From a virus: DNA of 64,000 nt. Where the stretch lies: IMG/VR virus record IMGVR_UViG_3300046096_000285, positions 1 through 64,000 of that record, one strand, 5' to 3'. This document shows, in pieces, positions 1 through 64,000 of the stretch (the first letter of the stretch is position 1; each line of letters begins with the position of its first letter). Below the pieces are notes generated by a model. It did not search any database, was not told the DNA's origin, and worked only from the letters and a program-made list of their open reading frames with translations. The position numbers were made by a program, and so were the translations under genes.

Positions 1-97
1 CGCTACCTACTGTAAATACATCATTTACAGAGGGTGAATCCGGAAAATTGATTGCCATTGATATCCTAGGTAGAAGGGCTACTCTATTTTATCATGG

Positions 98-454
98 TTA
101 CTCGGTTGGTGTAGGTAGCTCCACTACGATCCATGATAGAGATTCTTCATCCCATGAGTAAATCTGACCATCAGTTGGCATAGCTTCTGGAGCTTCCCAT
201 AGTGCTGTCTCTGGGTTTAGGTCCCATGACTCAAATGGCTTTGGTGGTACGAATGCATCGATAGATGCGTCGTAGGTGTAGCCAATGCCTGCATAGTTCT
301 TACGAATGTTGCCATTGTAAGAAGTTTTAACCCAGGTTCCACCGAGGTTGTCAACTAGCCACTGGTAACCTTCGTCACCGTTTGGGTCATTGTTGTCTGT
401 AACAAGTACGCGTAGTACTACGTTGTTCTCATCAATTTCAGCGAAATGTGCCAT
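98..454 (-). CDS. hypothetical virion-associated protein
   Basis: 118-aa ORF with RBS, at the end of the co-oriented tail-accessory operon. Confidence 0.75.
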   Translation of the reverse strand: MAHFAEIDENNVVLRVLVTDNNDPNGDEGYQWLVDNLGGTWVKTSYNGNIRKNYAGIGYTYDASIDAFVPPKPFESWDLNPETALWEAPEAMPTDGQIYSWDEESLSWIVVELPTPTE

Positions 455-463
455 TTTTTCTCC

Positions 464-700
464 TTAAGGAACTAGTAGTGCTGCTTCTTCAGCAGTTAGT
501 TTTGCGCCAGTAGTAAGTTTAGTGATTGCAGATGCCTTTAGTGCGGCAATACGTGCAACTTCTGCTTCGCGTGCAGCCTGCTCTTCGGCAGCTGCTGCAA
601 TCTGAACTTCGCGTTCAGCGATCTCCTCTGGGGTGAGCGGAACGATAGTCTGCTCTCCAGTGTTGCCGTCCCATACGGCCTTGGTTAGAACTTCACTCAT
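464..700 (-). CDS. small hypothetical (tail-fibre assembly-like) protein
   Basis: 78-aa ORF in operon; acidic helical LTPEEIAERE segment. Confidence 0.65.
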   Translation of the reverse strand: MSEVLTKAVWDGNTGEQTIVPLTPEEIAEREVQIAAAAEEQAAREAEVARIAALKASAITKLTTGAKLTAEEAALLVP

Positions 701-709
701 AATATTTCC

Positions 710-2050
710 TTAGAATGTGATTGAACCTGATGCGGTCCAAGTATAGATCTTGTACCCATTAGTATAGTTTACCACAGGGTTTCCTGTTGTGGCTGTTGGA
801 TTTGCAAAGATGTCTGGGTAGCGGATAACTACTACACCAGAGCCACCAGCGCCACCGGCAGCCTGATTATTACCTCCACCGCCAGAACCAGTTGTCATAA
901 TTGCAGACCCTGCAGCGCCACCGCTATTAGTACCGGCACCACCACCGCCAGAGCCACCAGCAGCAGAAGTATTGCTGCCTCCACCGCCACCGCCGGCTCT
1001 AATAGTAGCAAAACCAGTTATTGTGCTGGATATTCCTGAGCCTCCAGCGCCGCCTACTCCAGCAGAAGTGCCAGTTCCGTAGCCGTTTGCGCCTACTGCG
1101 CCTGCCCCACCGCCACCGCCTCCAGCGCCGTATGAGGTATTGTCAGTTCCTCCAGCGCCACCAGCAAATCCTTGCGCTGATGTCCCAGTACCACCAGCAT
1201 CGGTGCGTCCAGAGGTTCCACCACCCGAGCCACCATTGCCACCAATCTTTACATAACCAGCACCCGAGCCACCGCCGATAGATGTAATGCTTGAAAATAC
1301 TGAGTTTGAACCAGCACCGCCATTTGCGTTGCTTGAACCGCCAGCGCCTCCTGCCCCAACTGTAACCGTGTATGCGGTTCCCGCAGATACTGAGAGTTGA
1401 GGCTCTGGCGATGAATTAGCCCCAGAAGTTCCAGCGTTAGTTCGATAACCACCAGCACCTCCTCCACCACCATGACCGGAACCGCCACCGGCACCACCAG
1501 CGACTACCAAATACTCAACAGTAGGAGTAGCGCCAGAACCAGAGGGAGCGAGCCTGTTAATACCGTAAAGAGAAGCTGTTGAATACTGCACGAAGTTGGC
1601 AGAACTTTGTAGCGTAAAAGAGAGGCTAGTGATAGCAGCAACGTTAGACCATAGTCCAGACACAAGCATGTCATATGCTGTAGTCCCGTTATTTTCTACA
1701 ATTGTCTGAATCTCGTAGTTTTTATATGCAGCACTTGCGTAGTTAGGGATATATACGCTAGACGTAGTGAACACGTTGGAGGTAGTACTAGTGCCGTTAA
1801 CATCTCCAAAATAGTTAGGCACGCCATCTGAGTTTGAACTGGCTGTAGCGCCATTGCCATAAAGTCGCCTATTGCTAAATCCAGTAGCATTGCCATTGAA
1901 TGTTACGTAACTAGAAATCCCATTGCCGGTGAGGTCTGTCCTAGCAGAGATTACTAAATATAAATCAGTATATACCTGAGGAATATTAGAAAAAATTATA
2001 GTAGAGGTACTAGCATTTAATGTCTGCGTAGAGATAAGTGTGTAACTCAT
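710..2050 (-). CDS. glycine-rich tail-accessory protein (repeat domain type C + Gly-rich domain)
   Basis: start reassigned to ATG at 2050 (MSYTLIS, overlaps upstream stop); VEYLVVAGGAGGG...GGSGVVVIRY Gly-rich domain; paralog of 3938-5230. Confidence 0.8.
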   Translation of the reverse strand: MSYTLISTQTLNASTSTIIFSNIPQVYTDLYLVISARTDLTGNGISSYVTFNGNATGFSNRRLYGNGATASSNSDGVPNYFGDVNGTSTTSNVFTTSSVYIPNYASAAYKNYEIQTIVENNGTTAYDMLVSGLWSNVAAITSLSFTLQSSANFVQYSTASLYGINRLAPSGSGATPTVEYLVVAGGAGGGSGHGGGGGAGGYRTNAGTSGANSSPEPQLSVSAGTAYTVTVGAGGAGGSSNANGGAGSNSVFSSITSIGGGSGAGYVKIGGNGGSGGGTSGRTDAGGTGTSAQGFAGGAGGTDNTSYGAGGGGGGAGAVGANGYGTGTSAGVGGAGGSGISSTITGFATIRAGGGGGGSNTSAAGGSGGGGAGTNSGGAAGSAIMTTGSGGGGNNQAAGGAGGSGVVVIRYPDIFANPTATTGNPVVNYTNGYKIYTWTASGSITF

Positions 2051-2550
2051 GCTAGAACTCCGTAAAGTGTGAAGGTAGAGCCAGCGGTGAATGATGCCCC
2101 ACCTGTATACGTCGTCATAGATATTGAAGTGACGGGAGCCAACGACGTCCATTTTCCAACTTCAAGCACTTGAACTGAGTTTGGCTGAGTACTTACTACA
2201 ATAAGTGTTTTTTGCTTATCCGAAGCCGAATATTCCATGATGTTAATCCTCTGAGTGTTCCACACATTGCTCGCTCCGGTGGCTCCGACTGAAGTAATTG
2301 GAATTAGGTTAGCGGAATTGCCTCCGAAAGCAGAAGAGTTATTGCCCACTAAGTCCACTCTAGAGTAGTTAGATCCTGAATCGCCGTTGAAATACATATA
2401 ACCGTAGTCCTCTGTGTTTGAAGCAGTACTTCTGCTTGAGACGACTAATACTAGGTCAGCATACGTTTGTGGGACATTGCTGAATAGTACGGTAGGCGAG
2501 TCGACCGTCAGGGTGATTTTCCCTATTAAAGCTTGCGCATCGGACATCAT
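2047..2550 (-). CDS. tail-accessory repeat-domain protein (type B)
   Basis: FSNVPQTYADLVLV...STFTLYGVLA; paralog of 5227-5721. Confidence 0.8.
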   Translation of the reverse strand: MMSDAQALIGKITLTVDSPTVLFSNVPQTYADLVLVVSSRSTASNTEDYGYMYFNGDSGSNYSRVDLVGNNSSAFGGNSANLIPITSVGATGASNVWNTQRINIMEYSASDKQKTLIVVSTQPNSVQVLEVGKWTSLAPVTSISMTTYTGGASFTAGSTFTLYGVLA

Positions 2551-3923
2551 TAACCTCTAATCCCATATAGAGAGATACGTGAACCAGCAGCAAGTTGGCT
2601 GGTAACACCTGCATAACACTTTACAGTGAGACTAGTGACCGCGGCTGTCGATACCCAAACGCCGGACCCTAAAGTAACTTGTTTTTTATACGAGTCCGTA
2701 GCACCGCTGATAGATCTAACTGTTTTATACTTTGAGGTATTCGCAAAGTCGTAGATGTCCGCAATGATGACGCCATAATTTCCTGAAGAATAATTTACGT
2801 CTGGAGTATTGATAGAGATATTCACGCCAGGGAAGTTTGTTGATTGAAACTTACCCGAGCTAGCGCTGGTTCCGTCACTAGTAAGCCAGTGTGAGTTGTA
2901 GTTGGTATACGTAGTGTCTGCGTTGAAACTTATAGCTACGTTATCGCCTCCAGCGTTTCCAGTATTACGTGGAGTAATACGAAGCTGTAAATGCTTATAT
3001 TGGCTAGCCGGGAGTCCTGCAAAAGTAACTGAAGTCTGCGCCGAGGTAAGTCTAACTGTTCCAATAAGTTCGAAGATGTCAGTGCTAGCTGTGATTGCTT
3101 CCTTAGCATATCGTACAACAACAATACCGGAGCCGCCGTTGCCACCACCGCCTCCCCAAGCGCCTACGGTGTTGTTACCGCCACCACCATTACCGCCGTT
3201 ACCAGACCAAGCCGCTGCTGATGCTCCAGCTTCTTGTCCGCTAGCGCTTCCGCCATCGCCGCCCGTGGCATAGGTGCTTGAAGTTCCAGAAATGGTACTG
3301 GTTGCTCCTGCACCCCCGCTCTGCCCGCTTGCTGCAGCAGTTTTACCACCGCCACCAGCGCCAACGCGGCTGGAAGTTCCCGCAGACTGAAAACCTGCAT
3401 TACCTTCGCCGGAAATACCTGTACCAGCTAGAGCGCTGTAACCACCGTTACCACCACCAGAACCACCATTACCACCAGCAGAGCCGGCACCATTAGCACC
3501 TCCACCTCCACCAGTAGTTGAAAAACTTGAAATGCTTGAAGATCCACCTGAAGGAGATGCGCCATCTGCTGACCCTGTTGCAGCAGGGTTGCCTGGACCA
3601 CCGGCTCCAACTAGAACTGACAAAGAGCCGGTCAGTGTAGTTGCCACTACTTTCATACCACCAGCTCCACCACCACCACCACCGCGAGCTGAACCAAAGC
3701 CAGGGCCACCGCCACCGCCTCCAGATATTAATAATATGTCTGCAGTCAATGAACCGCCAGAAACTGATAGCGTTCCGCTAGTTAGAAAAGTTCTGTAATA
3801 GTAAGTCGAGTCCTCGGATAGGTTTCCACCAGAAACTACGGGTGCGATTGTAGTACCAGTAGATATATTTCGATATCTGATTGGAGCAGCTATGTTGCTC
3901 TTGCTCATTCTATTTACGGTCAT
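2550..3923 (-). CDS. glycine-rich tail-accessory protein (Gly-rich domain + repeat domain type A)
   Basis: Gly-rich domain then YKHLQLR...SRISLYGIRG; C-terminal part paralogous to 5721-6314. Confidence 0.8.
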   Translation of the reverse strand: MTVNRMSKSNIAAPIRYRNISTGTTIAPVVSGGNLSEDSTYYYRTFLTSGTLSVSGGSLTADILLISGGGGGGPGFGSARGGGGGGAGGMKVVATTLTGSLSVLVGAGGPGNPAATGSADGASPSGGSSSISSFSTTGGGGGANGAGSAGGNGGSGGGNGGYSALAGTGISGEGNAGFQSAGTSSRVGAGGGGKTAAASGQSGGAGATSTISGTSSTYATGGDGGSASGQEAGASAAAWSGNGGNGGGGNNTVGAWGGGGGNGGSGIVVVRYAKEAITASTDIFELIGTVRLTSAQTSVTFAGLPASQYKHLQLRITPRNTGNAGGDNVAISFNADTTYTNYNSHWLTSDGTSASSGKFQSTNFPGVNISINTPDVNYSSGNYGVIIADIYDFANTSKYKTVRSISGATDSYKKQVTLGSGVWVSTAAVTSLTVKCYAGVTSQLAAGSRISLYGIRG

Positions 3924-3937
3924 AGGTCTATTTTACC

Positions 3938-5230
3938 TTACGCGTAACGGATTATGACGACCCCGGAACCACCAGCAGCACCAGAATACCCGCCACCACC
4001 ACCAGACCCAGTGTTTGCACTTGCAGCTGTTCCAGCTACCTGTGGGGAATACTTGCCACCAGACCCACCGCCAGCAGTGCCAGATCCGCCAGTGCCGGTA
4101 TTGTAGACACTACCACCACCACCACCAGCGTAGTAGTTATTAGATCCAGTACTAGTTGCCGAAGCCCATGATGTGTGTGTGGTCAGTCCGGCTCCACCGT
4201 CTCCACCGACCGAGGTCGTGCCGTTAACGCCGACAGCGCCAGCACCGCCACCGCCACCGCCGCCATATGCTCCACCGGTTTCGTTCGCTGCACCACCGGC
4301 ATAGCCTTGCCCCGCTGTTCCAGCGCCAAAAAGGTCTCCAGAACCAGAGCCACCGCCAGAACCACCAGAGGTACCAGCGATATTATTATTACCACCACCA
4401 CCACCACCGCCAACTGCGATGAATGAGTTAAGAGATGAGTTGCCACCAGTCCCGCCAGCGGCACCGCCAGAAGCATAGTTTGCGCCTGCGCCGCCTGCGC
4501 CTACAACTACAGAATATGCTGCTGAAGCTGTCAAGGTTTGAGTGTTTGCAATAAAACCACCAGCTCCACCGCCACCAGCAATTTCAGAACCGCCACCGCC
4601 ACCGCCAGCAATAATAAGGGTTTCGGCCGAAAGCGTAGTTGACGGTGTAAAGGTTCCTGAAGACTTGAAAACATGATAAGTGTATGCACCAGTCTGGTAT
4701 ATATCTCCCCCAGTTGCCTTAGCAGCCTTGCCGCCAAATGGCACTTTTGAGATGCCGTAAAGAGTTGCGGTTGAATACTGCACGAAGTTGGCGTTTAAAC
4801 TTAATGAGGTAATGGCTGATGTATTTGACCACAGCCCAGCGCCAATTAAGCCTAAGAATGCTGTGCCATTGTTTTCAGCAGTAACGTCCCAGGAAAGGAC
4901 TTTACTATTACTGCCTGCGTAGGCTGTAATGTCAAGTTGCATATTACCGAACTTGCTGGCGGTTGAGCCATTTCCATTAGTCCATAGCTCAATTGCAGAA
5001 TAACTTGTAGATACCGGGGTTGAGCCAGTTGTATACAAATACCTTTCAGTTTGGTTTGTAGATGCGCCATTAATCGAAAGAAGAACTGTTTGGTAAGCTC
5101 CAGCACCATCGCTAGTTCTGCCGCTAAGAACAAGCTTAAGGTCAGTATAGATTTGAGGAATCGAGTTAAACTGAATTGATGACGCACCACCAGCACCTAC
5201 AGTAACTTCTGCAATCTTTGTCATGCTCAT
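3938..5230 (-). CDS. glycine-rich tail-accessory protein (type C + Gly-rich domain)
   Basis: FNSIPQIYTDLKLV...STATLYGI then Gly-rich domain. Confidence 0.8.
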   Translation of the reverse strand: MSMTKIAEVTVGAGGASSIQFNSIPQIYTDLKLVLSGRTSDGAGAYQTVLLSINGASTNQTERYLYTTGSTPVSTSYSAIELWTNGNGSTASKFGNMQLDITAYAGSNSKVLSWDVTAENNGTAFLGLIGAGLWSNTSAITSLSLNANFVQYSTATLYGISKVPFGGKAAKATGGDIYQTGAYTYHVFKSSGTFTPSTTLSAETLIIAGGGGGGSEIAGGGGAGGFIANTQTLTASAAYSVVVGAGGAGANYASGGAAGGTGGNSSLNSFIAVGGGGGGGNNNIAGTSGGSGGGSGSGDLFGAGTAGQGYAGGAANETGGAYGGGGGGGAGAVGVNGTTSVGGDGGAGLTTHTSWASATSTGSNNYYAGGGGGSVYNTGTGGSGTAGGGSGGKYSPQVAGTAASANTGSGGGGGYSGAAGGSGVVIIRYA

Positions 5231-5721
5231 GCTAGAACTCCATAAAGTGTAAATGTTGAGCCTGGTAAGTAGTCTCCGCTAGTTCCCGAAATGTAAAATT
5301 GCAAACTAGTGATTGCTGCCGTCGAAGCCCACCTAGACGCATAGGCGCTTACTGGATTGTAGCTGCTGCCTGCTCTAACCAGAAAAGTTTTATGCTTGTC
5401 TGTTTGTGTGTAGTCAAATATCTGCATAGTAGAAGTAATTATCGTGCTTGTGGAAGTGCCAGGCGCTGCATAATATAGAGAGTTTGTAGTGGCAGTTCCA
5501 GACACAGCGGAGCTGCCACTACCGTCCATGTATACAAGCGATATGTTGCCAGAGTCGCCATTTGGGTACAGGTGAGACTGCTTATCATTCGTGCTGTTAT
5601 GCATGACACTGATTACAAGAACGAGGTCCCTATAATTTTGTGGGATATTGGCAAAGGTCACGCCGGAGGCATTTGCACTTAGAGTAATATTTGCAATTGC
5701 TTGCATTGCTGGAGCGGCCAT
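5227..5721 (-). CDS. tail-accessory repeat-domain protein (type B)
   Basis: FANIPQNYRDLVLV...STFTLYGVLA. Confidence 0.8.
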   Translation of the reverse strand: MAAPAMQAIANITLSANASGVTFANIPQNYRDLVLVISVMHNSTNDKQSHLYPNGDSGNISLVYMDGSGSSAVSGTATTNSLYYAAPGTSTSTIITSTMQIFDYTQTDKHKTFLVRAGSSYNPVSAYASRWASTAAITSLQFYISGTSGDYLPGSTFTLYGVLA

Positions 5722-6314
5722 TATTTAGCACCATATAGAGAGAAACGTGTACCAGAGGCTAAAGACGATCCGCCATACCCAGATAGAGTTATTGATGAGA
5801 TTGCAGCAGTTGACGACCAGGAGCCAGAGCGCAAAACGATATAATTTGCGGACTGAGCCATGCCAGTTAAGCTTTTAACGGTTTTATTCTTTACAGTTGA
5901 AAATGAGTCAAGAATGTCGATAATTGCAGCTCCAAAAGCGTAAGCAGCTCCTGTAGAACCTGGTGCTTCGCCGATAGTCATCGATGTCTGTGCACTAGTA
6001 TTTCCAGAAGCTAAAGCAGAGCTCCCGTTGCCATATAGCAAATGAGTCCAATAAGTTGCTCCCGTGTCATTATTAAAATTGATAGAAATATTTGAATCTG
6101 CTACAGCCTGAGTAGTTCTAGCAATTGCACGGATTTGAAGATGCTTATACTGACTGTACTCCTGCAAATTAGCAAATGTGACTGAGGTTTGTGGCGAGGC
6201 AATAACCTGTGAAGTAATCAGCTCGAAGTCGCTAACTTGACCGTTACCGGCAGCAGCATTAGAGTATTTAATCCAGTTGTTGATACTGGAGTTTGCAAGA
6301 GAGTAGATGCCCAT
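5721..6314 (-). CDS. tail-accessory repeat-domain protein (type A)
   Basis: YKHLQIR...TRFSLYGAK. Confidence 0.8.
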   Translation of the reverse strand: MGIYSLANSSINNWIKYSNAAAGNGQVSDFELITSQVIASPQTSVTFANLQEYSQYKHLQIRAIARTTQAVADSNISINFNNDTGATYWTHLLYGNGSSALASGNTSAQTSMTIGEAPGSTGAAYAFGAAIIDILDSFSTVKNKTVKSLTGMAQSANYIVLRSGSWSSTAAISSITLSGYGGSSLASGTRFSLYGAK

Positions 6315-6325
6315 GGCTACTCCTA

Positions 6326-6658
6326 CTAAGCGATTTCAGAACCGAAGATGTTGATGCTAAAGTTCGAGCTTGAAGTGTAGACGGTCACGATATCAGTTGC
6401 TGCAAGTGTAATACCCAGAGTCAGAGTGGTCGAGTCAGAAGCTGCAACTGGAACATCATACGCAAGGTACTGAGCATTAGTCAAGGTAGCACCTGCTACG
6501 CGCACGGCAAGACGAAAAGACCCCACTCCTGTGGCACGATTAGCAATCACGATGGTGGAAATGACTGCGGATTTTCCAGCACCGACAGTGTAGATGTCAG
6601 TAGCTGTAGTCGCTCCAGGAGCAGACTGTGCTAGAACTTTATATGTTGCGGTCGCCAT
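6326..6658 (-). CDS. hypothetical structural protein
   Basis: 110-aa beta-rich ORF in operon. Confidence 0.7.
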   Translation of the reverse strand: MATATYKVLAQSAPGATTATDIYTVGAGKSAVISTIVIANRATGVGSFRLAVRVAGATLTNAQYLAYDVPVAASDSTTLTLGITLAATDIVTVYTSSSNFSINIFGSEIA

Positions 6659-6661
6659 GCT

Positions 6662-7066
6662 TTATGCACCCATCAGTAGGAATGAACTAATTACTTCGCC
6701 ACCACTTGCAGCGGCACCATTTACCCAATTTGTACCGTCGTAGGTTAGGGTCTGACCTGTAGCTGCAGATGTGATGACTACGTCTGTCAAAGAGTCTAGG
6801 TTAGTAGTGGCTACGCCGTTTACCCAGGCAGTTCCGTTGTACTTGATAACATCGCCAGTAGTTGCGCTAGTTACCGTAACGTCAGTTAGGTCATCAATTG
6901 TTTGACCTGGTTTGAAATATGCAAGTGAAGTCCACGTAGTTACACCATTTCCAAGCTTTAGCTTGTTGGTATCGCTCTCGACTACTAGCTCTCCAGACGC
7001 AATCACTGGGTTAGCAGCAGTCCACTCAGCCGCGGTTCCGCGTCTTAGTTGAATTTGTACTGCCAT
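6662..7066 (-). CDS. tail fibre protein with Mtd/hyaluronidase-like N-terminal domain
   Basis: IQLRRGTAAEWTAANPVIASGE...KLKLGNGVTTWTSLAY motif plus two LDxLTDV...YNGTxWVN repeats. Confidence 0.75.
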   Translation of the reverse strand: MAVQIQLRRGTAAEWTAANPVIASGELVVESDTNKLKLGNGVTTWTSLAYFKPGQTIDDLTDVTVTSATTGDVIKYNGTAWVNGVATTNLDSLTDVVITSAATGQTLTYDGTNWVNGAAASGGEVISSFLLMGA

Positions 7067-7683
7067 TAGAAGCTACCTACATTTCCGCCGTCAAGTGGTG
7101 AGATACCGCCATAAATACTTGATGGGGTTCCTCCATCTATGTTACCATACGGTGCACCTGCCAAACCAGTAGGCCCTGTTATAGAGGCCCCTGCTGCACC
7201 AGTTGCACCTTGTACCCCCGTTGCGCCTGTTAGACCTGCCGTACCGGCTGGACCTGTAGGACCTGTTGCACCATTTACGCCAATAGTTCCATTAGTTCCA
7301 GCTGGGCCAGTTGGTCCAGTAACACCTTGAATACCCTGAGTGCCTGTTGGACCTGTAACAGATGGTCCAGTTGGGCCAACACCACCCTGAGGCCCTGTTG
7401 GGCCTGCATCGTTTTTTACTGGCTCGATCCAATATGAATCGTAATAGATGTAGGTTGCACCCTCGGTTGAGTTAAACCAAACATCGCCAGCGGTTGGGTT
7501 TGTAGGAGGTGTATCTGAGATTGTGTATGAGCCACCGCCACCTTGTAGGGGTTCCCAGACTGTACCGTTATAGACGTATACAGTTGACTCGTCTGTTCTA
7601 AAAAAGAGATCGCCAGTTCGACCTACCGACGGGTTAGTTACTCCGGTCGGTAGGCCTACTGGTGTTAAAAACTTTTTTGACAA
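7066..7683 (-). CDS. collagen-like tail fibre protein
   Basis: Gly-X-Y (GPT/GAT) repeat tract. Confidence 0.8.
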
Positions 7684-7713
7684 AGTAGTCCTCAGTTAGG
7701 TATTACTTCTATA

Positions 7714-9732
7714 TTAGCCAATGATTACAACTTGGTAGCTGTTTGCAGCTACTGTTGTTGCTGCGACCCAGGAGAGGGTTACAGTGCTAGTGTTGGTACG
7801 CTCGATGTCAACCTCGACCTCTTCAAATCCAGCTAGGTCATAAACTTGAACTAGAACGGTACGAATACCTAGGTTGTGAGATACGGTCCAAGTGACAACA
7901 TCGCTTGAAGGAACTAGCTCGGCGTTTGTCTCGGTGAACTTAGTAGTTGCACCAAGGTTTGCGCGAGCGCCAGCAGCAGTTGAAGCACCGGTACCACCAT
8001 CTGCTACAGCAATGTCAGTGCCATTCCAAACACCAGTAGTGACTGTTCCAAGGGTGGTAATCGAAGTCTGACCAACATAGTTTTCGCTAATGTCAACACT
8101 GTCAGCATTTACGTGAATTCGGTCAGTGGTGCCGATTACGTCAAGCTGATTTCCAGTTTTGGTAATGCCAGCGCCTGCAACAATCTGGGCTGCACCAGAG
8201 AACTGAACCCAGTCCTGGTCAGCAAAGCTGGTTAGGTAAGTATTGCCCTGAGTCCAAGCTGACTGCCCGTAGGTAGTTCCTTCTTGGACGAATACAGTTG
8301 CACCCTTTAGTTCGGTGTATACGTCTGAATCTGTAGGACGTGTAAGGGTATATGCGGTTCCGTTGTCCGCGTAAACATAGATACCGTTTTCGGTGTCTGT
8401 TGTCTGAGCGGTCAGCAAGATGCGGTAGCCAACATGCGTAGAGTCTAGAGATGCGTGACTATCGATTACTAAAGTGTCAGTATCGCCAGTCAAAGCAACG
8501 TTAGAAGTTGCAAGCAAGTGTACTGCTGGCTTCCAAGTTAGACCTGCAACAGCATTATCAACGTATGCCTTGTTAGCTGCATCACTTGGGTCAGTCGGAG
8601 TTCCGAGGTTAGTGACCTTGTATCCGTCAGCGTCGAGGTCAGCACCAAGTGAGCTGGTAGCTCCAAGGACCTTGTTGGTTAGAGTCTGAACCTCGGTGGT
8701 ACCAACGATCTCGCCCACACCGTGAGTAGAGGTGTCCGAGGCGTGGTCCGAAAGAATGCCGTCAGCATAGCCCTTAGTTGCAGCGTCTGAGTCAACCGCT
8801 GGAAGGCCTAGGTCTGTAATGGTGTTGCCATTAGCATCTACATCAGCACTAAGAACTGTGCCAGTGCCTAGAGTCTTGTTGGTTAGAGTCTGAGCGTCAG
8901 TGTCTCCAACAACGTTTCCAGTAACGCCATGAGCAGAGGTGTCACTAATGTGAGTTGACAGGTCTCCTGCAACAGTAGATACGTCGCTAGCTACAGAGGC
9001 AATTCGGTCAGTAATGGTATTACCAGTCGAACCGTTTACAGTGTTGTCACCAATATAGGAGTCAAGTCTGCCCTGAGTGATAATCTCGTTGCTGGTGGTG
9101 ACCGAGCCCTTGTACACATTTCCATCAGCATTTAAAACAATGTCGCCATTGGCTGAAGTAATGTTTACGTCTTGATTGGCAGAGATATTGATGTCATTGC
9201 CGGCTGTAGACGTAATGTTAAGGGCAGAGTCCTCGAAAATGTTACCGGCAGTCTGAACTACAATCTCATTCGCTGTGATCTGTCCAGCTGCAAAGTTTCC
9301 GCTACTGTCGCGCTTTACAACCGTGTCTGGAGTGTTAGTAGAGGTAGCAGAGCCACCAACAGCAGCAATTGCACGCTCATTGGTAAAGTACATAGTGCCC
9401 GAGCTAGTCGTGGCATTAGGGTCTTCGGCTAGATCTGCAGTAGTTGAGTCAGCAACGCCGTTCTCAGCAACGAAGCTGTAGGTTCCAGTGTTGGTGTCAA
9501 ATGAAACAGTGATGTTTGTTTGAGTGCCGGTGGTTAGCGCAGTCTGTAGCTCGGCTGCAGTGGTATACGTGATCCACGCGGAACCATCGTACTGGCGTAG
9601 GTGGCCCAGTGCGGTGTCAAAGTAGATCTGACCAGTTCTTGGACTAGCCGGAGCATTGGCTAGGTTCTGGATGCGTGCATTTAGAAGCTCATTCTTATTA
9701 AGATTGAGCGACGTTAAGTAATTACGTGCCAT
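7714..9732 (-). CDS. long tail fibre / minor tail protein
   Basis: 672 aa, Thr/Ser/Asp rich; internal repeats QTLTNK, DAATKGYAD/DAANKAYVD typical of phage fibres. Confidence 0.75.
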   Translation of the reverse strand: MARNYLTSLNLNKNELLNARIQNLANAPASPRTGQIYFDTALGHLRQYDGSAWITYTTAAELQTALTTGTQTNITVSFDTNTGTYSFVAENGVADSTTADLAEDPNATTSSGTMYFTNERAIAAVGGSATSTNTPDTVVKRDSSGNFAAGQITANEIVVQTAGNIFEDSALNITSTAGNDINISANQDVNITSANGDIVLNADGNVYKGSVTTSNEIITQGRLDSYIGDNTVNGSTGNTITDRIASVASDVSTVAGDLSTHISDTSAHGVTGNVVGDTDAQTLTNKTLGTGTVLSADVDANGNTITDLGLPAVDSDAATKGYADGILSDHASDTSTHGVGEIVGTTEVQTLTNKVLGATSSLGADLDADGYKVTNLGTPTDPSDAANKAYVDNAVAGLTWKPAVHLLATSNVALTGDTDTLVIDSHASLDSTHVGYRILLTAQTTDTENGIYVYADNGTAYTLTRPTDSDVYTELKGATVFVQEGTTYGQSAWTQGNTYLTSFADQDWVQFSGAAQIVAGAGITKTGNQLDVIGTTDRIHVNADSVDISENYVGQTSITTLGTVTTGVWNGTDIAVADGGTGASTAAGARANLGATTKFTETNAELVPSSDVVTWTVSHNLGIRTVLVQVYDLAGFEEVEVDIERTNTSTVTLSWVAATTVAANSYQVVIIG

Positions 9733-9742
9733 TTAGGGTTCC

Positions 9743-10051
9743 TTATGAGAGATGAGCTTTTCCAGAAATTGGAGCTGAAAAAGTTATTGTTAGGGATTTA
9801 TTGTTGATGTGGTTTACATCCCCTTCGCACTGCGTTTCGCCACTGTCATAAACAGTAACTGCAGGGAAGAAGTCTAGGTTGTGTACAACTGTCCAGGTCT
9901 GAAGTGCAGATATTTGGCGGTGAACGTAGGCAACCAGAGTAGGAATACTTTCGGCACCAAGACCCGCGGGGCCTTGAGGGCCAGGAGCTGAGACTGTTAC
10001 AGTCTGCGCATACTTTCCAGTTACAACTTTGTTAGGTGCATCACTAGCCAT
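9743..10051 (-). CDS. small structural protein
   Basis: WTVVHNL...VTVYD motif like the C-terminus of 7714-9732. Confidence 0.65.
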   Translation of the reverse strand: MASDAPNKVVTGKYAQTVTVSAPGPQGPAGLGAESIPTLVAYVHRQISALQTWTVVHNLDFFPAVTVYDSGETQCEGDVNHINNKSLTITFSAPISGKAHLS

Positions 10052-10410
10052 TATCTAGTCACCTGTGCTTTCACGGCAAAGTTTCCCTGTACCAATCGGT
10101 ATACATACTCACTGGAGCTAATAAGTTCTAGGTCATATACATATTTATCTGCTGGAATGACGGCAGTCTCTTGGCTAGTAGCCTTGATAGTTATGCTGCC
10201 ATCTGTTGCGCCAAGCTCAATATGCCCATTATCAGTGGTGAACTCAGCAACTACAGTCTCGCTAGATACTGAAGTTCGGATCTGGAGACGAGCCGAGTAG
10301 CCACCCAATTTAATTGGTTTGTTAGCCGGATCTTTCCAAAGAATGATTCGCTCTAAAGCTGAACCCTGAGTAGCTACGATATTATATAGACCTGCTATAT
10401 AATGGGTCAT
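10051..10410 (-). CDS. baseplate-upper-like (BppU-type) small structural protein
   Basis: L.GYSARLQIR...YVYDLEL...RLVQG pattern. Confidence 0.6.
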   Translation of the reverse strand: MTHYIAGLYNIVATQGSALERIILWKDPANKPIKLGGYSARLQIRTSVSSETVVAEFTTDNGHIELGATDGSITIKATSQETAVIPADKYVYDLELISSSEYVYRLVQGNFAVKAQVTR

Positions 10411-10479
10411 AAGCGCCTCGTTCTAGGGAAGATGTAGTCCCTTTTATTTTACAACATTTAGAGTTTGGTAAGATTGACT

Positions 10480-11421
10480 GTGGTAAACTACCCCCTTTTC
10501 TCTGAGCTCGGCGGAAGTACGCGTCAAATAAGACGCTTGCCGGACCCTGATGACAAGAACTGGTCTGCCTTTAATCCGTCTATTGCGTGGTCTCCTAAGG
10601 GGTACGCAATGGCCATACGCTCCAGTAACTACGTAATCATGCCACCTACGGACGAGATTTACGTTGTAACTACTGGCCCTATCCGCAACCGAGTCTGGTT
10701 CTGTGAACTAGATAGTGACTTCTCTATAAATAAAAGTACTTTGCGTCAAATTGACTTTAACTCTGGAGAGTACAACATAGTTTTTAAGCGTGGGGTGGAG
10801 GATGCAAAACTGTTCTGGCGCGGTGCTTGGTGGTTTACTGGAGTCATTCTTGAGCGTGAAGTCCCTACTGCTCGCATTGGACTCTTTGAGATTGTAGAGA
10901 ACACTGCAATTCTCAGGGAATTTTTAGACTACAGCTGGATGAATCCAAAACGGGTTGAGAAAAACTGGATGGCTTCTTATGAAAAGAATCCGCATTTTGA
11001 CTATGTATATAGTCCGACATCTGTAGTACATCGCGGTGAGCTAAAAGAAGTACGTGAAATGACAGACGCTCTTATTGGTATTAGAGGTACTAGCCACTTG
11101 TGGGGGTTAGGAAATGGCAGCTATCTAGCAATTGTGCATAAGATGTACCCTAAGCCAATCGAGGTATGGGATCCACGGACCTTCTCGTACCGCAAGAGCG
11201 ACATAAAAAACTACACGCACCTATTTGCTAGGTATAGCGCTGAAGGCGTCCTCACGGGGCTTAGCCAGGAGTTTCAGTTTGACTCTAGCGGGATTGAGTT
11301 TGCTGCTGGGGTTGTGGTAGATGGCGGAGATGTCCATATCTCGTACGGTAGTAAAGATGTATCAAGTCATATCGCGACCATTAAACTTAAAGCAGTGATG
11401 AAACTGATCGAGGAGGTGTGA
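10480..11421 (+). CDS. putative beta-propeller glycosidase-like protein
   Basis: FNPSI, GVEDAKL, EKNW and GIEFAAG motifs; leaderless GTG start after TAAGAT. Confidence 0.55.
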   Translation: MVNYPLFSELGGSTRQIRRLPDPDDKNWSAFNPSIAWSPKGYAMAIRSSNYVIMPPTDEIYVVTTGPIRNRVWFCELDSDFSINKSTLRQIDFNSGEYNIVFKRGVEDAKLFWRGAWWFTGVILEREVPTARIGLFEIVENTAILREFLDYSWMNPKRVEKNWMASYEKNPHFDYVYSPTSVVHRGELKEVREMTDALIGIRGTSHLWGLGNGSYLAIVHKMYPKPIEVWDPRTFSYRKSDIKNYTHLFARYSAEGVLTGLSQEFQFDSSGIEFAAGVVVDGGDVHISYGSKDVSSHIATIKLKAVMKLIEEV

Positions 11422-11639
11422 TGAGTACCGACCTACTTGAAAAAGTCAAAAGAGACGAGACTACTGGTGAAGAGAAGTTTGCTCACTATGCCGAAGCAGC
11501 TTCAGTTACTGAGGGCTACGTCATGGGTACCCCTGTTTTGGCAATATGTGGTAAGGTTTTTGTCCCATCTAGGGATCCAGAGAAGCTTAGAATCTGCCCG
11601 ATTTGCAAAGAAATTGCGGATGCACTATTCTTAAATTGA
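11418..11639 (+). CDS. DUF3039-like actinobacterial protein
   Basis: FAHY...VTEGYVMGTPVLAICGKVFVPSRDP...CPICKEI. Confidence 0.8.
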   Translation: MMSTDLLEKVKRDETTGEEKFAHYAEAASVTEGYVMGTPVLAICGKVFVPSRDPEKLRICPICKEIADALFLN

Positions 11640-11737
11640 GCTTCTAAATTTGCCTTATACTAGAACTCCGCCTCCCAGGTTTATCTGAAAAATCTGGGAG
11701 ATTTTTAACCTCTAAATCACCCTGAAAGGGTCTCCCA

Positions 11738-11965
11738 ATGCCGATTACTGTTTATACTCTGCCTTCCTGTGTCCAGTGCGACAGCACCAAGCGAGTATTG
11801 ACTAAGAACGGTATCGAGTTCAATACTGTAGATCTTTCTACTGATGAGACTGCCATGGAAATGATTAAGACCCTGGGCTACCAGGCAGCTCCAGTTGTAA
11901 TTGCTGGCGACGACCACTGGTCAGGCTTCCGCCCTGACAAGCTAAGCGCCCTAACTGCAGCTTAG
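11738..11965 (+). CDS. nrdH: glutaredoxin-like protein NrdH
   Basis: CVQC motif and WSGFRPD. Confidence 0.95.
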   Translation: MPITVYTLPSCVQCDSTKRVLTKNGIEFNTVDLSTDETAMEMIKTLGYQAAPVVIAGDDHWSGFRPDKLSALTAA

Positions 11966-11980
11966 TTAACGGCGATTGTC

Positions 11981-12406
11981 ATGTATGACATCGTCTATTT
12001 CTCGAGCGTCTCGGAAAATACAAAGCGATTTGTAGAAAAGCTACCCCCTGAGATAAGCTTGGCACGAATCCCGCTCAAGTGGGCTGAGGAAGCTCCACTA
12101 CTCGTCAATCGAGAATATGTTTTAGTACTCCCTACCTATGGTGGCGGAGAGTATGAAAAAGCCGTTCCTAGGCAAGTAGTTAAGTTTTTAAATATACAAA
12201 GTAACAGAGACCTTATCCGTGGCGTTATTGGCACAGGGAACACCAACTTTGGTGAACACTACTGTCTAGCCGCGGATGTCGTTGTAGCGAAAACGGGAGT
12301 TCCGTTGCTACATCGAGTAGAAATTCTTGGAACACCCGACGACGTAATAAAAGTAAGCGAGAGGCTGGAGCAGCTATGGAAAACAAATACAGTTACCACG
12401 AACTAA
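11981..12406 (+). CDS. nrdI: class Ib RNR flavodoxin NrdI
   Basis: [24 protein letters not shown]. Confidence 0.95.
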
Positions 12407-14493
12407 ATGCAATGTTGAATCTTTACGATGATGAAGGAAAGATTCAGTTTGGTAAAGATAAAGAGGCAGCACGCGCTTACTTTCTGGACCACGTAAACCA
12501 GAATATGGTATGGTTCCATAACATCGAAGAGAAGTTGACCTACCTAGTAGACAATGACTACTACGAAAAGGAGGTCCTAGACCAGTACTCACCTGAGTTC
12601 ATCAAGTCTGCTTTCCAGGCTGCGTATGCCCACAAGTTCCGCTTTGAGGCATTCCTTGGTGCATACAAGTTCTACACCTCATATGCTCTTAAGACTTTCG
12701 AAGGTGACCGCTACCTAGAGCGGTTTGAGGACCGCGTTGTTATGAATGCCCTTGCTCTTGCACGTGGTGACGAGGAGCAGGTTCTAAACCTGATTGACGA
12801 GATCATCTCTGGTCGTTTCCAGCCAGCAACTCCAACCTTCTTGAACTCAGGTAAGAAGCAGCGCGGTGAGTTCGTCTCGTGCTTCCTTCTTCGTATTGAA
12901 GACAACATGGAATCTATCTCTCGTGGCATCAACTCAGCTCTGCAGCTCTCGAAGCGTGGTGGCGGTGTTGCTCTGAACCTGAGCAACCTACGTGAGTTTG
13001 GTGCTCCAATCAAGAAGATTGAGAACCAGAGCTCGGGCATCATCCCAGTGATGAAGCTTCTTGAAGACTCATTCTCGTACGCGAACCAGCTTGGTGCACG
13101 TCAGGGTGCTGGTGCTGTCTACTTGAATGCTCACCACCCGGACATCCTCCGTTTTCTAGACACCAAGCGTGAGAACGCCGATGAGAAGACTCGTATCAAG
13201 ACTTTGTCTATTGGTGTGGTTATCCCAGATGTGACTCTTGAGTTAGCTAAGACTAACGAAGACATGTACCTTTTCTCTCCTTATGACGTAGAGCGCGTGT
13301 ACGGCGTACCTTTTGGGGACATCTCAGTCACTGAGAAGTACCAGGAGATGGTTGATGATGCTCGCATCAAGAAGACCAAGATCAAGGCTCGTGTTTTGTT
13401 TGAGCGTATTGCTGAACTTCAGTTTGAGTCTGGCTACCCATACATCATGTACGAAGACACCGTAAACGCTGCTAACCCTGTAGAGGGTCGCATCAACATG
13501 TCGAACCTCTGTTCAGAGATTCTTCAGGTAAACACCCCGTCTACCTTTAAGGCAAACCTTGACTATGACGAGATTGGTAGCGACATCAGCTGTAACCTTG
13601 CATCTCTAAACATTGCTAAGGCTATGGAGTCCAAGGACTTTGGTATGACTATAACTACTGCTATCCGTGCTCTAACTGCTGTCTCGGACCTCAGCTACAT
13701 CGACTCGGTGCCTTCTATTGCTGAAGGTAACAAGCGTGCTCACGCAATTGGTCTTGGCCAGATGAACCTCCATGGCTACTTGGGCAAGGAGCGTATTCAC
13801 TATGGTTCAGAAGAAGGCATCGACTTCACCAACATCTACTTCTACACTGTTCTGTTCCACGCGCTAGTTGCCTCTAACGAGCTGGCTATCGAGCGTAAGG
13901 AGACTTTCGTAAACTTCGAGAAGTCTAAGTACGCTGACGGTTCATTCTTTGATAAGTATGTAAACCAGGAGTGGAAGCCAGCAACTGCACGTGTTGCTGA
14001 GTTGTTCGCAAATGCCGGTATTGCAATTCCTAACCAGCAGGACTGGGAAGTTCTTCGTGAGTCAGTAATGGAGCACGGGATCTACAACCAGAACCTTCAG
14101 GCAGTTCCGCCTACCGGTTCGATCTCATACATCAATAATTCGACTTCAAGCATCCACCCAATTGCTTCGAAGATTGAGATCCGTAAGGAAGGCAAGCTAG
14201 GTCGCGTTTACTACCCAGCCCCTTACTTGACCAATGACAACATGGAGTTCTTTGAGGACGCCTATGAGATCGGCCCAGACAAGATCATTGATACCTATGC
14301 TGCTGCAACTCAGCACGTTGACCAGGGTTTGTCGTTGACACTATTCTTCAAGGACACCGCAACCACTCGCGATGTCAACCGTGCGCAGATTTACGCATGG
14401 AAGAAGGGTATCAAGACCATTTACTACATCCGTATCCGTCAGATGGCACTCGATGGTACCGACATCGAGGGCTGCGTCAGCTGCATGCTCTGA
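12376..14493 (+). CDS. nrdE: class Ib ribonucleotide reductase alpha subunit
   Basis: [24 protein letters not shown]-terminal CVSC. Confidence 0.97.
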
Positions 14494-14513
14494 GTGTGTG
14501 GTACCATAAATTC

Positions 14514-15990
<1,477 letters not shown>

Positions 15991-15998
15991 GTCAGACG

Positions 15999-16030
15999 GA
16001 AAGGCCATCCTTCGGGATGGCTTTTCTTTT
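15999..16030 (+). terminator. intrinsic terminator
   Basis: GAAAGGCCATCC-TTCG-GGATGGCTTTTC followed by T run. Confidence 0.85.
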
Positions 16031-16049
16031 ACCCTGGTAAGATGAGACC

Positions 16050-16235
16050 ATGCCTACTTATGAATTTTATTGCTCTGAGAATAAAGAGCACACCTATAGC
16101 GAGATCCGAAGTATTACTGAAGATCAGAAGAAGTTCACTTGCGCTGAGGAGGGGTGTGACGGTAAGCTATTACGTAAGTTCACTGCTCCACCAATTACCT
16201 TTAAAGGTACTGGATTCCAGGGTGTGAACCGCTAA
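16050..16235 (+). CDS. FmdB-like zinc-ribbon protein
   Basis: MPTYEFYC...C...ITFKGTGF. Confidence 0.8.
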   Translation: MPTYEFYCSENKEHTYSEIRSITEDQKKFTCAEEGCDGKLLRKFTAPPITFKGTGFQGVNR

Positions 16236-16255
16236 CCGATAAAGAAAGAACTATC

Positions 16256-16573
16256 TTGGCCCTCAAAGACCTGAACCTATTTTCTAACTTCCCTGTCTTT
16301 GAAGATTATGGTGCACCTATATGTTCTGAAACTGATCCAGAACTTTTCTTTCCTCGAGAGCCGCTAGAAGGTATACGCTCTGTCAACGAGGTATACGAGA
16401 ATGAAGCAGCAGCTAAGTCGATGTGCTCTCAATGCCCTTACCGTATGCAGTGTCTAGAGGCCGCTATTGTTGACCCGGAGACTCAGGGTATCTGGGGAGG
16501 GACTACTCAGCTAGAGCGCCGCAAGATGCTACGAGCTGCTAAGACTCGCCTCAAGCTATCAATGATAAAATAA
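16256..16573 (+). CDS. whiB: WhiB-family transcription factor
   Basis: C..TDPELFFP, AK.MC.QCP...QCL, GIWGG. Confidence 0.92.
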   Translation: MALKDLNLFSNFPVFEDYGAPICSETDPELFFPREPLEGIRSVNEVYENEAAAKSMCSQCPYRMQCLEAAIVDPETQGIWGGTTQLERRKMLRAAKTRLKLSMIK

Positions 16574-16623
16574 AACTACGCCTGGGAGAGGTGTAAATAA
16601 CCATACCTATCCCGGGAGAAAAC

Positions 16624-16929
16624 ATGATTCTAGATATCATCTACCGCATCATCGCGGTATTTGTAGCAACAGCCTTGGCAACAATTGGAACCGGCTCGCT
16701 TGTCGGCGTGAGCATTGCTCAGTCTGCACTTATGGCAGGAGCTGGAGCTGTAGCTGCAGTTGTAGAGCGTCTTGCTCGCGCATTCATCGACGATGGAAAG
16801 CTAACCATTGATGAGATCAATGCTGCATTCAACGTCAAGGACCCTAAGAAGACTGCCGACGGCACTAGCGGAAATGCTGGAACTGCTGTTGATGGCGTTG
16901 ACGACGAAGAACACGAGCCTTACCAGTAA
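16624..16929 (+). CDS. holin-like membrane protein
   Basis: two hydrophobic segments then DDGKLTIDEINAAF. Confidence 0.55.
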   Translation: MILDIIYRIIAVFVATALATIGTGSLVGVSIAQSALMAGAGAVAAVVERLARAFIDDGKLTIDEINAAFNVKDPKKTADGTSGNAGTAVDGVDDEEHEPYQ

Positions 16930-16995
16930 ATCTCTTTACAAATTGGACCCTCCCCTATACAATAGGCGGAGGGTTTAATTTTAGGAGAGACAGTT

Positions 16996-17229
16996 ATGGA
17001 TTTTGATGAGTGGATGGAACTCGGTATTAAGTTTGGCTACTGCGGTCCAGCAGTTTGCTACACGCACGATGGGCTACCAACCTCGGAGTTAGAGGACTCA
17101 GAGTTTGAAGAATCGGATCCTTGTATCCACATTATTCGACTTTATGAAGACCGAGCCACTAAGATGGGTGTAGAAGCAAATCACTCGCCTAGCGTTTGGC
17201 GTGCAACCAATCTCGGTATCGATGTATAA
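16996..17229 (+). CDS. hypothetical protein
   Basis: RBS AGGAG, 77 aa. Confidence 0.7.
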   Translation: MDFDEWMELGIKFGYCGPAVCYTHDGLPTSELEDSEFEESDPCIHIIRLYEDRATKMGVEANHSPSVWRATNLGIDV

Positions 17230-17243
17230 TAGAGGAACTAGAA

Positions 17244-17372
17244 ATGGCTAAAGGTAAGGGTGGAGCACCAGCTCCAGCAAGCAAGACTAATGACCGCCAG
17301 AATGGCAAGGCATCTAAGAAGCGCCCACTGAAGTTCGACGCTGCAAAGCGTCGTCTAGTAACTGATAACTAA
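17244..17372 (+). CDS. small basic protein (42 aa)
   Basis: MAKGKGGAPAPASK...; GAGG RBS; below the ORF-track cut-off. Confidence 0.6.
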   Translation: MAKGKGGAPAPASKTNDRQNGKASKKRPLKFDAAKRRLVTDN

Positions 17373-17384
17373 ATAGAGATTCAC

Positions 17385-17705
17385 GGGGATGACAGGTTTC
17401 GACGGTCATTCAACAAACTAGTGAAGCAAGCAGAGACGGCCACGCACTCTTAAGTGTGGCAAAAAACTAAATGCAAACTCACGTTCAGCATTCGCACTAG
17501 CAGCCTAAAAACTGCTAGACGCCCCTGACAAAGCAGTAGTTCTAGCTGGGCAGTCAGGTCTTAAATAAATAGAACAACACCAAGGGTTGCAGTAGGAGAC
17601 CTTAAGATCCCACATCTGTAGTACCGTGGCTGGTAAAGCCTAAGCTTGTAGAAGAATAGTTAGTCCTTGATCGGACGGGGCTCTCGGATGCCCCCATCTC
17701 CACCA
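17385..17705 (+). ncRNA. ssrA: tmRNA
   Basis: 5' GGGGATGACAGGTTTCGAC, 3' CATCTCCACCA with G3:U70, tag ORF ANSRSAFALAA* at 17473-17508. Confidence 0.95.
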
Positions 17706-17778
17706 TGGCCTATAACTCAGTCGGTAGAGTGCCTCTCTGTTAAAGAGGATGTCGCAGGATCGAAGCCTGCTGGGCCAG
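17706..17778 (+). tRNA. tRNA-Asn(GTT)
   Basis: cloverleaf; anticodon arm CCTCT-CTGTTAA-AGAGG. Confidence 0.9.
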
Positions 17779-17864
17779 CGAAGGGCATGTACACCTGATG
17801 GTAATACGCTGTGTGGGTGTCGACTCCTTTAGCACCTGAGCATGTGCTATCAAAAACTGCCCAT

Positions 17865-17935
17865 GCGGATGTAGCTTAGTGGTAAAGCCTCAGTCTTCCA
17901 AACTGATGATGCGGGTCCGATTCCCGTCATCCGCT
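17865..17935 (+). tRNA. tRNA-Gly(TCC)
   Basis: GCGGATG/CATCCGC acceptor; TCAGT-CTTCCAA-ACTGA. Confidence 0.92.
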
Positions 17936-18081
17936 CTAAATCCTTACGGGATGGCTCCATGTAAGGTCAGCCACCATGCTGGATATTGGTCGGGATTTAC
18001 GCCGTCATACTGTAGAGGTGTTTTGGGTTGACCGTTAAGAACCCACAGTGGTAGGCTTTTGCCAAGGGTGCTACCACACTT

Positions 18082-18154
18082 GCCTCAATAGCTCAGTTGG
18101 TAGAGCGCCATACTTGTAATATGGATGTCGCGGGTTCAATTCCTGCTTGAGGCT
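18082..18154 (+). tRNA. tRNA-Thr(TGT)
   Basis: GCCTCAA/TTGAGGC acceptor; CCATA-CTTGTAA-TATGG. Confidence 0.92.
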
Positions 18155-18255
18155 CGGTACTTAGATGGCGTGTCAGCGGGTGTCTAAGCGTGTGCCCATT
18201 CTACGTAAACAATGGGTAGGGACTTGAGTTCTGACAAGCAAGATAGTCCCACCAA

Positions 18256-18329
18256 GTTGGTAAAGTGTTACGGTAGCACGGAGACCTCCAAAGTCTCAGG
18301 CCCAGGTTCGACTCCTGGTACCTTCGCCA
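18256..18329 (+). tRNA. tRNA-Trp(CCA), two acceptor-stem mismatches
   Basis: GAGAC-CTCCAAA-GTCTC; CCAGG-TTCGACT-CCTGG; encoded CCA. Confidence 0.75.
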
Positions 18330-18375
18330 ACAGGCAGAGAAACGGTCACGGAGGCATCTGTGGCAAGTCAAACCT

Positions 18376-18458
18376 GGAGCTATAGTGTTAGAGGCAGCAC
18401 GCGGAGGTCTGAATGCAGGACATAATCCGAAGCCCTGGTTCGAATCCAGGTAGCTCAT
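18376..18458 (+). tRNA. atypical tRNA-like gene with expanded anticodon loop (possibly Gln-CTG derived)
   Basis: acceptor GAGCTA/TAGCTC, D arm, perfect T arm CCTGG-TTCGAAT-CCAGG; anticodon stem CGGA/TCCG encloses 20 nt. Confidence 0.55.
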
Positions 18459-18493
18459 TTTAACTTTTTACACTTATCTGCTAGCATGTCATC

Positions 18494-18928
18494 ATGACTA
18501 TAAGAGGAGAATCCGCTAGAAGCGGTCGTGGAGAATATCTACGTAACTATCAAAAGCCTTGGATTAGAGCTCGACGCGATGCGTTCATTGAATCACGTGG
18601 CGGCGTATGTGTAAAATGCGGTTCAGCTGATCGACTAGAGGTTGACCACATCGACCGTAATAAGAAGACTATGCGAGCCAGCTCTATCTGGTCCCGTAAT
18701 CAAACTAGTCAAGTAGTCCTTGATGAACTTGCCAATTGCCAGGTTCTGTGTCACGACTGCCACCAGCAGAAGACTAATGCAGAGCGACGTGCACATATCA
18801 CTGAGCATGGAACTTATGCAATGTATAAAACAGTTGGGTGCCGTTGTGAGCCATGCACTAAAGAAAATGCCTTACGTGTTCGAGAGCAGCGAGCTGCTCG
18901 TAAGAGTAAGCTAGCTGAAGGTAGTTAA
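18494..18928 (+). CDS. HNH endonuclease
   Basis: CVKCG...LEVDHID...NCQVLCHDCH. Confidence 0.9.
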   Translation: MTIRGESARSGRGEYLRNYQKPWIRARRDAFIESRGGVCVKCGSADRLEVDHIDRNKKTMRASSIWSRNQTSQVVLDELANCQVLCHDCHQQKTNAERRAHITEHGTYAMYKTVGCRCEPCTKENALRVREQRAARKSKLAEGS

Positions 18929-19001
18929 TCTACTTTGAACTTTTAGATGTAAATTAATTGCTACTGAACTCACTAGTTCAAGTAACGTTTATCATTAATG
19001 T

Positions 19002-19541
19002 ATGATAAATAAAATATGTGAAAAATGTTCTGTAGAGTTTAATAGTAAAGACAGTAGAACTAGATTCTGCGGCCATTCGTGTGCTGCAAGCGTTCGTAAT
19101 ATTGGGATATCTAGAAATAGAAAAAGACCTCTAAAATTATCTCCATGTTTATTTTGCAACTCGCCTTTGGTCAAATATCACAATAAAAAATACTGCAGCG
19201 TTAAATGCAGTAATGCTGCCAGAACAAAAAATAAGATAGATGCCTGGCTAGAAAATCCCGCTGGTGTTGCTAATACTAACGGTGCCCCAGCGTATCTCAG
19301 GAGGTATCTGTTAGAGCAGGCAGAATATCGCTGCTCCACGCCTTCATGCGGTTGGTCTGGTATAAATCCAATTACGGGTAGATCTACTCTGCATGTTGAC
19401 CATATAGATGGAAATGCTATGAACAATACCCCTGAAAATTTAAGAGTTATATGTCCTAATTGTCACTCTCTCAGCGCTAATTATGGGTACTTAAACAAGG
19501 GTAAATCGACTAGAAAAAGCTACTATAGGAAGCTAGGCTAG
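19002..19541 (+). CDS. HNH endonuclease with N-terminal zinc fingers
   Basis: LHVDHIDGNAMNNTPENLRVICPNCH; AT-rich. Confidence 0.9.
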   Translation: MINKICEKCSVEFNSKDSRTRFCGHSCAASVRNIGISRNRKRPLKLSPCLFCNSPLVKYHNKKYCSVKCSNAARTKNKIDAWLENPAGVANTNGAPAYLRRYLLEQAEYRCSTPSCGWSGINPITGRSTLHVDHIDGNAMNNTPENLRVICPNCHSLSANYGYLNKGKSTRKSYYRKLG

Positions 19542-19548
19542 TTTAAAA

Positions 19549-19625
19549 CCTCCAGTATCGGCTCACTCTTATAAGGTGTAGGAACCGTAGTTGGTGGCAC
19601 GCGGGTTCAAGTCCCGCCTGGAGGA
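19549..19625 (+). tRNA. D-armless tRNA-like gene, anticodon TAT (Ile)
   Basis: CCTCCAG/CTGGAGG acceptor, CACT-CTTATAA-GGTG, GCGGG-TTCAAGT-CCCGC; no D arm, long variable region. Confidence 0.6.
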
Positions 19626-19762
19626 CTAATGGTAAGGTTCAAGTATGAAGAAGAGAAACTCTGTAACTGGCTCCGGGATCGGCTGCGCTTTTATTGTTCT
19701 TATCTTTGCCGGGTTATTAGTTTTAGTAGCCGTTATTCTCTGATAAGTGGTAAGCTATTCAC

Positions 19763-20209
19763 ATGCCTAAATCTACATACATTTCGATCGTAGTTAACGA
19801 TCCCGCTCTACTTCCTACCTATGCTCGCGAAGGCGATGCTGGCGCTGATCTTCGCGCAGCTGAAGATCTTATCATCCCTGCTGGAGAACGTGCTCTCGTT
19901 AAGACTGGCGTAAAGCTTGCTCTGCCAGACGGTGTTGTTGCCCTTGTGCATCCACGCTCTGGCCTTGCTCTCAAGCACGGAGTAACTGTTCTCAACACTC
20001 CTGGAACCATCGACTCTGGCTACCGTGGCGAGATTGGTGTGATCCTCTACAACACCTCTGAGCAAGACTTCGCTGTAGTAACTGGCGACCGTATTGCTCA
20101 GTTGGTCTTTCAGGAGTACCTAACCGCTGACTTCTCTCGCGAGTCTTCTCTTGATGAGACAGACCGTGGCGAGGGTGGCTTCGGCTCTACCGGTATTGGG
20201 GAAATCTAA
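19763..20209 (+). CDS. dut: dUTPase
   Basis: AGADL, PRSGLA, GTIDSGYRGE, RIAQLV, RGEGGFGSTG. Confidence 0.97.
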   Translation: MPKSTYISIVVNDPALLPTYAREGDAGADLRAAEDLIIPAGERALVKTGVKLALPDGVVALVHPRSGLALKHGVTVLNTPGTIDSGYRGEIGVILYNTSEQDFAVVTGDRIAQLVFQEYLTADFSRESSLDETDRGEGGFGSTGIGEI

Positions 20210-20916
20210 TGTCTGAAATTCAATTTCGTTCTGATGTAACCGTTGAGCTTATTGACTCAATGGGAGGAGATGATGCAGTTGTTCGCAGCGCTCGTGTGTC
20301 TACTAGCAGTGATAGTCGCAATGTTGATATGGGAACCCGGGAAGAGGGACTAATCAACTACTTGATGCGTGACCGCCATGGTTCACCATTTGAGCACAAT
20401 GCCTTCACCTTCTTTATTGAGGCACCTATCTTCGTATTCCGAGAGTTCATGCGTCACCGCATCGCTTCGTACAATGAAGAGTCTGCCCGGTACAAGGAGC
20501 TTTCACCGGTCTTTTATGTTCCTGGAGATGACCGTAAGTTAATTCAAGTCGGTAAGCCTGGTGCCTACACTTTTGAAGATGCTAACTATTCTCAGATTAA
20601 AAGTGCTCAGTCGTTAACTCGTCTAGCTAGTGAGCGTTCATATGAGCTCTACAAGAAGATGCTTGATGACGGTATTGCTCGCGAGGTTGCTCGTGGAGTA
20701 CTGCCTGTAAATATCTACTCGAGCATGTATGTAACTATGAATGCCCGTTCAATGATGAACTTCCTAAGCCTACGCACTATGCGCGAAGGTACCCACTTTC
20801 CTTCATTCCCGCAGCGGGAGATCGAGATGGTTGCTGAGAAGATGGAAGAGTTCTTCGCGGAGAAGATGCCTATTACCTACGCGTCATTCAACAAGAACGG
20901 CCGCGTAGCTCCGTAA
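20209..20916 (+). CDS. thyX: flavin-dependent thymidylate synthase
   Basis: HGSPFEH, RHRIASYNEESARY. Confidence 0.97.
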   Translation: MSEIQFRSDVTVELIDSMGGDDAVVRSARVSTSSDSRNVDMGTREEGLINYLMRDRHGSPFEHNAFTFFIEAPIFVFREFMRHRIASYNEESARYKELSPVFYVPGDDRKLIQVGKPGAYTFEDANYSQIKSAQSLTRLASERSYELYKKMLDDGIAREVARGVLPVNIYSSMYVTMNARSMMNFLSLRTMREGTHFPSFPQREIEMVAEKMEEFFAEKMPITYASFNKNGRVAP

Positions 20917-21015
20917 TGGCTAGACGCGGCTATCCTTGCAGGAAGCACCGGATTTGGTTTCTAGGTAGCTACTGCGTACAATGTTATAAAGAACGCCGAG
21001 CAAAGGAACGTAACA

Positions 21016-21252
21016 ATGGATAAAGATGATGTAATCGTTTCAAAGGTCGGTAGTGCAGTTCGCGCAGCAATGGCTGCCAAAGAAGCGCTAACCAATGCAA
21101 CTGCCGAAGCAATCGATTCCGCATCTACATTTGGTTACGAGCTTGGCGCAGAGGACATGAAGCTCGGTCTTATCGAGATGTTCGAGAGTTCTGACTCTGC
21201 TTGTGCTGCCTGGGCTATCTCTCAGATTGAATCTCATGTCAGCGCCGAATAG
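21016..21252 (+). CDS. hypothetical protein
   Basis: RBS AAGGA, 78 aa. Confidence 0.65.
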   Translation: MDKDDVIVSKVGSAVRAAMAAKEALTNATAEAIDSASTFGYELGAEDMKLGLIEMFESSDSACAAWAISQIESHVSAE

Positions 21253-21499
21253 CGATCGCGTTCTATTTAGGTGCGAGTACTGGGTTGAAGACTCTGGCCT
21301 AAAGGTTGACTACGAGTGGGCGCTAAACAGTGCTGAACTTGAAGACCTATATAAAGGTGAAGACGGTATCAACTTATATAAGTATCAGGTAGCATCTCCT
21401 TACGAGGTAGAAGCTTGGCTTAGTGGTTTTGATGAGGGCTCCCTATATGGGATTGCTAAAGCTCGACTGAAGAACATCGCGGATTCCGACAATAATTAG
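21236..21499 (+). CDS. hypothetical protein
   Basis: likely ATG start at 21236 (MSAPNSDR). Confidence 0.6.
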   Translation: MSAPNSDRVLFRCEYWVEDSGLKVDYEWALNSAELEDLYKGEDGINLYKYQVASPYEVEAWLSGFDEGSLYGIAKARLKNIADSDNN

Positions 21500-21527
21500 T
21501 TAATCCGTTTTACGGTAAAATTAGATC

Positions 21528-22271
21528 ATGAACGATTTAATCCCTGAAGAACAAGAGCTTGCCGACGCTCTACAGCTGATTGCTGATAAGTACGGGAAGT
21601 TTAACGACGACAACACCGGCATTTGGGCTGGCTACACTCCTGCGTCTGAGAATGAGGAAAACTCCAGAATCGGCGTTAAGTGTGGTAACTGCGTCTTCTA
21701 TCTTGAGCCTAACGGATGTTCAATCATTGTTGCTGAAGTTGAAGAAGGCGGACTATGCCGTTTTGCTGTGCTTCCAGATGGTGCTGTAACTGCAACCGCT
21801 GGATCTAAGCCTGCCCCTAAGAAGGACCGAATTAGAGGCTCTGACAAGAACAAATCTGGATCTGCTGGTAGTGGTAAGGGCGTTAACTTCACTGCAGAAA
21901 TTACTAAGTCTCTAGAAAAGAAAGTTGCTACTCACAACGAGAAGGCACCTAACGGACGTAAGGTAACTCTTGCGAAGTTGAAGGCTGTCTATCGTCGAGG
22001 TGCTGGAGCCTTCTCTACTTCTCACCGGCCAGACCAGAACCGGAACTCGTGGGCGATGGCACGTGTAAACGCTTTCTTGCACTTGGTAAAGAGTGGTAAA
22101 CCTAAGAACTCTAAGTACACTACCGACAACGACTTGCTACCAAAGATGCACCCGCGTGCAAGCGAGGCATCTGATATGTCTCCTATTCTTGCAAGCCTGA
22201 TGGCTAACCTAAACTTTGACTATGATCTAGATGAAGCTCATGACGAACCTTTGGAGCCTTGGCTAAATTAA
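21528..22271 (+). CDS. hypothetical protein, Cys-cluster N-domain + basic C-domain
   Basis: CGNC...C...C then LKAVYRRGAGAF...WAMARVNAFL; leaderless start. Confidence 0.75.
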   Translation: MNDLIPEEQELADALQLIADKYGKFNDDNTGIWAGYTPASENEENSRIGVKCGNCVFYLEPNGCSIIVAEVEEGGLCRFAVLPDGAVTATAGSKPAPKKDRIRGSDKNKSGSAGSGKGVNFTAEITKSLEKKVATHNEKAPNGRKVTLAKLKAVYRRGAGAFSTSHRPDQNRNSWAMARVNAFLHLVKSGKPKNSKYTTDNDLLPKMHPRASEASDMSPILASLMANLNFDYDLDEAHDEPLEPWLN

Positions 22272-22336
22272 ATAGCTAATTTCTAATCTGCTTCGTGATA
22301 ACATTTAGGTAATCAAGTGCAGACAGGAAAGAACCT

Positions 22337-23221
22337 TTGAAAGTTTACATCGCTGGTCCAATGACTGGAATTAAAGACTGGAACTTTCCCGCTTTCTTTC
22401 AGGCCGAGGATGAGCTTGTAGCTCTTGGGTTTGATGTAATCAATCCTGCGCACAATGACGGTGCAACTGTTCAAGAAGCACTTCAGTCTGCTGGCTCTCC
22501 TGAGTCACCAAATAAGCTTTGGTCAGACTACATGAAGCGTGACCTTCCACATGTGATGGAAGTTGACATGCTTTGCTTGCTTCCTGGTTGGCAAAGCTCT
22601 CGAGGTGCTCAGTTGGAAGTGCACGTGGCGAAAGCACTAGGTCTTCCGCTTATGGTTTTGAAGGACGGAAACCTAGTTCCTCGTCTAGAGGTTCTTGGTT
22701 TGAGTGGCTATGCCAGATCTGGTAAAGATACCGTTGCCGAGCACCTAATTGAAACTCAGGGGTATACCCGTATTTCTTTTGCTGACCCCATGCGTGAGGC
22801 ATTAGTTGCTCTCGACCCAGTAATTCATCTTGGCGGCTATCCAATGGGACTAGCGTCAGCTGTACGAATGGTTGGCTGGGAGAAGCTAAAGGGTATGAGT
22901 AATGATATCCGCCCTCTTATGCAACGCTTTGGTACAGAGGTTGGTCGAGAGATGTTCGGTCAGAACTTTTGGGTAGACCTAGCCCTATCGCGAATCCCCG
23001 ATGGTGGCAAGGTTGTTTTTGCTGATGTCCGATTCCCTAATGAGGCTAATGCTATCCGTGACCTAGGTGGAGAAATCTGGCGCGTAGAGCGCGAGGGTGT
23101 AGTTGCGGCTAATGCGCACATCTCGGAGCGAGCCTTGGATGACTATATGTTTGATTCAATCATTGCAAATACTGGAACCCTAGAAGATCTTTACGCTGCC
23201 GTAGACGCGCTTATTAAATAG
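22337..23221 (+). CDS. DUF4406-like domain fused to deoxynucleoside monophosphate kinase
   Basis: VYIAGPMTG...NFPAF...LPGWQSSRGAQLE; GLSGYARSGKDT, FADPMRE, QRFGTEVGR, DVRFPNE. Confidence 0.85.
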   Translation: MKVYIAGPMTGIKDWNFPAFFQAEDELVALGFDVINPAHNDGATVQEALQSAGSPESPNKLWSDYMKRDLPHVMEVDMLCLLPGWQSSRGAQLEVHVAKALGLPLMVLKDGNLVPRLEVLGLSGYARSGKDTVAEHLIETQGYTRISFADPMREALVALDPVIHLGGYPMGLASAVRMVGWEKLKGMSNDIRPLMQRFGTEVGREMFGQNFWVDLALSRIPDGGKVVFADVRFPNEANAIRDLGGEIWRVEREGVVAANAHISERALDDYMFDSIIANTGTLEDLYAAVDALIK

Positions 23222-23258
23222 ATTTGCATTTATGAAGAAGCAGTGCTACGCTGCTTCT

Positions 23259-23717
23259 ATGATAAAAAGTAAGACTACGCATCGCGGCTCAGACTATGGT
23301 TCTGTTGATTTAGGTTCGCATCTACATTGGCCTACTGCAACAAAAACTATTGGCCCTAACTCTGTAGCTAGTGACGGATATGACCGTGCCGTTAATGAAG
23401 CCCTCTCTCACTTTGAGGGGGAGGGAGCTTTATTCACCGTTGTGCGTCGTGGAGATGGGCTGTATATTCTCAAGCCGCATGGTGAGGAAAGCAGGGTGTA
23501 CGTTCGCCTATTCAAGAGCGATGTCGGATCTTCTGAGCTAGAGGCAGATGTCTTAGATCTAGAACCTAAAAACTATCCAGCAGTTGGCTGGTTCCAGGAT
23601 GCTGCAGGAGAATTGTATTGTCACGAAGGTGAAGGCCACTGGCAGGGTATTGCACTTGCGAGATGCAAGGAACTTAATAAGTTGGCAGCAAAAGGTGAAT
23701 TGGAGTTTATTAGCTAA
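23259..23717 (+). CDS. hypothetical protein (paralog of next ORF)
   Basis: TTGCAT-17-TACGCT-6-ATG; GWFQD..GELY...LEF. Confidence 0.7.
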   Translation: MIKSKTTHRGSDYGSVDLGSHLHWPTATKTIGPNSVASDGYDRAVNEALSHFEGEGALFTVVRRGDGLYILKPHGEESRVYVRLFKSDVGSSELEADVLDLEPKNYPAVGWFQDAAGELYCHEGEGHWQGIALARCKELNKLAAKGELEFIS

Positions 23718-24139
23718 TGACAACTAAAGTATCTACTCGCCCTAAGAAGGCATCTGCTGCTGTAAAGCTTTGGGCTAATGCCCTTGCAACTAAAGATAAT
23801 GACATCATCCAGCTTCGTAAGAAGAACGGTATCCTTTACGTTATGAAAGTTATTCCGCACAGGAGTGGTACATGGGAGAAGCTTGACCCTACTGATGTAG
23901 CTGTTGTTACTGATCAATACGGTGCAAAATTGGAAGATGTAAGTCTTGCTGACCTACGTGAAGAGCTAGTTGCTCCTAAGGAGCCAAAGCCAATTCCAAG
24001 CATTCCGCTCGGCTGGTATCAGGATAACGGGGCAAACCTTTATAAGTATCTCGGTAAGGGTATCTGGGATGCTCCAATAGATATCTGGGAAAAGTTGCTT
24101 AATCTTGCAGAGTCTGATACATTAGAGTTCTTAGGTTAG
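23717..24139 (+). CDS. hypothetical protein (paralog of previous ORF)
   Basis: GWYQD.GANLY...LEF. Confidence 0.7.
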   Translation: MTTKVSTRPKKASAAVKLWANALATKDNDIIQLRKKNGILYVMKVIPHRSGTWEKLDPTDVAVVTDQYGAKLEDVSLADLREELVAPKEPKPIPSIPLGWYQDNGANLYKYLGKGIWDAPIDIWEKLLNLAESDTLEFLG

Positions 24140-24149
24140 GAGATAGCAA

Positions 24150-24335
24150 ATGGCTAAAGAACTAGTACAGATCGATATCGAGCGCGATGATGTTCATCGT
24201 CTATTATCTTACATGAAGACGGCTGAGATTGCCTATGGCAATGACCAGCAGTGGCTAGCAAGTAAGCATGCTGGTAGGCTACATACAGAACTACAAAAGC
24301 AAATCTTCTACTATGAAGGTAGTGATGAGGACTAA
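24150..24335 (+). CDS. hypothetical protein
   Basis: RBS AGGAG; coupled operon. Confidence 0.65.
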   Translation: MAKELVQIDIERDDVHRLLSYMKTAEIAYGNDQQWLASKHAGRLHTELQKQIFYYEGSDED

Positions 24336-24604
24336 TGAGTTACGCAAGGTTTAGCGCAGAGAGCGACGTATATGTCTACCACCACTACATGGGGTGGATT
24401 GAATGTTGCGCCTGCAACATAACCCCTGTAGAGCAGGGGGAGAACGTGGGATTCTTTAGGGCATACACTGCTCGAGAAATCCTGGATCACTTGGGGATGC
24501 ACTCCATGATTGGAGAGTCAATTCCGGAGCGTTGCTTCGCCCGCATTCGTGAAGAGTACCCTGACTTGGATGCCCCTATTGAAGAATATAAGCAGGAGAA
24601 GTAA
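24335..24604 (+). CDS. hypothetical protein
   Basis: MSYARF..SDVYVY...ECCAC; TAATG coupling. Confidence 0.7.
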   Translation: MSYARFSAESDVYVYHHYMGWIECCACNITPVEQGENVGFFRAYTAREILDHLGMHSMIGESIPERCFARIREEYPDLDAPIEEYKQEK

Positions 24605-25089
24605 TGGGTAACGTATTTATTACCAGTGATACTCACTTTGGGCATGCAAACATTATTAAGTATGCAAACCGCCCTTTTGATTCTGTAGAAGAGATGAACG
24701 AGGCTCTAGTAGAGAACTGGAACTCGGTTGTGAAGCAGGGAGATAAGGTCTACCACCTTGGTGATGTAACTATGAACTCTAAAGCACTAGACATCATGAC
24801 TCGTCTTAACGGGCGTAAGTGCCTTATCAAAGGCAACCACGATACCCAAAGGTTGAAGTTCTACACTCCGCACTTTTATGATATTCGTGGCTCTCATGAA
24901 TTGGGCAACTTTATCCTGACCCATATTCCCGTAGCCATTGAGCAGAAGTTGCGTTATCCAAGCGGAAACATTCATGGACACCTACACGAACAGAACATGA
25001 ATGACCCTTGGTATCTAAATGTAAGTGTGGAGCAAACTAACTATACCCCGATAGCGTTTGACGCAATAACAAAGGAGAGAAGTAAATGA
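24604..25089 (+). CDS. metallophosphoesterase
   Basis: SDTHFGH, YHLGD, GNHD, THIP, HGHLH. Confidence 0.9.
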   Translation: MGNVFITSDTHFGHANIIKYANRPFDSVEEMNEALVENWNSVVKQGDKVYHLGDVTMNSKALDIMTRLNGRKCLIKGNHDTQRLKFYTPHFYDIRGSHELGNFILTHIPVAIEQKLRYPSGNIHGHLHEQNMNDPWYLNVSVEQTNYTPIAFDAITKERSK

Positions 25090-25352
25090 GTAAAGAATCT
25101 GTCAATATGACCTATCGCTTATCGGATGGCACAGAAACTACCTATTCTGTAGAACTTCAACCTGAAAGCGATTACAACTTGATGGATAAGAAGTTTTATC
25201 AGGCAGGTGTGCAAGCCGAGCAAGAACGTATTCTTAAGTTGCTAGAGAAGATTCTTGTAGGGCAGCGCAACGGTCTCGCTTATTGCTACGAATGTGATGG
25301 CTGGGATGAACTATATCCAGATGTTGTCGCTCTTATCAAAGGAGAGAAGTAA
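25086..25352 (+). CDS. small ERERI-family protein 1
   Basis: EQERILKLLE...ALIKGEK. Confidence 0.7.
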   Translation: MSKESVNMTYRLSDGTETTYSVELQPESDYNLMDKKFYQAGVQAEQERILKLLEKILVGQRNGLAYCYECDGWDELYPDVVALIKGEK

Positions 25353-25821
25353 ATGAGAATGTTTTGGTTTTTTACCAATAAAGCATGGCTTGAGGGCTTC
25401 CTGAAGGGGGAGGCTTTTGGGGCTTATGATGAGCGACAGCGCATTATCAAGTTGCTCTCGGAGAATCAATGCGTATGTGGTTGTGAGCAGTCCAATCGAG
25501 CAGGAGACATCGCTCTTATCAAAGGAGAGAATAAGTGAGCAAGGAAGAGAATACTGAACACCTGATTAACTCATTAACTTGGTTAGGTAAAAGCATTAGC
25601 GAACCGTTACCACCTTTTCCTAAGCCAAAGTGGTATGACAGCGTTGCAAAATGGGAGTTACACTTACTTGCCTGGAAGAAGGGAGTTATCAGTGAGCGTG
25701 AGCGCATTATAAAACTGCTAGAGCCACTTGGTTGCGAGGCTAATGGTGTTGAGCATGATTGCCAAAATGGGCTGGGTTACACAACCGCAGCCGACCTTAT
25801 CGCTCTTATCAAAGGAGAGAA
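25327..25821 (+). repeat. 22-bp direct repeat TCGCTCTTATCAAAGGAGAGAA x3
   Basis: copies at 25327, 25510, 25800; partial copy at 25070. Confidence 0.9.
25353..25538 (+). CDS. small ERERI-family protein 2
   Basis: ERQRIIKLL...ALIKGENK. Confidence 0.7.
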   Translation: MRMFWFFTNKAWLEGFLKGEAFGAYDERQRIIKLLSENQCVCGCEQSNRAGDIALIKGENK

Positions 25822-25825
25822 GTAA
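25535..25825 (+). CDS. small ERERI-family protein 3
   Basis: ERERIIKLLE...ALIKGEK. Confidence 0.7.
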   Translation: MSKEENTEHLINSLTWLGKSISEPLPPFPKPKWYDSVAKWELHLLAWKKGVISERERIIKLLEPLGCEANGVEHDCQNGLGYTTAADLIALIKGEK

Positions 25826-25939
25826 ATTAGTAAACCAATCGTATGCACTAGACCAGGGTGTAGCAGTACTGAGTTTGAAAACAAGATGTTTTTCTGGGTT
25901 TGTAAGAAGTGTCGTATTGCTATTAGTAAAGGATAAGTA

Positions 25940-26137
25940 ATGGCTAAGAAGCTGACAACAATCGTGCTAGATGAGCTGACTGAGGCTCAGCAGGTTGCTA
26001 TTGATATTGTTATGGGCGAGGGCGCTTTGCGTGAGCAAGAGCGTATTCTTGCACTGCTAGAGGATGAACGTAGCAACTGTAAGTGTGAGGAACCTTTGCA
26101 GCACTTGGGGCTCCGAATTAGAAAAGACTCGGAGTAG
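25940..26137 (+). CDS. small ERERI-family protein 4
   Basis: EQERILALLE...CKC. Confidence 0.65.
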   Translation: MAKKLTTIVLDELTEAQQVAIDIVMGEGALREQERILALLEDERSNCKCEEPLQHLGLRIRKDSE

Positions 26138-26398
26138 CTTGTGAATTGTCCAAATTGTAGTACAGTTGTTTTAGTGAAGCAGCCCACCGGGCTGTGGACT
26201 TGTAGTTCATGTCTATCAAGTTGGATTGGGATTAAGGAAGAATCAAATGCTAGATAACCGAGGAATGCTAGAAGCACTAGAAGGTAGCAGGGATGTGTTT
26301 GCGCTACTTGCTGGTATGAAGAAGCAGGCAATGGACGCTGGATTCAGTGAAGAGATTGCTGAGCAAATTGTTCTTGAGATGTTGAAGAAGCAAAGCGC

Positions 26399-26812
26399 AT
26401 GAGCTCGCTAGTTAGTCAAGGGGATCTTGACAAGATTAATAAAATTACTCGTCTTCATGACGAAGCCTTCTGGCATCTACATGAGTTCGATAGTCATGCT
26501 AAAAGCAGTGATGGGCGTGTATCTATAAGTCTAAATATGGGTACGGTATGGGACCGAGAAAATGGTAACACCTATCCTCGTATTGAAGTGTCTATATATT
26601 CTTACGTTGTAGCAACTGAGGGTGGGCGTACTCATGAGTTTGAATCTATTGATGAGGCCTTAGCTGCTGTAACTGAATGGCACTCAAAGGCGCTGGCGTA
26701 CAACCCTACCCCTGAAGAGATTGCAGAAGTAGATGCTTTTGCGATTGAGATGTGGGATGCTATTAAAGATAGAGTTATTGTTATAGATGCTAGTAAGAAA
26801 GACGGAGAATAA
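26399..26812 (+). CDS. hypothetical protein
   Basis: 137-aa ORF in operon. Confidence 0.7.
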   Translation: MSSLVSQGDLDKINKITRLHDEAFWHLHEFDSHAKSSDGRVSISLNMGTVWDRENGNTYPRIEVSIYSYVVATEGGRTHEFESIDEALAAVTEWHSKALAYNPTPEEIAEVDAFAIEMWDAIKDRVIVIDASKKDGE

Positions 26813-26813
26813 A

Positions 26814-27098
26814 ATGGATGAGATCGAAAGCGCAGATGTGACTTTGTTTGAAGACAAGGCAGCTATCTTGGCTGACCTTTGGCTCAACTATCGGGAAGAC
26901 GAGAACTTCACAGAGTTCATTGCGTACAATGACTTAGGCCTACCTTTGGCATACGCAATCGCAAATGGGATTGTAGAGAGCACCGAAATGGCAGCTCGAT
27001 TTGTTGAAGAGACTTTTGAGTTACTAGTAGATGGTCTAGATATCGAGGACACTGGGTTCGAGACTTTGGACGACATGCTTGAGGCTGTAGACATTTAA
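26814..27098 (+). CDS. acidic hypothetical protein
   Basis: ILADLWLNYR...FIAYNDLGLPLAY; start moved to ATG 26814 after GGAG. Confidence 0.75.
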   Translation: MDEIESADVTLFEDKAAILADLWLNYREDENFTEFIAYNDLGLPLAYAIANGIVESTEMAARFVEETFELLVDGLDIEDTGFETLDDMLEAVDI

Positions 27099-27457
27099 TG
27101 GCTGGTGTTAGTAAGTTCGGCTGGTGTATAACTGGCCATCATGACATATGCATTGTCGAATTTACTGGGCATAGATGTGGCTGCACCTGCCATGGTGGCG
27201 TTGAAGAGCCTGTCGTAGAAGAAAATACGTAGTGTAGCATAGTTTGCTAAAGTAAAATCAAGAAAAATAGAGGGGGCTATTGTGCTGTATTTGGAATGTA
27301 GCATAGTTTAGGTCTAATTACATTACCGTCCAGTGCCTCCCGTTGTAGTCTATTGTGCTCTATTGCTGTCCGTTGATGTCTATTGATGTTTATTTGTGTA
27401 TTGAAATGCTTGTTTGGTAGTACACTAGTAGAAATAGTTCAAACGGAAGAGATCCTA

Positions 27458-27727
27458 ATGCGCGAGAGCCAGATTCGTAAGATCCAAAAGCAGCGACACA
27501 TGAGCGACATTATGGTCATGATTCTAAGTAATGGAATTTTTAAGAATCTGAATGAGCGTGACCGTAAGAAGCTGGCAGAATTAATCTACAAGGCCGAGAT
27601 TGTCGAGATGCATATGCGCGACAAGAGCCTAACCCGCGTAAACGAATCGTTCCAAGACATTGTTCAGGCGCTCATGGCAATGGATTTGGATGATGACGAA
27701 GACGACGAGTTTGACGATAAGCTTTAA
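27458..27727 (+). CDS. hypothetical protein
   Basis: likely start MRESQIR; acidic tail. Confidence 0.6.
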   Translation: MRESQIRKIQKQRHMSDIMVMILSNGIFKNLNERDRKKLAELIYKAEIVEMHMRDKSLTRVNESFQDIVQALMAMDLDDDEDDEFDDKL

Positions 27728-27797
27728 AAATCCCCGCAACATGTACTAGAATGAAAGCGCATTGAAAAATGTTTTCCTTTCGTAGGGTTGTTGGGTA

Positions 27798-27836
27798 AAA
27801 GAAAGCCCCCGGTGTTTAGCCGGGGGTTTTCCTTTT
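27798..27836. terminator. bidirectional intrinsic terminator
   Basis: AAAGCCCCCGG-TGTTTAG-CCGGGGGTTTT between convergent genes. Confidence 0.8.
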
Positions 27837-27854
27837 GACATGGAAGGGTTAGGG

Positions 27855-28688
27855 TTACGGAAGCTCGATGATCTTGGTCCAGGTGAGCTTACCGAAGACG
27901 CCATCAGCCACAAACTTGTTCTTCTTCTGAAGAGCAACTACAGCCTTAACTGTCTTAGGGTCGTAGACGCCAGTAACGGTTAGCTTCAACTTACGCTGTA
28001 CATATGAAACGTAGCGGTTCTTAGCTCCAGGAGCTAGCTTCGGGTACTTAGCTAGGTCTAGGTTCATCTCGCGAGATAGCTCATCTAGGTAGTCAATAAC
28101 TGGTGCAGCAGCAACTGGTGTTTCGGCAACTGGTGCAGCAGCCTTTGCGGCAGCTGGTGCGGCAGCGGTAGCAACAGCCGGGGTAGCCGGGGCAGCAGCT
28201 GGAGCTGGCTTTGAGTGTGCATCGATCCACTTGAATGGGTCCATAAGCTGGCTACGGTCTGCAAGGTGGCAGTTCTTTACGCGGCCCATGGCAACATGAA
28301 GATGGGCACCGGTGCTCGCAGAACCGCTCGGGGTCTTCTTACCGCCACCAACTTTACCTACAACCTGACCCATCTTGACTACTTCTCCGACATCAACGGC
28401 GGCAGTCTTTGGTGCGACGTGCGAGTACTGTGTATAGACGCCATCTGCTGCTAGTACTTCTACAACCCAGCCTAGAACGTTAGACCAGAAAACCTGGGTG
28501 ACTTTACCGTCGCAGAATGCTTTGATAGGGCTGAGTTCCTTTGGAGCCCAGTCGCCTCCGCGGTGTGGACGGCCATTACGATATGGTGCTAGATTGCCAA
28601 ATTCATCGCCACGCAGTTTCTTACCGAAGAAGTCGGTGTACTGTACGTAAGGCTTTGGCTTTGCTGGTGCTTTAGGTGCTGCAGCCAT
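27855..28688 (-). CDS. endolysin: M23 peptidase + peptidoglycan-binding domain
   Basis: HRGGD, YSH, STGAHLH; C-terminal VQRKL...G.YD.KT..AV..LQ...ADGVFG.LTW. Confidence 0.88.
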   Translation of the reverse strand: MAAAPKAPAKPKPYVQYTDFFGKKLRGDEFGNLAPYRNGRPHRGGDWAPKELSPIKAFCDGKVTQVFWSNVLGWVVEVLAADGVYTQYSHVAPKTAAVDVGEVVKMGQVVGKVGGGKKTPSGSASTGAHLHVAMGRVKNCHLADRSQLMDPFKWIDAHSKPAPAAAPATPAVATAAAPAAAKAAAPVAETPVAAAPVIDYLDELSREMNLDLAKYPKLAPGAKNRYVSYVQRKLKLTVTGVYDPKTVKAVVALQKKNKFVADGVFGKLTWTKIIELP

Positions 28689-28729
28689 GGTCTCTCCTTG
28701 TTATTTGTTTGTTGGAAGTTATATTAATT

Positions 28730-28978
28730 TTACCGCTGAGCCCATTCGCTGAGTTTAGCGAGGGCGTAGTCCTTACGGCGACGTTCCATATATGCTTGCT
28801 GGAACCGCTGAGTCTCTGTGAGACGTCGCGCGTAGTCGACTGGTCTTGGGTATGGGTTTGCTACTGTGCGTAGCGGTCTTGCTCGGTAATACACTCCGGC
28901 AGCTTCATAAGCTTCCTTGCGTAGTTCCTTACTGTTTAGCTCCATATAGAACCTGAGATACATGAAGAATCTTTTCAT
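28730..28978 (-). CDS. hypothetical protein
   Basis: leaderless ATG 6 nt after TAAAAT. Confidence 0.6.
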   Translation of the reverse strand: MKRFFMYLRFYMELNSKELRKEAYEAAGVYYRARPLRTVANPYPRPVDYARRLTETQRFQQAYMERRRKDYALAKLSEWAQR

Positions 28979-29178
28979 GAGCCAATTTTACCAGGGTGCT
29001 TATGTAGGTAGTCGTGAACTGCTTTGTGAAAGATGTCGCGCTCTACTGACCACTCAAGTTTGTCACCGTTCTCTATCTGAGCACGGTAAATCATCATGTA
29101 AGCGTATTGCCTCACGTCAGGAGTGATGTCGTGTGTTAGGCGACATTCTTCGGTTGGTTCGTTATTACTCGTTGTCAT
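28975..29178 (-). CDS. hypothetical protein
   Basis: coupled ORF. Confidence 0.55.
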   Translation of the reverse strand: MTTSNNEPTEECRLTHDITPDVRQYAYMMIYRAQIENGDKLEWSVERDIFHKAVHDYLHKHPGKIGS

Positions 29179-29359
29179 CTTCTGGCTTCTCGTAACGAAG
29201 TGGGAAAGTGATTACCCAGATCGCAAGTACTACGAGAATAAGGTTTCCGGTCAGTTCTTTAGCTGAGCCTTCGAGTACGAGCCATGCAACGACCATTCCT
29301 AAGAGGGTCCAAGCCTGGTCGATGATGTCTTTGAAAAGTGATACTAGGAAGTTCTTCAT
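29165..29359 (-). CDS. small two-TM membrane protein
   Basis: two hydrophobic segments. Confidence 0.7.
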   Translation of the reverse strand: MKNFLVSLFKDIIDQAWTLLGMVVAWLVLEGSAKELTGNLILVVLAIWVITFPLRYEKPEDDNE

Positions 29360-29361
29360 TG

Positions 29362-31224
29362 CTATTTATTCTTTCTACTTGAGTTGGTTGATTCTTTACG
29401 TGATCCGCCAGAAGCTCCTCCGCCTCCACCGGAACTTGCGGCTGCTGATGATGCTGCACCTGCGGCACCTGCAGCGGCAGCAATAGCTGCGTTACCAGCA
29501 ACAACGGCTGCAACAACTGTCTCTTCTGCTGTTTTACGAGTCTCTGGAGACATGTCAGCGCCTGCGTTACCAAGGAAGTTAATCGCGTCAACAAGGGCTT
29601 CAGCGCCTGGGATGGCTGCAAGTTCTGGGCTTAGAACAATGTCATCCGCTGCTGCTGCAACGTAGAGTGCGTCAAGGGCTTGCTCGTATTCTGCTGAACC
29701 CTTCTCTGCTGTCTCGAATGTTTGAAGTGCAGCTTCCTTCAAGGCCTCTGCTTGCTGTGGAGTTAGGTCAGTGGCAACAATCTCGGTAAGGTCGATCTTC
29801 GTTAGAAGTTCGGCGCTGATGATTTCTGGAAGCTGTTCGGCAGAAGTAATCTCTTCTTCTTTTACAACTGGCGGTTCAGGCTCTACTGGTGTAGGCTCTG
29901 GAGCAGGTTCAGGTATAACAACAGGAGGTTCAGGTGTCGGTTCAACAACAGGTGGTTCAGGTACTACTACTGGCGGTTCTGGTTCCGCTGGTACCGTTGG
30001 TTCTGGTGTTGGCTCTACTGGTGGCTGTGGAGTGGGAGTCGGTTCTGGTGTTGGCTCTGGTTGCGGTTCTGGCGACGGACTTGGTGCTAAAGGCAAAGTT
30101 GGCTCTGGCTGTGGAGTCGGAGTAGGGGTAGGGTCAACTACTGGGTCTAGTGTTGGAGTAGGGGTTGGCTCCGGGATTACGATTGGCGGGATCACGGGTG
30201 TTGGCTCTGGAGTTGGGATTGGTTCATAGTTGACTACAAAGATGAGAACCTTAACTGTGCCACCTGCTGGGTCTCCATATCGATTGTCTGAGTCAATCGT
30301 GACGGAGGTCTGTCCGCTGGCTAGCTGAGTTAGTTGTGATGAAACTTCGATGCCACGTGAACCGTCAGCCGGGTCACCGTACCAAGCAGTGACGCTTACA
30401 ATCCTCTGTCCTGCTGGAGCAATGACTTCAATAGATGAACCCTCTCCTAGTAAGGTAGCTCCCTCTGGAATGAATGGCGTTGGAGTAGTAGGCTGAGGGG
30501 TCGGCTCTGGAGTTACAACTGGTTCTGGGGTAGGTTCAACGGTTGGTTGAGGAGTCGGCTCTGGCGTTGGGGTTTGTATAGGGGTTGGTTCTGGGGTAGG
30601 TGTGACTGGCTCTGGAGTTAGTACTGGCGGAGTCTCGACCTGAACAACGCCATACTCTTCAAGCGTGGCAATCTGGCCGTTAGTTAGTCGAACTCCAGTA
30701 CGAGTCTGACCTTCGTAGGTTGGACCTGTTAGGGAGTATGAGATGGCTACTGTTCCGTCAATGTTGATGGCGGCAACAATATTAATGTTCGTTGGTTCTG
30801 TAGCATTCTGTAGCCAAATCGGACGAGCCGAGATGTCTACCTGAAAACCTCCGTCAGATGCGCGAATGATTAGGTGCTCGTCTGAGCGCTGGTTAGGGTA
30901 GACAACCCAGTCCATGGAGTATAGGGAGATAGATGGTGTCTGTGGATAGGTCCAGTAGGTTCCATCTGGCTTTCCGAATGTGATGACTGAGTTCGTTGTA
31001 GCGTAGACGTTGCTGTACTGCACTCCGTCAAAGGTAACAGTGGTTGTCAGTGGTATCTGGTAGGACGAGTCATCGCCACCGGGGGTAGTAACTACAACAA
31101 CTACCGGCTCTGCAGGTGCTGGCTCTTCAGCCATCGCTGAGGTTGCAACCGCTATAGGTGCGAATGCTAGAAATGCTGCTAGGTATAGTCTTATAGACTT
31201 ACGCGCTAGTTTGGTGTTGAACAA
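29362..31224 (-). CDS. secreted/surface protein with Pro-Thr/Pro-Glu repeat stalks
   Basis: signal peptide (AMA-EE), PTPEPT repeats, C-terminal Ala-rich hydrophobic stretch and basic tail. Confidence 0.8.
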   Translation of the reverse strand: MFNTKLARKSIRLYLAAFLAFAPIAVATSAMAEEPAPAEPVVVVVTTPGGDDSSYQIPLTTTVTFDGVQYSNVYATTNSVITFGKPDGTYWTYPQTPSISLYSMDWVVYPNQRSDEHLIIRASDGGFQVDISARPIWLQNATEPTNINIVAAINIDGTVAISYSLTGPTYEGQTRTGVRLTNGQIATLEEYGVVQVETPPVLTPEPVTPTPEPTPIQTPTPEPTPQPTVEPTPEPVVTPEPTPQPTTPTPFIPEGATLLGEGSSIEVIAPAGQRIVSVTAWYGDPADGSRGIEVSSQLTQLASGQTSVTIDSDNRYGDPAGGTVKVLIFVVNYEPIPTPEPTPVIPPIVIPEPTPTPTLDPVVDPTPTPTPQPEPTLPLAPSPSPEPQPEPTPEPTPTPQPPVEPTPEPTVPAEPEPPVVVPEPPVVEPTPEPPVVIPEPAPEPTPVEPEPPVVKEEEITSAEQLPEIISAELLTKIDLTEIVATDLTPQQAEALKEAALQTFETAEKGSAEYEQALDALYVAAAADDIVLSPELAAIPGAEALVDAINFLGNAGADMSPETRKTAEETVVAAVVAGNAAIAAAAGAAGAASSAAASSGGGGGASGGSRKESTNSSRKNK

Positions 31225-31337
31225 ATGAGGCTCCCGTAGGTAGACCTCTCCCTCTACTATTTTACCATTTGCCTGTTGAGTTGTTAGGGTGCTAGGGTGT
31301 AGAGTGTAGGGTATAAACCCTTAAAAGGAGATGCGAA

Positions 31338-31481
31338 ATGGTAGTTTCATTTGTAATTGACTGGACGTCAGTCTGGATTGGCGCTGCTGTAACAGTGGCC
31401 CTAGAGTTCGTAGCGTTGGTTATTGTGGCTTCGGTTACTTACCGTAAGCAGAAGCGTTCTAGTAAGCGCCGTGTGCTGTAG
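31338..31481 (+). CDS. small membrane protein (47 aa)
   Basis: AAGGAG RBS, hydrophobic helix, basic tail, followed by terminator at 31501-31531. Confidence 0.55.
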   Translation: MVVSFVIDWTSVWIGAAVTVALEFVALVIVASVTYRKQKRSSKRRVL

Positions 31482-31532
31482 TTTGACTTAGCTAGCCCTT
31501 AAACCCTCTTGCCTTCGGCAAGGGGGTTTTTG

Positions 31533-31796
31533 CTACTCGTCTTCGTACTCTTCTTCTTCTTCTTCATGATCTTTCCCCCACGCCATTCGTCTTACGGTGT
31601 GGAGAAGGTCTACTACTTCAATGGTGAGAGCCTCTGTAGCTAGAAGAAGGTCTGCTTTGTGCTCTGGGTCTTCTGGGGAGTCTAGTTCGTAGTGCGTCTC
31701 TTGGACTGCGTACTGGCATAGGGTGAGCCTGTGGAGAGCGCGTTCTAGTGGACTGCGTGGGTCTGGTGTCGAAACCTCGTACGGCTCTAGCGTCAT
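31533..31796 (-). CDS. acidic hypothetical protein
   Basis: leaderless ATG (MTLEPYEV) 6 nt after TACAAT. Confidence 0.6.
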   Translation of the reverse strand: MTLEPYEVSTPDPRSPLERALHRLTLCQYAVQETHYELDSPEDPEHKADLLLATEALTIEVVDLLHTVRRMAWGKDHEEEEEEYEDE

Positions 31797-31814
31797 GAAA
31801 CTATTGTAAAACAA

Positions 31815-32360
31815 AACTAAACAATCGTAAGGAGCTGGGATATGTAAAGCAACTTCGAATGAAGGTTCGTTGGAAGTTAAGTGGAAAAGTGGATAGTTTT
31901 TAAAAACTTTTTAAAATGAAAAAAAAGTAGAGGGCCCTATTTTAAAGGGATTCCGGGGAGGGAAGTATAGCATAGGGAAAGGGGGAACTTAGCAGGGTTT
32001 GAAGTGGAGATGCAAAAAGGTATTAGCAAGAAAATCTTGGCGGTTATTGTTTTTATTTGCTAATAGATGGGAAAGTATTAGCAAGAAAAAAGAAAAGTTA
32101 AGTGGAAAAATCTGCTAATACCGACGTCTTAAACGTATTAAATTAATTAACTAGCTGTTTTAGTAGTACGCGCGTAGTAATTCTTTCCGGGGGTAGTAGT
32201 AAAAACAGCCAGTTCATTGAAATAATTTGTTTAAGTAGTGATTTAAGTTCTAATTAACTTGAAAATAAGATAGAATAAGAGTTGAAACAGAGATAAACTG
32301 TGCAGAACAGCAGGATAAGAAAACTGTGTATTTGACATTTGATTTGTCAAGTTTGCATTT
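31815..32360. other. AT-rich non-coding region with iterated sites (origin-like)
   Basis: TATTAGCA x4 in alternating orientation, AAGTTAAGTGGAAAA x2, imperfect inverted repeats, AT-rich core; divergence point of transcription. Confidence 0.5.
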
Positions 32361-32371
32361 AGGAGTTGGAA

Positions 32372-32848
32372 ATGGAAGTTGGAATGGGACTGGTTGGAAA
32401 GAATGGGTCGGAAGATCCTTTTGCTTTCTTTGACTTCACGGAGACGGAAGTTGAAGAAGAGATGGAACGAGTGACGGCTGCAGCAAAAGCACGCGGAACT
32501 GTTTGTATGTGTGGACATCCTTCAGGGCGTCATACAGAAGAGGTTGGCGTATACAGTTGCTCGGCTGGTAAGTACACTTGCCCGTGTAAGAAGTTGAAGC
32601 CGGTTATAGAAGTTGATAACGCAAGAATCTTCCTACGTAAGACTACGGGACCTGGAACTCAGCATGCCTTGGCTCAAGGAATGTTGAGTGCAATAAAGGC
32701 TGGTCAGGAAATCTCGTGGCTTATCGAACAGAAGTGCGACAAGTGTGATGTCCCTGGGGCAGTAGCACCATGTCCTGTAAATCAACGTGGAGTAGTTATG
32801 GATGAGGCAACTGGGTATGACGTGTTGCTTTGCCGTGATTGCCGTTAG
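32372..32848 (+). CDS. Cys-rich (zinc-binding) hypothetical protein
   Basis: CMCGH...H...C...CPC, CDKC...CRDC; AGGAG RBS. Confidence 0.75.
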   Translation: MEVGMGLVGKNGSEDPFAFFDFTETEVEEEMERVTAAAKARGTVCMCGHPSGRHTEEVGVYSCSAGKYTCPCKKLKPVIEVDNARIFLRKTTGPGTQHALAQGMLSAIKAGQEISWLIEQKCDKCDVPGAVAPCPVNQRGVVMDEATGYDVLLCRDCR

Positions 32849-32869
32849 TTAGTTAGTTAGGAGTTAGAA

Positions 32870-33121
32870 ATGTTTAAGAATGAAGCAGCACGAAAGATCG
32901 AAGAGCATATTGCATTGCTTGTTGACTACGATGTTCTGGACGCAAGGGTGGCGGATACGCTCACTGAGTATGTCTGGAAGATTATTGGCGAAGTAGATGA
33001 AGTCGTCAATGTTGACAAGGATGAGGAACAGGCTATAAGCTTGGCTGGTTGGGAATGGATTTTAAAGAACTACAACAACCAAAATGAAAACGAAGATGGA
33101 GAGAACAATGGGAATCTTTAA
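32870..33121 (+). CDS. hypothetical protein
   Basis: AGGAG RBS. Confidence 0.65.
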   Translation: MFKNEAARKIEEHIALLVDYDVLDARVADTLTEYVWKIIGEVDEVVNVDKDEEQAISLAGWEWILKNYNNQNENEDGENNGNL

Positions 33122-33542
33122 CAAGATTATTAAGAAGCTTCGCGGTGGAGCAGCAGCACCGAATGAGCATGGCCCAGCAGTACAGGCTGCAAAGCTACGC
33201 GCTAAGGAAGTAGCAGCAACGGATGCTTTGATTGACAGTGCAAAGCCAAAGGTAAAGGTTCAGGTTGTTAAGGCAACTGTTGGAACTAACCCAGGTTGTG
33301 CATGTGGCGGTCAGTGTGGTTGCAAGCCAAAAACTGCGCCAAAGACTAAGGCGGCAGATACTTACACCGCTGAAGTTAAGAAGGCTGCCGTCAAGAAGGC
33401 AGCAACTCCTGCACCTAGTGCAAAGAAGCCAGTAGCTAAGACTACTGAGAAGAAGATTGCGATTGCTAAGGACTTGGCAGATGAGCCAGTCGTTGCTAAG
33501 AAGCCAGTTGCTAAGAAGCCTGCACCAAAGAAGGCGAAGTAG
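33108..33542 (+). CDS. Lys/Ala/Pro-rich histone-like protein
   Basis: AKKP repeats plus CACGGQCGC. Confidence 0.65.
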   Translation: MGIFNKIIKKLRGGAAAPNEHGPAVQAAKLRAKEVAATDALIDSAKPKVKVQVVKATVGTNPGCACGGQCGCKPKTAPKTKAADTYTAEVKKAAVKKAATPAPSAKKPVAKTTEKKIAIAKDLADEPVVAKKPVAKKPAPKKAK

Positions 33543-33544
33543 TC

Positions 33545-33730
33545 ATGGCAAAAAGGGAAGTAGCTGACTATATTTTGGTTTCAGCAGGATCTGCAGAAGA
33601 GTTGACTGTTCATACTCATAACCACATTATTGACGATTACGAACCATTTGGTGCACCATTCTCGGCAACATTTCATGACGGCAGCATTGGATTCTATCAA
33701 GCTGTGGTTAAGTATGCAGATCGATACTAA
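33545..33730 (+). CDS. DUF1737-like small protein
   Basis: Y.PFGAPF...FYQAVVK. Confidence 0.55.
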   Translation: MAKREVADYILVSAGSAEELTVHTHNHIIDDYEPFGAPFSATFHDGSIGFYQAVVKYADRY

Positions 33731-33854
33731 TAAGCCAGCCCCGAAAAAGAAGTAAGGGCACAACTCCGTAACCTAACTAAGGTTGCCTTAAACGGAGTTG
33801 CAGAAACGGGTCCACCAACTTGCGGTGTGGGCCCGTTTTTGTTATGCTGGGGGA

Positions 33855-34349
33855 ATGAGTGAGATTATGCCAGAGGATTTGGTTACGCGGGAGGAAGCAG
33901 CGAAGGCTGTGTATGTGACCGAAGCGATGGTGTCGTACTGGACTCGCAAGGGTCGGGCGAATAAGTACTTTGTTCTAGGGAACAAGAAAGAGTTTCTCGT
34001 AAGCATGGCTGAGATTGTTTACGCAAGTCATTGGCGTGAGAATGAGATTGCCAGGATTACATCAGGGGAGTATGACTCAGTAGGGCGAATGATTACTCGG
34101 GCTGAAGCAGCAGAGTTGCTGTATGTGTCCGAGCCTCAGATTAGCAACTACTGTCGACGTGGATATTTAACTAGGCACTACCTGCTAGACAATAAGAAAA
34201 CTTACTTCCTAGAACTTGATGAAGTTCTGCAAGTTACAATGAAGCGAAAGAAAGTCGAAGAGAAGCGCGTCCATGATTTGAAGATGCGCTACTGGGAGAA
34301 TCCATTTCCACGAGATGAGCGAGGGCAGCGATTTGTCAAGCACGGATGA
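33855..34349 (+). CDS. tandem winged-HTH DNA-binding protein
   Basis: two repeats (LVTREEAAKAVYV..WTRKG; MITRAEAAELLYV..YCRRG); leaderless start. Confidence 0.75.
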   Translation: MSEIMPEDLVTREEAAKAVYVTEAMVSYWTRKGRANKYFVLGNKKEFLVSMAEIVYASHWRENEIARITSGEYDSVGRMITRAEAAELLYVSEPQISNYCRRGYLTRHYLLDNKKTYFLELDEVLQVTMKRKKVEEKRVHDLKMRYWENPFPRDERGQRFVKHG

Positions 34350-34353
34350 GCCA

Positions 34354-34596
34354 ATGGTTAAGATTACGGTTGCAGCAGATGAGGTCGGAGTCTCGTACAA
34401 AACTTTGTACAACTGGATTGAAGACGGCTCGCTTCCATTAGCCCACCCCGGCTATGTGAGGATGTCGGATGTCCACCGAGCCATGATGATTAAGCAGAAC
34501 ACTAAGTCCAACTGGTCTCGTAAGAATGCCAGTTATGTAGCCCGAGATGTAAACGGTAGGTTCAAGTTGCTCAATGGAAAGCTCAACGGCAAGTAG
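34354..34596 (+). CDS. excisionase-like HTH protein
   Basis: AADEVGVSYKTLYNWIEDG. Confidence 0.75.
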   Translation: MVKITVAADEVGVSYKTLYNWIEDGSLPLAHPGYVRMSDVHRAMMIKQNTKSNWSRKNASYVARDVNGRFKLLNGKLNGK

Positions 34597-34835
34597 TAAT
34601 GTAGCAGGCTTGACGGATTAGTCAAAGAGGGTAACTTGTTACTGCAAGGAGCAAAACCCTTCCGTCTCCCTATCCACGCGCTAAAAAAACTTTTCAAGCT
34701 TCGTTCTCTCCGAACTCAACTTCGAACGAGTATCGTAAAATTAATAGGACGGTGGATCGTTTGCAAGTCCTCTCCCCGGTTGAATGGTCCACCGTCGCTT
34801 AACAACTAACTTCCAACGGAGAGAACCGACGAACG

Positions 34836-35720
34836 ATGTTTGACAAAGAAGACGAAGACGAACTTCCCGAAATCCAGGATGACGAACCGATCGATCTTAG
34901 GGTTGACCTAAGCGGCCTGGGTATAGACGAAGTTGATAAAGGCGTCTGCGAGGACAACTACACTAACCGTGGTATACTTCGTAAAGCTCGCATGTCCTGG
35001 GATCCGGTCTACTCAACTAACGGAGTACCTACCGGACTGATTAGGGCCCGCTCTCAAGAATCAATGGCCGAGCGTCGCTTGATGACACTTGCCGAGAAGC
35101 GGCCAGTGCTTTCAGTTCCAACGGATAATAACTCCGACTACCTAACCGGCCTGGATCTACTAGTTGAAGAAGCATCGGATTATCTAGTTCCGCCTTGGGT
35201 TATCCACAGTACCCGCCTCTATCTCAAAGAGCAGGAGAATGGTGGTCCGGCGAGCGCTAAACGTCAACCACTTGCCCAACCTCATCGATGCCGACAGATC
35301 AAGAGCGACGGTATCCGCTGCCTACTTTGGAGTTCGGGACGTCCAAAGGATGACGGCCTGTGTAGAGTACATTTGCGATCAGCGAAACATAAGACATCCG
35401 ATGACATCGAACGAGCTCGTACGAAGTTGATGCAAGCTGCACCTTACGCAGTTGACAAGCTTGAAGATCTAATGATGAACGCAGAGAGTGAACCGGTTCA
35501 GCTCAAAGCTGCAACGGAGATCCTTGACCGAGCTGGTGTACGTGGTGGTGTTGAGATCGACACGACGGTGAACATTGATGTGCGGCCAGCAGCTTCAGTA
35601 ATAGCCGAGCGACTTGACCGTCTTGCTCAAGGAGCGATCGCAAATGCTGCTAGACTAACCGCAGCTACTGAAGAAGTAGTTGACGCTGAAGTTGTAACGG
35701 AGCCTGCCAAGAATGAATGA
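34836..35720 (+). CDS. putative terminase small subunit
   Basis: RC...RC...LCRVH zinc motif then AVDKLEDL..AESEPVQLKAATEILDRAG as in actinophage TerS-like proteins. Confidence 0.55.
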   Translation: MFDKEDEDELPEIQDDEPIDLRVDLSGLGIDEVDKGVCEDNYTNRGILRKARMSWDPVYSTNGVPTGLIRARSQESMAERRLMTLAEKRPVLSVPTDNNSDYLTGLDLLVEEASDYLVPPWVIHSTRLYLKEQENGGPASAKRQPLAQPHRCRQIKSDGIRCLLWSSGRPKDDGLCRVHLRSAKHKTSDDIERARTKLMQAAPYAVDKLEDLMMNAESEPVQLKAATEILDRAGVRGGVEIDTTVNIDVRPAASVIAERLDRLAQGAIANAARLTAATEEVVDAEVVTEPAKNE

Positions 35721-35904
35721 AGAACTTAACCAAATAACGGAAGCGGCCCGCGCACTTTACACGAACCTAAAAGCGGATATCCAGAATGCCGGTACCCGCG
35801 TCGAGCACATCAGATTAACCGCACTGACTCAGGAAGCTGCGAATCTTCTAACGGAGCTCGAGAACATGGGATCAGCTTCCAACGAAGAGTCTTCTGCAGC
35901 ATAA
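35713..35904 (+). CDS. hypothetical protein
   Basis: coupled ORF. Confidence 0.6.
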   Translation: MNEELNQITEAARALYTNLKADIQNAGTRVEHIRLTALTQEAANLLTELENMGSASNEESSAA

Positions 35905-35931
35905 CGGCCAACACTGTGATAGACTTCACAC

Positions 35932-36780
35932 GTGAACAGCTCAGCTGAAGTTTTTGTCCAGACGGCCCGGAAGTATGTTGGTTATACTTCCGAGCTACTT
36001 GGGCGCAACAGTTTCGGCGAGCGCGTAGGTTATAACACGACGGTCTGGTCTGGGGCATTCATTGATGTGATCGCCCGGGAGAGCGGCCTGGACATACCGT
36101 CATTCGTTTATAGTCCTGCAGCGCTCGCCGAATTCTTACGTAACGGCCAGGTTGTAAAGACACCGCGGCCAGGGGACATCGCGATCTTTAACTTCGCATC
36201 AACATCAACACATGCGGCGAGCGCCTTCAATAGCCCGCACTGCGGGATTGTTACTGACGTCCGCCATCTTTCAACCAACGGTCAGTTCGTTACAGTGGAA
36301 GCTAATACGACGGGTACCCAATACCAGCAGCAAGACGGAATCTACGTAAAGCTTCGCCATCTAACGGATGTTGTTACCTTCTGCCGGCCTGCCACTTTCA
36401 ACGGACCTGTTCGTAAGTTGTTAGCAGCTGCCCGCCGATCCGGCCTGCAACTTCTAACGAAGGTTAAACGGATCTTCAACCAGGAGCTCAAGCTCGAGCT
36501 AGATCAGATCCAGGAAGCGGCCAGCTTACAACCAACGGTTGATATAAAGATGATCCGGCCTGCAACTAAGAACAAGCAGATAGCTGCAGTGCAGCTCGCA
36601 CTTTCAACGGTTGTTGATTTGATCGGAGCTGAGCAAGGAAAGTGGGACCAGGTCACGGCGAGCGCCTTCGCTAGGTTCCAACGAAACATTGGACGTGTCG
36701 GATCGGATGCATCGGGGATGCCAGATCTACAGACTTTGCAACGGCTGGCTAAAGACACCGGCATGTTCCAGGTAAGCTAG
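35932..36780 (+). CDS. CHAP-like cell-wall hydrolase with C-terminal PG-binding-like domain
   Basis: ARKYVGY...WSGAF (Ser in place of catalytic Cys), PRPGDI, HCGIV, TVEANT; TASAFARFQRNIG. Confidence 0.65.
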   Translation: MNSSAEVFVQTARKYVGYTSELLGRNSFGERVGYNTTVWSGAFIDVIARESGLDIPSFVYSPAALAEFLRNGQVVKTPRPGDIAIFNFASTSTHAASAFNSPHCGIVTDVRHLSTNGQFVTVEANTTGTQYQQQDGIYVKLRHLTDVVTFCRPATFNGPVRKLLAAARRSGLQLLTKVKRIFNQELKLELDQIQEAASLQPTVDIKMIRPATKNKQIAAVQLALSTVVDLIGAEQGKWDQVTASAFARFQRNIGRVGSDASGMPDLQTLQRLAKDTGMFQVS

Positions 36781-36866
36781 CTCCAACTTCTAACGAAGAG
36801 ATGGAAGCTGCGGCCCGCCCCTAAGGCCGGCTTGCATTCTGAACCAGGTCCTGCTAACATCGACGT

Positions 36867-37034
36867 ATGAAACAATTCACATACCACGTAAACTGCAGCG
36901 GACTCTGTACTGTAGACCGGATCACGATCCAAGCTTTCAACGAAGAAGACGCTGTTCAGAAGTTGCTAGCTGCGACACTGAACGGCGAGCACTTCAGTAA
37001 CCCGCGGCTTGAACGCGTCGAAGGAAGGGACTAA
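36867..37034 (+). CDS. small hypothetical protein (55 aa)
   Basis: TTGCAT-17-TAACAT-6-ATG. Confidence 0.6.
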   Translation: MKQFTYHVNCSGLCTVDRITIQAFNEEDAVQKLLAATLNGEHFSNPRLERVEGRD

Positions 37035-37036
37035 CC

Positions 37037-37513
37037 ATGGCTAAAGGCAAGGAAGCAATCGCTGCAGAGAAGCGACGGAATGCTGAGCTACTAGAGAAGC
37101 AATCAGAGTTGATGATTCGGATCGCAGAACTTAAGACGGAGAACGTCACCCTTCATGAGAAGGTGCGGGCCCTGGAAGTGCAGCATGATCGAGCAATTAG
37201 AACCGGCACGCTTCTCACTGAACGCGACGAAGCCATCGCGCAGGCAAACGGCATGCAAGATGAACTTGCGATGTGGAAGGCCCGCGCTATCATGTTTGCT
37301 GAAGCTGCAGTGTCCGAAGAAAATGTCAACACGATCAAACTTCCAGTCGAAGCTTTCGGAGTACTTGCGGACCTCGGACTAGCGCCTGAGGCACTGAAGA
37401 GGAATCGACAGCAGCGACGTTCAGTCAAGTCCGAGGCCAGGTTCCAAAAGCAGGAGCGGCTAGCCCGCGAATATCACAAGCTGGAGAAGACTGTTCCAAT
37501 GATTGACATTTAA
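37037..37513 (+). CDS. coiled-coil hypothetical protein
   Basis: RBS AAGGGA; heptad-rich. Confidence 0.7.
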   Translation: MAKGKEAIAAEKRRNAELLEKQSELMIRIAELKTENVTLHEKVRALEVQHDRAIRTGTLLTERDEAIAQANGMQDELAMWKARAIMFAEAAVSEENVNTIKLPVEAFGVLADLGLAPEALKRNRQQRRSVKSEARFQKQERLAREYHKLEKTVPMIDI

Positions 37514-37560
37514 TCATCGGCATGCTAAGCTGAACAAACAACCAACGAAAGGGGATCCCC

Positions 37561-37716
37561 ATGGATCGCGAAGAAGTAGCAGTAATACTAGACACTCTGA
37601 TCAAACAAGCGGAGCGTGCACTGCAGGTTTTGGAAGACGAGACCGACGATCGAATTCAGGCACGCGTACGTGTGATGACCACTACGGTCACCGACCTACA
37701 GAACGAGGTGCACTAA
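37561..37716 (+). CDS. small hypothetical protein (51 aa)
   Basis: AAAGGGG RBS; MDREEVAVIL... Confidence 0.55.
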   Translation: MDREEVAVILDTLIKQAERALQVLEDETDDRIQARVRVMTTTVTDLQNEVH

Positions 37717-37946
37717 TGCAGTCAAAGCATGTTAAAGCGGTACCCGACGAGCTGCGCTTCTGTGCGGCATGCGGATACGAGGGCTCGCCAAACGCTGGCC
37801 CGTCCGATGACCTTCGCTTCTACGGGACTGAACTACTTCACCCGATATGCCGCGAAGAGATGGGGTTCCTGCTAACGGAGTTCACCAAGGCGGGCTCGGT
37901 TACTGAGGACGACGCAGCGGACCTATTGCGACGGATCCAGCTCTAA
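37716..37946 (+). CDS. small zinc-finger-like protein
   Basis: TAATG coupling; CAAC...HPIC. Confidence 0.55.
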   Translation: MQSKHVKAVPDELRFCAACGYEGSPNAGPSDDLRFYGTELLHPICREEMGFLLTEFTKAGSVTEDDAADLLRRIQL

Positions 37947-38015
37947 CTTCCAACGAACGGCATGCGGCGAGCGCCTCTCCAAATCAACATCTCAGTAACG
38001 GGGTAACATAACCTC

Positions 38016-38321
38016 ATGAGAAGTTTAGAGATCCACGTATTCGAGACCGATGCCGATTTGGATAGCGGCGTGCTTGGCGGCCTGCTGACCGTCGAGGACC
38101 TAGATGCCGTAGCATGCACTGCGTGCTTGGACGAAGTCGGACACACTAACGGATCCTTCGTAAGCTACACGACTGTGCTTGATGACGTCGATCAGTGGTA
38201 CCTTTGCATTCCATGTACTGGAGCAGTACTCGAGCCATCAGCTGCAGCGATCGATGAACCGATCTATCTTCTTGACGTCGACGACGAGGAATTCGAAACT
38301 TTCGACCTAACGGATGACTAG
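38016..38321 (+). CDS. acidic zinc-finger-like protein
   Basis: CTAC...CIPC; leaderless start. Confidence 0.65.
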   Translation: MRSLEIHVFETDADLDSGVLGGLLTVEDLDAVACTACLDEVGHTNGSFVSYTTVLDDVDQWYLCIPCTGAVLEPSAAAIDEPIYLLDVDDEEFETFDLTDD

Positions 38322-38503
38322 CTAGTAGCTCAGCTCCTTCCCAACTTCCAACGAAGCCTGGGACCTGAATGCTGAATTTAGTCCCGTATTCATTTTTTCA
38401 ATACACGTATTCATTTTTTCACAAGAGCAAAACACCCGCTGCGTGATTTGACTCGCCGAACCTTTTCTGCTAAGTTTGACCTAAGCAATGAAAGGACGGA
38501 AAA

Positions 38504-39034
38504 ATGCACGTTGCGCACATACTGCTTGTTCAAGCAGACTCAGCAGAGGACGCCTTTGAGAGGGTCGAAAGCGAACTATCACCAACTGACTATGGAGTTC
38601 GACCAGAGTGGTCAGACTGGCACAATGCCAACAACTCAGCAGAGATGAACTTTGCTGGTCGTTGGACTGGTTCATTCTTCAAGAGCGATAAAGAGGACGA
38701 GCCAAACCCAAACCACCTTTGCTACGCAGATGACAAGGCGCTCGCAGAAAGTGTTATCTCTGACCAGTTAGCCATGCGTGACGCGGAGATTGCCAACATT
38801 AGAAAGAACATGGTTTCAGACCTTTCTACTGTCACAATCAACCACTACGCAGAAAAGTGGAACATGGATTACTGGTATACCCAGAAGTTCCTCAAGTTGG
38901 CAGATAACGAGTGGACTCCAGACTCATACATTTATGACCTAGAAACCAGCACAGCGTCACTTCACTGGTTCATGGAGCGTGTCATGCTCGTGCCAAAGAA
39001 GCAGTTTCTGGTTCCTGTGGACTTCCATTATTAG
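38504..39034 (+). CDS. cassette gene, hypothetical
   Basis: AAGGACGG RBS; WSDW...AGRW...FLVPVDFHY. Confidence 0.8.
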   Translation: MHVAHILLVQADSAEDAFERVESELSPTDYGVRPEWSDWHNANNSAEMNFAGRWTGSFFKSDKEDEPNPNHLCYADDKALAESVISDQLAMRDAEIANIRKNMVSDLSTVTINHYAEKWNMDYWYTQKFLKLADNEWTPDSYIYDLETSTASLHWFMERVMLVPKKQFLVPVDFHY

Positions 39035-39063
39035 AAGTGGAGAAGTGGTGATACACTTTTCTT

Positions 39064-39519
39064 ATGAAATCAATAGACAGATTTACAACTAAATACAAAA
39101 TCAATCTAGAAACAGGCTGCTGGGACTGGATAGCAGGGACATCGGCTGGGTATGGAGCGTTCGCGTACGAGCGCGGCAAAAAAGCCCATAGATTCTCGTA
39201 CGAATACCACAACAACACCATTCTCGGCGAACTGACTATCGACCACTTATGTAGGAATACACTGTGCGTAAATCCAGAACACTTAGAGGCAGTACCTAAG
39301 GGGGAGAACTCTAGGCGCAGAAATCTCAACCACACCTATAAGAAAAAAGAAGTCTGTAAGAATGGACACTTCATAGGAAAAAATGAATACGTCAGACCAG
39401 ATGGCTACTCTGAGTGCCTACTATGTAGGAGTGATAGAGGTAAGGCTTATAGGGAGAAGCATGGAGACGAGCATAGAGCCAAACTTCGTAAGTATTACCA
39501 CGACAAAAAAAATAAATAA
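39064..39519 (+). CDS. HNH homing endonuclease
   Basis: GCWDW...GYGAF...AHRFSY...DHLCRNTLCVNPEHL; leaderless; AT-rich. Confidence 0.92.
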   Translation: MKSIDRFTTKYKINLETGCWDWIAGTSAGYGAFAYERGKKAHRFSYEYHNNTILGELTIDHLCRNTLCVNPEHLEAVPKGENSRRRNLNHTYKKKEVCKNGHFIGKNEYVRPDGYSECLLCRSDRGKAYREKHGDEHRAKLRKYYHDKKNK

Positions 39520-39608
39520 AAAACTTTCAAAATAGACTTGACACTTCGAACGAATGGTGTAAAGTTATCAGTAGGTGGAAATCACCACCCAAAAAGTAAG
39601 GACGGAAA

Positions 39609-40079
39609 ATGACAACAATCGTTGAGCCAGTAGTCGAGACAGGTAAGCCAGCAATCGCTGGTGTTGGTATCTATCTCGAACTCGTGCCAAAGGGCGACAA
39701 CCCACACAACAAGACCACCCAGATTTTGTTTACCCCACAAGGTATGACAGAAAAGGGTCAGCCAGTAGGACTCGCCATGATTTCTCGTGAGGTCTCAACT
39801 TGGTCGCCACGCAAGCAATGGAGGCACAACTTCTCTCGCTTGACAGCAGAGCAAGAAGCACTCGCACCAGCAGACCAAGCACTCGCACTAATCGCTCGTT
39901 TCGAGACTTCTCTCAAGCGTGAGATTTACTATGGCTACGAACTACGCAACAAGCCAATCGTTTTCGAAGTTACCAACCTAGACCTCGCCGAGGTTCTGGA
40001 CTGGAAAGCACCTGCTTCGGCACTACGCCGAATCCAAAAGGCACGAGTATCTCTCGGCTTTCCAGAGAAGTTAGTTTAG
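39609..40079 (+). CDS. cassette gene, hypothetical
   Basis: AAGGACGG RBS, promoter at 39538. Confidence 0.75.
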   Translation: MTTIVEPVVETGKPAIAGVGIYLELVPKGDNPHNKTTQILFTPQGMTEKGQPVGLAMISREVSTWSPRKQWRHNFSRLTAEQEALAPADQALALIARFETSLKREIYYGYELRNKPIVFEVTNLDLAEVLDWKAPASALRRIQKARVSLGFPEKLV

Positions 40080-40102
40080 TCAAGGAATAGGACGGAAAAA
40101 TC

Positions 40103-41143
40103 ATGACTACAACCACAGCAACCCCAGCACCAGCAACACGCTCAATGGACACCATTGAGGTAGACGAACTGTTCGCCAATCTGACAGGTATGCTTTTCAG
40201 CGTGGCTGTTCAGGACAAGGACGCAAGTCTCAAGTCTCCAAATCTCGACTCCCTAATGCCACCTGCCGCTCGTGCTAATCTTAGAGCAAAGGCTGGCACA
40301 GGACAGGTAAAGGTAGCGAAGAAGTCAATGGTCAATGTTGAAGCACTAGAGGGTGTCGAGAAGTATCCTCGCCCAAATGGTCAGGATTACTACGCTCGCC
40401 CTTGGGGTGAACACACAGACATCGAGGTTCTCCGCAAGGCTCGAACTGCTGACCAGTTTGTTCTCCTCTATGGTGCGCCCGGAACTGGTAAGACTGCCGC
40501 TGTTGAAGCAGCGTTCCCAGACGAACTTTACACAGTCTTGGGTTCAGGCGACACCGAAGTTTCTGACCTCGTTGGAGGGTATGTTCAGACTCCAAGTGGC
40601 GGCTTCGAGTGGGTGGACGGTTCTCTCGTTCGCGCCGCCGAAGAGGGTAAGGTTCTTCTCATTGACGAGATTGGTCTCATTGACCCAAAGGTCTTGTCAA
40701 TCGTTTATGGTCTCATGGACGGACGCAGGGAATACACCGTCACAGCGAACCCAGAGCGCGGAACTGTCAAGGCGAAAGAGGGCTTCTATGTAATCGCCGC
40801 GACTAACCCAAATGCCCCAGGAGTTCGCCTATCAGAGGCGTTGCTATCTCGCTTCTCACTCCAAGTTGAAATGACAACTGACTGGGGTCTTGCCAAGAAG
40901 TTGGGCGTTCCAGTAATCGCTGTAACTGCCGCGCAGAACCTTGCGAAGAAGCAGAGCAATGGAGAAGTTTCTTGGTCTCCACAAATGCGTGAGTTGCTCA
41001 ACTTCAAGACAGTCTCGACCTTGTTTGGTTCGAAGTTCGCTGTCGAGAACCTCGCAGGTTCAGCACCAGAACTTGACCGTTCTGTTGTGGTAGATGTTCT
41101 GACCCGAGTGTTCGGCGAAGAAGTCAAGCCAGCCAAGATTTAG
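40103..41143 (+). CDS. MoxR/CbbQ-type AAA+ ATPase
   Basis: GAPGTGKT, DLVGGY, WVDGSL, LLIDE, AATNP, EALLSRF. Confidence 0.9.
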   Translation: MTTTTATPAPATRSMDTIEVDELFANLTGMLFSVAVQDKDASLKSPNLDSLMPPAARANLRAKAGTGQVKVAKKSMVNVEALEGVEKYPRPNGQDYYARPWGEHTDIEVLRKARTADQFVLLYGAPGTGKTAAVEAAFPDELYTVLGSGDTEVSDLVGGYVQTPSGGFEWVDGSLVRAAEEGKVLLIDEIGLIDPKVLSIVYGLMDGRREYTVTANPERGTVKAKEGFYVIAATNPNAPGVRLSEALLSRFSLQVEMTTDWGLAKKLGVPVIAVTAAQNLAKKQSNGEVSWSPQMRELLNFKTVSTLFGSKFAVENLAGSAPELDRSVVVDVLTRVFGEEVKPAKI

Positions 41144-41264
41144 CAACACCGTCCGTTGCTAATCGGGGAGTGTCAAAAAAGTTTTCGAATGGACTTGACA
41201 CTCCCCACCCACTTATGCTACTTTGTTGGTAGGACGAAACACCAACACGAATAAAGGACGAAAC

Positions 41265-43037
41265 ATGGCACACTTATCTAGACTCTCAACTCGCACGAGT
41301 TCAACTCCTGTCGAGTGGCTCAAGACCTGTTCACACATTGGCGAAGTTGCTAATGCTTGGGCTGGTCGTGGAGACCTTGCTGTCTACGCTGGCGAGGACG
41401 CTGGCATGGGCGAGGCACTTGCTTGCTTCATTATCGAGACAGCAGAAATCGAAATCAACCTACCAAAGGCTTTTGGCAAGGCGACCACTCCAGAAATGGT
41501 TGGCGACCTACGCTTGCGCGAAGTTCAGTATGACTGGGCAGAGCCAGTTGGCGTTATCTATCACGAGGCACTTCACGCTCGTTACACCACTTGGAACATG
41601 GAGGCACTCAAGGAGAGTCCAAAGGTCGAGATTGACGCTTTCATGTTGCTAGAGGAGTCACGCATTGAAGCACGAGGCGCACGACTAATCCCAAGTAACA
41701 AGTTGTTCTTGCGCTCGTCTGCCCTTGGTCTCTCGATTGGTGACATGGCAGAGGCTGTCAAGGACATGAGCGAGGTCTGGGCGACTGCCAACCTCGCAGG
41801 TCTGGCACTTGCTCGTGTAGACGCTGGCGTTCTCGAAGCGAGTGATGTCACGATTATCGAGGGCAAGGTTCTCGAGATTCTGGGCGAGGACTTGCTTGGC
41901 AAGTTGCGTTCAGTCTGGGTTCGCTTTCAGGCACTAGAGACTTCACAAATGGAACAGGGCAAGGCACTCGCTCAAGAGTGGGTCGAGTTGCTACGCGAGG
42001 CAGACCCAGAGGGCGAACCTCAAGAGGGTGGCGCAGGTGGCGCAATGTCACAGGCACTCCAAGACTTGATTGACGCGCTTGGCGAGGCTGCTGGCGATAC
42101 TGCTGTTCAGGTCTCGATTGACATGGGCGACCAGCAGGATTCAGAGGAACGCAAGGCAGAGGCAGAGGAACGCGCCAAGGAAAGCAAGCGACAGAACGAC
42201 AACAAGCAGGAGTCGCGCGAAGTGTTCACTCGCTCGAATGGCTCGACTGGTTCTGGGTCAGATTCACGACTCCAAGAACAGCGCAACCCAACTGGACACG
42301 AACGCGCCGCCGCTGTTCAGATTGCCAAGATGTTGGAAAAGGCAAAGTATCGTGAACGCTCGCTCACCGAAATCAAGAGCCACGCGCCACAGGGTCGCCT
42401 CAAGGCTCGCGTTGCTATTCAGAACGCCGCCGCGAAGTCGCGTGGAGTTCGTGAGACACAGCCAGCGTGGGTCGCCAAGAAGCGCAAGCACACAGACGAC
42501 CCGAACCTAAGCATTGGTGTCATGGTGGACATTAGCGGCTCAATGAGTTCGGCAATGGAGGCAATGGCAACTACGGCGTGGGTCATGGGAGAAGCAGGTC
42601 GCCGCGTTCAAGCCAAGACCGCAATGGTCTACTTCGGCTCGGGAGTGTTCTCGACTCTCAAGGTCGGTCAGAAGTTGGACAAGGTTTCGGTCTACTCCGC
42701 GCCAGACGGAACGGAGAAGTTTGACAAGGCGTTCAAGGCACTAGACGGCGAGTTGAACCTGACCTACGGCGAGGGTGTTCGTATGTTGGTCGTTGTATCA
42801 GACGGACAGTTCACCAGCGTAGAAATGGAAAAGGCTCAAGCCGCGGCTCGCCTTTGTGACCGCAACGGAGTCGCGCTTCTTTGGATTACGCCAGAGGCTT
42901 GCTGGAGTGGCAAGGGTCAAGCCTTGCTCAACGGCACGAGCGGCGTGGTTCTGGACAAGATGAAAACAGACGAGATTGCGCTCGCTATCGGTAAAGCCGC
43001 CGCCGAAGCACTCGGTAAGGTGGGTTCAAAGTTCTAG
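41265..43037 (+). CDS. VWA (CobT-like) partner protein with HExxH motif
   Basis: HEALH, LLEESRIE, DISGSM (MIDAS), VVSDG; start at ATG after AAGGACGAA. Confidence 0.85.
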   Translation: MAHLSRLSTRTSSTPVEWLKTCSHIGEVANAWAGRGDLAVYAGEDAGMGEALACFIIETAEIEINLPKAFGKATTPEMVGDLRLREVQYDWAEPVGVIYHEALHARYTTWNMEALKESPKVEIDAFMLLEESRIEARGARLIPSNKLFLRSSALGLSIGDMAEAVKDMSEVWATANLAGLALARVDAGVLEASDVTIIEGKVLEILGEDLLGKLRSVWVRFQALETSQMEQGKALAQEWVELLREADPEGEPQEGGAGGAMSQALQDLIDALGEAAGDTAVQVSIDMGDQQDSEERKAEAEERAKESKRQNDNKQESREVFTRSNGSTGSGSDSRLQEQRNPTGHERAAAVQIAKMLEKAKYRERSLTEIKSHAPQGRLKARVAIQNAAAKSRGVRETQPAWVAKKRKHTDDPNLSIGVMVDISGSMSSAMEAMATTAWVMGEAGRRVQAKTAMVYFGSGVFSTLKVGQKLDKVSVYSAPDGTEKFDKAFKALDGELNLTYGEGVRMLVVVSDGQFTSVEMEKAQAAARLCDRNGVALLWITPEACWSGKGQALLNGTSGVVLDKMKTDEIALAIGKAAAEALGKVGSKF

Positions 43038-43270
43038 GATTCCACTAGCGCAACGGTAGGCTTTCGGGTTCGTTCATGCCCGCCTCCTTTCCCTATCGGC
43101 TACTGGATAGAGACCCTCGACAGATTCGTCCCTGTCGGGGGTTTCGCACTTTCGGCGAGCGCAGGTCGTATTCATTTTTTCATTCTGTCTTTCGACTTCT
43201 GACGAAAGATGTTTGACACTCGTTTGAAGTATGCTAAGTTTGAACTATTCCTAGAAAGGGGAAAACAGAA

Positions 43271-44197
43271 ATGCCAAATCACGTTTGGAACAGCATTGGG
43301 GTTTCAGGGGCTATCGCTGACATTGAAGCGTTCGTTGCTAAGGCTGGCAAGCCACACATTACAGAGTTCAAGGGCAAGCGTTATCAGGACGAAACTGGCG
43401 CTTGGAAGTATGACCCAGAGATTATTGACACCCACGAGGACACAGACCCATTCTCATTCTGGAACTTCATAAAGCCAGACGACGAGATTCTTCCTGTCTA
43501 CTTTGGACACGAGAAGTCAGAGAAGCCAGAGGGCTACGAGGGCTGGGACTTCGCGGAGAAGATGGCGCACGACCTCAAGTTCACAGGCAACAACGCATAC
43601 GACTGGAACGTTCGCAACTGGGGAACCAAGTGGGACGCATACGACCAGACCTTCGACGGCGTGACAACTGACGAAGCGATTGGAAAGGCGAGTGCGACTT
43701 ACAGTTTCAATACGGCGTGGAGTATCCCAGTTCCAGTATTTGAAGCACTCTGCGAACAGCACCCAGAGTTGAGTTTCTCGTTTGAGTCGGAGGAGGAACA
43801 GGGCTGGGGCGCGACTTACGAGTCAAGCGCGGTAGACGACCCAGAGGACGGCGAGCCTACATCCGCACTACTTCTCATCAGCGAGTGGGACATCCCTGAG
43901 AGCCACGCAGAGTTGGTAGCCCGAGGGCGAGAATGCCACTGCGAGTATGACGACGACGAGGACTCGTGGTATGACGACTGCCCTCGTGAAGAACGAGTGT
44001 TCACCGTTGTCGTTGAGCAGACTTTCGTGGTCAAGGCGACGGACGCAGAGAAGGCTTGGGAACTTGCCGAGGAACACCTCAACAAGCCGATTGAGAACTT
44101 GCCAGAGGGAGTCGAGCAGTCGGATGAGTATTCGCTGTTCGTCAAGAACCCAGAGACTGGCGAGCGTTTGTATCCGACACTCGGAGGGGGTGAGTAG
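43271..44197 (+). CDS. DUF1281/YubB-like acidic protein
   Basis: MPNHVWN...YDWNVRNWGTKWD...FNTAWS.P. Confidence 0.75.
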   Translation: MPNHVWNSIGVSGAIADIEAFVAKAGKPHITEFKGKRYQDETGAWKYDPEIIDTHEDTDPFSFWNFIKPDDEILPVYFGHEKSEKPEGYEGWDFAEKMAHDLKFTGNNAYDWNVRNWGTKWDAYDQTFDGVTTDEAIGKASATYSFNTAWSIPVPVFEALCEQHPELSFSFESEEEQGWGATYESSAVDDPEDGEPTSALLLISEWDIPESHAELVARGRECHCEYDDDEDSWYDDCPREERVFTVVVEQTFVVKATDAEKAWELAEEHLNKPIENLPEGVEQSDEYSLFVKNPETGERLYPTLGGGE

Positions 44198-44443
44198 CGT
44201 GGCAACACCAAAGACACCGAAGCCGAAGATGGGCAACGGCGCAACGACTCGTCTGACAGACGGACGACGCAAGTAGCAGAGGGAGAGGGCGAAAGCCCTC
44301 TCTTTTCTTTTGCCCCTCGTATTCATTTTTTCGTCATTGCCACGCCGATACACGCCGCGATTTGACACGAGTTTGGAATAGGGTATAGACTACGAGAGTA
44401 GTCAACGAGGAAATGCCTCGACTACACAAAGGAGGGGATTGAA

Positions 44444-44836
44444 ATGGCAACTGCCGAACTTCAATCAGCACAGGTTGCTAAGGCGACCACCAGCATTACC
44501 AGCACCACAGAGGACAACCTAGTTGTTCTAACCCCTGCGATTCAGAAGCAGGTCAAGGCACTACGCGAGGCTCGCAATGTAGCGAAGCAGGCAAAGGCTC
44601 TAGGGGATACAGCACGAGACGTTATCTTGGAGTTCGTGGGGGAGACCACCACCAACCTCGTGGGCGTGGACGCAAAGGGCAAGCGTTTGATTAGCCTCAA
44701 GTTGATTCCAAGTTCAGAGAGTTTCGACTGGGCACGACTTCAACTTCAGCAGCCTGAGTTGTTCGAGATGCTCAAAAAGGAATACACCATTCCTCGTGGG
44801 GCAGGCGCACCAACTCCACGAGTGGACACGATTTAG
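44444..44836 (+). CDS. cassette gene, paralog of 48451-48777
   Basis: coiled coil then FDWARLQLQQPELFE. Confidence 0.75.
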   Translation: MATAELQSAQVAKATTSITSTTEDNLVVLTPAIQKQVKALREARNVAKQAKALGDTARDVILEFVGETTTNLVGVDAKGKRLISLKLIPSSESFDWARLQLQQPELFEMLKKEYTIPRGAGAPTPRVDTI

Positions 44837-44999
44837 TCCACTCACGAAAGTCGCTGGCGAGAGTTCCCCTCTCTCGCTGGCGATTTTTTGTATGGAGGCT
44901 GTATTCATTTTTTCATTAGATCCATAACTTCCAACGAATGGTTTGACTTGGAGATAACAAACTGGTAAAGTGGAAGTAACTCAACCAAAGGGGATTCAA

Positions 45000-45452
45000 A
45001 TGAGAACCAGAGAATACGACCTCAACGTTTACGTCACAGATGGCGTGGCACGTTTGTCAGCATACGAATACACATATAGCGACAGCGACGACCCTCAGCC
45101 AAATGGCACAGAGATGAGCAAGTTCGTCACGTTGGAAGTTCCAATGGACAAAGCACACCACGACGAAGTGGCGTTTCTACTGAGCGACGAGGACTGGCAA
45201 GACTCACCAGTGGCAGACTGGCAGGACTACGACAGCCCATGGGAAAACTTGGCGTGGCTAGAGACAGCACCGGCAAGCATAAGAGCGTGGGGAGACGCGC
45301 TCGCGGAATACGAGCCGACCACTCAACACGAGTGGGAACTCTACACAATGGACTTGAAATACGGCGAACGGCGAGACGTGAAGTGCCTCAACTGCGACGC
45401 GACATACCCTATCTACCGTTTGACATGGGAACAGATGACGGCTAAGGTGTAG
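45000..45452 (+). CDS. cassette gene, acidic hypothetical
   Basis: AAAGGGGATTCAA-ATG. Confidence 0.75.
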   Translation: MRTREYDLNVYVTDGVARLSAYEYTYSDSDDPQPNGTEMSKFVTLEVPMDKAHHDEVAFLLSDEDWQDSPVADWQDYDSPWENLAWLETAPASIRAWGDALAEYEPTTQHEWELYTMDLKYGERRDVKCLNCDATYPIYRLTWEQMTAKV

Positions 45453-45454
45453 GT

Positions 45455-45679
45455 ATGAGAAAAGACATCAAGCAACTACGGATACTCGCAGAGCAACAAG
45501 GCTGGAGAGTAGAGCGCACTAACGGCGACCACTTACGGTGGCTCGCGCCAGAGGGTGGCATGGCTATCTACTCGGCAAGCACACCGTCTAATGCTCGCGG
45601 AATACTCAACCTCAGAGCGCAACTGCGTAAAGCGGGTCTACATTTAGAGAAGCACGGCAAGCAAAAGGTGAACGCATGA
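45455..45679 (+). CDS. HicA-like small protein
   Basis: AEQQGWRVERT.GDHLRW...STPS...NLRAQLRKAG. Confidence 0.6.
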   Translation: MRKDIKQLRILAEQQGWRVERTNGDHLRWLAPEGGMAIYSASTPSNARGILNLRAQLRKAGLHLEKHGKQKVNA

Positions 45680-45972
45680 AACTGTATCGGCAAGCACTAG
45701 GCGAGGTTCTGCGCGAAGCAAGAACGGTGAGGGGTCAGACCCTGCGACAAGTCTCAACGGCTGCCTCGTGCGCCCTCGGATACCTGTCGGAGTTGGAGAA
45801 CGGACACAAGGAAGCGTCCTCGGAGATTTTGGAGGGGCTTGCCCGTGCGCTCAAGGTGACGGTGAGTGAACTCGCTATCCGTGCTGGCTTGCGTATAGCG
45901 GAGGAGAGTATCCCTGATACCCCTGCCGAACTCTACGAGGAAGCACCGGCCCTCATTCCTCACCGAGGATAG
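45676..45972 (+). CDS. XRE HTH regulator, ClgR-like
   Basis: LGEVLREAR..GQTLRQVS...LGYLSELENGHKEASSEIL. Confidence 0.8.
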   Translation: MKLYRQALGEVLREARTVRGQTLRQVSTAASCALGYLSELENGHKEASSEILEGLARALKVTVSELAIRAGLRIAEESIPDTPAELYEEAPALIPHRG

Positions 45973-46086
45973 CCTCGGGTGGTAACCCCGTATTCATTTT
46001 TTCAACAACCGACACGGCGAGCGCAATACTTGCTTGACGGCTTGCCGTAGGGTATAGTTGGACTATCCAATGAAAGGGGTTGCCAA

Positions 46087-46482
46087 ATGGCAGAGAACAT
46101 CACAACGGCGGGGCTAGTAGCCACCACACCAAGATACCTAGTCACGGCAGACGGCTTGCCGATTACTTCATTCCGGCTTGCCACAACTTCAAGAAAGTTT
46201 GACGCGCGAACTGGCGAGTGGGTTGACGGCGAGGCTAACTGGTATACCGTTACCGCCTTCCACGACTTGGCTATCAATGCGGCAAGCAGTATCGAGAAGG
46301 GTCACCGTATTGTCGTTCAAGGCGCGGTTAGAGTGCGCGACTGGGATAACGGCGAGCGAAGCGGAACATCCGTAGAGATTGAAGCCGAGGTCATAGGTCA
46401 CGACTTGAGTTGGGGAACCGCTGTGTTCACCCGAACCGTCTTGACTCGTAGGGTAGAGAAGCCAGAGACCGTGGGGGTATAG
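46087..46482 (+). CDS. ssb: single-stranded DNA-binding protein (no acidic tail)
   Basis: ITSFRLA...WVDGEANWYTV.AF..LA.N...KGHRIVVQG...IGHDL. Confidence 0.9.
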   Translation: MAENITTAGLVATTPRYLVTADGLPITSFRLATTSRKFDARTGEWVDGEANWYTVTAFHDLAINAASSIEKGHRIVVQGAVRVRDWDNGERSGTSVEIEAEVIGHDLSWGTAVFTRTVLTRRVEKPETVGV

Positions 46483-46658
46483 AGACCTTACCGAACAGAT
46501 AGAGAAAACGCGGGAACTTGCTATCCCGCGTTTTTTCATAGTCGGGGTCGTATTCATTTTTTCAACCGGCACGACACTTCACACTAAGATTTGGAAGTTG
46601 GCACGGAAAGTGGTAAGGTTGAACTATCACCGAAGACAAGGGTGAGAAAAGGGAAGAG

Positions 46659-46959
46659 ATGAACGAGATAAAGATTTGCCCAAAGTGTCAGGGCTACATC
46701 CCAAACAACAAGACACCGGGGGCATACTCAGGCGCGATTTCACGCCGAGACAACAAGACAGAGATTTGTTCGGCTTGCGGAACTCATGAAGCGTTCGAGG
46801 ACCTTTTCGCGAAAGAGCGAGTCAATGGCTAAGGCAGAGTGTTACGACTGTGACGCGGAAATTGAAGTCGAAGACTCAACCTATGTCCACCCCTTGTGCG
46901 CTGAGTGTCAGAACGAAGCAGACGACTGGCTACAAACACAGATGTTGCTAATGAACTAA
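46659..46959 (+). CDS. two overlapping small zinc-finger ORFs (46659-46832, 46825-46959)
   Basis: CPKC...GAISRRDNKTEICSACG; CYDC...CAEC; below track cut-off. Confidence 0.65.
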
Positions 46960-47133
46960 AAGTCACGCTCACCGAAAGGTGGGCGTTTCTTTTACGCCGC
47001 ATCGCGTATTCATTTTTTCACCAACACAGTGGCGATTACTCACAACAACTCACGAATGATTTGATTTTGTCCTAGCAGGGTGATAAGTTTGATTTGTTGC
47101 CGAAGTTCAGTAAGCAACGAAAGGGGCAACAAA

Positions 47134-47463
47134 ATGGGTAACAGGGCTTGGATTCAGATTTCAGCAGAGCAGTTTGAAACACCTATCAGCCTTTATGGTC
47201 ACTGGTCGGGCGAGGACAACCTCACCGCCGTAGTCAAGACCCTAGAGAGTTCAACACGCATTGGGGATGTGTCATACCTCACAGCACAGATTTTCTTCCA
47301 CTTCACGCAACTAGGTGGCTACACAGGCGACACAGGGTTTGGCATTTCGACAGGCGAAGCCCCTAGCGTAGACGATGTGGACACCGTTTATGTGAACGCT
47401 GATAATGGTGAGTATACTTATCAGGGCGTAACTCACCACGAGTTTGCGCTAATGAAGGCTTGA
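47134..47463 (+). CDS. cassette gene, hypothetical
   Basis: GAAAGGGG RBS; MGNRAWI...LYGHWSG. Confidence 0.8.
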   Translation: MGNRAWIQISAEQFETPISLYGHWSGEDNLTAVVKTLESSTRIGDVSYLTAQIFFHFTQLGGYTGDTGFGISTGEAPSVDDVDTVYVNADNGEYTYQGVTHHEFALMKA

Positions 47464-47706
47464 GTCGAGGTCGAGTCCACCACTCCCTTGATTCATTGGG
47501 TTAGGGTTAGCCCCCTTTCCCTAACCCCGAACGCCAGTAGATAATCCCCTTATCTACTGGCGTTCACCATTTCTCAGGGATACGAGGCGTATTCATTTTT
47601 TCCTCGAGCTCAGACACGACGCAACAACTCACGAATGATTTGACTTGATACGAGTTATGTGTTACTTTTGTATTGCCTTTGAAAAGGCAGAAAGATAAGG
47701 GGCAAC

Positions 47707-48114
47707 ATGGAAAAGGTATTAGAGATTCGCAAGTTTGAGATTAGCTCAGACTGTTCATGCGAGGTATACGACGAGGACACAGACACGTCTTCACCAAGCG
47801 ACGAGTGTTTCAACTGTTTCGCCGACGACAAGGATAATTTCAAATACGTGATTCTTCAGCCATGGCTTGAGGCTAATGGTTGGGATGAGGACACAGTTGT
47901 TTATGTGTTCAGCGCGAACATGAACTGGAATCACGTCGCGGGATGGACAAACGTCTACGCGAGAGAGGCTATCGACTGCCTAACTTTGAATGGCGAGTTT
48001 ACCCTTAGTTACAAGTTGGATGGCAAGAACTTGACTTGCGTTCGTTCAAGCCACGACGAACATGGCGCGTTGTTCACGTTCAGTGAGGCACAGAAGGATT
48101 ATCGCGATGAGTAA
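47707..48114 (+). CDS. cassette gene, acidic hypothetical
   Basis: GATAAGGGG RBS. Confidence 0.8.
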   Translation: MEKVLEIRKFEISSDCSCEVYDEDTDTSSPSDECFNCFADDKDNFKYVILQPWLEANGWDEDTVVYVFSANMNWNHVAGWTNVYAREAIDCLTLNGEFTLSYKLDGKNLTCVRSSHDEHGALFTFSEAQKDYRDE

Positions 48115-48271
48115 CCTAGTGTTCACCGGCCCTCGCGCCGTTCTCTCTCAGTTGTCTGCCGATTCGACAGTCATGTTCTCTCAGTTGATAGAGGATGACG
48201 AGTTGGTCGCGATGGTGTTAGCCAAGAAGCCATACGACACGTTGCTTGAATACGTGAACGAAAACTACTGA
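48107..48271 (+). CDS. cassette gene, small hypothetical
   Basis: overlapping start MSNLVFT. Confidence 0.6.
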   Translation: MSNLVFTGPRAVLSQLSADSTVMFSQLIEDDELVAMVLAKKPYDTLLEYVNENY

Positions 48272-48450
48272 GTCACGACAGGGAAGCCCCGCGGAAACGC
48301 GGGGTTTCTTTTTGCCCGCGGGAAGTCGCCGTATTCATTTTTTCAGCGAGCCTAGAGCCGACACGCTTAGGATTTGGTGTTTTTTGAAATAGGGGGTATC
48401 ATTGACTTATGAAGTCAATAAGGCTTCACTAAATAGAAGGGGGTCGCCAA

Positions 48451-48777
48451 ATGGCTACCAAGATTCAGAAGGCAACCGCGGTTGTCACCGAGGCTCGCAA
48501 GGTCTCAAAGGTTGTTGTTGCTAACGCCGAGCGTCTAGCGTTCGTTCGTGCCGAGGTTATTCGTCTAGAGGCAGAAGCCAAGCTCTTGCGCGATGGGCTT
48601 ATCGCGGTTGCCGATGGCGCAACTACTCTTGTCCACAACAACATCGCCATCGTTGAGATTTCACCACGCTCAACCTCACGCGTAGACTCGAAGGCGTTGA
48701 AGGTTATGTTTCCTGAAGCATACGAGGCAACACTCAAAGTCACCGTATCACCTGTCGTGGATGTTCTGAAGCGATAA
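48451..48777 (+). CDS. cassette gene, paralog of 44444-44836
   Basis: coiled coil then RVDSKALKVMFPEAYE. Confidence 0.8.
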   Translation: MATKIQKATAVVTEARKVSKVVVANAERLAFVRAEVIRLEAEAKLLRDGLIAVADGATTLVHNNIAIVEISPRSTSRVDSKALKVMFPEAYEATLKVTVSPVVDVLKR

Positions 48778-49001
48778 ACGCCACGAGGAAGCCCCCTAGG
48801 ATTCTCTAGGGGGTTTTTCCTTACCCTAAACACGCCAAGCCCGCCACGAGGCACACAGCCCCGCCACGAGGGCGTATTCATTTTTTCGTCAAAACACGCC
48901 AGCTGAGGATTTGATTTGACAAGTGTCCGGCTTATGGATAAGATTTAGTTATAACTAAATAGATGCACCACTCAATGCACCACCAACCTAAGGGGATTCA
49001 A

Positions 49002-49331
49002 ATGGCAACTATGGCACCTGCTACCAACACCACTACCAAGTTCGACCTAGGCGCGACTCTAGACGAGCCGACCACCGCATCAGTCGTCACCGAGGTCGAG
49101 AAGTTCGACAACACTATGGTCTATGCCAAGACTTCACTAGAGATGTTCGTTAGCGCGGATAACGTGGATGACACAGTCTACCTTGACCTTCGCCAACTCA
49201 ACTTTGTACGACTGGGCCCAACCGACGAAGAACAGATGCACGTATTCACCACCTTGCTCAACCACCGCTTCACTCGCGAGCAGGCCGAGGCACTGGTCGC
49301 CACGTTCACTCACGAACTCGCGAAACTCTAG
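49002..49331 (+). CDS. cassette gene, hypothetical
   Basis: AAGGGGATTCAA-ATG. Confidence 0.75.
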   Translation: MATMAPATNTTTKFDLGATLDEPTTASVVTEVEKFDNTMVYAKTSLEMFVSADNVDDTVYLDLRQLNFVRLGPTDEEQMHVFTTLLNHRFTREQAEALVATFTHELAKL

Positions 49332-49484
49332 CGAGCGCGACAAGCCCCTGTCGAAAGGCAGGGGTTTTGTCATTCCCCGGCTGTATTCATTTTTTCACAA
49401 GAAGACACAGGAGTGGGCTGAGATACTATGTTTTGTCCGAGGGGTTTGATAAAATGGGAGTATCCAAATGAAAGGGGATAAAGA

Positions 49485-49841
49485 ATGACAAACTACAGCG
49501 ACGTGGAAGTTGCTCTTGAGAACGCTAAGGCGATTGCTTGGGACACCTGCCACAAGATTTACGTTCTAATGGATGACGAGCAAGTTGAGAAGATGCGCGA
49601 GTACGAGTACGACCCTCTAATCACGAGCGACGAGATGGACCCTAGCGAAATGCTGTCCACGATTCAAACTTGGTATGAGGACTCTTGCGGATTGCGTTTC
49701 GTAGAAAGCGTCACCACAAATCACGAAGACCCTAACCTTGGGTTTGAAAGTCTGATTCCACAGGGCGCGGATGACGAAGATGACGACACCGACGAATCTG
49801 AAGACGACTACTTCGATGACGAGGATGACGAAGATGAGTAA
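49485..49841 (+). CDS. cassette gene, very acidic protein
   Basis: AWDTCHKIY...SCGLRF; D/E tail. Confidence 0.8.
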   Translation: MTNYSDVEVALENAKAIAWDTCHKIYVLMDDEQVEKMREYEYDPLITSDEMDPSEMLSTIQTWYEDSCGLRFVESVTTNHEDPNLGFESLIPQGADDEDDDTDESEDDYFDDEDDEDE

Positions 49842-50034
49842 GTTCGCGTTCAACCTAGTTCTCAAGACTGATTACATCGAAGCAGAGAACATCGAAGAAG
49901 CAGAGAAGTTGCTGAACAAGTACATCGATGGGCTGGCTATGGTTGGTGAGCCTGAGATTACTTGGGACGAAGTTGACTGGCAGACCTTTGAAGGCGACCT
50001 AGTAATCAAAGACTTTAGTTCGCCCCTCAACTGA
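49834..50034 (+). CDS. cassette gene, small acidic protein
   Basis: overlapping start MSKFAF. Confidence 0.65.
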   Translation: MSKFAFNLVLKTDYIEAENIEEAEKLLNKYIDGLAMVGEPEITWDEVDWQTFEGDLVIKDFSSPLN

Positions 50035-50199
50035 GCACGAAGAAGAACGCTCTCGAAAGAGGGCGTTTTTTCTCAGGCCCGTTGTATTCATTTTTTCAAC
50101 TGGCGACACGGGGGGTTGGTCGAAAGTTGCGAAGGTTTGTCGAAAGTAGTAAAGTAGTTCTGTTGGCAAAAGCCAGCGTAAAGGGATAAGGGGTTTGAA

Positions 50200-50424
50200 A
50201 TGAAGTTTGTAGTTCGTAGAGCAGTCATTGGAGTTCTAGCAGTTCCAGCAGTAGCCGGTGCGTATGTGTTTGGGTATCTAGGTCTGTTGCTTCTAGGCGC
50301 GGAGGGTGCGCTCAAGATTGAAGAAATCTGGAACAATGGAATGTTGATTGGTGGCGTGTGTGCCGTAATGCTCGTGTTCGCGCCACAGGTAAACAAGTTC
50401 CTCGACAGGGTTACTGGAGAGTAA
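50200..50424 (+). CDS. cassette gene, two-TM membrane protein
   Basis: two hydrophobic helices; GATAAGGGG RBS. Confidence 0.75.
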   Translation: MKFVVRRAVIGVLAVPAVAGAYVFGYLGLLLLGAEGALKIEEIWNNGMLIGGVCAVMLVFAPQVNKFLDRVTGE

Positions 50425-50650
50425 AAGACTTGGCAGGGTTTATCCCCCTATCCCCTGCCCAAGAAAAGAGCGTGACCATTCCGCTCACGGCTAGGCACTT
50501 CCCCCAAGTGTCTAGCCTTTTTCTTTGCTCGGAAGTGTATTCATTTTTTCACCCTGCGACACGCGGATACAGATTGGATTTGCGCTCGCCGAGGATTTCC
50601 TGTAATGTAGTTCTTGTAGCCAGCAAGGGGTTGGCAGACAAGGGGTTCAA

Positions 50651-50808
50651 ATGCTAAAGACTTCAACAGCCGAGTGCGTAGATTGCGCGGTTGCTATCAC
50701 CAGCGACAACACGCAAGACGAGGGTGGAAAGTTTGCTTCACCACAGGGGGAATACGCTATCTGCGACAACTGCGCCAATGCTCGCATTGACGCTTACCTA
50801 GAGAACTA
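50651..50808 (+). CDS. cassette gene, small zinc finger
   Basis: CVDC...CDNC; AAGGGG RBS. Confidence 0.6.
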
Positions 50809-50821
50809 AGGGGCAGGGAAA

Positions 50822-51046
50822 ATGGCCGACTCAATGAAAGGTTCTGGGATTGACTCCGAGGACTACACCGCTTGGTTCTTTTGCTCACATTGTGACGAGG
50901 AACTGGAACTTGATGGAAAGTCAGACGACTATGGGATTATTGCGACAGCCGAGTGTCCTAAGTGCCGTTCAACCCTAGAGGTTGAAATGCCTAGCAAGGA
51001 ACAGTTGCGCGAGGACTACCTAGCCGACTACGACCCAAACAACTAA
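50822..51046 (+). CDS. cassette gene, acidic zinc ribbon
   Basis: CSHC...CPKC. Confidence 0.7.
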   Translation: MADSMKGSGIDSEDYTAWFFCSHCDEELELDGKSDDYGIIATAECPKCRSTLEVEMPSKEQLREDYLADYDPNN

Positions 51047-51291
51047 ATAGACTTACCTAGCGCGGGCAACTTCGCTAGGTGGGAGAGAACCGAGTAACCC
51101 CCTTGCTCGTGCGACTCCGAAAGAGCCAGACACTAATCCCCTTGTGTCTGGTTCTTTTGTTTCTACGGTGCTATTCATTTTTTCAGCAAGACTCCCCCGG
51201 GCGTGTCGATTTGCGCCACCCTGGTTGGGGTGCTACAGTTGATACTGTAGTCAGGAAGCAGATAGCGGAGGGCTACACGCAAGGGGAAGAA

Positions 51292-51627
51292 ATGTCTTCA
51301 ATCATTACTGTTCCAGTTCAGTTCCAGGCCGAGGACTTCTGGAGTGAAATCATGGGTTCAGCCTGGGAGACCTGGGACTGGTGGGTGACCCTGGACTACA
51401 GCCAGGGCGCGTCCTGGGACAAGGTTGGCGAAATCACCGTTACATCCTGGGACGGCGAGACCGAGGGCGAGACCCTAGTCACCAAGACCCTCACCATCCA
51501 GGACCTGGCTGAGTCTTACGGCAAGTGCCTGGCCGAAGGGTTCCGAATCAACATCCACGACCTGGACGCCGGCCAGGGCGACGTCATCCTTCAGATGGCA
51601 ATGTTCGGAGAAGTCGTCTACGGATAG
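51292..51627 (+). CDS. cassette gene, acidic hypothetical
   Basis: start MSSIIT after AAGGGG; DAGQGDVILQMAMFGEVVYG. Confidence 0.8.
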   Translation: MSSIITVPVQFQAEDFWSEIMGSAWETWDWWVTLDYSQGASWDKVGEITVTSWDGETEGETLVTKTLTIQDLAESYGKCLAEGFRINIHDLDAGQGDVILQMAMFGEVVYG

Positions 51628-51664
51628 TTTCACCAGGACGCCCCTCGGCAGAAATGCCGGGGGG

Positions 51665-51715
51665 TTTTCCACAGCCTGTGGAAAGTTATCCACAGACTTA
51701 TCCACATGTGGATAA
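51665..51715. promoter_or_regulatory. cluster of DnaA boxes
   Basis: TTATCCACA at 51686 and 51698, TGTGGATAA at 51707 (perfect); TTTTCCACA at 51665 and TGTGGAAAG at 51677 (near). Confidence 0.85.
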
Positions 51716-51860
51716 CTTTTTTTGGAGAGGTCTATTCATTTTTTCGTCAAACGACACGCACTTACGGAGACGATTTGACAGCTGCCAAAAACCCGAGTAG
51801 GCTTACTAATGTAATCAGGAAGCCAAGGGGGCGGAGGGTTACTGAAGGGGTGGGGTTCCA

Positions 51861-52199
51861 ATGGGACTTCTTATCAGCGTGTATCGGTCGGACTACGACA
51901 GCAAGGCAAATGTTTTCCACGGAAAGCGTCAGCTAGTTCTCGTGAATGTCGAAGGGCCATTCCAGCCATCAGACAACGCACCAGCTGCCAAGTTGGTTCA
52001 GGGTCACGGTAAGACCGCAATCATCGTGCCAGCGGACGAAGGCTTTGACGGCGTTCAGATGAACGGCGGAACTTACGGCTCAACCAGCGACAGTCGCTTT
52101 CAGCGAGCCGTAGAGGGACTAGTCGGAGTCTCACACTTTGCGGTGGCAATCCACGACCGTCGTGAGTCGTGGGCGGAATACGAGCAGTTCAGCCAGTAG
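51861..52199 (+). CDS. cassette gene, hypothetical
   Basis: MNGGTY.STSDSRF...VAIHDR. Confidence 0.8.
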   Translation: MGLLISVYRSDYDSKANVFHGKRQLVLVNVEGPFQPSDNAPAAKLVQGHGKTAIIVPADEGFDGVQMNGGTYGSTSDSRFQRAVEGLVGVSHFAVAIHDRRESWAEYEQFSQ

Positions 52200-52354
52200 G
52201 CAACCAAGCGAAAGGCTCACCCGAAGGGGTGGGCTTTTTTCTTGCTCGTTAGTCTATTCATTTTTTCATCCGGATGCGGGGAAGCTTGCGCGGTTCGTTG
52301 GAAGTTGGTAAAGTTGGAGTATCAACCAGATTGGTTGAAGATAAGGGGCTTCAA

Positions 52355-52702
52355 ATGGAAAAGATTGGTTTGGTAGTGGACTCGGAGTTCACCGCGTCTG
52401 TGACCAGGTTGTCACTCAAGGAACTACAAGCTGCGGTCGATGGTCTGATTCAGCCGATTGACATTCGCGAGGGCTTGACTATGTGGGTAAACGAGGAGTT
52501 CTTGTTTCGCTCAGAACCAGACGCAAACGTTTTGGCTAGTGCGTTCTTCGCTGAGGCTGGTGGAAAGTATGACATCCACGGAACTGTCGTCTTCACTGGT
52601 GGCACGGATGAGGATGGCAACACTCTCGGGCTGTCAGACGAGCACCGCGAGTTAGTGGAGTCGCTCTGTAAGTTCGGGATTGGCGTTCGCGAAATGGCTT
52701 AG
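52355..52702 (+). CDS. DUF3846-like protein
   Basis: LKELQAAVDGLIQ...MWVNEE...N.LAS...I.GTVVFTG..DEDG. Confidence 0.8.
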   Translation: MEKIGLVVDSEFTASVTRLSLKELQAAVDGLIQPIDIREGLTMWVNEEFLFRSEPDANVLASAFFAEAGGKYDIHGTVVFTGGTDEDGNTLGLSDEHRELVESLCKFGIGVREMA

Positions 52703-52874
52703 ATTTCAAAAAAGGAAAGTCCGGCTTCGGTCGGGCTTTTTCTTTTTCTCGGGGCTATTCATTTTTTCCTTCAGCTCGCAGACAACACACGGAAGTTCGT
52801 GGGAAGTTGCGTAGGCAGGGCGTTTCGATTAGGCTTAGGTCATAAGCCAAATGGTTTGGCGAAAGGGGATTCAA

Positions 52875-53108
52875 ATGGCAACCAAGAACGCGAACGCAGA
52901 TTTCGTTTTCGAACTCGTTATGAAGATGGCGGGCGGGGCGGACAAGTATTCAATCCACACTCAGGGCGCAATCTGGGCTGAGTGTCAGCGCAACTCATCA
53001 CTACAAACGCTAGCGGGAATGTATCTCGTTGGTTCATCAGCACGCGCAGAGAACAACCTAAAGAAGTTGCGCTCTGCCGTTTACTCAACATTCCTAGAGA
53101 GGAACTAA
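52875..53108 (+). CDS. cassette gene, hypothetical
   Basis: GAAAGGGGATTCAA-ATG. Confidence 0.7.
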   Translation: MATKNANADFVFELVMKMAGGADKYSIHTQGAIWAECQRNSSLQTLAGMYLVGSSARAENNLKKLRSAVYSTFLERN

Positions 53109-53110
53109 TA

Positions 53111-53338
53111 ATGGCAATGTCATACGGAGAGCGTAAAGCGCAAGCAATCGCTAGGCGTAATGCGGAACTACTCACGCGAGATTCTATGTTGGAGATTCGC
53201 AGTATTCTAAGTCCAATGCCCTACGCGCCTAAGTCGGTGCTAGAGGGCGTGCCGTTCGTAATAGAGAACTTGACCCCAATGGAATTAGATGTGGAGTTCG
53301 TGGGCGACACAATCACAATCAAAGAAGCGGTGCGCTAA
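53111..53338 (+). CDS. cassette gene, hypothetical
   Basis: GAGG RBS, MAMSYGE. Confidence 0.65.
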   Translation: MAMSYGERKAQAIARRNAELLTRDSMLEIRSILSPMPYAPKSVLEGVPFVIENLTPMELDVEFVGDTITIKEAVR

Positions 53339-53467
53339 TGCGGGCGTGGCACTTGCTCAAGTATCGAACTTGGCGCGTGGTCGGTTCGCTGGCGTTCGGT
53401 CTGTATCACCGCTCTGCTCAATGGTCTCACGAAGCGTTCGTGCGGGCTGGCAAGTCTGGTGCGGACA

Positions 53468-53635
53468 ATGACTAGGGGCGAGAGTCTGGCTGTTCTTTTA
53501 CGCTCGGTGGCTGGCGGTCTGGGATTTGTCTGGCTGTTTGGTTTTGCCGTTGGCTGGCAAGACCCTGTATCGCCGTTCGTTGTTTCCACACTTGCCGTTG
53601 GATTCTTGTGGGGTGCGTGGCGCGTGGGTCGTTAG
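53468..53635 (+). CDS. cassette gene, small two-TM protein
   Basis: MTRGESLAVLL...GFLWGAWRVGR; below track cut-off. Confidence 0.5.
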   Translation: MTRGESLAVLLRSVAGGLGFVWLFGFAVGWQDPVSPFVVSTLAVGFLWGAWRVGR

Positions 53636-53775
53636 TGACCCCGCGTTCGCGCTTGCGTGCGGACTATTCATTTTTTCCCTAATCCCCCTGCGGGCACACG
53701 GATGATTTGACTTTCATTTGCGGAGTAGGGTAGGCTAGTCGTAGACCAGCCAAGGGGGCTGGGGAGAGGGGCATC

Positions 53776-53925
53776 ATGATTCACATCTTCTGTGCGGACT
53801 GCGACGGCTGGGACTCGTTCCCATCTGGCGGGTCACACAACTGCGAGACCGTCGAGTTCGTTACCAACCCATCCGCTGGGTTCATCGGTGGCGACTGCTG
53901 GTTCGGGGACGACTCGGACTACTAG
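53776..53925 (+). CDS. cassette gene, small Cys/Asp protein
   Basis: GAGGGG RBS; CADC. Confidence 0.55.
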   Translation: MIHIFCADCDGWDSFPSGGSHNCETVEFVTNPSAGFIGGDCWFGDDSDY

Positions 53926-54119
53926 GCGAAAGCCTAGCCAACCCCTCACCTTCGGGTGGGGGGTTTCTTTCTGTTCGTGAGAAGTTGTCTGTGCGGGAGT
54001 GCTATTCATTTTTTCCCTAGGCGACACGCTTGCGGGGGGTATGATTTGACTTTGCCGGAGGATGTGTTAGGCTAGTCCTAGGACAAGCCAAAGGGGCTTG
54101 CCAGAAAAGGGGATTCAAA

Positions 54120-54290
54120 ATGTTCGGTCAGACTTTCTCAGGAATCGAAATCACTGTTCGCGAAGCAAACGGCTCAATCGTATGTGCGCCAACCTACGAA
54201 GCACACACCACGGCGAAGCAGTTGGAACTTATCAACGCAACCAAAGCAATGCTTACCGCTGGTCGCTCAATCACTTGGCGTTTGTTCTAA
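54120..54290 (+). CDS. cassette gene, small hypothetical
   Basis: AAAAGGGGATTCAAA-ATG. Confidence 0.6.
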   Translation: MFGQTFSGIEITVREANGSIVCAPTYEAHTTAKQLELINATKAMLTAGRSITWRLF

Positions 54291-54465
54291 GCCAACTTCC
54301 AACGAAGCCCGTCACCTCGGTGGCGGGTTTTGTTTTGCCCTGTGGGTCTATTCATTTTTTCGTCAAGTCGGGCATGCGGGTGACACGATTTGATTCGCGC
54401 ACCGTAAAGTGCTAAGCTCATGGGTAGAGCTTCAAAGGGGGGCTCAATAGTTCAAAGGGGTATTT

Positions 54466-54615
54466 ATGTTTGGGTTCAACGAGTGCGCACACTCTGAGTC
54501 GGAATCGTATGGCACTAGCCAGATTCATTGGGATGACCGCTCTGCGGGTATCGGCTGGGTTCAAGCTCCGTGCGCTGAGTGCGGGGAATCGCTAACATGG
54601 GTTATCAACGCATGA
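54466..54615 (+). CDS. cassette gene, small hypothetical
   Basis: AAAGGGG RBS; CAEC. Confidence 0.5.
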   Translation: MFGFNECAHSESESYGTSQIHWDDRSAGIGWVQAPCAECGESLTWVINA

Positions 54616-55358
54616 GCGCCCTGCTAGCAACCCGCGAGACTACTGCGGGCATTATCGCGGGGATGCTTACCGAAAACACTGGTCGGAGCTTCCTAGACTC
54701 TGGGGGTGAATCGGGACGTGCGTGGCAGAGAAACGCGGGCATGACCGTGGCAGACTTTGAAGCCCGCCCTGCGGGTACCTATGACGCTGAGTATGAGACG
54801 CTTACGGTAGACACATTCCATTACTTGAATGAGCTACTAACCTTTGACGCTGAGCGCACTGCGGAATGGGTGACCTTTGACGCTGAGCGGTCGCACCTAT
54901 CGTGGGGCGAAACTTTGGATGAATGGCTTGACACTCTAGGCGTCCCTGCCGAAGGGGGTGGGGATTTTTACTCTAACGCGCGATGGGGATTCAACAGCTA
55001 CAACTTTGATGGGTGTTTGCTGAGCTCCACGATTCAGGGCGTCAAGTTTGTCTCTGCGGGCACTGAGTACCTAGCCCTTCAGATTCATGGCGGGGCTGAC
55101 GTGCGGGGCGGTTACACGGCATTCAAGATTTTCACTGGAGACATTGAATCAGTGATTCTCGGGACTACTCGCGCAACCCTGCGATGCCCTGAGTGCGACT
55201 TTTATGCGGGCTACTCCGATGGCATGTTGGAAGATTACTACCTAGGTGACGCGCTAGCTGACCCGAACATGTTGATTGAGATGGATGTGCCTACGGAGCT
55301 CCCTGCGGGATGGGCAATCTCTGACGGTTGCCCTTTGCATAAGGTCGCTCTGGTTTAG
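54612..55358 (+). CDS. cassette gene, hypothetical
   Basis: MLTENTGRSFLDSGG...RAWQRN...LQIHGGADVRGGYT; ATGA coupling. Confidence 0.8.
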   Translation: MSALLATRETTAGIIAGMLTENTGRSFLDSGGESGRAWQRNAGMTVADFEARPAGTYDAEYETLTVDTFHYLNELLTFDAERTAEWVTFDAERSHLSWGETLDEWLDTLGVPAEGGGDFYSNARWGFNSYNFDGCLLSSTIQGVKFVSAGTEYLALQIHGGADVRGGYTAFKIFTGDIESVILGTTRATLRCPECDFYAGYSDGMLEDYYLGDALADPNMLIEMDVPTELPAGWAISDGCPLHKVALV

Positions 55359-55527
55359 CTCTACTCGGGAACCCCTGCTTCGGCGGGGGTTTTCGCATGT
55401 GCGGGGGAGCTATTCATTTTTTCCTGCTCTGCAACGAGTGCGGGCGTGATTTGACAAGTTTCGAATAGCTGATAGGATTTAGTCATAACTAAATAGCTCC
55501 AATTAACCGACAACCAAAGGGGACAAC

Positions 55528-55770
55528 ATGTCAACAGCAACAACTACCGCTAGCTTCTTCGTGCTAGCCGTCTCAACCAAGGGTGAGCTGCGCTTCACCC
55601 GTGGCAACAGCTTCGTTACTCGCGGTGCTGCAACCTTCGAAGCTTCTCAGAGCAACAAGCTCACTGAGCACCTTCGTGCTCAGGGATGGGACACTAGCTA
55701 CAAAGTGTTCTCTGCCGATGAGCTCAACGCCCTGGGTGCGCTAGGTATTCGCATCGGTGAAGCCTACTAG
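55528..55770 (+). CDS. cassette gene, hypothetical
   Basis: AAAGGGG RBS. Confidence 0.7.
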   Translation: MSTATTTASFFVLAVSTKGELRFTRGNSFVTRGAATFEASQSNKLTEHLRAQGWDTSYKVFSADELNALGALGIRIGEAY

Positions 55771-55896
55771 GCACACGCTCAAAGATGACCCCGCCATCGT
55801 GCGGGGTTTTCTTTTTGCTCAGGGGTTGCATTTATCTTGCGGGGCATGTATGATTGACTTATCAAGTCAAGGTGACTTGGAGATAAGGGGTTCAAA

Positions 55897-56109
55897 ATGA
55901 AAACACGTAACGCACGCGCATGGAGCGCAATCTTTATTCTTGGCATGGCAGTAGTCGGCGCGGTCGACTTGAACAACATCCAATCAGCTGACGATGCCAG
56001 TGAATTCTTTGGGTACGTTGTCGCTGTAGACGTGGCCATGTTTGCGGTAGGCCTAGCCCTGTTCGCCTACAACATCGCAACCTTCAAGCGTTCAAAGGTA
56101 GGTGCATAA
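55897..56109 (+). CDS. two-TM membrane protein
   Basis: GATAAGGGG RBS; two hydrophobic helices. Confidence 0.7.
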   Translation: MKTRNARAWSAIFILGMAVVGAVDLNNIQSADDASEFFGYVVAVDVAMFAVGLALFAYNIATFKRSKVGA

Positions 56110-56342
56110 TGACGCACGCGGTGTTGATTGAAGATGCACTTACGGGTGACCTTCTTGACCTTCGTTACTACTGCTCTGATTCATGCGCTCAGGATGACGT
56201 GGCCTACTCAGGATGGAATGGCTGCATTGAGCTCATGTTTGGGCAAGTGTGTGAGCGTGAAGGGTGTGAGAGCATCCTGCATGGCGTGAGCGAGTGTGTC
56301 TGCTCTGACGCTTCGTGTGTCGGGTCTCTGATAGACGTCTAG
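56109..56342 (+). CDS. Cys-rich small protein
   Basis: YYCSDSCA; TAATG coupling. Confidence 0.65.
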   Translation: MTHAVLIEDALTGDLLDLRYYCSDSCAQDDVAYSGWNGCIELMFGQVCEREGCESILHGVSECVCSDASCVGSLIDV

Positions 56343-57307
56343 CCCCTAAGCATCCACGTTAGCCCCTAGCTCAGTGCTAGGGGTTTTCGTATGTCTGCGG
56401 GCACCTTATCCCTGCGGTGACCTTATAGGGGCGTCTCAGGGCGTATAGCCCCCTGCGGTGACAACTATCCTGCGCTCAGGGTTGCACGCTCTGCCACGGG
56501 TCTCTCTAGCCACGTGTGCCCCTATGCACTAGCGGGCGGGGTGTAGCTAGCTCATGCTCATGAGTAGGTTGGTACCTAGGCATGGGCATGCTTATCACTG
56601 GAGATTCTGAGCATGACCTTTGTCTAGCCATGACCGGGCGCGTGAGCTATCGATTGATGAGAGCATGAACAACAAGCAACCCTTCATGGGTAGCCGCTAG
56701 CGAGACGGGCATTAGGCGTGTGCATGAACACCTAGGCATGATAGGCAGCCATAGAATCCATGAGCGTGCTCACCTTGTCGCTCACGTGGCTAGGGGTTGT
56801 TGGCGTAGGGTGTAGGATAGGCATGCTTCTCAAACGGGCATGTATCAATTTGGAAAACATGCTTGACTTTGGTCGCGGGTTATGGTAGACTACTCCATCT
56901 TTTGGCGTGACGGACGGTGCTCCACGGCCGATTCAGGAAACGTTTCGAGAGGGGTCGATTTATAGCTGCTGCCCTCTCGCACCCCAAAAGCATTTCAACG
57001 TCAACCTTACCCTAGTGCCGTCGGTTGTCAAATTCCTCCTTGAATTCTCCTACCTTAGACGCCCCTATTTCTAAAATCCCCCTCCACAAATTTTCAAAAA
57101 ATACGTCCCAAGTTGCATCACGACCAAAAATCCGACATAATAGACGCAGTTATTGTGCTACCATATTTAAACGGGAGCGCATTCAGCCACTAAAAGGTTG
57201 GATGTGCTTTTTTGCATCTCTGACAAGTACCACCCACAATTAAATAAGAAACACCAAGACAAGAAACAGCTGAGTACTAACTCTCACCAGGAAAGGTAGG
57301 CTGCCTA

Positions 57308-57925
57308 ATGAAATGGATTTCATTTCTACTCACCGCATCAACCGCAGTAGGAGCCCCAATGGCCCCAGATCTGTCTGATGCAGCTCTAGTAGAGCAAATT
57401 TCTACAAATACAATGACAATAAGCACCTCCGCTACACCAAAGCAGCTATCTAGTGCAAACTTTTTAGCTAATCTGCCAGCCCTAAAGGCTAAGCAGACAC
57501 TCCTTGAGCAGCAGGCAGCCCATGCGCAGCTAGTTGAGCTCAATAACCAGAAGATGGCTACCGCCCTAGAACGTCTCAAAAAGACTGTTGGGCACACATG
57601 GTACGCCTTCTCCGGTGCCTCTCCCTCAGGTTGGGACTGTTCAGGCCTCGTTGTCTGGACTTATGAGCAGGTTGGAACCTCTCTGGAGCACCGAGCCACT
57701 CTCCAAGCCAATACCGGCGTTCAGACCACCTCACCACTGCCAGGCGATATTGTTGCCTTCACGTATAAGGGATCTAACTCCGCATATCACGTTGGCATTT
57801 ATATTGGAGACGGTAAAATGATCCACGCCCCTAAAAAGGGCCATGTTACTGCCATTGAAGATATTGGAACCTTCGGCGGAAACTACTCCATCATTGAATT
57901 CAGGCGTATCCTTACGCGTGAATAA
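57308..57925 (+). CDS. NlpC/P60 peptidoglycan hydrolase with signal peptide
   Basis: GWDCSGLV, PGDIV, HVGIYIGDGKMIHA. Confidence 0.92.
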   Translation: MKWISFLLTASTAVGAPMAPDLSDAALVEQISTNTMTISTSATPKQLSSANFLANLPALKAKQTLLEQQAAHAQLVELNNQKMATALERLKKTVGHTWYAFSGASPSGWDCSGLVVWTYEQVGTSLEHRATLQANTGVQTTSPLPGDIVAFTYKGSNSAYHVGIYIGDGKMIHAPKKGHVTAIEDIGTFGGNYSIIEFRRILTRE

Positions 57926-58035
57926 CCACCTCTAAGGTAAGCCAACCAAGCATTGCCTACCAGAAGTAAAGTCCTAGGGCCGACTATAAAGGGCCCTATT
58001 TCCATTCCCCGGGCAACATATGCTATGATAACCTC

Positions 58036-58254
58036 ATGATGACTACACAAGACAAGTATTACTACGTTCTACTAGGCGTATTGCTCACGCTTTCCCTAGT
58101 ATCTATCGCCATTTCCGCCTATTATCTGGCCCATCACTATGCCCGAAAGAGGCTAGCTGCCCTCCAAAAGAAGCACATTTCCGCCCTTTTAGGCGTAGCT
58201 TCCCCAGAAACTATCAAATACCTAGCCAAAAAGGATAAAAATGCCCGTTTTTAA
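58036..58254 (+). CDS. small membrane protein
   Basis: single TM; leaderless. Confidence 0.65.
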   Translation: MMTTQDKYYYVLLGVLLTLSLVSIAISAYYLAHHYARKRLAALQKKHISALLGVASPETIKYLAKKDKNARF

Positions 58255-58438
58255 CCCTCTAGTAGTACTTTTGACCGTATTTTCAGCGATTGCGCTTATT
58301 CTCGTTTTGCTTTTTCTAGCAGCAGCGTTTATAGTGTCTATAACGCCATTTGGCGACTACGACAACGACCCTCACGGAGGATTGCTTCTAGATGGAGAAG
58401 ACTTTGACAATAAAGCTACAGCTTCACAGCGCCGATGA
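58241..58438 (+). CDS. small membrane protein
   Basis: long hydrophobic N-terminus. Confidence 0.6.
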   Translation: MPVFNPLVVLLTVFSAIALILVLLFLAAAFIVSITPFGDYDNDPHGGLLLDGEDFDNKATASQRR

Positions 58439-58673
58439 GCTAAGGGAGTCGCTCCCAACCAGCGGTGTATTCGACATGTTCGACTGCACAATCCGCATCA
58501 GCTATCCAATTGAGGCTACAACCGAAGAATTAGAGCGAATGGTTACGATTCTTGAGTCTGTAATCAACGTTCAGCGTCTAGAGACCCAGATTAATCTCGA
58601 AGACAATGAGTTCCGCTTCGAAATCACCGAGGTTCCAGCAGATTTCACCCGCAACCGCCGCAAGTTTACTTAA
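58392..58673 (+). CDS. hypothetical protein
   Basis: GGAGG RBS. Confidence 0.65.
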   Translation: MEKTLTIKLQLHSADELRESLPTSGVFDMFDCTIRISYPIEATTEELERMVTILESVINVQRLETQINLEDNEFRFEITEVPADFTRNRRKFT

Positions 58674-58735
58674 TTTGACATCCACCAACCCACCAGATAC
58701 ACTTCAAGTACCAAATAACGACAAAGGACCACGAA

Positions 58736-59329
58736 ATGACTACCGAAATCAACTACGTTAAGAAGAATCAAGAGCTTCCAGCTGAAATCAAGGAAGTTTT
58801 TGACACTCTTGTTTCAAACGAAGGTCGCGATCGCCTCATTCGAGAGCTCCGCCACAAGCAGTGGACCCTTGAGGCTATTGCAGTAGCCTCTGGACTCACC
58901 CGAGAGCGTGTTCGACAGATCTCTAAGCTAACTCCGGAGGCCCCAGAGCCGGATATCTCAGAGATTATCGACATTCCTACTCCGCCAATCAAGGCAGAGC
59001 GTCCAAAGCCGGTTTACATTGAGCCATCAGAGAAGGTTCTTGCTCGGCTTCTAGAGCTTCAGCCTTACGCACAGCTAGTTCGCTCCAATGGAATCAAGTA
59101 CCGCGCAGAAGCAGAGGAATATACCTCGCTACTGAACTACGCACACACTGTTGAGGGTGTAACCCTCTACCGTTTGGCAAAGCGTCTCGGCGTAACTCAC
59201 GGTGCACTACGTTTCCGCCTTGTCCGCTACGGCTACAAGACTCCAGTTACTGCTACCTCTAAGGTTTACACTCCAATTGTTGCCGAGAACCGCGCCAAGG
59301 AGTATGACTGGGAAGCACTAGTTAAGTGA
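58736..59329 (+). CDS. double-HTH DNA-binding protein
   Basis: WTLEAIA...LTRERVRQI and VTLYRLAKRLGVTHGAL; promoter TTGACA-17-TACACT. Confidence 0.8.
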   Translation: MTTEINYVKKNQELPAEIKEVFDTLVSNEGRDRLIRELRHKQWTLEAIAVASGLTRERVRQISKLTPEAPEPDISEIIDIPTPPIKAERPKPVYIEPSEKVLARLLELQPYAQLVRSNGIKYRAEAEEYTSLLNYAHTVEGVTLYRLAKRLGVTHGALRFRLVRYGYKTPVTATSKVYTPIVAENRAKEYDWEALVK

Positions 59330-59511
59330 TGCCACTACGTCTACCAGGATTCCGACACTATAACTTGCGTAAGCAGGGAAATAGGACCGTTTACTACGGA
59401 ATCCTATTAGACGCTTTCAAAACTACCAAGCAGACCAAGCGCTACTACACGCTAGACATCTATCTCGGACATCACCTTTACGTTGTGTTCTGGGGAAACA
59501 GGGTAAACTAG
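59326..59511 (+). CDS. hypothetical protein
   Basis: coupled ORF. Confidence 0.5.
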   Translation: MMPLRLPGFRHYNLRKQGNRTVYYGILLDAFKTTKQTKRYYTLDIYLGHHLYVVFWGNRVN

Positions 59512-59515
59512 GCAC

Positions 59516-61957
59516 ATGGGTAAATCAATTATGGAGATCCTTGCCGCTCTCCCGCCAGAAGAGCGCGAAGAAGCACTGCAAGGCATGGATCCAGAACAGC
59601 TTCTCTGGGACTGGTCTGTTTGGGGTCGTCCCGAGCAGCAAGCTCCTGAAGGCGACTGGAACATCTGGCTCGTCTTAGCCGGACGTGGGTTTGGAAAAGC
59701 TTTAGACGTAAACACGCCAGTGCCGACCCCTATCGGTTGGTCAACGATGGGCGAATTGCGCCCAGGTGATCGTGTCCTAGGTGCGGATGGTAAACCGACA
59801 ATGGTAACATTCCATACTGGTGAACAATTCAACCGCACCTGCTACCGCATAACCTTTAGCGATGGGGCTCAAGTAGTTGCTGATGCGGACCACCAGTGGA
59901 CTGCCCGCGCCCGCAAAGATCGACGAGCTGCGCGAGAGTATCGTACTGTAACCACTCAGCAAATGCTCGACGAGGGCTTAACCATTGGTCAGGCTAATCC
60001 TGAAGCCAACTGGCAAATGCCGATCAATAAAGCATTGCACCTACCGGAAGTTGATTTACCAATCCACCCTTGGGTACTTGGCATATGGTTAGGCGATGGC
60101 TCGTCGTCAGCCGCTGAGGTGACTATGGGGCCAGAAGATATCGATGAGTTAAAAGCCTTAATGGCTGAAGTAGGCGAGCCTTTCAACGGTAAACCGCGCT
60201 CTAAAGATGGCAAAACTTGGACTATTGGATTTGGTCAACGCTCCATGCGTGAACGTGCTCAGTCAGCCCAAGCGAGGCTACGAACGCTTGACGTGCTGAA
60301 TAACAAACATATTCCAATGAGTTATTTGCGTGCTTCAGAGCAGCAACGCCGTGATCTGCTTGCCGGACTTATTGACTCAGATGGCCACTGCGACCGCTCA
60401 ACCGGAACTTTTGAAATAACAACCAACCGTGAAACACTGGCCTTAGATGTAGCTGAGCTAGTTCGCTCACTCGGATACCGCGCCAATATAGTTACTGGTA
60501 GAGCTACCATATACGGCAAAGATTGTGGCGCAAAGTATCGCATTACGTGGACAACCCGATCGGGCGGTGGCTGGCTAAAGCGTAAGCAGCTATCAGATCG
60601 CAACCACCTAGGACAGCCTAACCGAAGTACTACCCGCTATGTTCATAACATAGAGTTGGTAGAGTCACGCCCTGTCTGTTGCATCACCGTAGATAATGAT
60701 GATGAGCTCTATCTTGTCGGCGAAGAGATGCTAGTCACCCACAATACCCGTCTGGCTTCAGAGTGGGTTCGCGAACAAGCGAAGTACACTAATACTGGCC
60801 AACGCCGTTTCGCACTTGTTGCTCGTACTGCTGCTGACGTACGTGACGTTATCGTTGAAGGTGAGTCGGGCATTATGAATGTCACTCCGCCATCCGAGAA
60901 GCCCCTCTATGAGCCTTCGAAGCGTCGTCTAACTTGGCCTAACGGAAATACCGCCACACTGTTCACCGCTGATGAGCCTGACTCGCTTCGTGGCCCTCAG
61001 TTCACTCACGCATGGGGCGATGAGATCGCGGCTTGGCGTCAAACCCCGGATGCTGCGGGCATGACCGCGTTTGACAACCTCCGCGTTGGTACTCGTCTTG
61101 GTGCAAAGCCGAAGATTCTAGTTACCACCACCCCGAAGCGTACCCCCCTTCTCTACAAGCTCATTGAAGAAGCAGCCACCGGCCGAGTCTCCATCACCCG
61201 CGGTTCAACTATGGACAACGCCGGAAACCTTTCAGGTGCATACATGGACACCATGCTTGGCGTTTACGAGGGAACCTCTCTTGCTCGTCAGGAGCTCTAC
61301 GGTGAAATGCTTGAAGCCATGGAGGGTGCTCTCTGGACTGAAGAGTCTATTGAAGCTGGACGAGAGATCCAGTATCCTTTCTCTACACCTCTACGAGTAA
61401 TCGGCGTTGACCCGAGCGTTGCCGAGAACCCGCGAGATGAATGTGGAATCGTTGTTGTTGCCTCTACCGCAGATAATGATCTTTACAAGCGCAATGCTTG
61501 GGTACTAGAAGATGCTTCTGTACTCGGAAGCCCGGATGTCTGGGCAAATCAAGTTGTCAAGATGGCGAGGAAGTGGGGTTGCCCAGTTGTTGCAGAAGTT
61601 AACCAGGGCGGTGCGTTGGTTCGCAATGCCATCAATACCATTGACCCAACAATTAAAGTCCTTGAAGTCCACTCAAAGCAGGGTAAAGCGCTTCGGGCTG
61701 AGCCTATTACTCTTGCGTACGAGCAAGGGCGAGTCCACCATGTTGGTCATCTGGCTGATCTTGAGTCTCAGATGATCTCCTGGGTTCCAGGCGAAGGAAA
61801 GTCTCCTGACCGCGTCGATGCACTTGTTCACGCGCTCACTGCCCTACTAATCAAGCCACCTCCTGGGTTCACCGGTGGAAAGATCCGAGCTAAGTCTCTT
61901 TCTGACCGCCGCCTACCTGACACTCGCCTAGGCCGAGGAACATTCCGAGTACGATGA
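59516..61957 (+). CDS. terL: terminase large subunit, intein-containing
   Basis: Walker A AGRGFGK-(intein)-TR, LRGPQF..AWGDE, TTTP, nuclease GVDPS...AEVNQGG...SPDRVDA. Confidence 0.95.
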   Translation: MGKSIMEILAALPPEEREEALQGMDPEQLLWDWSVWGRPEQQAPEGDWNIWLVLAGRGFGKALDVNTPVPTPIGWSTMGELRPGDRVLGADGKPTMVTFHTGEQFNRTCYRITFSDGAQVVADADHQWTARARKDRRAAREYRTVTTQQMLDEGLTIGQANPEANWQMPINKALHLPEVDLPIHPWVLGIWLGDGSSSAAEVTMGPEDIDELKALMAEVGEPFNGKPRSKDGKTWTIGFGQRSMRERAQSAQARLRTLDVLNNKHIPMSYLRASEQQRRDLLAGLIDSDGHCDRSTGTFEITTNRETLALDVAELVRSLGYRANIVTGRATIYGKDCGAKYRITWTTRSGGGWLKRKQLSDRNHLGQPNRSTTRYVHNIELVESRPVCCITVDNDDELYLVGEEMLVTHNTRLASEWVREQAKYTNTGQRRFALVARTAADVRDVIVEGESGIMNVTPPSEKPLYEPSKRRLTWPNGNTATLFTADEPDSLRGPQFTHAWGDEIAAWRQTPDAAGMTAFDNLRVGTRLGAKPKILVTTTPKRTPLLYKLIEEAATGRVSITRGSTMDNAGNLSGAYMDTMLGVYEGTSLARQELYGEMLEAMEGALWTEESIEAGREIQYPFSTPLRVIGVDPSVAENPRDECGIVVVASTADNDLYKRNAWVLEDASVLGSPDVWANQVVKMARKWGCPVVAEVNQGGALVRNAINTIDPTIKVLEVHSKQGKALRAEPITLAYEQGRVHHVGHLADLESQMISWVPGEGKSPDRVDALVHALTALLIKPPPGFTGGKIRAKSLSDRRLPDTRLGRGTFRVR
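59699..60745 (+). mobile_element. class 3 intein with LAGLIDADG homing endonuclease (349 aa)
   Basis: begins Ala (ALDVNTP), ends HN before Thr; W (ADHQW), C (VCCITV), T (VTHN) triplet; LGIWLGDG and LAGLIDSDG. Confidence 0.93.
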
Positions 61958-62316
61958 AACTTATTAAAGATGTTTTCCCAGCTCACGTTGCTGTTGTTCC
62001 TGCCGGATTCACAGAGGATGTCACCGAGGTTCGCTCTATGCCGACTTCAGAGGGTGCCCATTATGTCGGGACGACTCGCGTTGTACTTACCTCTGACCTA
62101 ATTGTGATTGCAGCTGATGGCCCACAGGGTCCAGTAATCATATTCCGCGAACCCTACACCGAGCTCATTCCAGAAACCTCCAAGGGAGCTGACATGCGCA
62201 TTATCACAACCTCTGGAAAGATTGTTGCCTTCAAAAAAGACACCAACTGCGGATGCGGTTCTCGCTTGCGTAGCTGGAATCCAATTAAGACTCTCAGCTC
62301 TACCAAGGACGAGTAA
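61954..62316 (+). CDS. hypothetical protein
   Basis: coupled to terL; CGCGSRLRSW. Confidence 0.75.
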   Translation: MKLIKDVFPAHVAVVPAGFTEDVTEVRSMPTSEGAHYVGTTRVVLTSDLIVIAADGPQGPVIIFREPYTELIPETSKGADMRIITTSGKIVAFKKDTNCGCGSRLRSWNPIKTLSSTKDE

Positions 62317-62603
62317 TGCCAGTAGACCCGTTTACGTTTGTTCTGCTCACGCTAGCCACCTACCGCCTAACTAGGCTCTTTCTTCTTGACGAAATCTTCT
62401 CTCCACTGCGCGAGTTTATCTGGAAGAAGTTCCCACCCCACACAAAGCTAGGCTACCTATTCACCTGCTTCTGGTGCTTCGGTTTATGGGCGTCTATACT
62501 AGTAGTAGTGCTCTATTTACTGGTCCCGACATTTGCGTATGTGGTATCATTAGTACTATCTATCTCCGCACTTGTTGGGATAGTATCCTCTCGTATGGAT
62601 TGA
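62316..62603 (+). CDS. DUF1360-like membrane protein
   Basis: LATYRLTRL...D.IF.PLR...GYLFTCFWC.G.W. Confidence 0.8.
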   Translation: MPVDPFTFVLLTLATYRLTRLFLLDEIFSPLREFIWKKFPPHTKLGYLFTCFWCFGLWASILVVVLYLLVPTFAYVVSLVLSISALVGIVSSRMD

Positions 62604-62616
62604 CAGGGAGACCCTC

Positions 62617-64000
62617 TTGGGAATTTTTAAGCGTAGCTCCGCCCAGCAGCCAAAAGCTGCTAATCGCCAGCAAGGTCTTCGTGCCTCTGCTGCCCGTAAC
62701 GCTACTCAGGTAGGCCCTGGCATCTCAGTAGACTCGTTCGGTGTAATTCGTGCAGAACCTGCAGTCTTCTCTAGCCCACGCCCTCTAACTGCAGCTGCTG
62801 CTCAGATTAAGATTGGCGACAAGGGCGAGGCCGAGTCATTTAAATCTCGCCGCCAGTCTGCCTCTACCGCGTGGCAGTCAGAAGCGTGGGAGTACTACGA
62901 TGCAATTGGTGAAATTAAATATGCTTTTAACCTTGTGGCGTCTGTCGTATCGCGTATCCGACTTTACGCAGCTGTTCTAGACGATCCAGCCGAGGCTCCA
63001 GTCCCAGTTAACAAGTCAAAGAAGATCGAGGGCGACCTTGCAGCTGCTGCAGAGCGTGCCCTAGGCCGTCTTGACTCTGCCTATGGAGGCCAGGCTGGTC
63101 TTCTTAAGGACGCTGCCCTAAACCTCCAGGTTACTGGCGAGTGCTACCTTGTTCAGGTTCCAGAGCGTATCGGCTCTCAGCTCCCTGAATCATGGGACAT
63201 CCGCTCAGTTGATGAGCTTCAGGTTGACCAGAAGGGCAACTACATTATCAATGCCCGCCGTGGTGTTGGTGGCTCTTCTTCGATGAATGTCTCTAAGGAC
63301 ACCATCAAGCTTCCAAAGGATGCGTTCATTGGACGCGTATGGAAGGCTCACCCACGCTATAGCCAGGAGTCTGACAGCTCACTACGCGGCCTTCTAGACC
63401 TTTGTGCGGAACTACTACTCTTGAACCGTACTTTCCGTGCTACGGCCCGTTCTCGCCTCAATGCAGGTGCCCTCTACTTGCCAGACGGTCTATCAGTTGC
63501 TGCGTCTCCAGACCCAGATTATCCGTATGATGAAGATGGCGAATACAATGAGCAGTACAACATTGAAGAAGCTGCTGACGACTTTGAAGACCAGCTTATC
63601 GATGCGATGACCACTCCAATCAAGGATGAGGACTCAGCTTCTGCTGTTGTTCCTCTAATCATCCGCGGTCCTGCAGACCTTGGCGACAAGATCAAGCAGT
63701 TCAAGTTCGAGCGTTCATTTGACGACTCTCTTGTTGTTCGTGCTGACCGTGTTCTTGAGCGCATCATGCAGGGTCTAGACGTTCCTAAGGACGTTGTCTC
63801 TGGTATGGCTAACGTTAAGTACTCAAACGCTCTACAGATCGACGAGTCACTTTACAAGGCACACATTGAACCTCTAATGCTGCTCATTGTTGACGCGCTT
63901 ACTGTTGTCTACCTACGCCCTTACCTAATCGCTAATGGCTACGACAAGGCAGATGTTAACCGCCTCCACATTTGGTATGACCCATCGGCTGTTGCTACTC
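62617..64000 (+). CDS. portal protein (3' truncated by window end)
   Basis: TTG start after AGGGAG, open to window end; WQSEAWEYYDAIGEIKYA...SRIRLYAA typical of actinophage portals; downstream of terL. Confidence 0.85.
   Translation, partial: MGIFKRSSAQQPKAANRQQGLRASAARNATQVGPGISVDSFGVIRAEPAVFSSPRPLTAAAAQIKIGDKGEAESFKSRRQSASTAWQSEAWEYYDAIGEIKYAFNLVASVVSRIRLYAAVLDDPAEAPVPVNKSKKIEGDLAAAAERALGRLDSAYGGQAGLLKDAALNLQVTGECYLVQVPERIGSQLPESWDIRSVDELQVDQKGNYIINARRGVGGSSSMNVSKDTIKLPKDAFIGRVWKAHPRYSQESDSSLRGLLDLCAELLLLNRTFRATARSRLNAGALYLPDGLSVAASPDPDYPYDEDGEYNEQYNIEEAADDFEDQLIDAMTTPIKDEDSASAVVPLIIRGPADLGDKIKQFKFERSFDDSLVVRADRVLERIMQGLDVPKDVVSGMANVKYSNALQIDESLYKAHIEPLMLLIVDALTVVYLRPYLIANGYDKADVNRLHIWYDPSAVAT

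Follow-up and report, generated by a model that had tools for sequence, protein, structure and literature searches.

The early region of an uncultured freshwater actinobacterial phage (IMGVR_UViG_3300046096_000285), which has relatives among the Microbacterium and Arthrobacter myoviruses, is organized as an array of about 22 transcription units of 1–5 small genes each (38387–56390, + strand), nearly all opened by the same 13-nucleotide box, TATTCATTTTTTC. We analyzed a 64,000-nt window of the 73,794-bp contig. As far as sequence can tell, identical boxes about 70 bases upstream of the predicted starts, together with one-letter variants in relatives, point to a co-evolving DNA-binding regulator. 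Our best explanation, to which we give roughly even odds (~0.5), is that the box is a distal upstream element of a phage-private early promoter class, read by a DNA-binding or DNA-bending protein that would co-regulate the early array.

The window contains 23 exact matches to TATTCATTTTTTC, 22 on the + strand (38387–55411) and one on the − strand. The chance expectation is ~0 and 100 shuffles gave no match, which confirms the perfect repeat reported in the preliminary description. No further exact copy was found across the whole contig, in line with its claim that forward copies are confined to 38.4–55.4 kb. Allowing two mismatches added just two box-like sites, at 29363 (+) and 39506–39518 (−), and therefore the contig has no one-mismatch variants of the box. 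The copies had also been described as all forward and intergenic. This holds for the 22 + strand copies, but the sole exact reverse copy (39377–39389) lies inside the + strand HNH_3 endonuclease ORF (39064–39519), with no promoter at the phased distance. When the copies are aligned, all 13 box columns carry ~2 bits and the flanking columns at most 1.06 bits; the base at position −1 is G in copies 1–14 and C in the last eight. By self-BLAST the box is a sharply bounded island within otherwise unrelated spacers, which excludes a duplication remnant.

The units share a common order of terminator, box, ACAC(G) box, sigmaA-type promoter, strong RBS, and small genes. In its fuller form this reads as a terminator, 12–24 nt, the box, often a GACACG box, a −35 of the form (GAT)TTGACA, a 16–18 nt spacer, a −10 of the form TAnnnT (often TGn-extended), a 5′ stem-loop, and an AAGGGG RBS. 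Strong hairpins (ΔG −15 to −25 kcal/mol) lie 12–24 nt 5′ of 17 of the 22 box copies, an ACAC(G) box lies near 17/22, a −35/−10 pair is predicted by consensus 3′ of the box in 21/21 units, and the RBSs are AAGGGG-type, all of which bears out the grammar first described. The original count of about 21 cassettes stands for the boxed units, to which a 22nd promoter (−35 at 39538, −10 at 39560) is to be added. Promoters and transcription starts were placed from consensus, with the start set ~7 nt past the −10; promoters called by hand agreed with those called automatically.

At the 5′ end of the array, two boxes stand in tandem with 21-bp spacing. The distal one (38387–38399, +) is 71 nt from the −10, and the proximal one (38408–38420) belongs to the element at 38408–38476 (−35 TTGACT 38448–53; −10 TAAGTT 38471–76; gap 50 nt), predicted to drive 38504–39034 and downstream genes. 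The 22nd promoter lies in the element at 39506–39565 (+), where a degenerate inverted box, TATTTATTTTTTT (− strand, 39506–39518), is followed by −35 TTGACA (39538–43) and −10 TAAAGT (39560–65) at a gap of 41; its unit holds genes 39609–43037 (+), encoding a 156-aa ORF, an AAA_5 ATPase, and a CobT-like protein. The remaining elements, all on the + strand and given from box to −10 with the gap between them in nt, begin with 43169–43240 (−35 TTGACA 43213; −10 TAAGTT 43235; gap 53), which precedes gene 43271–44197, and 44320–44391 (−35 TTGACA 44362; −10 44384–44391; gap 51–53), which precedes gene 44444–44836. The element at 44902–44971 (−35 TTGACT 44943; −10 TAAAGT 44966; gap 51) leads into genes at ~45000–45972 (an ORFan, a HicA-like protein, and an XRE HTH protein), that at 45991–46058 (−35 TTGCTT 46030; −10 TATAGT 46053; gap 49) into an SSB gene (46087–46482), and that at 46551–46619 (−35 TTGGAA 46591; −10 TAAGGT 46614; gap 50) into gene 46659–46832, a possible Zn ribbon below the Pfam cut-off. 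Wider gaps follow at 47007–47089 (−35 TTGATT 47061; −10 TAAGTT 47084; gap 64; gene 47134–47463) and 47590–47668 (−35 TTGACT 47640; −10 TACTTT 47663; gap 60; genes 47707–48271).

Beyond these come 48332–48402 (−35 TTGGTG 48374; −10 TATCAT 48397; gap 52; gene 48451–48777) and 48875–48944 (−35 TTGACA 48916; −10 TAAGAT 48939; gap 51; gene 49002–49331), and then 49384–49455, which combines a weak −35 with an extended −10, TGaTAAAAT, at 49450 (gap 53; genes 49485–50034). The elements at 50085–50155 (−35 TTGCGA 50127; −10 TAAAGT 50150; gap 52; gene 50200–50424) and 50538–50608 (−35 TTGCGC 50580; −10 TAATGT 50603; gap 52; genes 50651–51046) are followed by 51172–51239, the first with C at −1 (−35 TTGCGC 51211; −10 TACAGT 51234; gap 49; gene 51292–51627), and by 51733–51803 (−35 TTGACA 51775; −10 TAGGCT 51798; gap 52; gene 51861–52199). 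A cluster of DnaA boxes lies at 51665–51715, just 5′ of the box at 51733. The gap is 41 at 52255–52314 (−35 TTGCGC 52286; −10 TAAAGT 52309; DUF3846 gene ~52355–52702) and 61 at 52756–52835 (−35 TTGCGT 52807; −10 TAGGCT 52830; genes 52875–53338). The array continues with 53665–53736 (−35 TTGACT 53707; −10 TAGGCT 53731; gap 53; gene 53776–53925), 54003–54073 (−35 TTGACT 54046; −10 TAGGCT 54068; gap 52; gene 54120–54290), and 54349–54418 (−35 TTGATT 54390; −10 TAAGCT 54413; gap 51; genes 54466–55358), and the last box opens 55411–55478 (−35 TTGACA 55451; −10 TAGGAT 55473; gap 49; genes 55528–56342).

The gap from box to −10 is thus 49–53 nt in 17 cases and 41, 60–64, or 71 nt in the others, and therefore the box-to-promoter distance steps by helical turns. 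A Rayleigh test of the gaps at a period of 10–11 gave p ~2e-5 to 7e-5, mainly from the 49–53 nt cluster. Counted from the inferred start, the box spans about −76 to −64, with minority classes shifted by one turn toward the promoter or by one to two turns away from it, which places box centers near −60, −70, −80, and −90.

The TerS gene, gene 1 in cultured relatives, lies ~3.5 kb upstream of the array, which contains GATC once where 70 are expected, an extreme avoidance of this restriction site. On both grounds, the view that the array is an early, first-exposed region gains support. In a 75%-complete relative, the box is likewise restricted to the early array. Because the array genes are mostly small ORFans, a role in host takeover is one that we infer.

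We compared 16 related records, all of them incomplete contigs (34–75%). All share the grammar, each with one dominant box and a strong + strand bias. The variants (TATTCAT, TATTTAT, TATTCGT, TTTTCAT, TATCCAC, CTGAAAT, CTGAAC, and TGTAAAT, each followed by T5-6) are one to three letters apart between genomes and almost never vary within one. Orthologous boxes of L318 and L316 differ solely by C/T, in every copy, and L242 has genes 97–100% identical to those of L243 and L241, yet 25–45 nt patches centered on the box have been replaced. Gaps also step in the relatives (type B, 50–55 and 70–72; type C, 46–52, 59–64, 70–73, 83–88, and 101), and a natural strain variant of the 44320 unit carries a net +11 nt indel directly after an unchanged box. 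Relatives also carry the box in inverted form at its usual place, as in L313, where it lies 28 nt 5′ of the −35. L236 and L244, which by their CobT-like protein are nearest to this phage, lack the T-rich box and keep sigmaA promoters and GACACG boxes; the box is therefore an add-on, dispensable in some relatives. G001 has three type-A boxes and one type-B box, so that either both types are tolerated or the assembly is chimeric. A few boxes of types C, D, and E stand directly before an RBS and start codon (TerS homologue) with no promoter between, and may have a second role there. The helical spacing, island nature, per-genome variants, and patch replacement fit the proposal of one master site per cassette under common control, which we regard as partly supported.

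Cassettes clearly move. Their order differs between this phage and L316, their content differs between L241 and L243, and strain contigs show cassette deletions. The suggestion that identical junctions aid shuffling is weakly supported, however: of 34 homology breakpoints, 3 are within 8 nt of a box (0.87 expected; Poisson p ~0.06). The box might be chiefly a recombination or nuclease site, used by an HNH nickase or a recombinase of the phage to mobilize, homogenize, or shuffle cassettes much as in integrons or promoter-early stem-loop (PeSL) cassettes, with promoter proximity secondary. Besides cassette mobility, the three L243/L241 breakpoints within 6 nt of a box edge, the short box-centered patches swapped between near-identical genomes, and the exact reverse copy carried by the mobile HNH gene are consistent with this. 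However, we judge it unlikely. The L278/L296 pair has 0 of 22 breakpoints near a box, joints in strain contigs fall in the 5′UTR/RBS, as in PeSLs (PMC2839356), no integrase adjoins the array, 13 bp is short for homologous exchange, and stepping by helical turns to the −10 is left unexplained. The HNH segment (39007–39507) is missing from a strain contig, and no HNH homologue was found in related loci.

A search for the protein that reads the box identified none among the HTH, HU/IHF, and Lsr2 candidates checked; no homologue of HU/IHF or of Lsr2 was found. Of the HTH genes put forward as readers in the preliminary description, none came through a phyletic or covariation check. The two-domain wHTH gene at 33798–34349 is present in the box-less L236 and absent from G001–G003, the wHTH protein of 34315–34596 has nearly the same recognition helix in L236, and neither the XRE HTH protein at 45676 nor the 48451 family covaries with box type.

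It is possible, though doubtful, that the host alone reads the box, as a displaced UP-like or curved T-tract element acting via alpha-CTD or DNA wrapping, the variants being adaptations to different hosts. The box is AT-rich, with a T6 tract constant across variants, and ATTCATTTTTT resembles AWWWWWTTTTT, the distal UP subsite. In T4-type PeSL promoters, an AT-rich block likewise precedes the −35 (PMC2839356). Helical phasing and tolerance of inversion are typical of curvature or UP-type elements, and the lack of a phage reader among the candidates fits as well. However, such elements are degenerate, whereas all 13 nt, the non-T positions among them, are the same in 22/22 boxes, and the box at −64 to −76 is outside the classical −40 to −60. 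The host polymerase is a poor fit because it evolves slowly, yet the 5′ half changes in concert, by one to three letters, between near-identical relatives; furthermore, the box is missing from close relatives.

A phage-encoded RNA polymerase or sigma factor that uses the box as its promoter, overlapping host-type early promoters, is highly improbable. Genome-specific promoters varying in concert are a hallmark of the T7 group, which the box variants recall, and the few boxes directly before an RBS and start codon in types C–E would suit such a promoter. No sigma70 region 2 match was found, and control genomes did match; a PF00940 (T7-type RNA polymerase) profile found no match, and it also failed on its controls. 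The box occurs in the early array only and not before structural or replication genes, inverted copies occupy the same position, and phasing to a host-type −10 would be needless. We also find it quite improbable that the box is a stoperator-type site, at which an immunity or shut-off repressor blocks read-through and silences the array in the lysogen or late in infection. An asymmetric 13-mer in >20 copies, mostly co-oriented with transcription and with genome-specific variants, does recall the stoperators of Cluster A phages (PMC9283540, PMC6550527), and one relative, DSL-LC01, is described as lysogenic in its publication (PMC10611076). Yet every box follows a strong terminator and precedes the promoter of its own unit, and because of this an elongation block there would silence nothing. 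The sites are limited to one 18-kb array rather than genome-wide, inverted boxes occur at canonical places whereas inverted stoperators lose function, no two-domain repressor covaries with the box, and no integrase was seen in the contig.

In the preferred reading, a distal regulatory site upstream of each early promoter that depends on the face of the helix, a sequence-specific DNA-binding or DNA-bending protein would occupy the box, reading TATTCA, the variable 5′ half, through the major groove, while the constant T6 tract would serve minor-groove contact or bending. Upstream contacts with polymerase (class-I-like, through alpha-CTD or DNA wrapping) would then switch the ~22 early units together. 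The factor could be delivered with the virion or made early; we infer that it is most likely phage-encoded, because each genome has a box sequence of its own, altered in concert from one close relative to the next. A modulatory role (a boost, or timed shut-off as by phi29 p4 at A2c) is more likely than that of an obligatory activator, because the core promoters are near consensus and are retained in box-less relatives. The inverted copies suit bending better than direct contact, since an asymmetric monomer touching polymerase should be sensitive to orientation.

Several known systems resemble parts of this arrangement. In SPO1, with its host-takeover module, and in T5 and T4, numerous short early operons are clustered close to one end of the genome. 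Every operon has a strong host-type promoter, with a conserved AT-rich upstream block, and a terminator to itself, and the array is a similar cluster of short early operons. SPO1 also encodes TF1, a DNA-bending protein with preferred sites at early promoters, whereas no HU/IHF-type gene was found here; to our knowledge, no exactly repeated distal element of this kind has been reported in SPO1, T5, or T4. Class I CAP sites (at −61.5, −71.5, −82.5, and −92.5), UP elements, and phi29 p4 sites function only from one face of the helix, in ~10–11 bp steps, and the inferred box centers match the class I positions. Phi29 p4, bound near −71, can repress a strong promoter or activate a weak one. Dyad symmetry or an inverted repeat marks the sites of CAP and p4, and UP elements are degenerate, at −40 to −60, unlike the asymmetric, invariant box, whose centers rest on inferred starts and whose binding is putative.

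Cluster A stoperators, likewise from actinobacteriophages, share with the box an asymmetric 13-bp site, >20 copies per genome, an orientation bias relative to transcription, and a per-genome motif variant, which there follows the binding specificity of the phage's own monomeric repressor (PMC9283540, PMC6550527). Stoperators are genome-wide and sit inside transcription units, where they stop elongation, and inverted copies do not function (PMC9283540, PMC6550527), whereas the box occurs only in the early array, at a fixed helical phase between one unit's terminator and the promoter that follows, tolerates inversion in relatives, and has no cognate repressor among the proteins searched. The layout strongly resembles the PeSL cassettes of T4-type phages (Arbiol 2010, PMC2839356; Comeau 2014, PMC4122927), with dense ORFan arrays in a plastic early region, a composite intergenic element (stem-loop terminator, AT-rich block, and strong host-type promoter), cassette content and order that vary among relatives, and crossovers between the −10/SD and ATG. 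However, this actinophage is of an unrelated lineage. PeSLs are similar over ~50 bp or more and degenerate, whereas this array has unrelated spacers and, in phase ~70 bp upstream, a genome-specific 13-mer that is invariant, sharply bounded, and a weak breakpoint hotspot. The first impression that the motif and layout match neither system was therefore too strong; the array is an actinophage counterpart of T4-type PeSL cassettes combined with a stoperator-like private code.

The 13-mer TATTCATTTTTTC (hereafter, the box) is present in 23 copies in the window, 22 on the + strand (38387 to 55411) and one on the − strand (39377-39389). The preliminary description had placed every copy on the + strand and between genes. 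The 22 forward copies agree with the strand, but the exact reverse copy departs from it, and this copy also breaks the intergenic rule as it lies inside a free-standing HNH_3 homing-endonuclease ORF (39064-39519) in the first operon. In a contig from a different lake sample, 39007-39507 is missing and 26 other letters stand in its place; therefore, the HNH gene is a mobile insertion. That no forward copy lies beyond the array (38387-56390) was confirmed, as an exact scan of the full 73.8-kb IMG/VR contig (CheckV completeness 44%) found no further copies. We judged the chance level using dinucleotide-preserving shuffles, in which the 13-mer is expected 0 times. With two mismatches allowed, just two more sites appeared, so the exact copies are not surrounded by degenerate ones. 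All 13 columns carry ~2 bits, with at most 1.06 bits directly outside the box. The box observation is solid and is reinforced by the comparative data described below.

An array self-BLAST shows most boxes as islands of identity amid unrelated sequence, the exceptions being three promoter pairs with weak similarity over 60-100 nt. We rejected the idea that the box is a remnant of duplication, since there is no extended paralogy around most copies. Exact-pattern scans of IMG/VR (a 14-mer, and the box followed by ATTTG) returned single chance matches only, and a scan with the flank pattern of the strain variant returned zero. Likewise, megablast of the array against GenBank phages gave no match, and Rfam gave no family over 33-60 kb. 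The position directly before the box (−1) is G in copies 1-14 (38387-50538) and C in the last eight (51172-55411). This switch sits near a cluster of DnaA boxes (51665-51715), which suggests two sub-arrays with separate histories. Within 51 bp, the cluster holds three perfect TTATCCACA copies (two +, one −) and one with a single mismatch; a terminator lies on one side of it and the box at 51733 on the other. Comparable TTATCCACA clusters precede a box in the related loci L243 (~18750-18800) and L255 (~13790-13830). The cluster could serve as a phage origin or as a DnaA sink.

The elements around the box follow a regular layout. Hairpins with T-runs (dG −15 to −25 kcal/mol) finish 12-24 nt 5' of 17 of the 22 boxes. 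Consensus matches predict a sigmaA-type promoter downstream of the box in each of the 21 boxed units, and one further promoter of this type; the −35 is often GATTTGAC(A/T), the spacer is 16-18 nt, and the −10 is TAnnnT, often TGn-extended. Manual reading and an independent scorer agree on the −10 positions, while a generic promoter/terminator scanner gave counts close to shuffle expectation. An ACAC(G) box lies between the 13-mer and the −35 in 17/22 units, at +9 in six and at variable places elsewhere. A reverse copy with two mismatches (39506-39518) lies 41 nt ahead of the −10 of another good promoter (−35 TTGACA at 39538; −10 TAAAGT at 39560), which serves 39609-43037. Together, they make a 22nd unit with a degenerate inverted box.

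The distance from the end of the box to the start of the −10 is 49-53 nt in 17 units. The other gaps are 41 nt (n = 1), 60, 61, and 64 nt (n = 3), and 71 nt for the distal member of the tandem pair 38387/38408. These classes differ by roughly one helical turn each. With a period of 10-11, a Rayleigh test gave p ~2e-5 to 7e-5, a figure dominated by the 49-53 nt cluster. If transcription starts ~7 nt past the −10, as we infer, the box centre would lie at about −70, with a minority at about −60, −80, and −90.

Array genes are short and mostly without a family (ORFans). The exceptions are an SSB, an XRE HTH protein, a DUF3846 protein, weak Zn-ribbon-like ORFs, and a DUF1281_C-like protein; the XRE HTH gene adjoins a HicA-like ORF (weak, below cut-off). 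The proteins of 44444-44836 and 48451-48777 look like distant paralogues, with an S/T-rich N-terminus, a long helix, and a β-rich C-terminus ending FPE.YE. Among the loci compared, the 48451 family is found in the lineages with box types A, B, C, and D and is not found in the box-less L236 and L244. A Mu Gam-like function for these paralogues is a guess. Terminator loops at ~44860, 47555, 50500, and 51140 contain (A/T)TCCCC(T) or CCCCC, complementary to the cassette RBS AAGGGG(AT). A second repeated word, AACTTC(C/T)AACGAA, is seen in the window at 38340, 34810, 44925, and 54290, as well as in L236 and L312. Its copies sit at the ends of genes, precede −35 boxes, or are joined to the Shine-Dalgarno sequence (CAACGAAAGGGG), and it is common to relatives that have no T-rich box.

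Several four-base palindromes are almost completely avoided in the array, with observed/expected counts of 1/70 for GATC, 10/70 for GTAC, 13/81 for GGCC, and 16/81 for CCGG; AGCT and ACGT reach about half their expected counts. The extreme avoidance of the first four is confined to the array, and the remaining contig is mildly depleted. This pattern is consistent with DNA that would be exposed before anti-restriction functions act and so evades restriction.

By sequence, this phage belongs with the large actinobacteriophage myoviruses, as judged from its intein-bearing terminase, portal, class Ib RNR, WhiB, and Gly-rich tail proteins. Among named phages, its nearest relatives are Actinomycetia phage DSL-LC01 (portal identity 72%) and the ~190-kb Microbacterium and Arthrobacter phages. 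The host is uncultured. The large terminase gene (59516-61957) is split by an intein-like LAGLIDADG/Hom_end domain (residues ~274-346). Elsewhere in the window are three paralogous Gly_rich_2 tail-fibre-like genes (710-5230, − strand) and a cluster of four tRNA genes (Asn, Gly, Thr, and Trp; 17706-18329). The 294-aa acidic/Zn-binding protein encoded by 34836-35720 is a homologue of gene 1 of phages Cece and Pumpernickel, which is annotated as the small terminase subunit (TerS) in Cece and forms the physical left end of both genomes. Therefore, the genome end is probably near 34.7 kb, and the array begins ~3.5 kb from it.

Next to this single genome, we compared 76 IMG/VR loci that encode the CobT-like neighbour of the array and 80 metagenome loci that encode its first protein (L- and G-numbers denote these loci and contigs). 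The same grammar (terminator, T-rich box, often GACACG, and sigmaA promoter) recurs in 16 records, each with one dominant box. Twelve identical letters, TATTCATTTTTT, are found in L312 (4 copies, with A instead of C as the 13th base), L318 (5), and G001/L242 (3). The other variants are TATTTATTTTTTC in L316 (17 copies); TATTCGTTTTTTC in L313 and L317 (15 and 14); TTTTCATTTTTTC in L314 (16); TATCCACTTTTTTAC in G002, G003, and L326 (15, 16, and 7); ACTGAAATTTTTTA in L278, L289, and L296; AACTGAACTTTTTTA in L288; and TGTAAATTTTTTAGG in L255. A tract of five to six T is common to all variants, and the differences fall in the 6-7 nt 5' of it. Variants within one genome are nearly absent, and the strand bias ranges from 11:3 to 22:1. 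All 15 boxes of G002 (129.6 kb, 75% complete) fall inside one 17-kb stretch. The stepped distance between box and −10 recurs in type B (50-55 and 70-72) and in type C (46-52, 59-64, 70-73, 83-88, and 101). Type B (TATCCAC) resembles a DnaA box and types A', A'', and C do not, so we rejected a DnaA-box reading; the IHF consensus was rejected by inspection.

Changes between relatives are concerted. L318 and L316 agree in cassette order and have similar flanks, yet the same C/T change is found in every orthologous box. The genes of L242 are 97-100% identical to those of L241/L243, and the 200-nt windows holding a box are 81-87% identical, with box-centred patches of 25-45 nt swapped between type A and type B. 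In a strain contig of the same phage, indels (net +11 nt) and substitutions begin right after the unchanged box at 44320. G001 carries three type-A boxes and, close to the contig end, one type-B box, so either both types are tolerated or the assembly is chimeric. A few boxes of types C-E sit directly before the RBS of the TerS homologue with no promoter between, and in L255, L278, and L288, a T-rich box lies immediately before the start of this gene. These placements hint at a second role.

The box is not universal among relatives, and inverted copies occur. Reverse copies in relatives are mostly intergenic and in the canonical place (e.g., 28 nt ahead of the −35 in L313, whose first cassette has a reversed tandem pair). 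L236 and L244, which are closest to this phage by the CobT-like protein (61%), have no T-rich box, though sigmaA promoters and GACACG boxes are kept. At its array end (20800-21450), L236 has a dense iteron-like field of CCGGATCTAGCC and TTCGTTAGAAGT repeats. In DSL-LC01, an extended −10 promoter, (GA)TTCTAAAGATGTTATAAT(A)GAATC, is repeated 17 times on the + strand over 24796-43306; short inverted arms frame it, and the ribosome-binding context ACGACGAAAGGACA follows each time. The left arms of the cultured phages Pumpernickel and Cece have no comparable repeated box, so neither can be used directly as a bench model. We found no description of such a box in papers mentioning DSL-LC01 or Pumpernickel.

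The identical junctions had also been proposed to let cassettes be gained, lost, or shuffled by recombination at the 13-mer. Cassette order differs between this phage and L316, with the SSB, the HicA-like ORF, and the 48451 homologue displaced, and L241 and L243 differ by cassette insertions and replacements. The strain contig joins 51848 to 54134 and has other rearrangements, with joints in the 5'UTR/RBS. Thus, cassette shuffling is real and resembles that of the promoter-early stem-loop (PeSL) cassettes of T4-type phages, whose crossovers map to the interval from the −10/SD to the ATG, to the loop, or to the edge of the AT-rich block (PMC2839356). However, only 3/34 breakpoints across all informative pairs lie near a box (0.87 expected), namely the three between L243 and L241 that are within 6 nt of a box edge. 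The 13-mer is at most a minor crossover point.

We then considered which protein might read the box, judging candidates by phyletic pattern or covariation with box type on contigs that are 34-75% complete. The HTH genes at 33855, 34354, and 45676 had been suggested as binders, and none passed. The gene at 33798-34349 encodes a tandem two-domain wHTH protein of excisionase type (predicted fold pLDDT 34); it is found in a box-less relative and not in the box-bearing G001-G003 (incomplete contigs). A second excisionase-type wHTH (34315-34596) failed the phyletic/covariation check, and the XRE HTH (45676-45972) failed on covariation. Neither the acidic Zn-ribbon beside the first box (38016-38321) nor the 48451 family passed the phyletic/covariation check. 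WhiB (16316-16528) has a basic tail without an AT-hook and is encoded far from the array. HU/IHF and Lsr2 homologues were not found in four related records (incomplete contigs). The sigma70_r2 domain (PF04542) had no match in G000-G003 (incomplete contigs), while control genomes matched; PF00940 (T7-type RNAP) matched neither the phage records nor the controls.

The 13-nt invariance, fixed helical face, concerted private variants, dispensability in some lineages, and tolerance of inversion point to a box that would act in DNA, at transcription initiation, through a sequence-specific reader. The variable half and constant T-tract suggest a reader that would recognize the former in the major groove and use or induce a bend at the latter. 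Promoters of the T7 group are one precedent for concerted, genome-private variation. Stoperator-repressor pairs of Cluster A mycobacteriophages are another (PMC9283540, PMC6550527). By analogy with these precedents, such variation argues for a phage-encoded reader over host polymerase alone. Since the core promoters are near consensus and are kept by box-less relatives, a modulatory role is expected, which could either strengthen the early promoters in competition with those of the host or shut all units off at once.

A more far-reaching interpretation, to which we give a probability of roughly 35%, is that a clade of uncultured freshwater actinophages marks each early promoter with an upstream "address code" that is private to the phage, diversifies rapidly, and is read by a cognate phage-encoded factor. 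The code would consist of a specificity half of 6-7 nt and a T6 tract, one to several helical turns upstream, and would evolve via patchwise replacement at all ~20 sites. Its factor would belong to an undescribed family, could be delivered with the virion, and would alone license or shut off the early genes. If this is true, co-infecting relatives would be transcriptionally insulated from, or exclude, each other, making the code an early-promoter counterpart of T7/T3 polymerase-promoter specificity and Cluster A heteroimmunity. A phage-encoded reader would control the early programme as a master switch, might underlie exclusion among related lake phages, and would form part of a compact orthogonal promoter-regulator pair for Actinobacteria. 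To our knowledge, there is almost no characterisation of early promoters in large actinobacteriophages. Here, the ~22 copies of a composite promoter in one genome act as natural replicates, and related genomes (at least 16) add natural specificity swaps in the form of concerted single-letter changes at orthologous sites. The two sets amount to a ready mutational series for finding a new DNA-binding specificity and its rules.

Several known systems share features with the array. Like PeSL cassettes, it has a host-type early promoter in a repeated intergenic element, downstream of all boxed units by consensus only, and a stable terminator stem-loop in the same element, here at 17/22 boxes. In their hyperplastic region, PeSL elements border ORFans and recombine with each other to give indels and shuffling. 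In the array, ORFans prevail, cassette order and content vary among relatives and strains, and breakpoints fall in regulatory regions, 3/34 of them at the box. However, PeSL elements are similar over their whole length and belong to the T4-like myovirus lineage, whereas the spacers here are unrelated beyond the 13-mer, and this phage's portal and terminase have their nearest counterparts in Microbacterium and Arthrobacter phages. With this array, the "mobile regulatory cassette" architecture of T4-type phages is seen in another, unrelated phage lineage and in another host phylum. Integron cassettes have attC sites that are imperfect inverted repeats and a tyrosine-recombinase integrase alongside; the box is not an inverted repeat, and no integrase was found among the ORFs scanned around the array. 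Promoters specific to a phage RNA polymerase or sigma factor would come with a gene for that factor and with a motif just ahead of the starts across middle and late genes; on these contigs (34-75% complete), the motif was found in the early array only.

Cluster A stoperators are also asymmetric 13-bp sites with more than 20 copies per genome and a genome-specific consensus. Unlike the box, they are spread genome-wide within transcription units, while the box lies upstream of its own promoter in an 18-kb array. Their function depends on orientation, whereas relatives here have inverted copies at canonical positions, and they covary with a monomeric two-domain repressor, whereas no covarying protein was found here (incomplete contigs). 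UP elements are degenerate, A/T-rich, and bound by the α-CTD at −40 to −60, whereas the box does not vary and would span about −64 to −76. Class I activator sites are centred near −61.5, −71.5, −82.5, or −92.5 on one helix face; the box centres would fall near these positions (about −60, −70, −80, and −90, if the start is 7 nt past the −10). The array and its box are not members of the PeSL or stoperator families, and probably not of the SPO1-module or class I families. Its architecture makes the array an actinophage counterpart of both the T4-type PeSL cassettes with ORFans and the host-takeover module of SPO1. In logic, the box resembles a private code of the stoperator kind, set at class-I-like positions.

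Follow-up and report, generated by a model that had tools for sequence, protein, structure and literature searches.

The Early Small-Gene Array and Its Repeated Word

The window, a stretch of 64,000 nucleotides from an uncultured freshwater phage of Actinobacteria, contains an early region of about 17 kb, to which an array of 21 small-gene units is restricted, each unit being preceded by the identical 13-letter word TATTCATTTTTTC. The word, which is asymmetric and contains a T6 tract, is found in 22 exact copies on the + strand, between 38387 and 55411, and once on the - strand, and all of the 22 same-strand copies lie 96-128 nt upstream of the first ATG of a unit of one to three genes. These copies are identical at 13 of 13 positions, whereas the -35 and -10 hexamers that follow them vary. 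The reversed-word control gave 0 matches, no degenerate copies linked to the array were found, and the word does not occur before structural or late genes on 73.8 kb; in a 129.6-kb relative the word array is confined likewise. No conserved partner element was found upstream of the 13-mer, and the spacer between the 13-mer and the promoter is GC-rich and not conserved in sequence. Most units follow a hairpin (-17 to -25 kcal/mol) with a T-run; these terminators were obtained from ViennaRNA local folds, a perfect-stem caller having given only 5, and their stem ends are fuzzy because A-runs pair with T-runs.

All of the cassette promoters listed below are predictions, namely the best -35/-10 pair assigned by a weight matrix downstream of each 13-mer; gaps are the 13-mer-to--35 distances in bp.

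38387-38399, + strand: distal tandem 13-mer; starts 21 bp before the 38408 copy
38408-38476, + strand: cassette; 13-mer 38408-38420, gap 27, -35 TTGACT 38448-38453, -10 TAAGTT 38471-38476, ATG 38504
39377-39389, - strand: sole reverse-strand 13-mer, within the HNH homing-endonuclease CDS 39064-39519 (+ strand)
43169-43240, + strand: cassette; gap 31, -35 TTGACA 43213, -10 TAAGTT 43235, ATG 43271
44320-44391, + strand: cassette; gap 29, -35 TTGACA 44362, -10 TAGACT 44386, ATG 44444
44902-44971, + strand: cassette; gap 28, -35 TTGACT 44943, -10 TAAAGT 44966; spacer AACTTCCAACGAA (44926-44938) abuts the -35
45991-46058, + strand: cassette; CGACACG 46010-46016 (7 nt past the 13-mer), gap 26, -35 TTGCTT 46030, -10 TATAGT 46053; SSB gene 46087
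46551-46619, + strand: cassette; gap 27, -35 TTGGAA 46591, -10 TAAGGT 46614
47007-47089, + strand: outlier cassette; gap 41, -35 TTGATT 47061, -10 TAAGTT 47084; block CAACAACTCACGAATGATTTGA in common with the 47590 cassette
47590-47668, + strand: outlier cassette; gap 37, -35 TTGACT 47640, -10 TACTTT 47663; paralog of the 47007 promoter
48332-48402, + strand: cassette; CGACACG 48359-48365, gap 29, -35 TTGGTG 48374, -10 TATCAT 48397
48875-48944, + strand: cassette; gap 28, -35 TTGACA 48916, -10 TAAGAT 48939
49384-49455, + strand: cassette with the weakest promoter call; gap 31, ATGTTT 49428, TAAAAT 49450
50085-50155, + strand: cassette; CGACACG 50104-50110 (7 nt past the 13-mer), gap 29, -35 TTGCGA 50127, -10 TAAAGT 50150
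50538-50608, + strand: cassette; CGACACG 50557-50563, gap 29, -35 TTGCGC 50580, -10 TAATGT 50603
51172-51239, + strand: cassette; gap 26, -35 TTGCGC 51211, -10 TACAGT 51234
51733-51803, + strand: cassette; CGACACG 51752-51758, gap 29, -35 TTGACA 51775, -10 TAGGCT 51798
52255-52314, + strand: outlier cassette; called gap 18, TTGCGC 52286, TAAAGT 52309; reversed element TTCGTTGGAAGTT (52294-52306) begins 26 nt past the 13-mer
52756-52835, + strand: outlier cassette; called gap 38, TTGCGT 52807, TAGGCT 52830; reversed element TTCGTGGGAAGTT (52796-52808) begins 27 nt past the 13-mer
53665-53736, + strand: cassette; gap 29, -35 TTGACT 53707, -10 TAGGCT 53731
54003-54073, + strand: cassette; CGACACG 54022-54028, gap 30, -35 TTGACT 54046, -10 TAGGCT 54068
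54349-54418, + strand: cassette; gap 28, GACACG abutting the -35, -35 TTGATT 54390, -10 TAAGCT 54413
55411-55478, + strand: last cassette; gap 27, -35 TTGACA 55451, -10 TAGGAT 55473

Most of the cassette promoters carry an extended -10 TG. A further promoter, at 39538, is word-free and has long A-tracts upstream instead.

Distance and Phase Between Word and Promoter

The list of gaps given in an earlier note on this DNA was reproduced by our independent promoter calls, the sole mismatch being the weak promoter of the 49384 cassette (31 instead of 30 bp). Seventeen of the 21 gaps do fall at 26-31 bp (mean 28.35, sd 1.41), and the tandem copy at 38387 indeed lies 21 bp upstream of 38408. The median absolute deviation is 1-2 bp from the 13-mer to the -10 and -35, 4 from the terminator stem to the 13-mer and 6 from the -10 to the ATG; since no other interval in the cassettes is as tight as that between the 13-mer and the promoter, the two are coupled. 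This interval, the 13/13 invariance against variable hexamers and the preservation of the same distance in a sister lineage bear out the suggestion that the word is not just a recombination scar.

If transcription is assumed to start 7 nt after the -10 hexamer, the word would span about -76 to -64 of the predicted promoters, with the T tract at -70 to -65, and would be centred at -68 to -72 at 17 sites and at -60, -79, -80, -83 and -90 at the others. Centres near -61, -72 and -82, as for Class I activators, had been proposed; the predicted modal centre near -70 matches a Class I position (PMC4132738), but the outlier promoters are partly ambiguous. Similarly, of the gap clusters described near 18, 28, 38 and 48 bp, those near 18, 38 and 48 hold only 1, 3 and 1 sites; a test for the outliers being in phase gave p=0.03, or 0.016 with the tandem copy. 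An outlier-only test was used because the jitter test on the window gaps (p=5e-5) only re-detects a single tight cluster and is no test of periodicity. The whole-turn argument rests on four outliers and one tandem copy; the outliers at 47007 and 47590 (gaps 41 and 37) are paralogs differing by 4 bp, and the promoter assignments at 52255 and 52756 are ambiguous because a reversed conserved element begins at the canonical +26/27. The core of 26-31 bp corresponds to a rotation of about 170 degrees, the outlier evidence is thin and derives partly from doubtful promoter calls, and the tandem copies of relatives, which are 22, 25, 28, 38-40, 44 and 48-49 bp apart, are not separated by whole turns. 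The face-of-helix dependence claimed for the 13-mer is hence not sustained: we rate it as possible, with the odds somewhat against it, and what the 13-mer demonstrably has is a fixed distance to its promoter, its phasing being putative.

The Second Box CGACACG

A second box, CGACACG, is common to the whole phage group, whereas the 13-mer is lineage-private. Six of the ten copies in the window lie inside the 21 spacers, and five of these start exactly 7 nt past the 13-mer. Over 77 related loci and the window together, GACACG and the -35 are separated by distances that form discrete classes of 1-2, 11-18, 21-27, 34-40 and 46-49 bp. The best period is 11.5 bp (R 0.51, 146 de-duplicated sites), a strength reached by 0 of 5000 jittered sets, and scrambled-word controls gave 9 and 27 scattered sites. 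This box provides a far larger natural data set (146 sites) for the rules of helical-phase activation in actinobacterial promoters.

Words of Related Phages

In the sister lineage L123/L125, GTATCCACTTTTTTAC replaces the 13-mer and lies 27-32 bp, counted from the T6 end, from the -35 in 10 of 14 scored sites, with the same modal distance as in the window. Orthologous sites with nearly identical flanks (alignments A1 and A2) have one word block in L123/L125 and another, put in its place as a whole, in L124. Other lineages have invariant T-tract words of their own (TGTAAATTTTTTA, AACTGAAATTTTTTA or AACTGAACTTTTTTA), the T5-6 tract being the sole part common to all of the lineage words, and two word types are found together in one contig. 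The words of lineages C, D and E are 22-80 bp away from the -35 and precede the CGACACG box by 3-36 bp; in these distant relatives it is the second box, not the floating T-tract word, that keeps its distance to the -35. The words of some relatives stand immediately in front of a ribosome-binding site or an ATG where there is no promoter of the sigma-70 type, and their compact copies occur in both orientations, following the genes (e.g., L197), in intergenic gaps of ~20 nt. To judge from these arrangements, a pure -70 activator site would not explain words placed directly before ribosome-binding sites and start codons.

Relatives share only a minority of the small genes, and gene content differs at these units. 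A scan of the collection for the 13-mer, a gap and ATTTG returned only single chance matches among the matches listed, and one for types D/E with TGTCAG returned few further lineages. The megablast comparison of the array with known phages gave no match, and a more distant search matched only the AAA-ATPase/cobalamin-biosynthesis (CobS/CobT-like) genes of DSL-LC01 and Pumpernickel.

Candidate Readers and RNA Data

The only classical DNA-binding protein encoded in the array is of the Xre-type HTH kind (45676-45972), beside a HicA-like gene, and it was rejected as specific evidence for a reader, its homologs being found in relatives without T-tract words. The consensus sequences of IHF, CRP and Fis were compared by eye and none fits. 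A host reader, CRP-like or alpha-CTD, is unlikely, given that even close relatives have rewritten the word. A search for sigma-70 region 2 in five genomes turned up no sigma-70-family gene, whether in this contig (completeness 44%), in those contigs of relatives that were searched (24-89%) or in DSL-LC01, whose genome is complete, a result that fits host-polymerase promoters modulated by a factor. No Rfam families were found in 37-58 kb.

About 6% of the words were recovered, as contigs, in one metatranscriptome run. One of these contigs (54086-54310) agrees with the start and terminator predicted for the 54003 cassette, and another, from a 90%-identical relative, starts inside the word; neither is used as evidence, since RNA ends cannot be read from contigs and DNA may have been carried over. 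A junction from 47029 to 54043 in the same run was discarded as a repeat artefact, with a side of 26 nt and low depth.

Proposed Function and Alternative Explanations

We infer that the 13-mer is a candidate binding site for a phage factor acting on the adjacent promoter, a reading to which we assign a probability of about 0.45. Early promoters resembling those of host sigma-A/sigma-70 (gATTTGa(c), 16-18 bp, TGnTAnnnT) would have a control region of two boxes upstream, of which the word would be the distal, lineage-private one, with the canonical order terminator hairpin, 13-mer (about -76 to -64), 7 nt, CGACACG (about -57 to -51), 13-16 nt, -35 and -10. A sequence-specific protein would bind the asymmetric word and modulate the adjacent promoter, and the presumed effect could have either sign, activation or a timed shut-off of early transcription. 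As close relatives differ in the word, this protein would most likely be encoded by the phage, and it may cooperate with whatever reads the group-wide CGACACG box. Against a binding site of this kind count the identity of all copies at 13/13 positions, stricter than is usual for transcription-factor sites, the lack of an identified reader protein, and the words of relatives, which in lineages C, D and E are 22-80 bp from the -35 and in others stand before the ATG.

The word might instead be a transcription signal in its own right, serving as promoter or promoter element for a host polymerase re-programmed by a phage factor, comparable to T4 late TATAAATA or SPO1 middle promoters; each cassette would then have two promoters in tandem, one for each of two temporal classes, and the spacing between the word and the sigma-70-type promoter would be a by-product of packing. 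The invariance is like that of phage-specific promoters, CATTTT, CACTTT and TAAATT within the words fit an nAnnnT -10 pattern, and the relatives' words before ribosome-binding sites or start codons, in gaps of ~20 nt, leave no room for a sigma-70-type promoter. We nevertheless regard this explanation as unlikely, as it leaves the tightest interval, from the word to the -10, unexplained, and neither a sigma factor gene (in the five genomes), nor a partner element upstream, nor a copy before the structural and late genes on 73.8 kb accompanies the word. It is very unlikely that no dedicated protein is involved and that an intrinsically bent or UP-like T-tract aids the host polymerase through alpha-CTD wrapping, with the flanking letters hitch-hiking. 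Upstream curved DNA stimulates promoters in a rotation-dependent manner, the T5-6 tract is the only part present in all lineage words, and the word-free 39538 promoter has its A-tracts upstream; however, a generic bend needs no 13 invariant letters in 22 copies and does not predict that the non-T part should be rewritten in blocks from one close relative to another, and the tract lies at -70 to -65, before a GC-rich spacer, instead of at -40 to -60.

T5-like and phiKMV-like phages have strand-specific nick-site consensus sequences, and the 13-mer could be a site acting at the DNA level, either the target of a nickase or homing enzyme or a PeSL-like seam for cassette shuffling, with the spacing inherited from duplicated cassettes. 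An array of terminator-promoter cassettes round small genes matches the PeSL architecture (PMC2839356), the gene content of relatives differs at the units, the blocks replaced at orthologous sites have the word at their centre, one contig has two word types, and the HNH endonuclease gene in the array contains the only reverse copy. Descent alone, however, should keep all intervals equally, and the motif-to-promoter interval is 2-6 times tighter; with a homology of 13 bp, short for recombination, this makes such a site decidedly improbable. Hardly better are the prospects of a stoperator-like roadblock or insulator, in which a phage repressor bound to the word would stop terminator read-through and insulate or silence each cassette. 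The word is, as the Cluster A stoperators are (PMC6550527), 13 bp long, asymmetric, multicopy, in one orientation with transcription and subject to lineage-specific variation; it stands just downstream of the terminator, and the compact intergenic copies of relatives are compatible with this role. But a roadblock cannot silence the cassette's own promoter, because the word lies upstream of it, nor does it explain the tight coupling to the -10 and -35; the word is moreover confined to 17 kb instead of being genome-wide, and Pfam/PHROG scans of part of the window's ORFs found no integrase or immunity repressor.

If a phage factor does read the private word, Actinobacteria would have a system of promoter control that is new, compact and orthogonal, with natural specificity variants already on hand (TATTCATTTTTTC, TATCCACTTTTTT, CTGAAATTTTTT, CTGAACTTTTTT, TGTAAATTTTTT), and this system would explain how dozens of autonomous small-gene cassettes are coordinated in large lytic actinophages. 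A more specific proposal, which we consider doubtful, is a two-part promoter address, in which CGACACG, on one helix face with respect to the -35 in classes ~11.5 bp apart, would be combined with a lineage-private T-tract word read by an undescribed, fast-evolving phage factor. Were it true, each lineage could switch its whole early array on or off with no cross-talk between itself and relatives infecting the same cell, as a lytic-phage counterpart of immunity specificities.

Comparison With Known Systems

The Class I sites of CRP in E. coli are centred at -61.5, -71.5, -82.5 and -92.5 and contact the RNAP alpha-CTD, and an extended -10 TG relaxes the stringency of CRP spacing (PMC4132738, citing Gaston 1990 and Ushida & Aiba 1990 for the positions). 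The 13-mer resembles them in being centred near -70 of a predicted sigma-70-type promoter and, at a few sites, near -60, -80 and -90; it differs in being asymmetric, invariant and lineage-private, in its spacing tolerance of 26-31 bp and in the actinobacterial host, and TATTCATTTTTTC contains neither the TGTGA nor the TCACA half-site of the CRP palindrome TGTGA-N6-TCACA. The stoperators of Cluster A mycobacteriophages, bound by L5 gp71-type repressors, are 13-bp asymmetric sites in 20-30 copies, oriented with transcription, whose consensus shifts between related phages and which vary slightly between copies, are mostly not promoter-associated and are distributed genome-wide (PMC6550527, PMC9283540). 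Here too a 13-bp asymmetric word is present in 22 + strand copies oriented with transcription, and words are lineage-specific, but the copies are identical, in one 17-kb block and 18-41 bp upstream of the predicted -35. No cognate stoperator-type repressor was found among the window's ORFs that the scans covered; the contig is 44% complete and has one Xre-type HTH.

The PeSLs of T4-type phages are units of a terminator and a strong sigma-70-like promoter round small, non-essential genes of plastic regions (Arbiol et al., 2010, PMC2839356). The same combination of a hairpin and a predicted promoter is repeated here round small genes whose content differs between relatives; PeSLs, however, have neither a separate invariant word at 28 bp from the -35 on its upstream side nor a lineage-private code. 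UP elements and phased A-tract curvature, as in E. coli rrnB P1 and the Alu156 promoter of Bacillus phage SP82, are degenerate, abut the -35 (-40 to -60) and are read by the host alpha-CTD or act by shape. In common with these elements, whose effect depends on the helical face (PMC4132738 for UP elements), the array has an A/T tract upstream of the -35, but as part of an exact 13-mer at -76 to -64, separated by a GC-rich, unconserved spacer and rewritten between relatives.

The Repeated Word and Its Promoters

The word TATTCATTTTTTC, a 13-mer, has 22 exact copies on the + strand (38387 to 55411) and a single one on the - strand; a reversed-word control gave 0 matches, and no degenerate copies belonging to the array were found. 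With the exception of the distal tandem copy at 38387, all of the + copies lie 96-128 nt upstream of the first ATG of a unit of 1-3 genes. The array (38-56 kb) comprises about 45 small genes, the majority of which have no family match, the others including SSB, DUF3846, zinc ribbons and the HNH and HicA-like/Xre-HTH genes given here together with further features of the window:

16256-16573, WhiB-like protein
39064-39519, + strand, HNH homing-endonuclease gene (HNH_3, E 4e-9), within the array
45455-45972, HicA-like small ORF (weak, E 1.5e-3), then an Xre-type HTH protein (E 8.5e-9)
59516-61957, large terminase subunit with a homing-endonuclease/LAGLIDADG module inside (Hom_end, LAGLIDADG_3)

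The sole reverse-complement copy of the 13-mer (39377-39389) falls in the HNH coding sequence, reading ...GKNEY..., where about 0.002 exact matches are expected by chance. The HicA-like ORF and the Xre-type protein may form a toxin-antitoxin-like pair within the early array, and the interruption of the terminase suggests an intein.

The viral contig (IMG/VR; CheckV completeness 44%) is 73.8 kb long and derives from freshwater metagenomes; the window covers its first 64 kb. Further genes of the window code for a CobS-like AAA ATPase and its CobT-like partner, endolysins, thymidylate synthase and class Ib ribonucleotide reductase. An actinobacterial host follows from two observations: of 14 control genomes, Corynebacterium alone was matched by the WhiB-like protein, and the closest relative with a name is Actinomycetia phage DSL-LC01.

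A sigma-70 weight matrix, applied blind to spacing, served to call the top-scoring -35/-10 pair in the 90 nt that follow each copy; the consensus of these promoters is gATTTGa(c), 16-18 bp, TG-n-TAag-T. These calls reproduced the gaps (from 13-mer end to -35 start) listed in the earlier note, the sole mismatch being 31 vs 30 at the weak 49384 promoter: 17 of the 21 gaps measure 26-31 bp (mean 28.35, sd 1.41), and the remainder are 18, 37, 38 and 41 bp, with 48 bp for the tandem copy. If transcription is assumed to start 7 nt after the -10, 17 sites have a predicted word centre at -68 to -72, and the others at -60, -79, -80, -83 and -90. In terms of median absolute deviation, the distance from the word varies by 1 bp to the -10 and by 2 bp to the -35, rising to 4 bp from terminator stem to word and to 6-7 bp from either the -10 or the word to the ATG, while the sequence of the spacer between word and promoter shows no conservation. 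Because this interval is the tightest of the cassette and its sequence is unconserved, the word is specifically coupled to the promoter, and the lower variation of this distance supports the earlier view that the word is more than a scar.

Proposed Helical Phasing of the 13-mer

It had also been proposed that the 13-mer is helically phased to the -35 element, and this is weakly supported: the outlying gaps do fall near in-phase positions, but some of them are doubtful and the tandem copies of relatives do not follow whole turns. A lone tight cluster cannot tell a fixed distance from a same-face arrangement, and the main cluster of 26-31 bp covers about 171 degrees of rotation (sd 48 degrees). 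Class I activation by CRP drops sharply off-peak unless relaxed by an UP element or an extended -10 (PMC4132738). The TG of an extended -10 is present in most of the predicted promoters of the array, and therefore the 26-31 bp spread is compatible with phasing, though not diagnostic of it.

The periodicity argument depends on four outliers and the tandem copy. The mean deviation of the outliers from in-phase positions is 1.25-1.27 bp (p=0.03, or 0.016 with the tandem copy, vs uniformly placed outliers). In the cassettes at 52255 (gap 18) and 52756 (gap 38), the word AACTTCYAACGAA occurs in reverse orientation, starting 26 and 27 nt after the 13-mer; since this coincides with the -35 start of canonical cassettes, their true promoters may differ from the calls. 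Of the remaining outliers, 47007 has a gap of 41 and 47590 one of 37; an identical 22-nt block adjoining the -35 marks them as paralogs, yet their gaps differ by 4 bp. In relatives, tandem copies of the word are 22, 25, 28, 28, 38, 39, 40, 44, 48 and 49 bp apart, with no whole-turn preference.

AACTTCYAACGAA has 14 matches in the window at no more than one mismatch, vs 0.2 expected:

28708-38355, copies whose strand tracks the genes
44926, 52294 (-), 52796 (-), 53974 (-) and 54294, copies outside that interval

It is often immediately 5' of a ribosome-binding site or ATG (e.g., 34808, 36785 and 28708 on the - strand), its variants AAACTTTTAACGAAT and CTTCTAACGAA recur in the related loci L118 and L119, and it may be a further signal, of promoter or start-associated type, that serves another class of genes. 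Separately, the terminator hairpin preceding the 51733 cassette (51665-51715) is made up of TTATCCACA-like (DnaA-box-like) repeats, atccacagacttatccacatgtggataac.

Words of Related Phages

Among 76 viral loci and DSL-LC01, retrieved with the CobT-like protein, many carry an invariant word of their own, ending in a T-tract and placed between terminator and promoter.

Table. T-tract words in related loci
GTATCCACTTTTTTAC, L123/L125, 14-16 copies
TGTAAATTTTTTA, L137
AACTGAAATTTTTTA, L160/L171/L178
AACTGAACTTTTTTA, L170
Inverted version of a T-tract word, L181

The word of a 129.6-kb relative is likewise restricted to about 17 kb; that of L197 is present on both strands, its orientation tracking the genes. 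At orthologous intergenic sites with near-identical flanks, L123/L125 and L124 differ in a stretch centred on the word, which is replaced as one block (alignments A1 and A2). The contig of L124 (G002) bears, within 49232-55106, three copies of GTATTCATTTTTT (type A) followed by one of GTATCCACTTTTT (type B), the product either of natural recombination between word types or of chimeric assembly. At window position 51162 a co-occurring population variant diverges, reading ...GGGTATTTATTTTTTT (run X8), in which TATTTATTTTTTT may be a further word allele of a close relative.

The sister lineage keeps the modal gap, with 27-32 bp in 10 of 14 sites when counted from the T6 end, a measure one base longer than the gap used for the 13-mer. 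In lineages D and E the gaps are 22-29, 36-41, 47-52 and 59 bp, with a best period of about 12 bp (p=0.002 vs jitter), in sites that are paralogous and differ partly by discrete inserted modules; those of lineage C are broad (7-55 bp).

Other repeats were observed in the same set. The A-rich words AGTAAAAAGTAAAAA and GGGTAAAAAT, repeated in L148, L133 and many other loci, are mostly immediately 5' of start codons, resembling the start-associated sequences of Cluster K mycobacteriophages, and some copies of this type lie between terminator and promoter. DSL-LC01 contains, at 12410-24930 and beyond, 17 copies of CTAAAGATGTTATAAT (extended -10) enclosed by the inverted repeat GATTCTA...TAGAATC, a unit that resembles a standardised promoter carrying an operator-like dyad.

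The Shared CGACACG Box

A second box, CGACACG, is common to lineages with different T-tract words and lies 13-16 nt upstream of the -35, the word floating 3-36 nt further upstream. Six of its ten window copies are within word-to-(-35) spacers, five of them starting exactly 7 nt after the 13-mer, and the canonical 28-bp gap is made up of 7 nt, CGACACG and 13-16 nt. Over all loci, GACACG and the -35 of the best promoter downstream are separated by distances that form classes of 1-2, 11-18, 21-27, 34-40 and 46-49 bp, in 146 sites left after removal of contexts at least 75% identical, with residual relatedness of sites as a caveat. Their periodogram peaks at 11.5 bp (R=0.51), a strength equalled by 0 of 5000 jittered sets, and scrambled control words gave only 9 and 27 scattered sites. 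It is therefore in the distances of the shared box that this phage group shows its helical-phase signal.

Possible Mechanism

The most economical model, to which we assign a probability of about 0.45, is a two-box upstream control region in which the group-wide box would be combined with a lineage-private word (TATTCATTTTTTC as against TATCCACTTTTTT), the latter bound by a putative co-evolving factor. Such a region would modulate early promoters, by activation or by timed shut-off. The predicted promoters of the array are of host type, and no sigma-70-family gene was found in this contig, in the contigs of relatives searched or in the complete DSL-LC01 genome. The array encodes a single HTH protein, and this is not confined to lineages with T-tract words.

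The word might instead be an autonomous promoter for a re-programmed polymerase, which we consider unlikely, although in relatives it is also found immediately 5' of the ribosome-binding site or start codon, without a sigma-70-type promoter. A recombination or nick site is improbable, given the tight coupling of word and promoter. Protein-free curvature or an UP-like action of the word itself appears very improbable, and a stoperator-like roadblock decidedly unlikely, the latter sharing with the 13-mer some of the traits compared below.

Comparison With Known Systems

The layout of the array would work like that of Class I upstream sites (PMC4132738), but CRP sites of this class have the CRP palindrome and the 13-mer does not. 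Its cassettes are similar to PeSL cassettes (PMC2839356), which, unlike them, have no private word. Multiplicity, asymmetry and lineage specificity are common to the 13-mer and the stoperators (PMC6550527), whereas the latter are genome-wide and mostly promoter-independent and the 13-mer is neither. The 13-mer system departs from defining features of Class I sites, PeSLs and stoperators alike.

Follow-up and report, generated by a model that had tools for sequence, protein, structure and literature searches.

Do the early cassettes of an uncultured lake phage end in hairpins whose loops pair with the ribosome-binding sites (RBSs) of the same cassettes, and, if so, how general is the arrangement? 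The initial annotation of the window analysed here, a stretch of 64,000 nt (IMGVR_UViG_3300046096_000285:1–64000), held that the 3′ loops of each cassette complement that cassette's own RBS and covary with it, yielding either a self-silencing message that delivers a pulse of toxic early protein or 3′-derived small RNAs acting across cassettes. Every motif that it listed is present, at or within one base of its annotated position. Comparison with relatives gives strong support to the prediction that 2 of approximately 22 early cassettes end in hairpins with loops mirroring their own RBS. Complementarity and covariation held for these two, an AAA ATPase and a vWA cassette (>50 relatives), and not for the remaining cassettes; the array-wide claim fails because own-RBS/own-3′UTR complementarity does not beat permuted pairings or shuffles.

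Anti-RBS loops in two adjacent units

The first unit comprises an ORF of 156 aa assigned to no family (39609–40079) and the AAA ATPase gene, and the second a vWA/CobT-like gene. Their features are as follows.

39600–39611, plus strand: RBS, with a GGACGG core, and start codon of the ORF that opens the first unit.
40090–40095, plus strand: Shine–Dalgarno (SD) core GGACGG of the AAA ATPase gene (RNAduplex with the 41148–41154 loop, −12.0 kcal/mol).
40103–41143, plus strand: AAA ATPase gene (AAA_5, MoxR/CobS-like), 346 aa (Pfam PF07728, E = 1.4e-23; PHROG 16448, 249).
41140–41162, plus strand: hairpin TTAGCAAC-ACCGTCC-GTTGCTAA (fold −13.6 kcal/mol).
41165–41206, plus strand: second hairpin, in the AAA–vWA spacer (GGGGAGTGTCAA...TTGACACTCCCC), with a TTGACA −35-like box in its 3′ arm.
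41226–41245, plus strand: vWA leader hairpin (weak fold), its loop AGGACGAAAC (41231–41240) duplicating the SD 10-mer.
41255–41264, plus strand: SD region AGGACGAAAC of the vWA/CobT-like gene (RNAduplex with the 43124–43131 loop, −10.8 kcal/mol).
41265–43037, plus strand: vWA/CobT-like gene, 590 aa, with a DISGS (DxSxS, MIDAS-like) motif read directly from the sequence.
43114–43141, plus strand: terminator-like hairpin with loop ATTCGTCC (43124–43131), folding at −25.3 kcal/mol (z = −4.7) with every loop base unpaired.

The GGACGG RBS at 39600 recurs at 40090, and the loop ACCGTCC (41148–41154) complements both copies over 6 nt (41149–41154 with 40090–40095 and 39600–39605). The AAA stop codon (41141–41143) forms part of the 5′ arm of the same hairpin. 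GGACGAA also occurs twice near the vWA gene, at 41256 within the SD and at 41232 in the leader-hairpin loop, and loop ATTCGTCC complements both, matching the SD over 7 nt (43125–43131 with 41256–41262). The vWA/CobT-like protein had no match in a Pfam search, and its homologue in the cultured relative DSL-LC01, where the vWA loop was also found, is annotated 'cobalamin biosynthesis protein'. Comparison of four freshwater DNA runs with 38300–56400 revealed strain variants, none of those listed lying at RBS or loop positions.

Covariation across relatives

IMG/VR contained 76 relatives of the vWA gene, and in these 76 loci (56–57 non-redundant) the longest Watson–Crick match between a gene's own RBS window and its own 3′ region was compared with permuted pairings. 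The three consecutive genes (ORF 39609–40079, AAA ATPase and vWA) each have, in the 56–57 non-redundant relatives, a downstream loop complementing their own RBS. The longest match was 7.70 for vWA (6.31 permuted; z = 8.2–8.4, p < 5e-5) and 7.37 for AAA (5.99 permuted; z = 9.7), and the RBS of the first ORF, permuted against the AAA 3′ spacer, gave z = 11.6; the cross pairs (vWA SD with AAA 3′, AAA SD with vWA 3′) were null. Matches of at least 8 nt were found in 25 of 53 vWA genes and 20 of 51 AAA genes, against 2.3 and 2.2 expected under a same-genome null, and in 34 of 1,189 other genes of the same genomes, for which 51.8 were expected. Approximately 1,190 other gene ends were at or below expectation, RBSs of upstream cistrons included. 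Some relatives (L131 and L196) lacked a match.

The paired sequences themselves are diverse, with 24 distinct versions for AAA and 31 for vWA, and pairing lengths reach 14 nt (12 nt in L138). For example, CAAAGGACAAACAA pairs with TTGTTTGTCCTTTG in L155, the sister phages L129 and L137 carry AGGACGAA with TTCGTCCT and AGGACTAA with TTAGTCCT, respectively, and L140 has GACACCCAATG with CATTGGGTGTC against GATACCCATG with CATGGGTATC in L141. Natural covariation (z = 8–12) and these changes between sister phages supply the compensatory changes expected of self-pairing, in agreement with the covariation predicted for the first two cassettes by the initial annotation. The anti-RBS elements are more exposed than their surroundings (unpaired probability 0.70–0.77 vs 0.42–0.43; p = 2e-6, 9e-11) within strong 3′ hairpins (z of −3.5 to −6). 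The AAA element covaries with the SD and is left unpaired by local folding. These values come from per-sequence folds, which replaced RNAalifold for the AAA stop-codon hairpins; RNAalifold returned no consensus for 28 of these because loop lengths differ and 3′ arms misalign. In a 160-nt search window the centre of the 5′ partner fell at −15 to −5 in 18 of 35 AAA and 21 of 49 vWA cases. Loops of at least 6 nt behind AAA and vWA genes contained 53 anti-SD-like and 5 SD-like words, compared with 83 and 92 behind other genes.

In many relatives, the loop of the second AAA-spacer hairpin complements the start region of the first gene; in the window, no such match was found for the 41165–41206 loop. 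The cultured Microbacterium phages Pumpernickel and A3Wally have homologues but not the arrangement, their genes being tightly packed or devoid of a recognisable RBS–loop match. For the AAA and vWA units we reject chance alone, which suffices for the other cassettes.

Matches within the window and in the other cassettes

In the window the AAA and vWA loops match over a short stretch, 6 and 7 nt with duplexes of −12.0 and −10.8 kcal/mol, discrimination between the two units is slight (cross duplexes of −9.1 and −10.3 by RNAduplex), and within this genome the two matches rank only in the top 22% and top 10% of RBSs. Across the array, the diagonal of a 22 × 22 longest-match matrix summed to 126, permuted pairings giving 120.2 ± 4.5 (p = 0.12), and RNAduplex comparison of own with permuted pairings for the 22 cassettes gave p = 0.15, with cassette C1 the only outlier (z = −4.0). 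Nor did the UTRs, each scored by its best antisense match with any RBS, exceed dinucleotide shuffles (p = 0.11), a result that goes against both complementarity along the array and 3′-derived small RNAs acting across cassettes, as proposed in the initial annotation. Covariation in the orthologue families of seven other cassette genes was likewise null (z between −0.8 and 1.5).

The C-rich loops of these cassettes lie in the following features.

44857–44877, plus strand: terminator hairpin with loop TTCCCCT (TCCCCTC at 44865), not cassette-specific.
47498–47561, plus strand: a pair of conserved hairpins with loops TTAGCCCCCTTT and AATCCCCTT, both C-rich, complementing a generic RBS.
50430–50517, plus strand: hairpins with loops TTTATCCCCCTAT and TTCCCCCAA, without own-RBS specificity.
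51099–51151, plus strand: CCCCTTGC and a terminator hairpin (loop TAATCCCCTT, match CCCCTTGT).

Among the individual motifs, CCCCTTTC was located at 47512, CCCCTTATCT at 47546 (matched by AGATAAGGGG at 47693, 52339 and 55881), TTATCCC/CCCCTATCCC at 50440–50454, and CCCCTTGC and CCCCTTGT at 51099 and 51138, with partners GCAAGGGG at 50623 and ACAAGGGG at 50638; leader hairpin loops displaying AAGG(G) occur at 50619, 53746, 54084 and 54428. Several loops fit a foreign RBS over a greater length than their own: the first loop of 50430–50517 matches the RBS of the neighbouring cassette (GGGGATAAA) over 9 nt vs 7 nt for its own, and the loops at 47546 and 51138 match RBSs of other cassettes over 9–10 nt vs 8 nt. 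The own-RBS test in the orthologue family of 47498–47561 gave z = 0.5, a single relative was found for ORF 44444–44836, and none for ORF 50822–51046. Searching IMG/VR for the 13-mer combined with a −35 pattern gave isolated matches only, seemingly due to chance. The C-rich loops at 44865, 47512, 47546, 50440, 50502 and 51138 are, as judged from these comparisons, terminator or 3′-stabiliser hairpins without cassette-specific pairing, and their complementarity to G-rich RBSs is explained by composition and a shared AAGGGG RBS.

Proposed mechanism and alternative explanations

We consider it probable that the AAA and vWA messages limit their own translation by self-pairing of the icaR type, and for these two cassettes the simplest account of the covariation is that the full-length mRNA silences itself. 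The model has two units, ORF 39609–40079 with the AAA ATPase gene and the vWA/CobT-like gene, each with an anti-RBS loop at its 3′ end. After transcription of the 3′ hairpin, the loop that it exposes would base-pair with the SD, either on the same message or on a sister copy: in the first unit CCGUCC at 41149 with GGACGG of both upstream cistrons, and in the second UUCGUCC at 43125 with GGACGAA in the vWA SD or leader-hairpin loop. Such pairing would occlude the RBS and so limit translation, as in icaR mRNA. At the sequence level, the model draws on complementarity, loop display, positioning on the SD, gene specificity and covariation in >50 lineages; it further supposes that the partners pair in vivo with repression as the outcome, and that both lie on one transcript, for which the evidence consists of promoter-like and terminator-like motifs. 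The 'toxic early protein' of the initial annotation is not supported.

An array-wide version, in which every promoter–terminator cassette in 41–51 kb and beyond would be silenced by a 3′ loop complementary to the RBS of that cassette and would thereby give a timed pulse of each early protein, appears highly improbable. It would account for the over-representation of C-rich loops in the array (CCCC in 7 loops, GGGG in 1) and for the conservation of the 47498–47561 hairpins, whose second stem differs from L130 by 5 compensatory pairs with the C-rich loop unchanged. It is also favoured by cassette 50538–51172, whose own leader loop and SD (50619–50645) are each matched over 8 nt, a double match unique among the 484 pairs of the window (0 of 462 non-own pairs); the family-wide null rate of such a match is, however, approximately 1% per gene, so that its significance is lost once 22 tests are allowed for. 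Loops of this kind occur in only 6 of 22 cassettes, the other 16 ending in plain GAAA, TTCG or GAAG tetraloops, and the L205 orthologue of the 44444 cassette retains the C-rich loop (ACCCCCCT) while its SD has changed to GAAAGGAAA. Together with the own-versus-other tests (p = 0.12, 0.15 and 0.11), the seven null orthologue families and the approximately 1,190 unremarkable gene ends, these observations weigh against the generalisation to each cassette. It is also quite unlikely that the 3′ hairpins outlive mRNA decay as trans-acting small RNAs, whether as dose-dependent feedback on the same gene or as generic C-rich loops acting on many phage or host RBSs of the AAGGGG type. The hairpins are stable, the loops AATCCCCTT and TAATCCCCTT fit AAGGGGATT, the commonest RBS-plus-spacer and present in four other cassettes, over 9–10 nt, and the authors of the icaR study left cis versus trans action open (PMC3868564), but UTR matches to any RBS stay within the shuffled range, 38–57 kb has no Rfam match at the gathering threshold or at E ≤ 10 (6C and RsaE families included), and the AAA and vWA matches track the private flanks of their own RBS rather than the shared core.

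The pairing may also be real but act positively, with the ends joined against 5′-end-dependent RNases and 3′ exonucleases, or with ribosomes handed back to the start; a loop-to-linear helix of 6–14 bp could just as well hold the ends together for other reasons, for instance stability or the recycling of ribosomes. In the AAA message, ribosomes at the stop codon would melt the hairpin and the message would therefore be open only while translated, a reading that fits the stop codon in the 5′ arm and an anti-SD that in approximately 40 of 57 lineages lies 0–7 nt past the stop, within the footprint of a terminating ribosome. The partner of the 3′ loop in one clade is the leader-hairpin loop instead of the vWA SD, in the window and in DSL-LC01 the leader site and SD compete for the same vWA 3′ loop, and in hbs a 5′/3′-UTR interaction alters RNase access (PMC5737220). 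We nonetheless judge a positive role very unlikely: the 5′ partner in most lineages is the SD itself, sometimes the start codon, so that pairing must compete with the 30S subunit, and the vWA loop lies 33–55 nt beyond the stop, outside any ribosome footprint. A related and still unlikely idea is that the anti-RBS loops form a ribosome-traffic latch, in which the leader decoys (AGGACGAAAC at 41231/41255) would set the threshold and the C-rich loops of 47134/50651 would be weaker versions. As the AAA stop codon lies inside the hairpin stem, terminating ribosomes would keep the loop melted, the message would be translatable only during ongoing translation, and the first lull would lock it shut; if true, the latch would be a hard-wired, RNA-only translational timer for part of the early programme. 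A reading at the DNA level, with the inverted repeats as protein or recombination sites, was considered and rejected as unlikely because one arm always lies on the SD and the other in an RNA hairpin loop, and the sequences change from one gene to the next and in almost every lineage.

Significance

Few natural long-range pairings between the RBS and the 3′ end of one bacterial message are known, namely icaR, hbs and one further case (PMC12697547). None of these has deep phylogenetic support, and the gene trio described here offers dozens of natural compensatory 'experiments' within one phage family. Its architecture is clear, with one loop per cistron and one of the loops in a stop-codon hairpin. 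These many compensations, together with the clear architecture and the cultured relative DSL-LC01, make the pairing rules directly testable, namely the pairing length needed, loop exposure, cis vs trans action and coupling to ribosome traffic. The array also carries a caution for annotation: C-rich terminator loops opposite G-rich RBSs resemble regulation, yet fail composition-matched controls.

Comparison with known systems

In hok-like type I toxin mRNAs (fbi/tac fold-back) the full-length mRNA is inert, with its 3′ end paired to the 5′ region; these systems encode small toxic peptides, have an antisense RNA and are activated when the 3′ end is processed. The phage genes differ in encoding proteins of 156–590 aa (346, 590 and 156 aa), and neither a cognate antisense RNA nor a small-RNA family is evident. 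The C-rich-loop small RNAs (RsaE, RNAIII and actinobacterial 6C) are independent trans-acting genes with many targets. G-rich SD regions are the targets of the C runs in their hairpin loops (PMC6158497), whereas the phage AAA and vWA loops are gene-private.

In the hbs mRNA of B. subtilis, the ends of one message pair and link translation to RNase access (PMC5737220). The hbs pairing is not a hairpin-loop mask of the RBS, and no per-gene covariation series is described for it. Also in B. subtilis, Gill et al. (2025) reported that anti-SD-like 8-mers located hundreds of nucleotides downstream base-pair with the RBS, inhibiting initiation, repressing translation and promoting mRNA decay (PMC12697547). 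Those 8-mers are synthetic insertions of which natural genes are depleted (PMC12697547), in contrast to the phage complement, which selection positively maintains in a set position behind the stop codon.

The closest likeness is to icaR of Staphylococcus aureus, in which UCCCCUG in the 3′UTR pairs with the gene's own SD and blocks ribosome loading, 7 nt being enough (PMC3868564). As in icaR, the phage AAA and vWA genes have a pyrimidine-rich anti-SD motif in their own 3′ region. The phage case differs in belonging to a dsDNA phage, in placing one of its loops in a hairpin that contains the stop codon, in having one dedicated loop per cistron, or one for two cistrons with identical RBSs, and in being conserved with covariation across more than 50 lineages.

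Own-RBS complementarity within the cassette array

The window covers 64 kb at the start of an IMG/VR contig of 73.8 kb (~44% complete) from freshwater metagenomes, whose closest named relative is Actinomycetia phage DSL-LC01. It carries ~22 plus-strand cassettes (38.4–55.5 kb), most with the order terminator hairpin, 13-mer, TTTGAC -35 box, leader (hairpin-forming in many cases), AAAGGGG-type ribosome-binding site (RBS) and start codon. The 13-mer TATTCATTTTTTC is invariant, with 22 plus-strand copies and one minus-strand copy (38387–55423) compared with 0.1 expected, each flanked by a terminator on one side and a TTTGAC -35 box on the other; the related phage locus L205 presents the variant GTATTTATTTTTTCT at the equivalent site. 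The window also encodes a phage-borne tmRNA gene (105.6 bits) followed by tRNA genes (17385–19625), four predicted by ARAGORN (Asn, Gly, Thr and Trp) and one more, weak, by Rfam at 19549, and several DnaA-box-like repeats of TTATCCACA type, one of them palindromic, lie at 51665–51715 in the 3′ spacer of cassette 51172–51732.

The initial annotation proposed that 3′ hairpin loops along the array pair with each cassette's own RBS, and all motifs it named were found in the sequence. Each of 22 cassettes was defined by an RBS window and a 3′UTR, and its own match was compared with those of other cassettes. Neither the longest Watson-Crick match (diagonal sum 126 vs 120.2 ± 4.5 permuted, p = 0.12) nor RNAduplex energy (p = 0.15) separated own from other pairs, with only the first cassette standing out by energy (z = −4.0), and the best antisense match of each UTR to any array RBS was similar to dinucleotide shuffles (p = 0.11). 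Because in-window complementarity was no better than these controls, the array-wide proposal fails in the window. Loops at 47546 (AATCCCCTT) and 51138 (TAATCCCCTT) match their own RBS over 8 nt, below their 9–10 nt match to AAGGGGATT, the commonest RBS-plus-spacer, found in four other cassettes, and the loop at 50440 matches 9 nt of the adjacent cassette's GGGGATAAA vs 7 nt of its own RBS. Such loops occur in only 6 of the 22 cassettes, the rest having GAAA, TTCG or GAAG tetraloop terminators. For the array beyond its first two units, chance plus composition is the alternative explanation of the matches.

Covariation in related phages

Comparison with relatives supports own-RBS pairing for the first two cassettes, which contain the following plus-strand features.

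39609–40079, plus strand, first ORF (156 aa)
40103–41143, plus strand, AAA ATPase gene
41149–41154, plus strand, AAA loop CCGTCC, pairing with GGACGG at 39600 and 40090 (−12.0 kcal/mol)
41265–43037, plus strand, vWA/CobT-like gene
43125–43131, plus strand, vWA loop TTCGTCC, pairing with GGACGAA at 41256 (Shine-Dalgarno, SD) or 41232 (leader loop) (−10.8 kcal/mol)

The vWA protein has 76 IMG/VR relatives (40–61% identity), in whose 3′ regions own-RBS-complementary loops recur with sequences varying by lineage. Permutation of pairings across 56–57 non-redundant loci gave own matches of 7.70 vs 6.31 nt for the vWA gene (z = 8.4, p < 5e-5) and 7.37 vs 5.99 nt for the AAA gene (z = 9.7), while the spacer 3′ of the AAA gene matched the RBS of the first ORF with z = 11.6. 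Cross pairs (vWA RBS with AAA 3′ region and AAA RBS with vWA 3′ region) were null. Matches of at least 8 nt were present in 25 of 53 vWA genes (2.3 expected under a same-genome null) and 20 of 51 AAA genes (2.2 expected). Distinct paired sequences number 31 for the vWA gene and 24 for the AAA gene, and the loop complement reaches 12 nt in locus L138 and 14 nt in L155, covering the RBS through base 1 of the start codon. Between sister phages L129 and L137, AGGACGAA/TTCGTCCT is replaced by AGGACTAA/TTAGTCCT with pairing kept, as is GACACCCAATG/CATTGGGTGTC by GATACCCATG/CATGGGTATC between L140 and L141. One clade differs in that its vWA 3′ loop pairs and covaries with a leader-hairpin loop instead of the SD (TTCGGAAG/CTTCCGAA vs TTGGAAG/CTTCCAA). 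Some lineages, including the window, have the same private RBS at the first ORF and the AAA gene, with a single loop for the two; in others the two genes have separate loops. The window's matches lie at orthologous positions, at the short end of the family range, and cross duplexes between its AAA and vWA units are just 1–3 kcal/mol weaker.

Several side features accompany these genes. Consecutive genes 38504, 39609 and 40103 have one unusual RBS, GGACGGAA, in common (38494, 39600 and 40090). A 12-bp perfect inverted repeat at 41165–41206 (GGGGAGTGTCAA / TTGACACTCCCC), kept in L134 and L135, holds a -35-like TTGACA in its 3′ arm ahead of the vWA gene. SD-like loops occur in leader hairpins just 5′ of the real SD (41226–41245, 50619–50635, 53746, 54084 and 54428) and could be decoy or standby sites; in the vWA leader, loop and SD are the identical 10-mer AGGACGAAAC. 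In the vWA 3′UTR, CCTCCTTTCC (43083–43092) is similar to the 3′ end typical of bacterial 16S rRNA, and it is complementary over 8 nt to the canonical SD AAAGGAGG of cassette 44444.

Specificity, structure and placement

In the same genomes, own-RBS matches at ~1,190 other gene ends, matches to RBSs of upstream cistrons and neighbouring genes, and double matches were all at or below expectation, and orthologue families of seven other array genes (C3, C8, C17, C12a, C0a, C10 and C7) gave z of −0.8 to 1.5. Judged from these comparisons, the anti-RBS loop is specific to the first ORF/AAA/vWA trio. The single orthologue of cassette 44444, in L205, keeps the C-rich loop with an SD that is now GAAAGGAAA; L130 retains the 47533–47561 hairpin, its loop C-rich and its stem showing five compensatory pairs, with no RBS-specific matching. 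Cassette 50538–51172, for which no orthologue was found, has a double 8-nt match unique in the window, such matches occurring in ~1% of gene–UTR pairs family-wide. In one clade, a multi-hairpin 3′ region behind a conserved ~115-aa gene (L159:13732–13880, L165:15925–16070, L172:16666–16810 and others), with anti-SD-like loops of CCCCCCTTTCT and CCTTTCCCTT types, may be a structured RNA.

Anti-RBS elements had unpaired probabilities of 0.70–0.77 vs 0.42–0.43 for flanking sequence (p = 2e-6 and 9e-11) and lie in strong hairpins (z −3.5 to −6). When the 5′ search was widened to −100..+60, the partner centre still fell at −15..−5 in about half of cases. In the AAA hairpin, the final codons of the gene, stop included, form the 5′ arm, and the anti-SD starts 0–7 nt past the stop. 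The vWA loop lies 33–55 nt past the vWA stop codon. Loop display, hairpin strength, partner position and stop-relative placement are evidence that the pairing would act at the RNA level.

Interpretation of the AAA and vWA units

Selected pairing in these two units is very probably real. Stable 3′ fragments acting in trans offer an alternative to self-masking. The pairing could also have a positive role, in stabilisation or ribosome recycling, and we favour a repressive sign with some reserve. Pairing between an RBS and anti-SD-like 8-mers located well downstream of it lowers translation and speeds decay, with few natural long-range cases known (PMC12697547). Together with this repression, the nearest precedent, Staphylococcus aureus icaR, whose 3′UTR pairs with the SD of the same gene (PMC3868564), leads us to regard the two units as probable self-masking messages.
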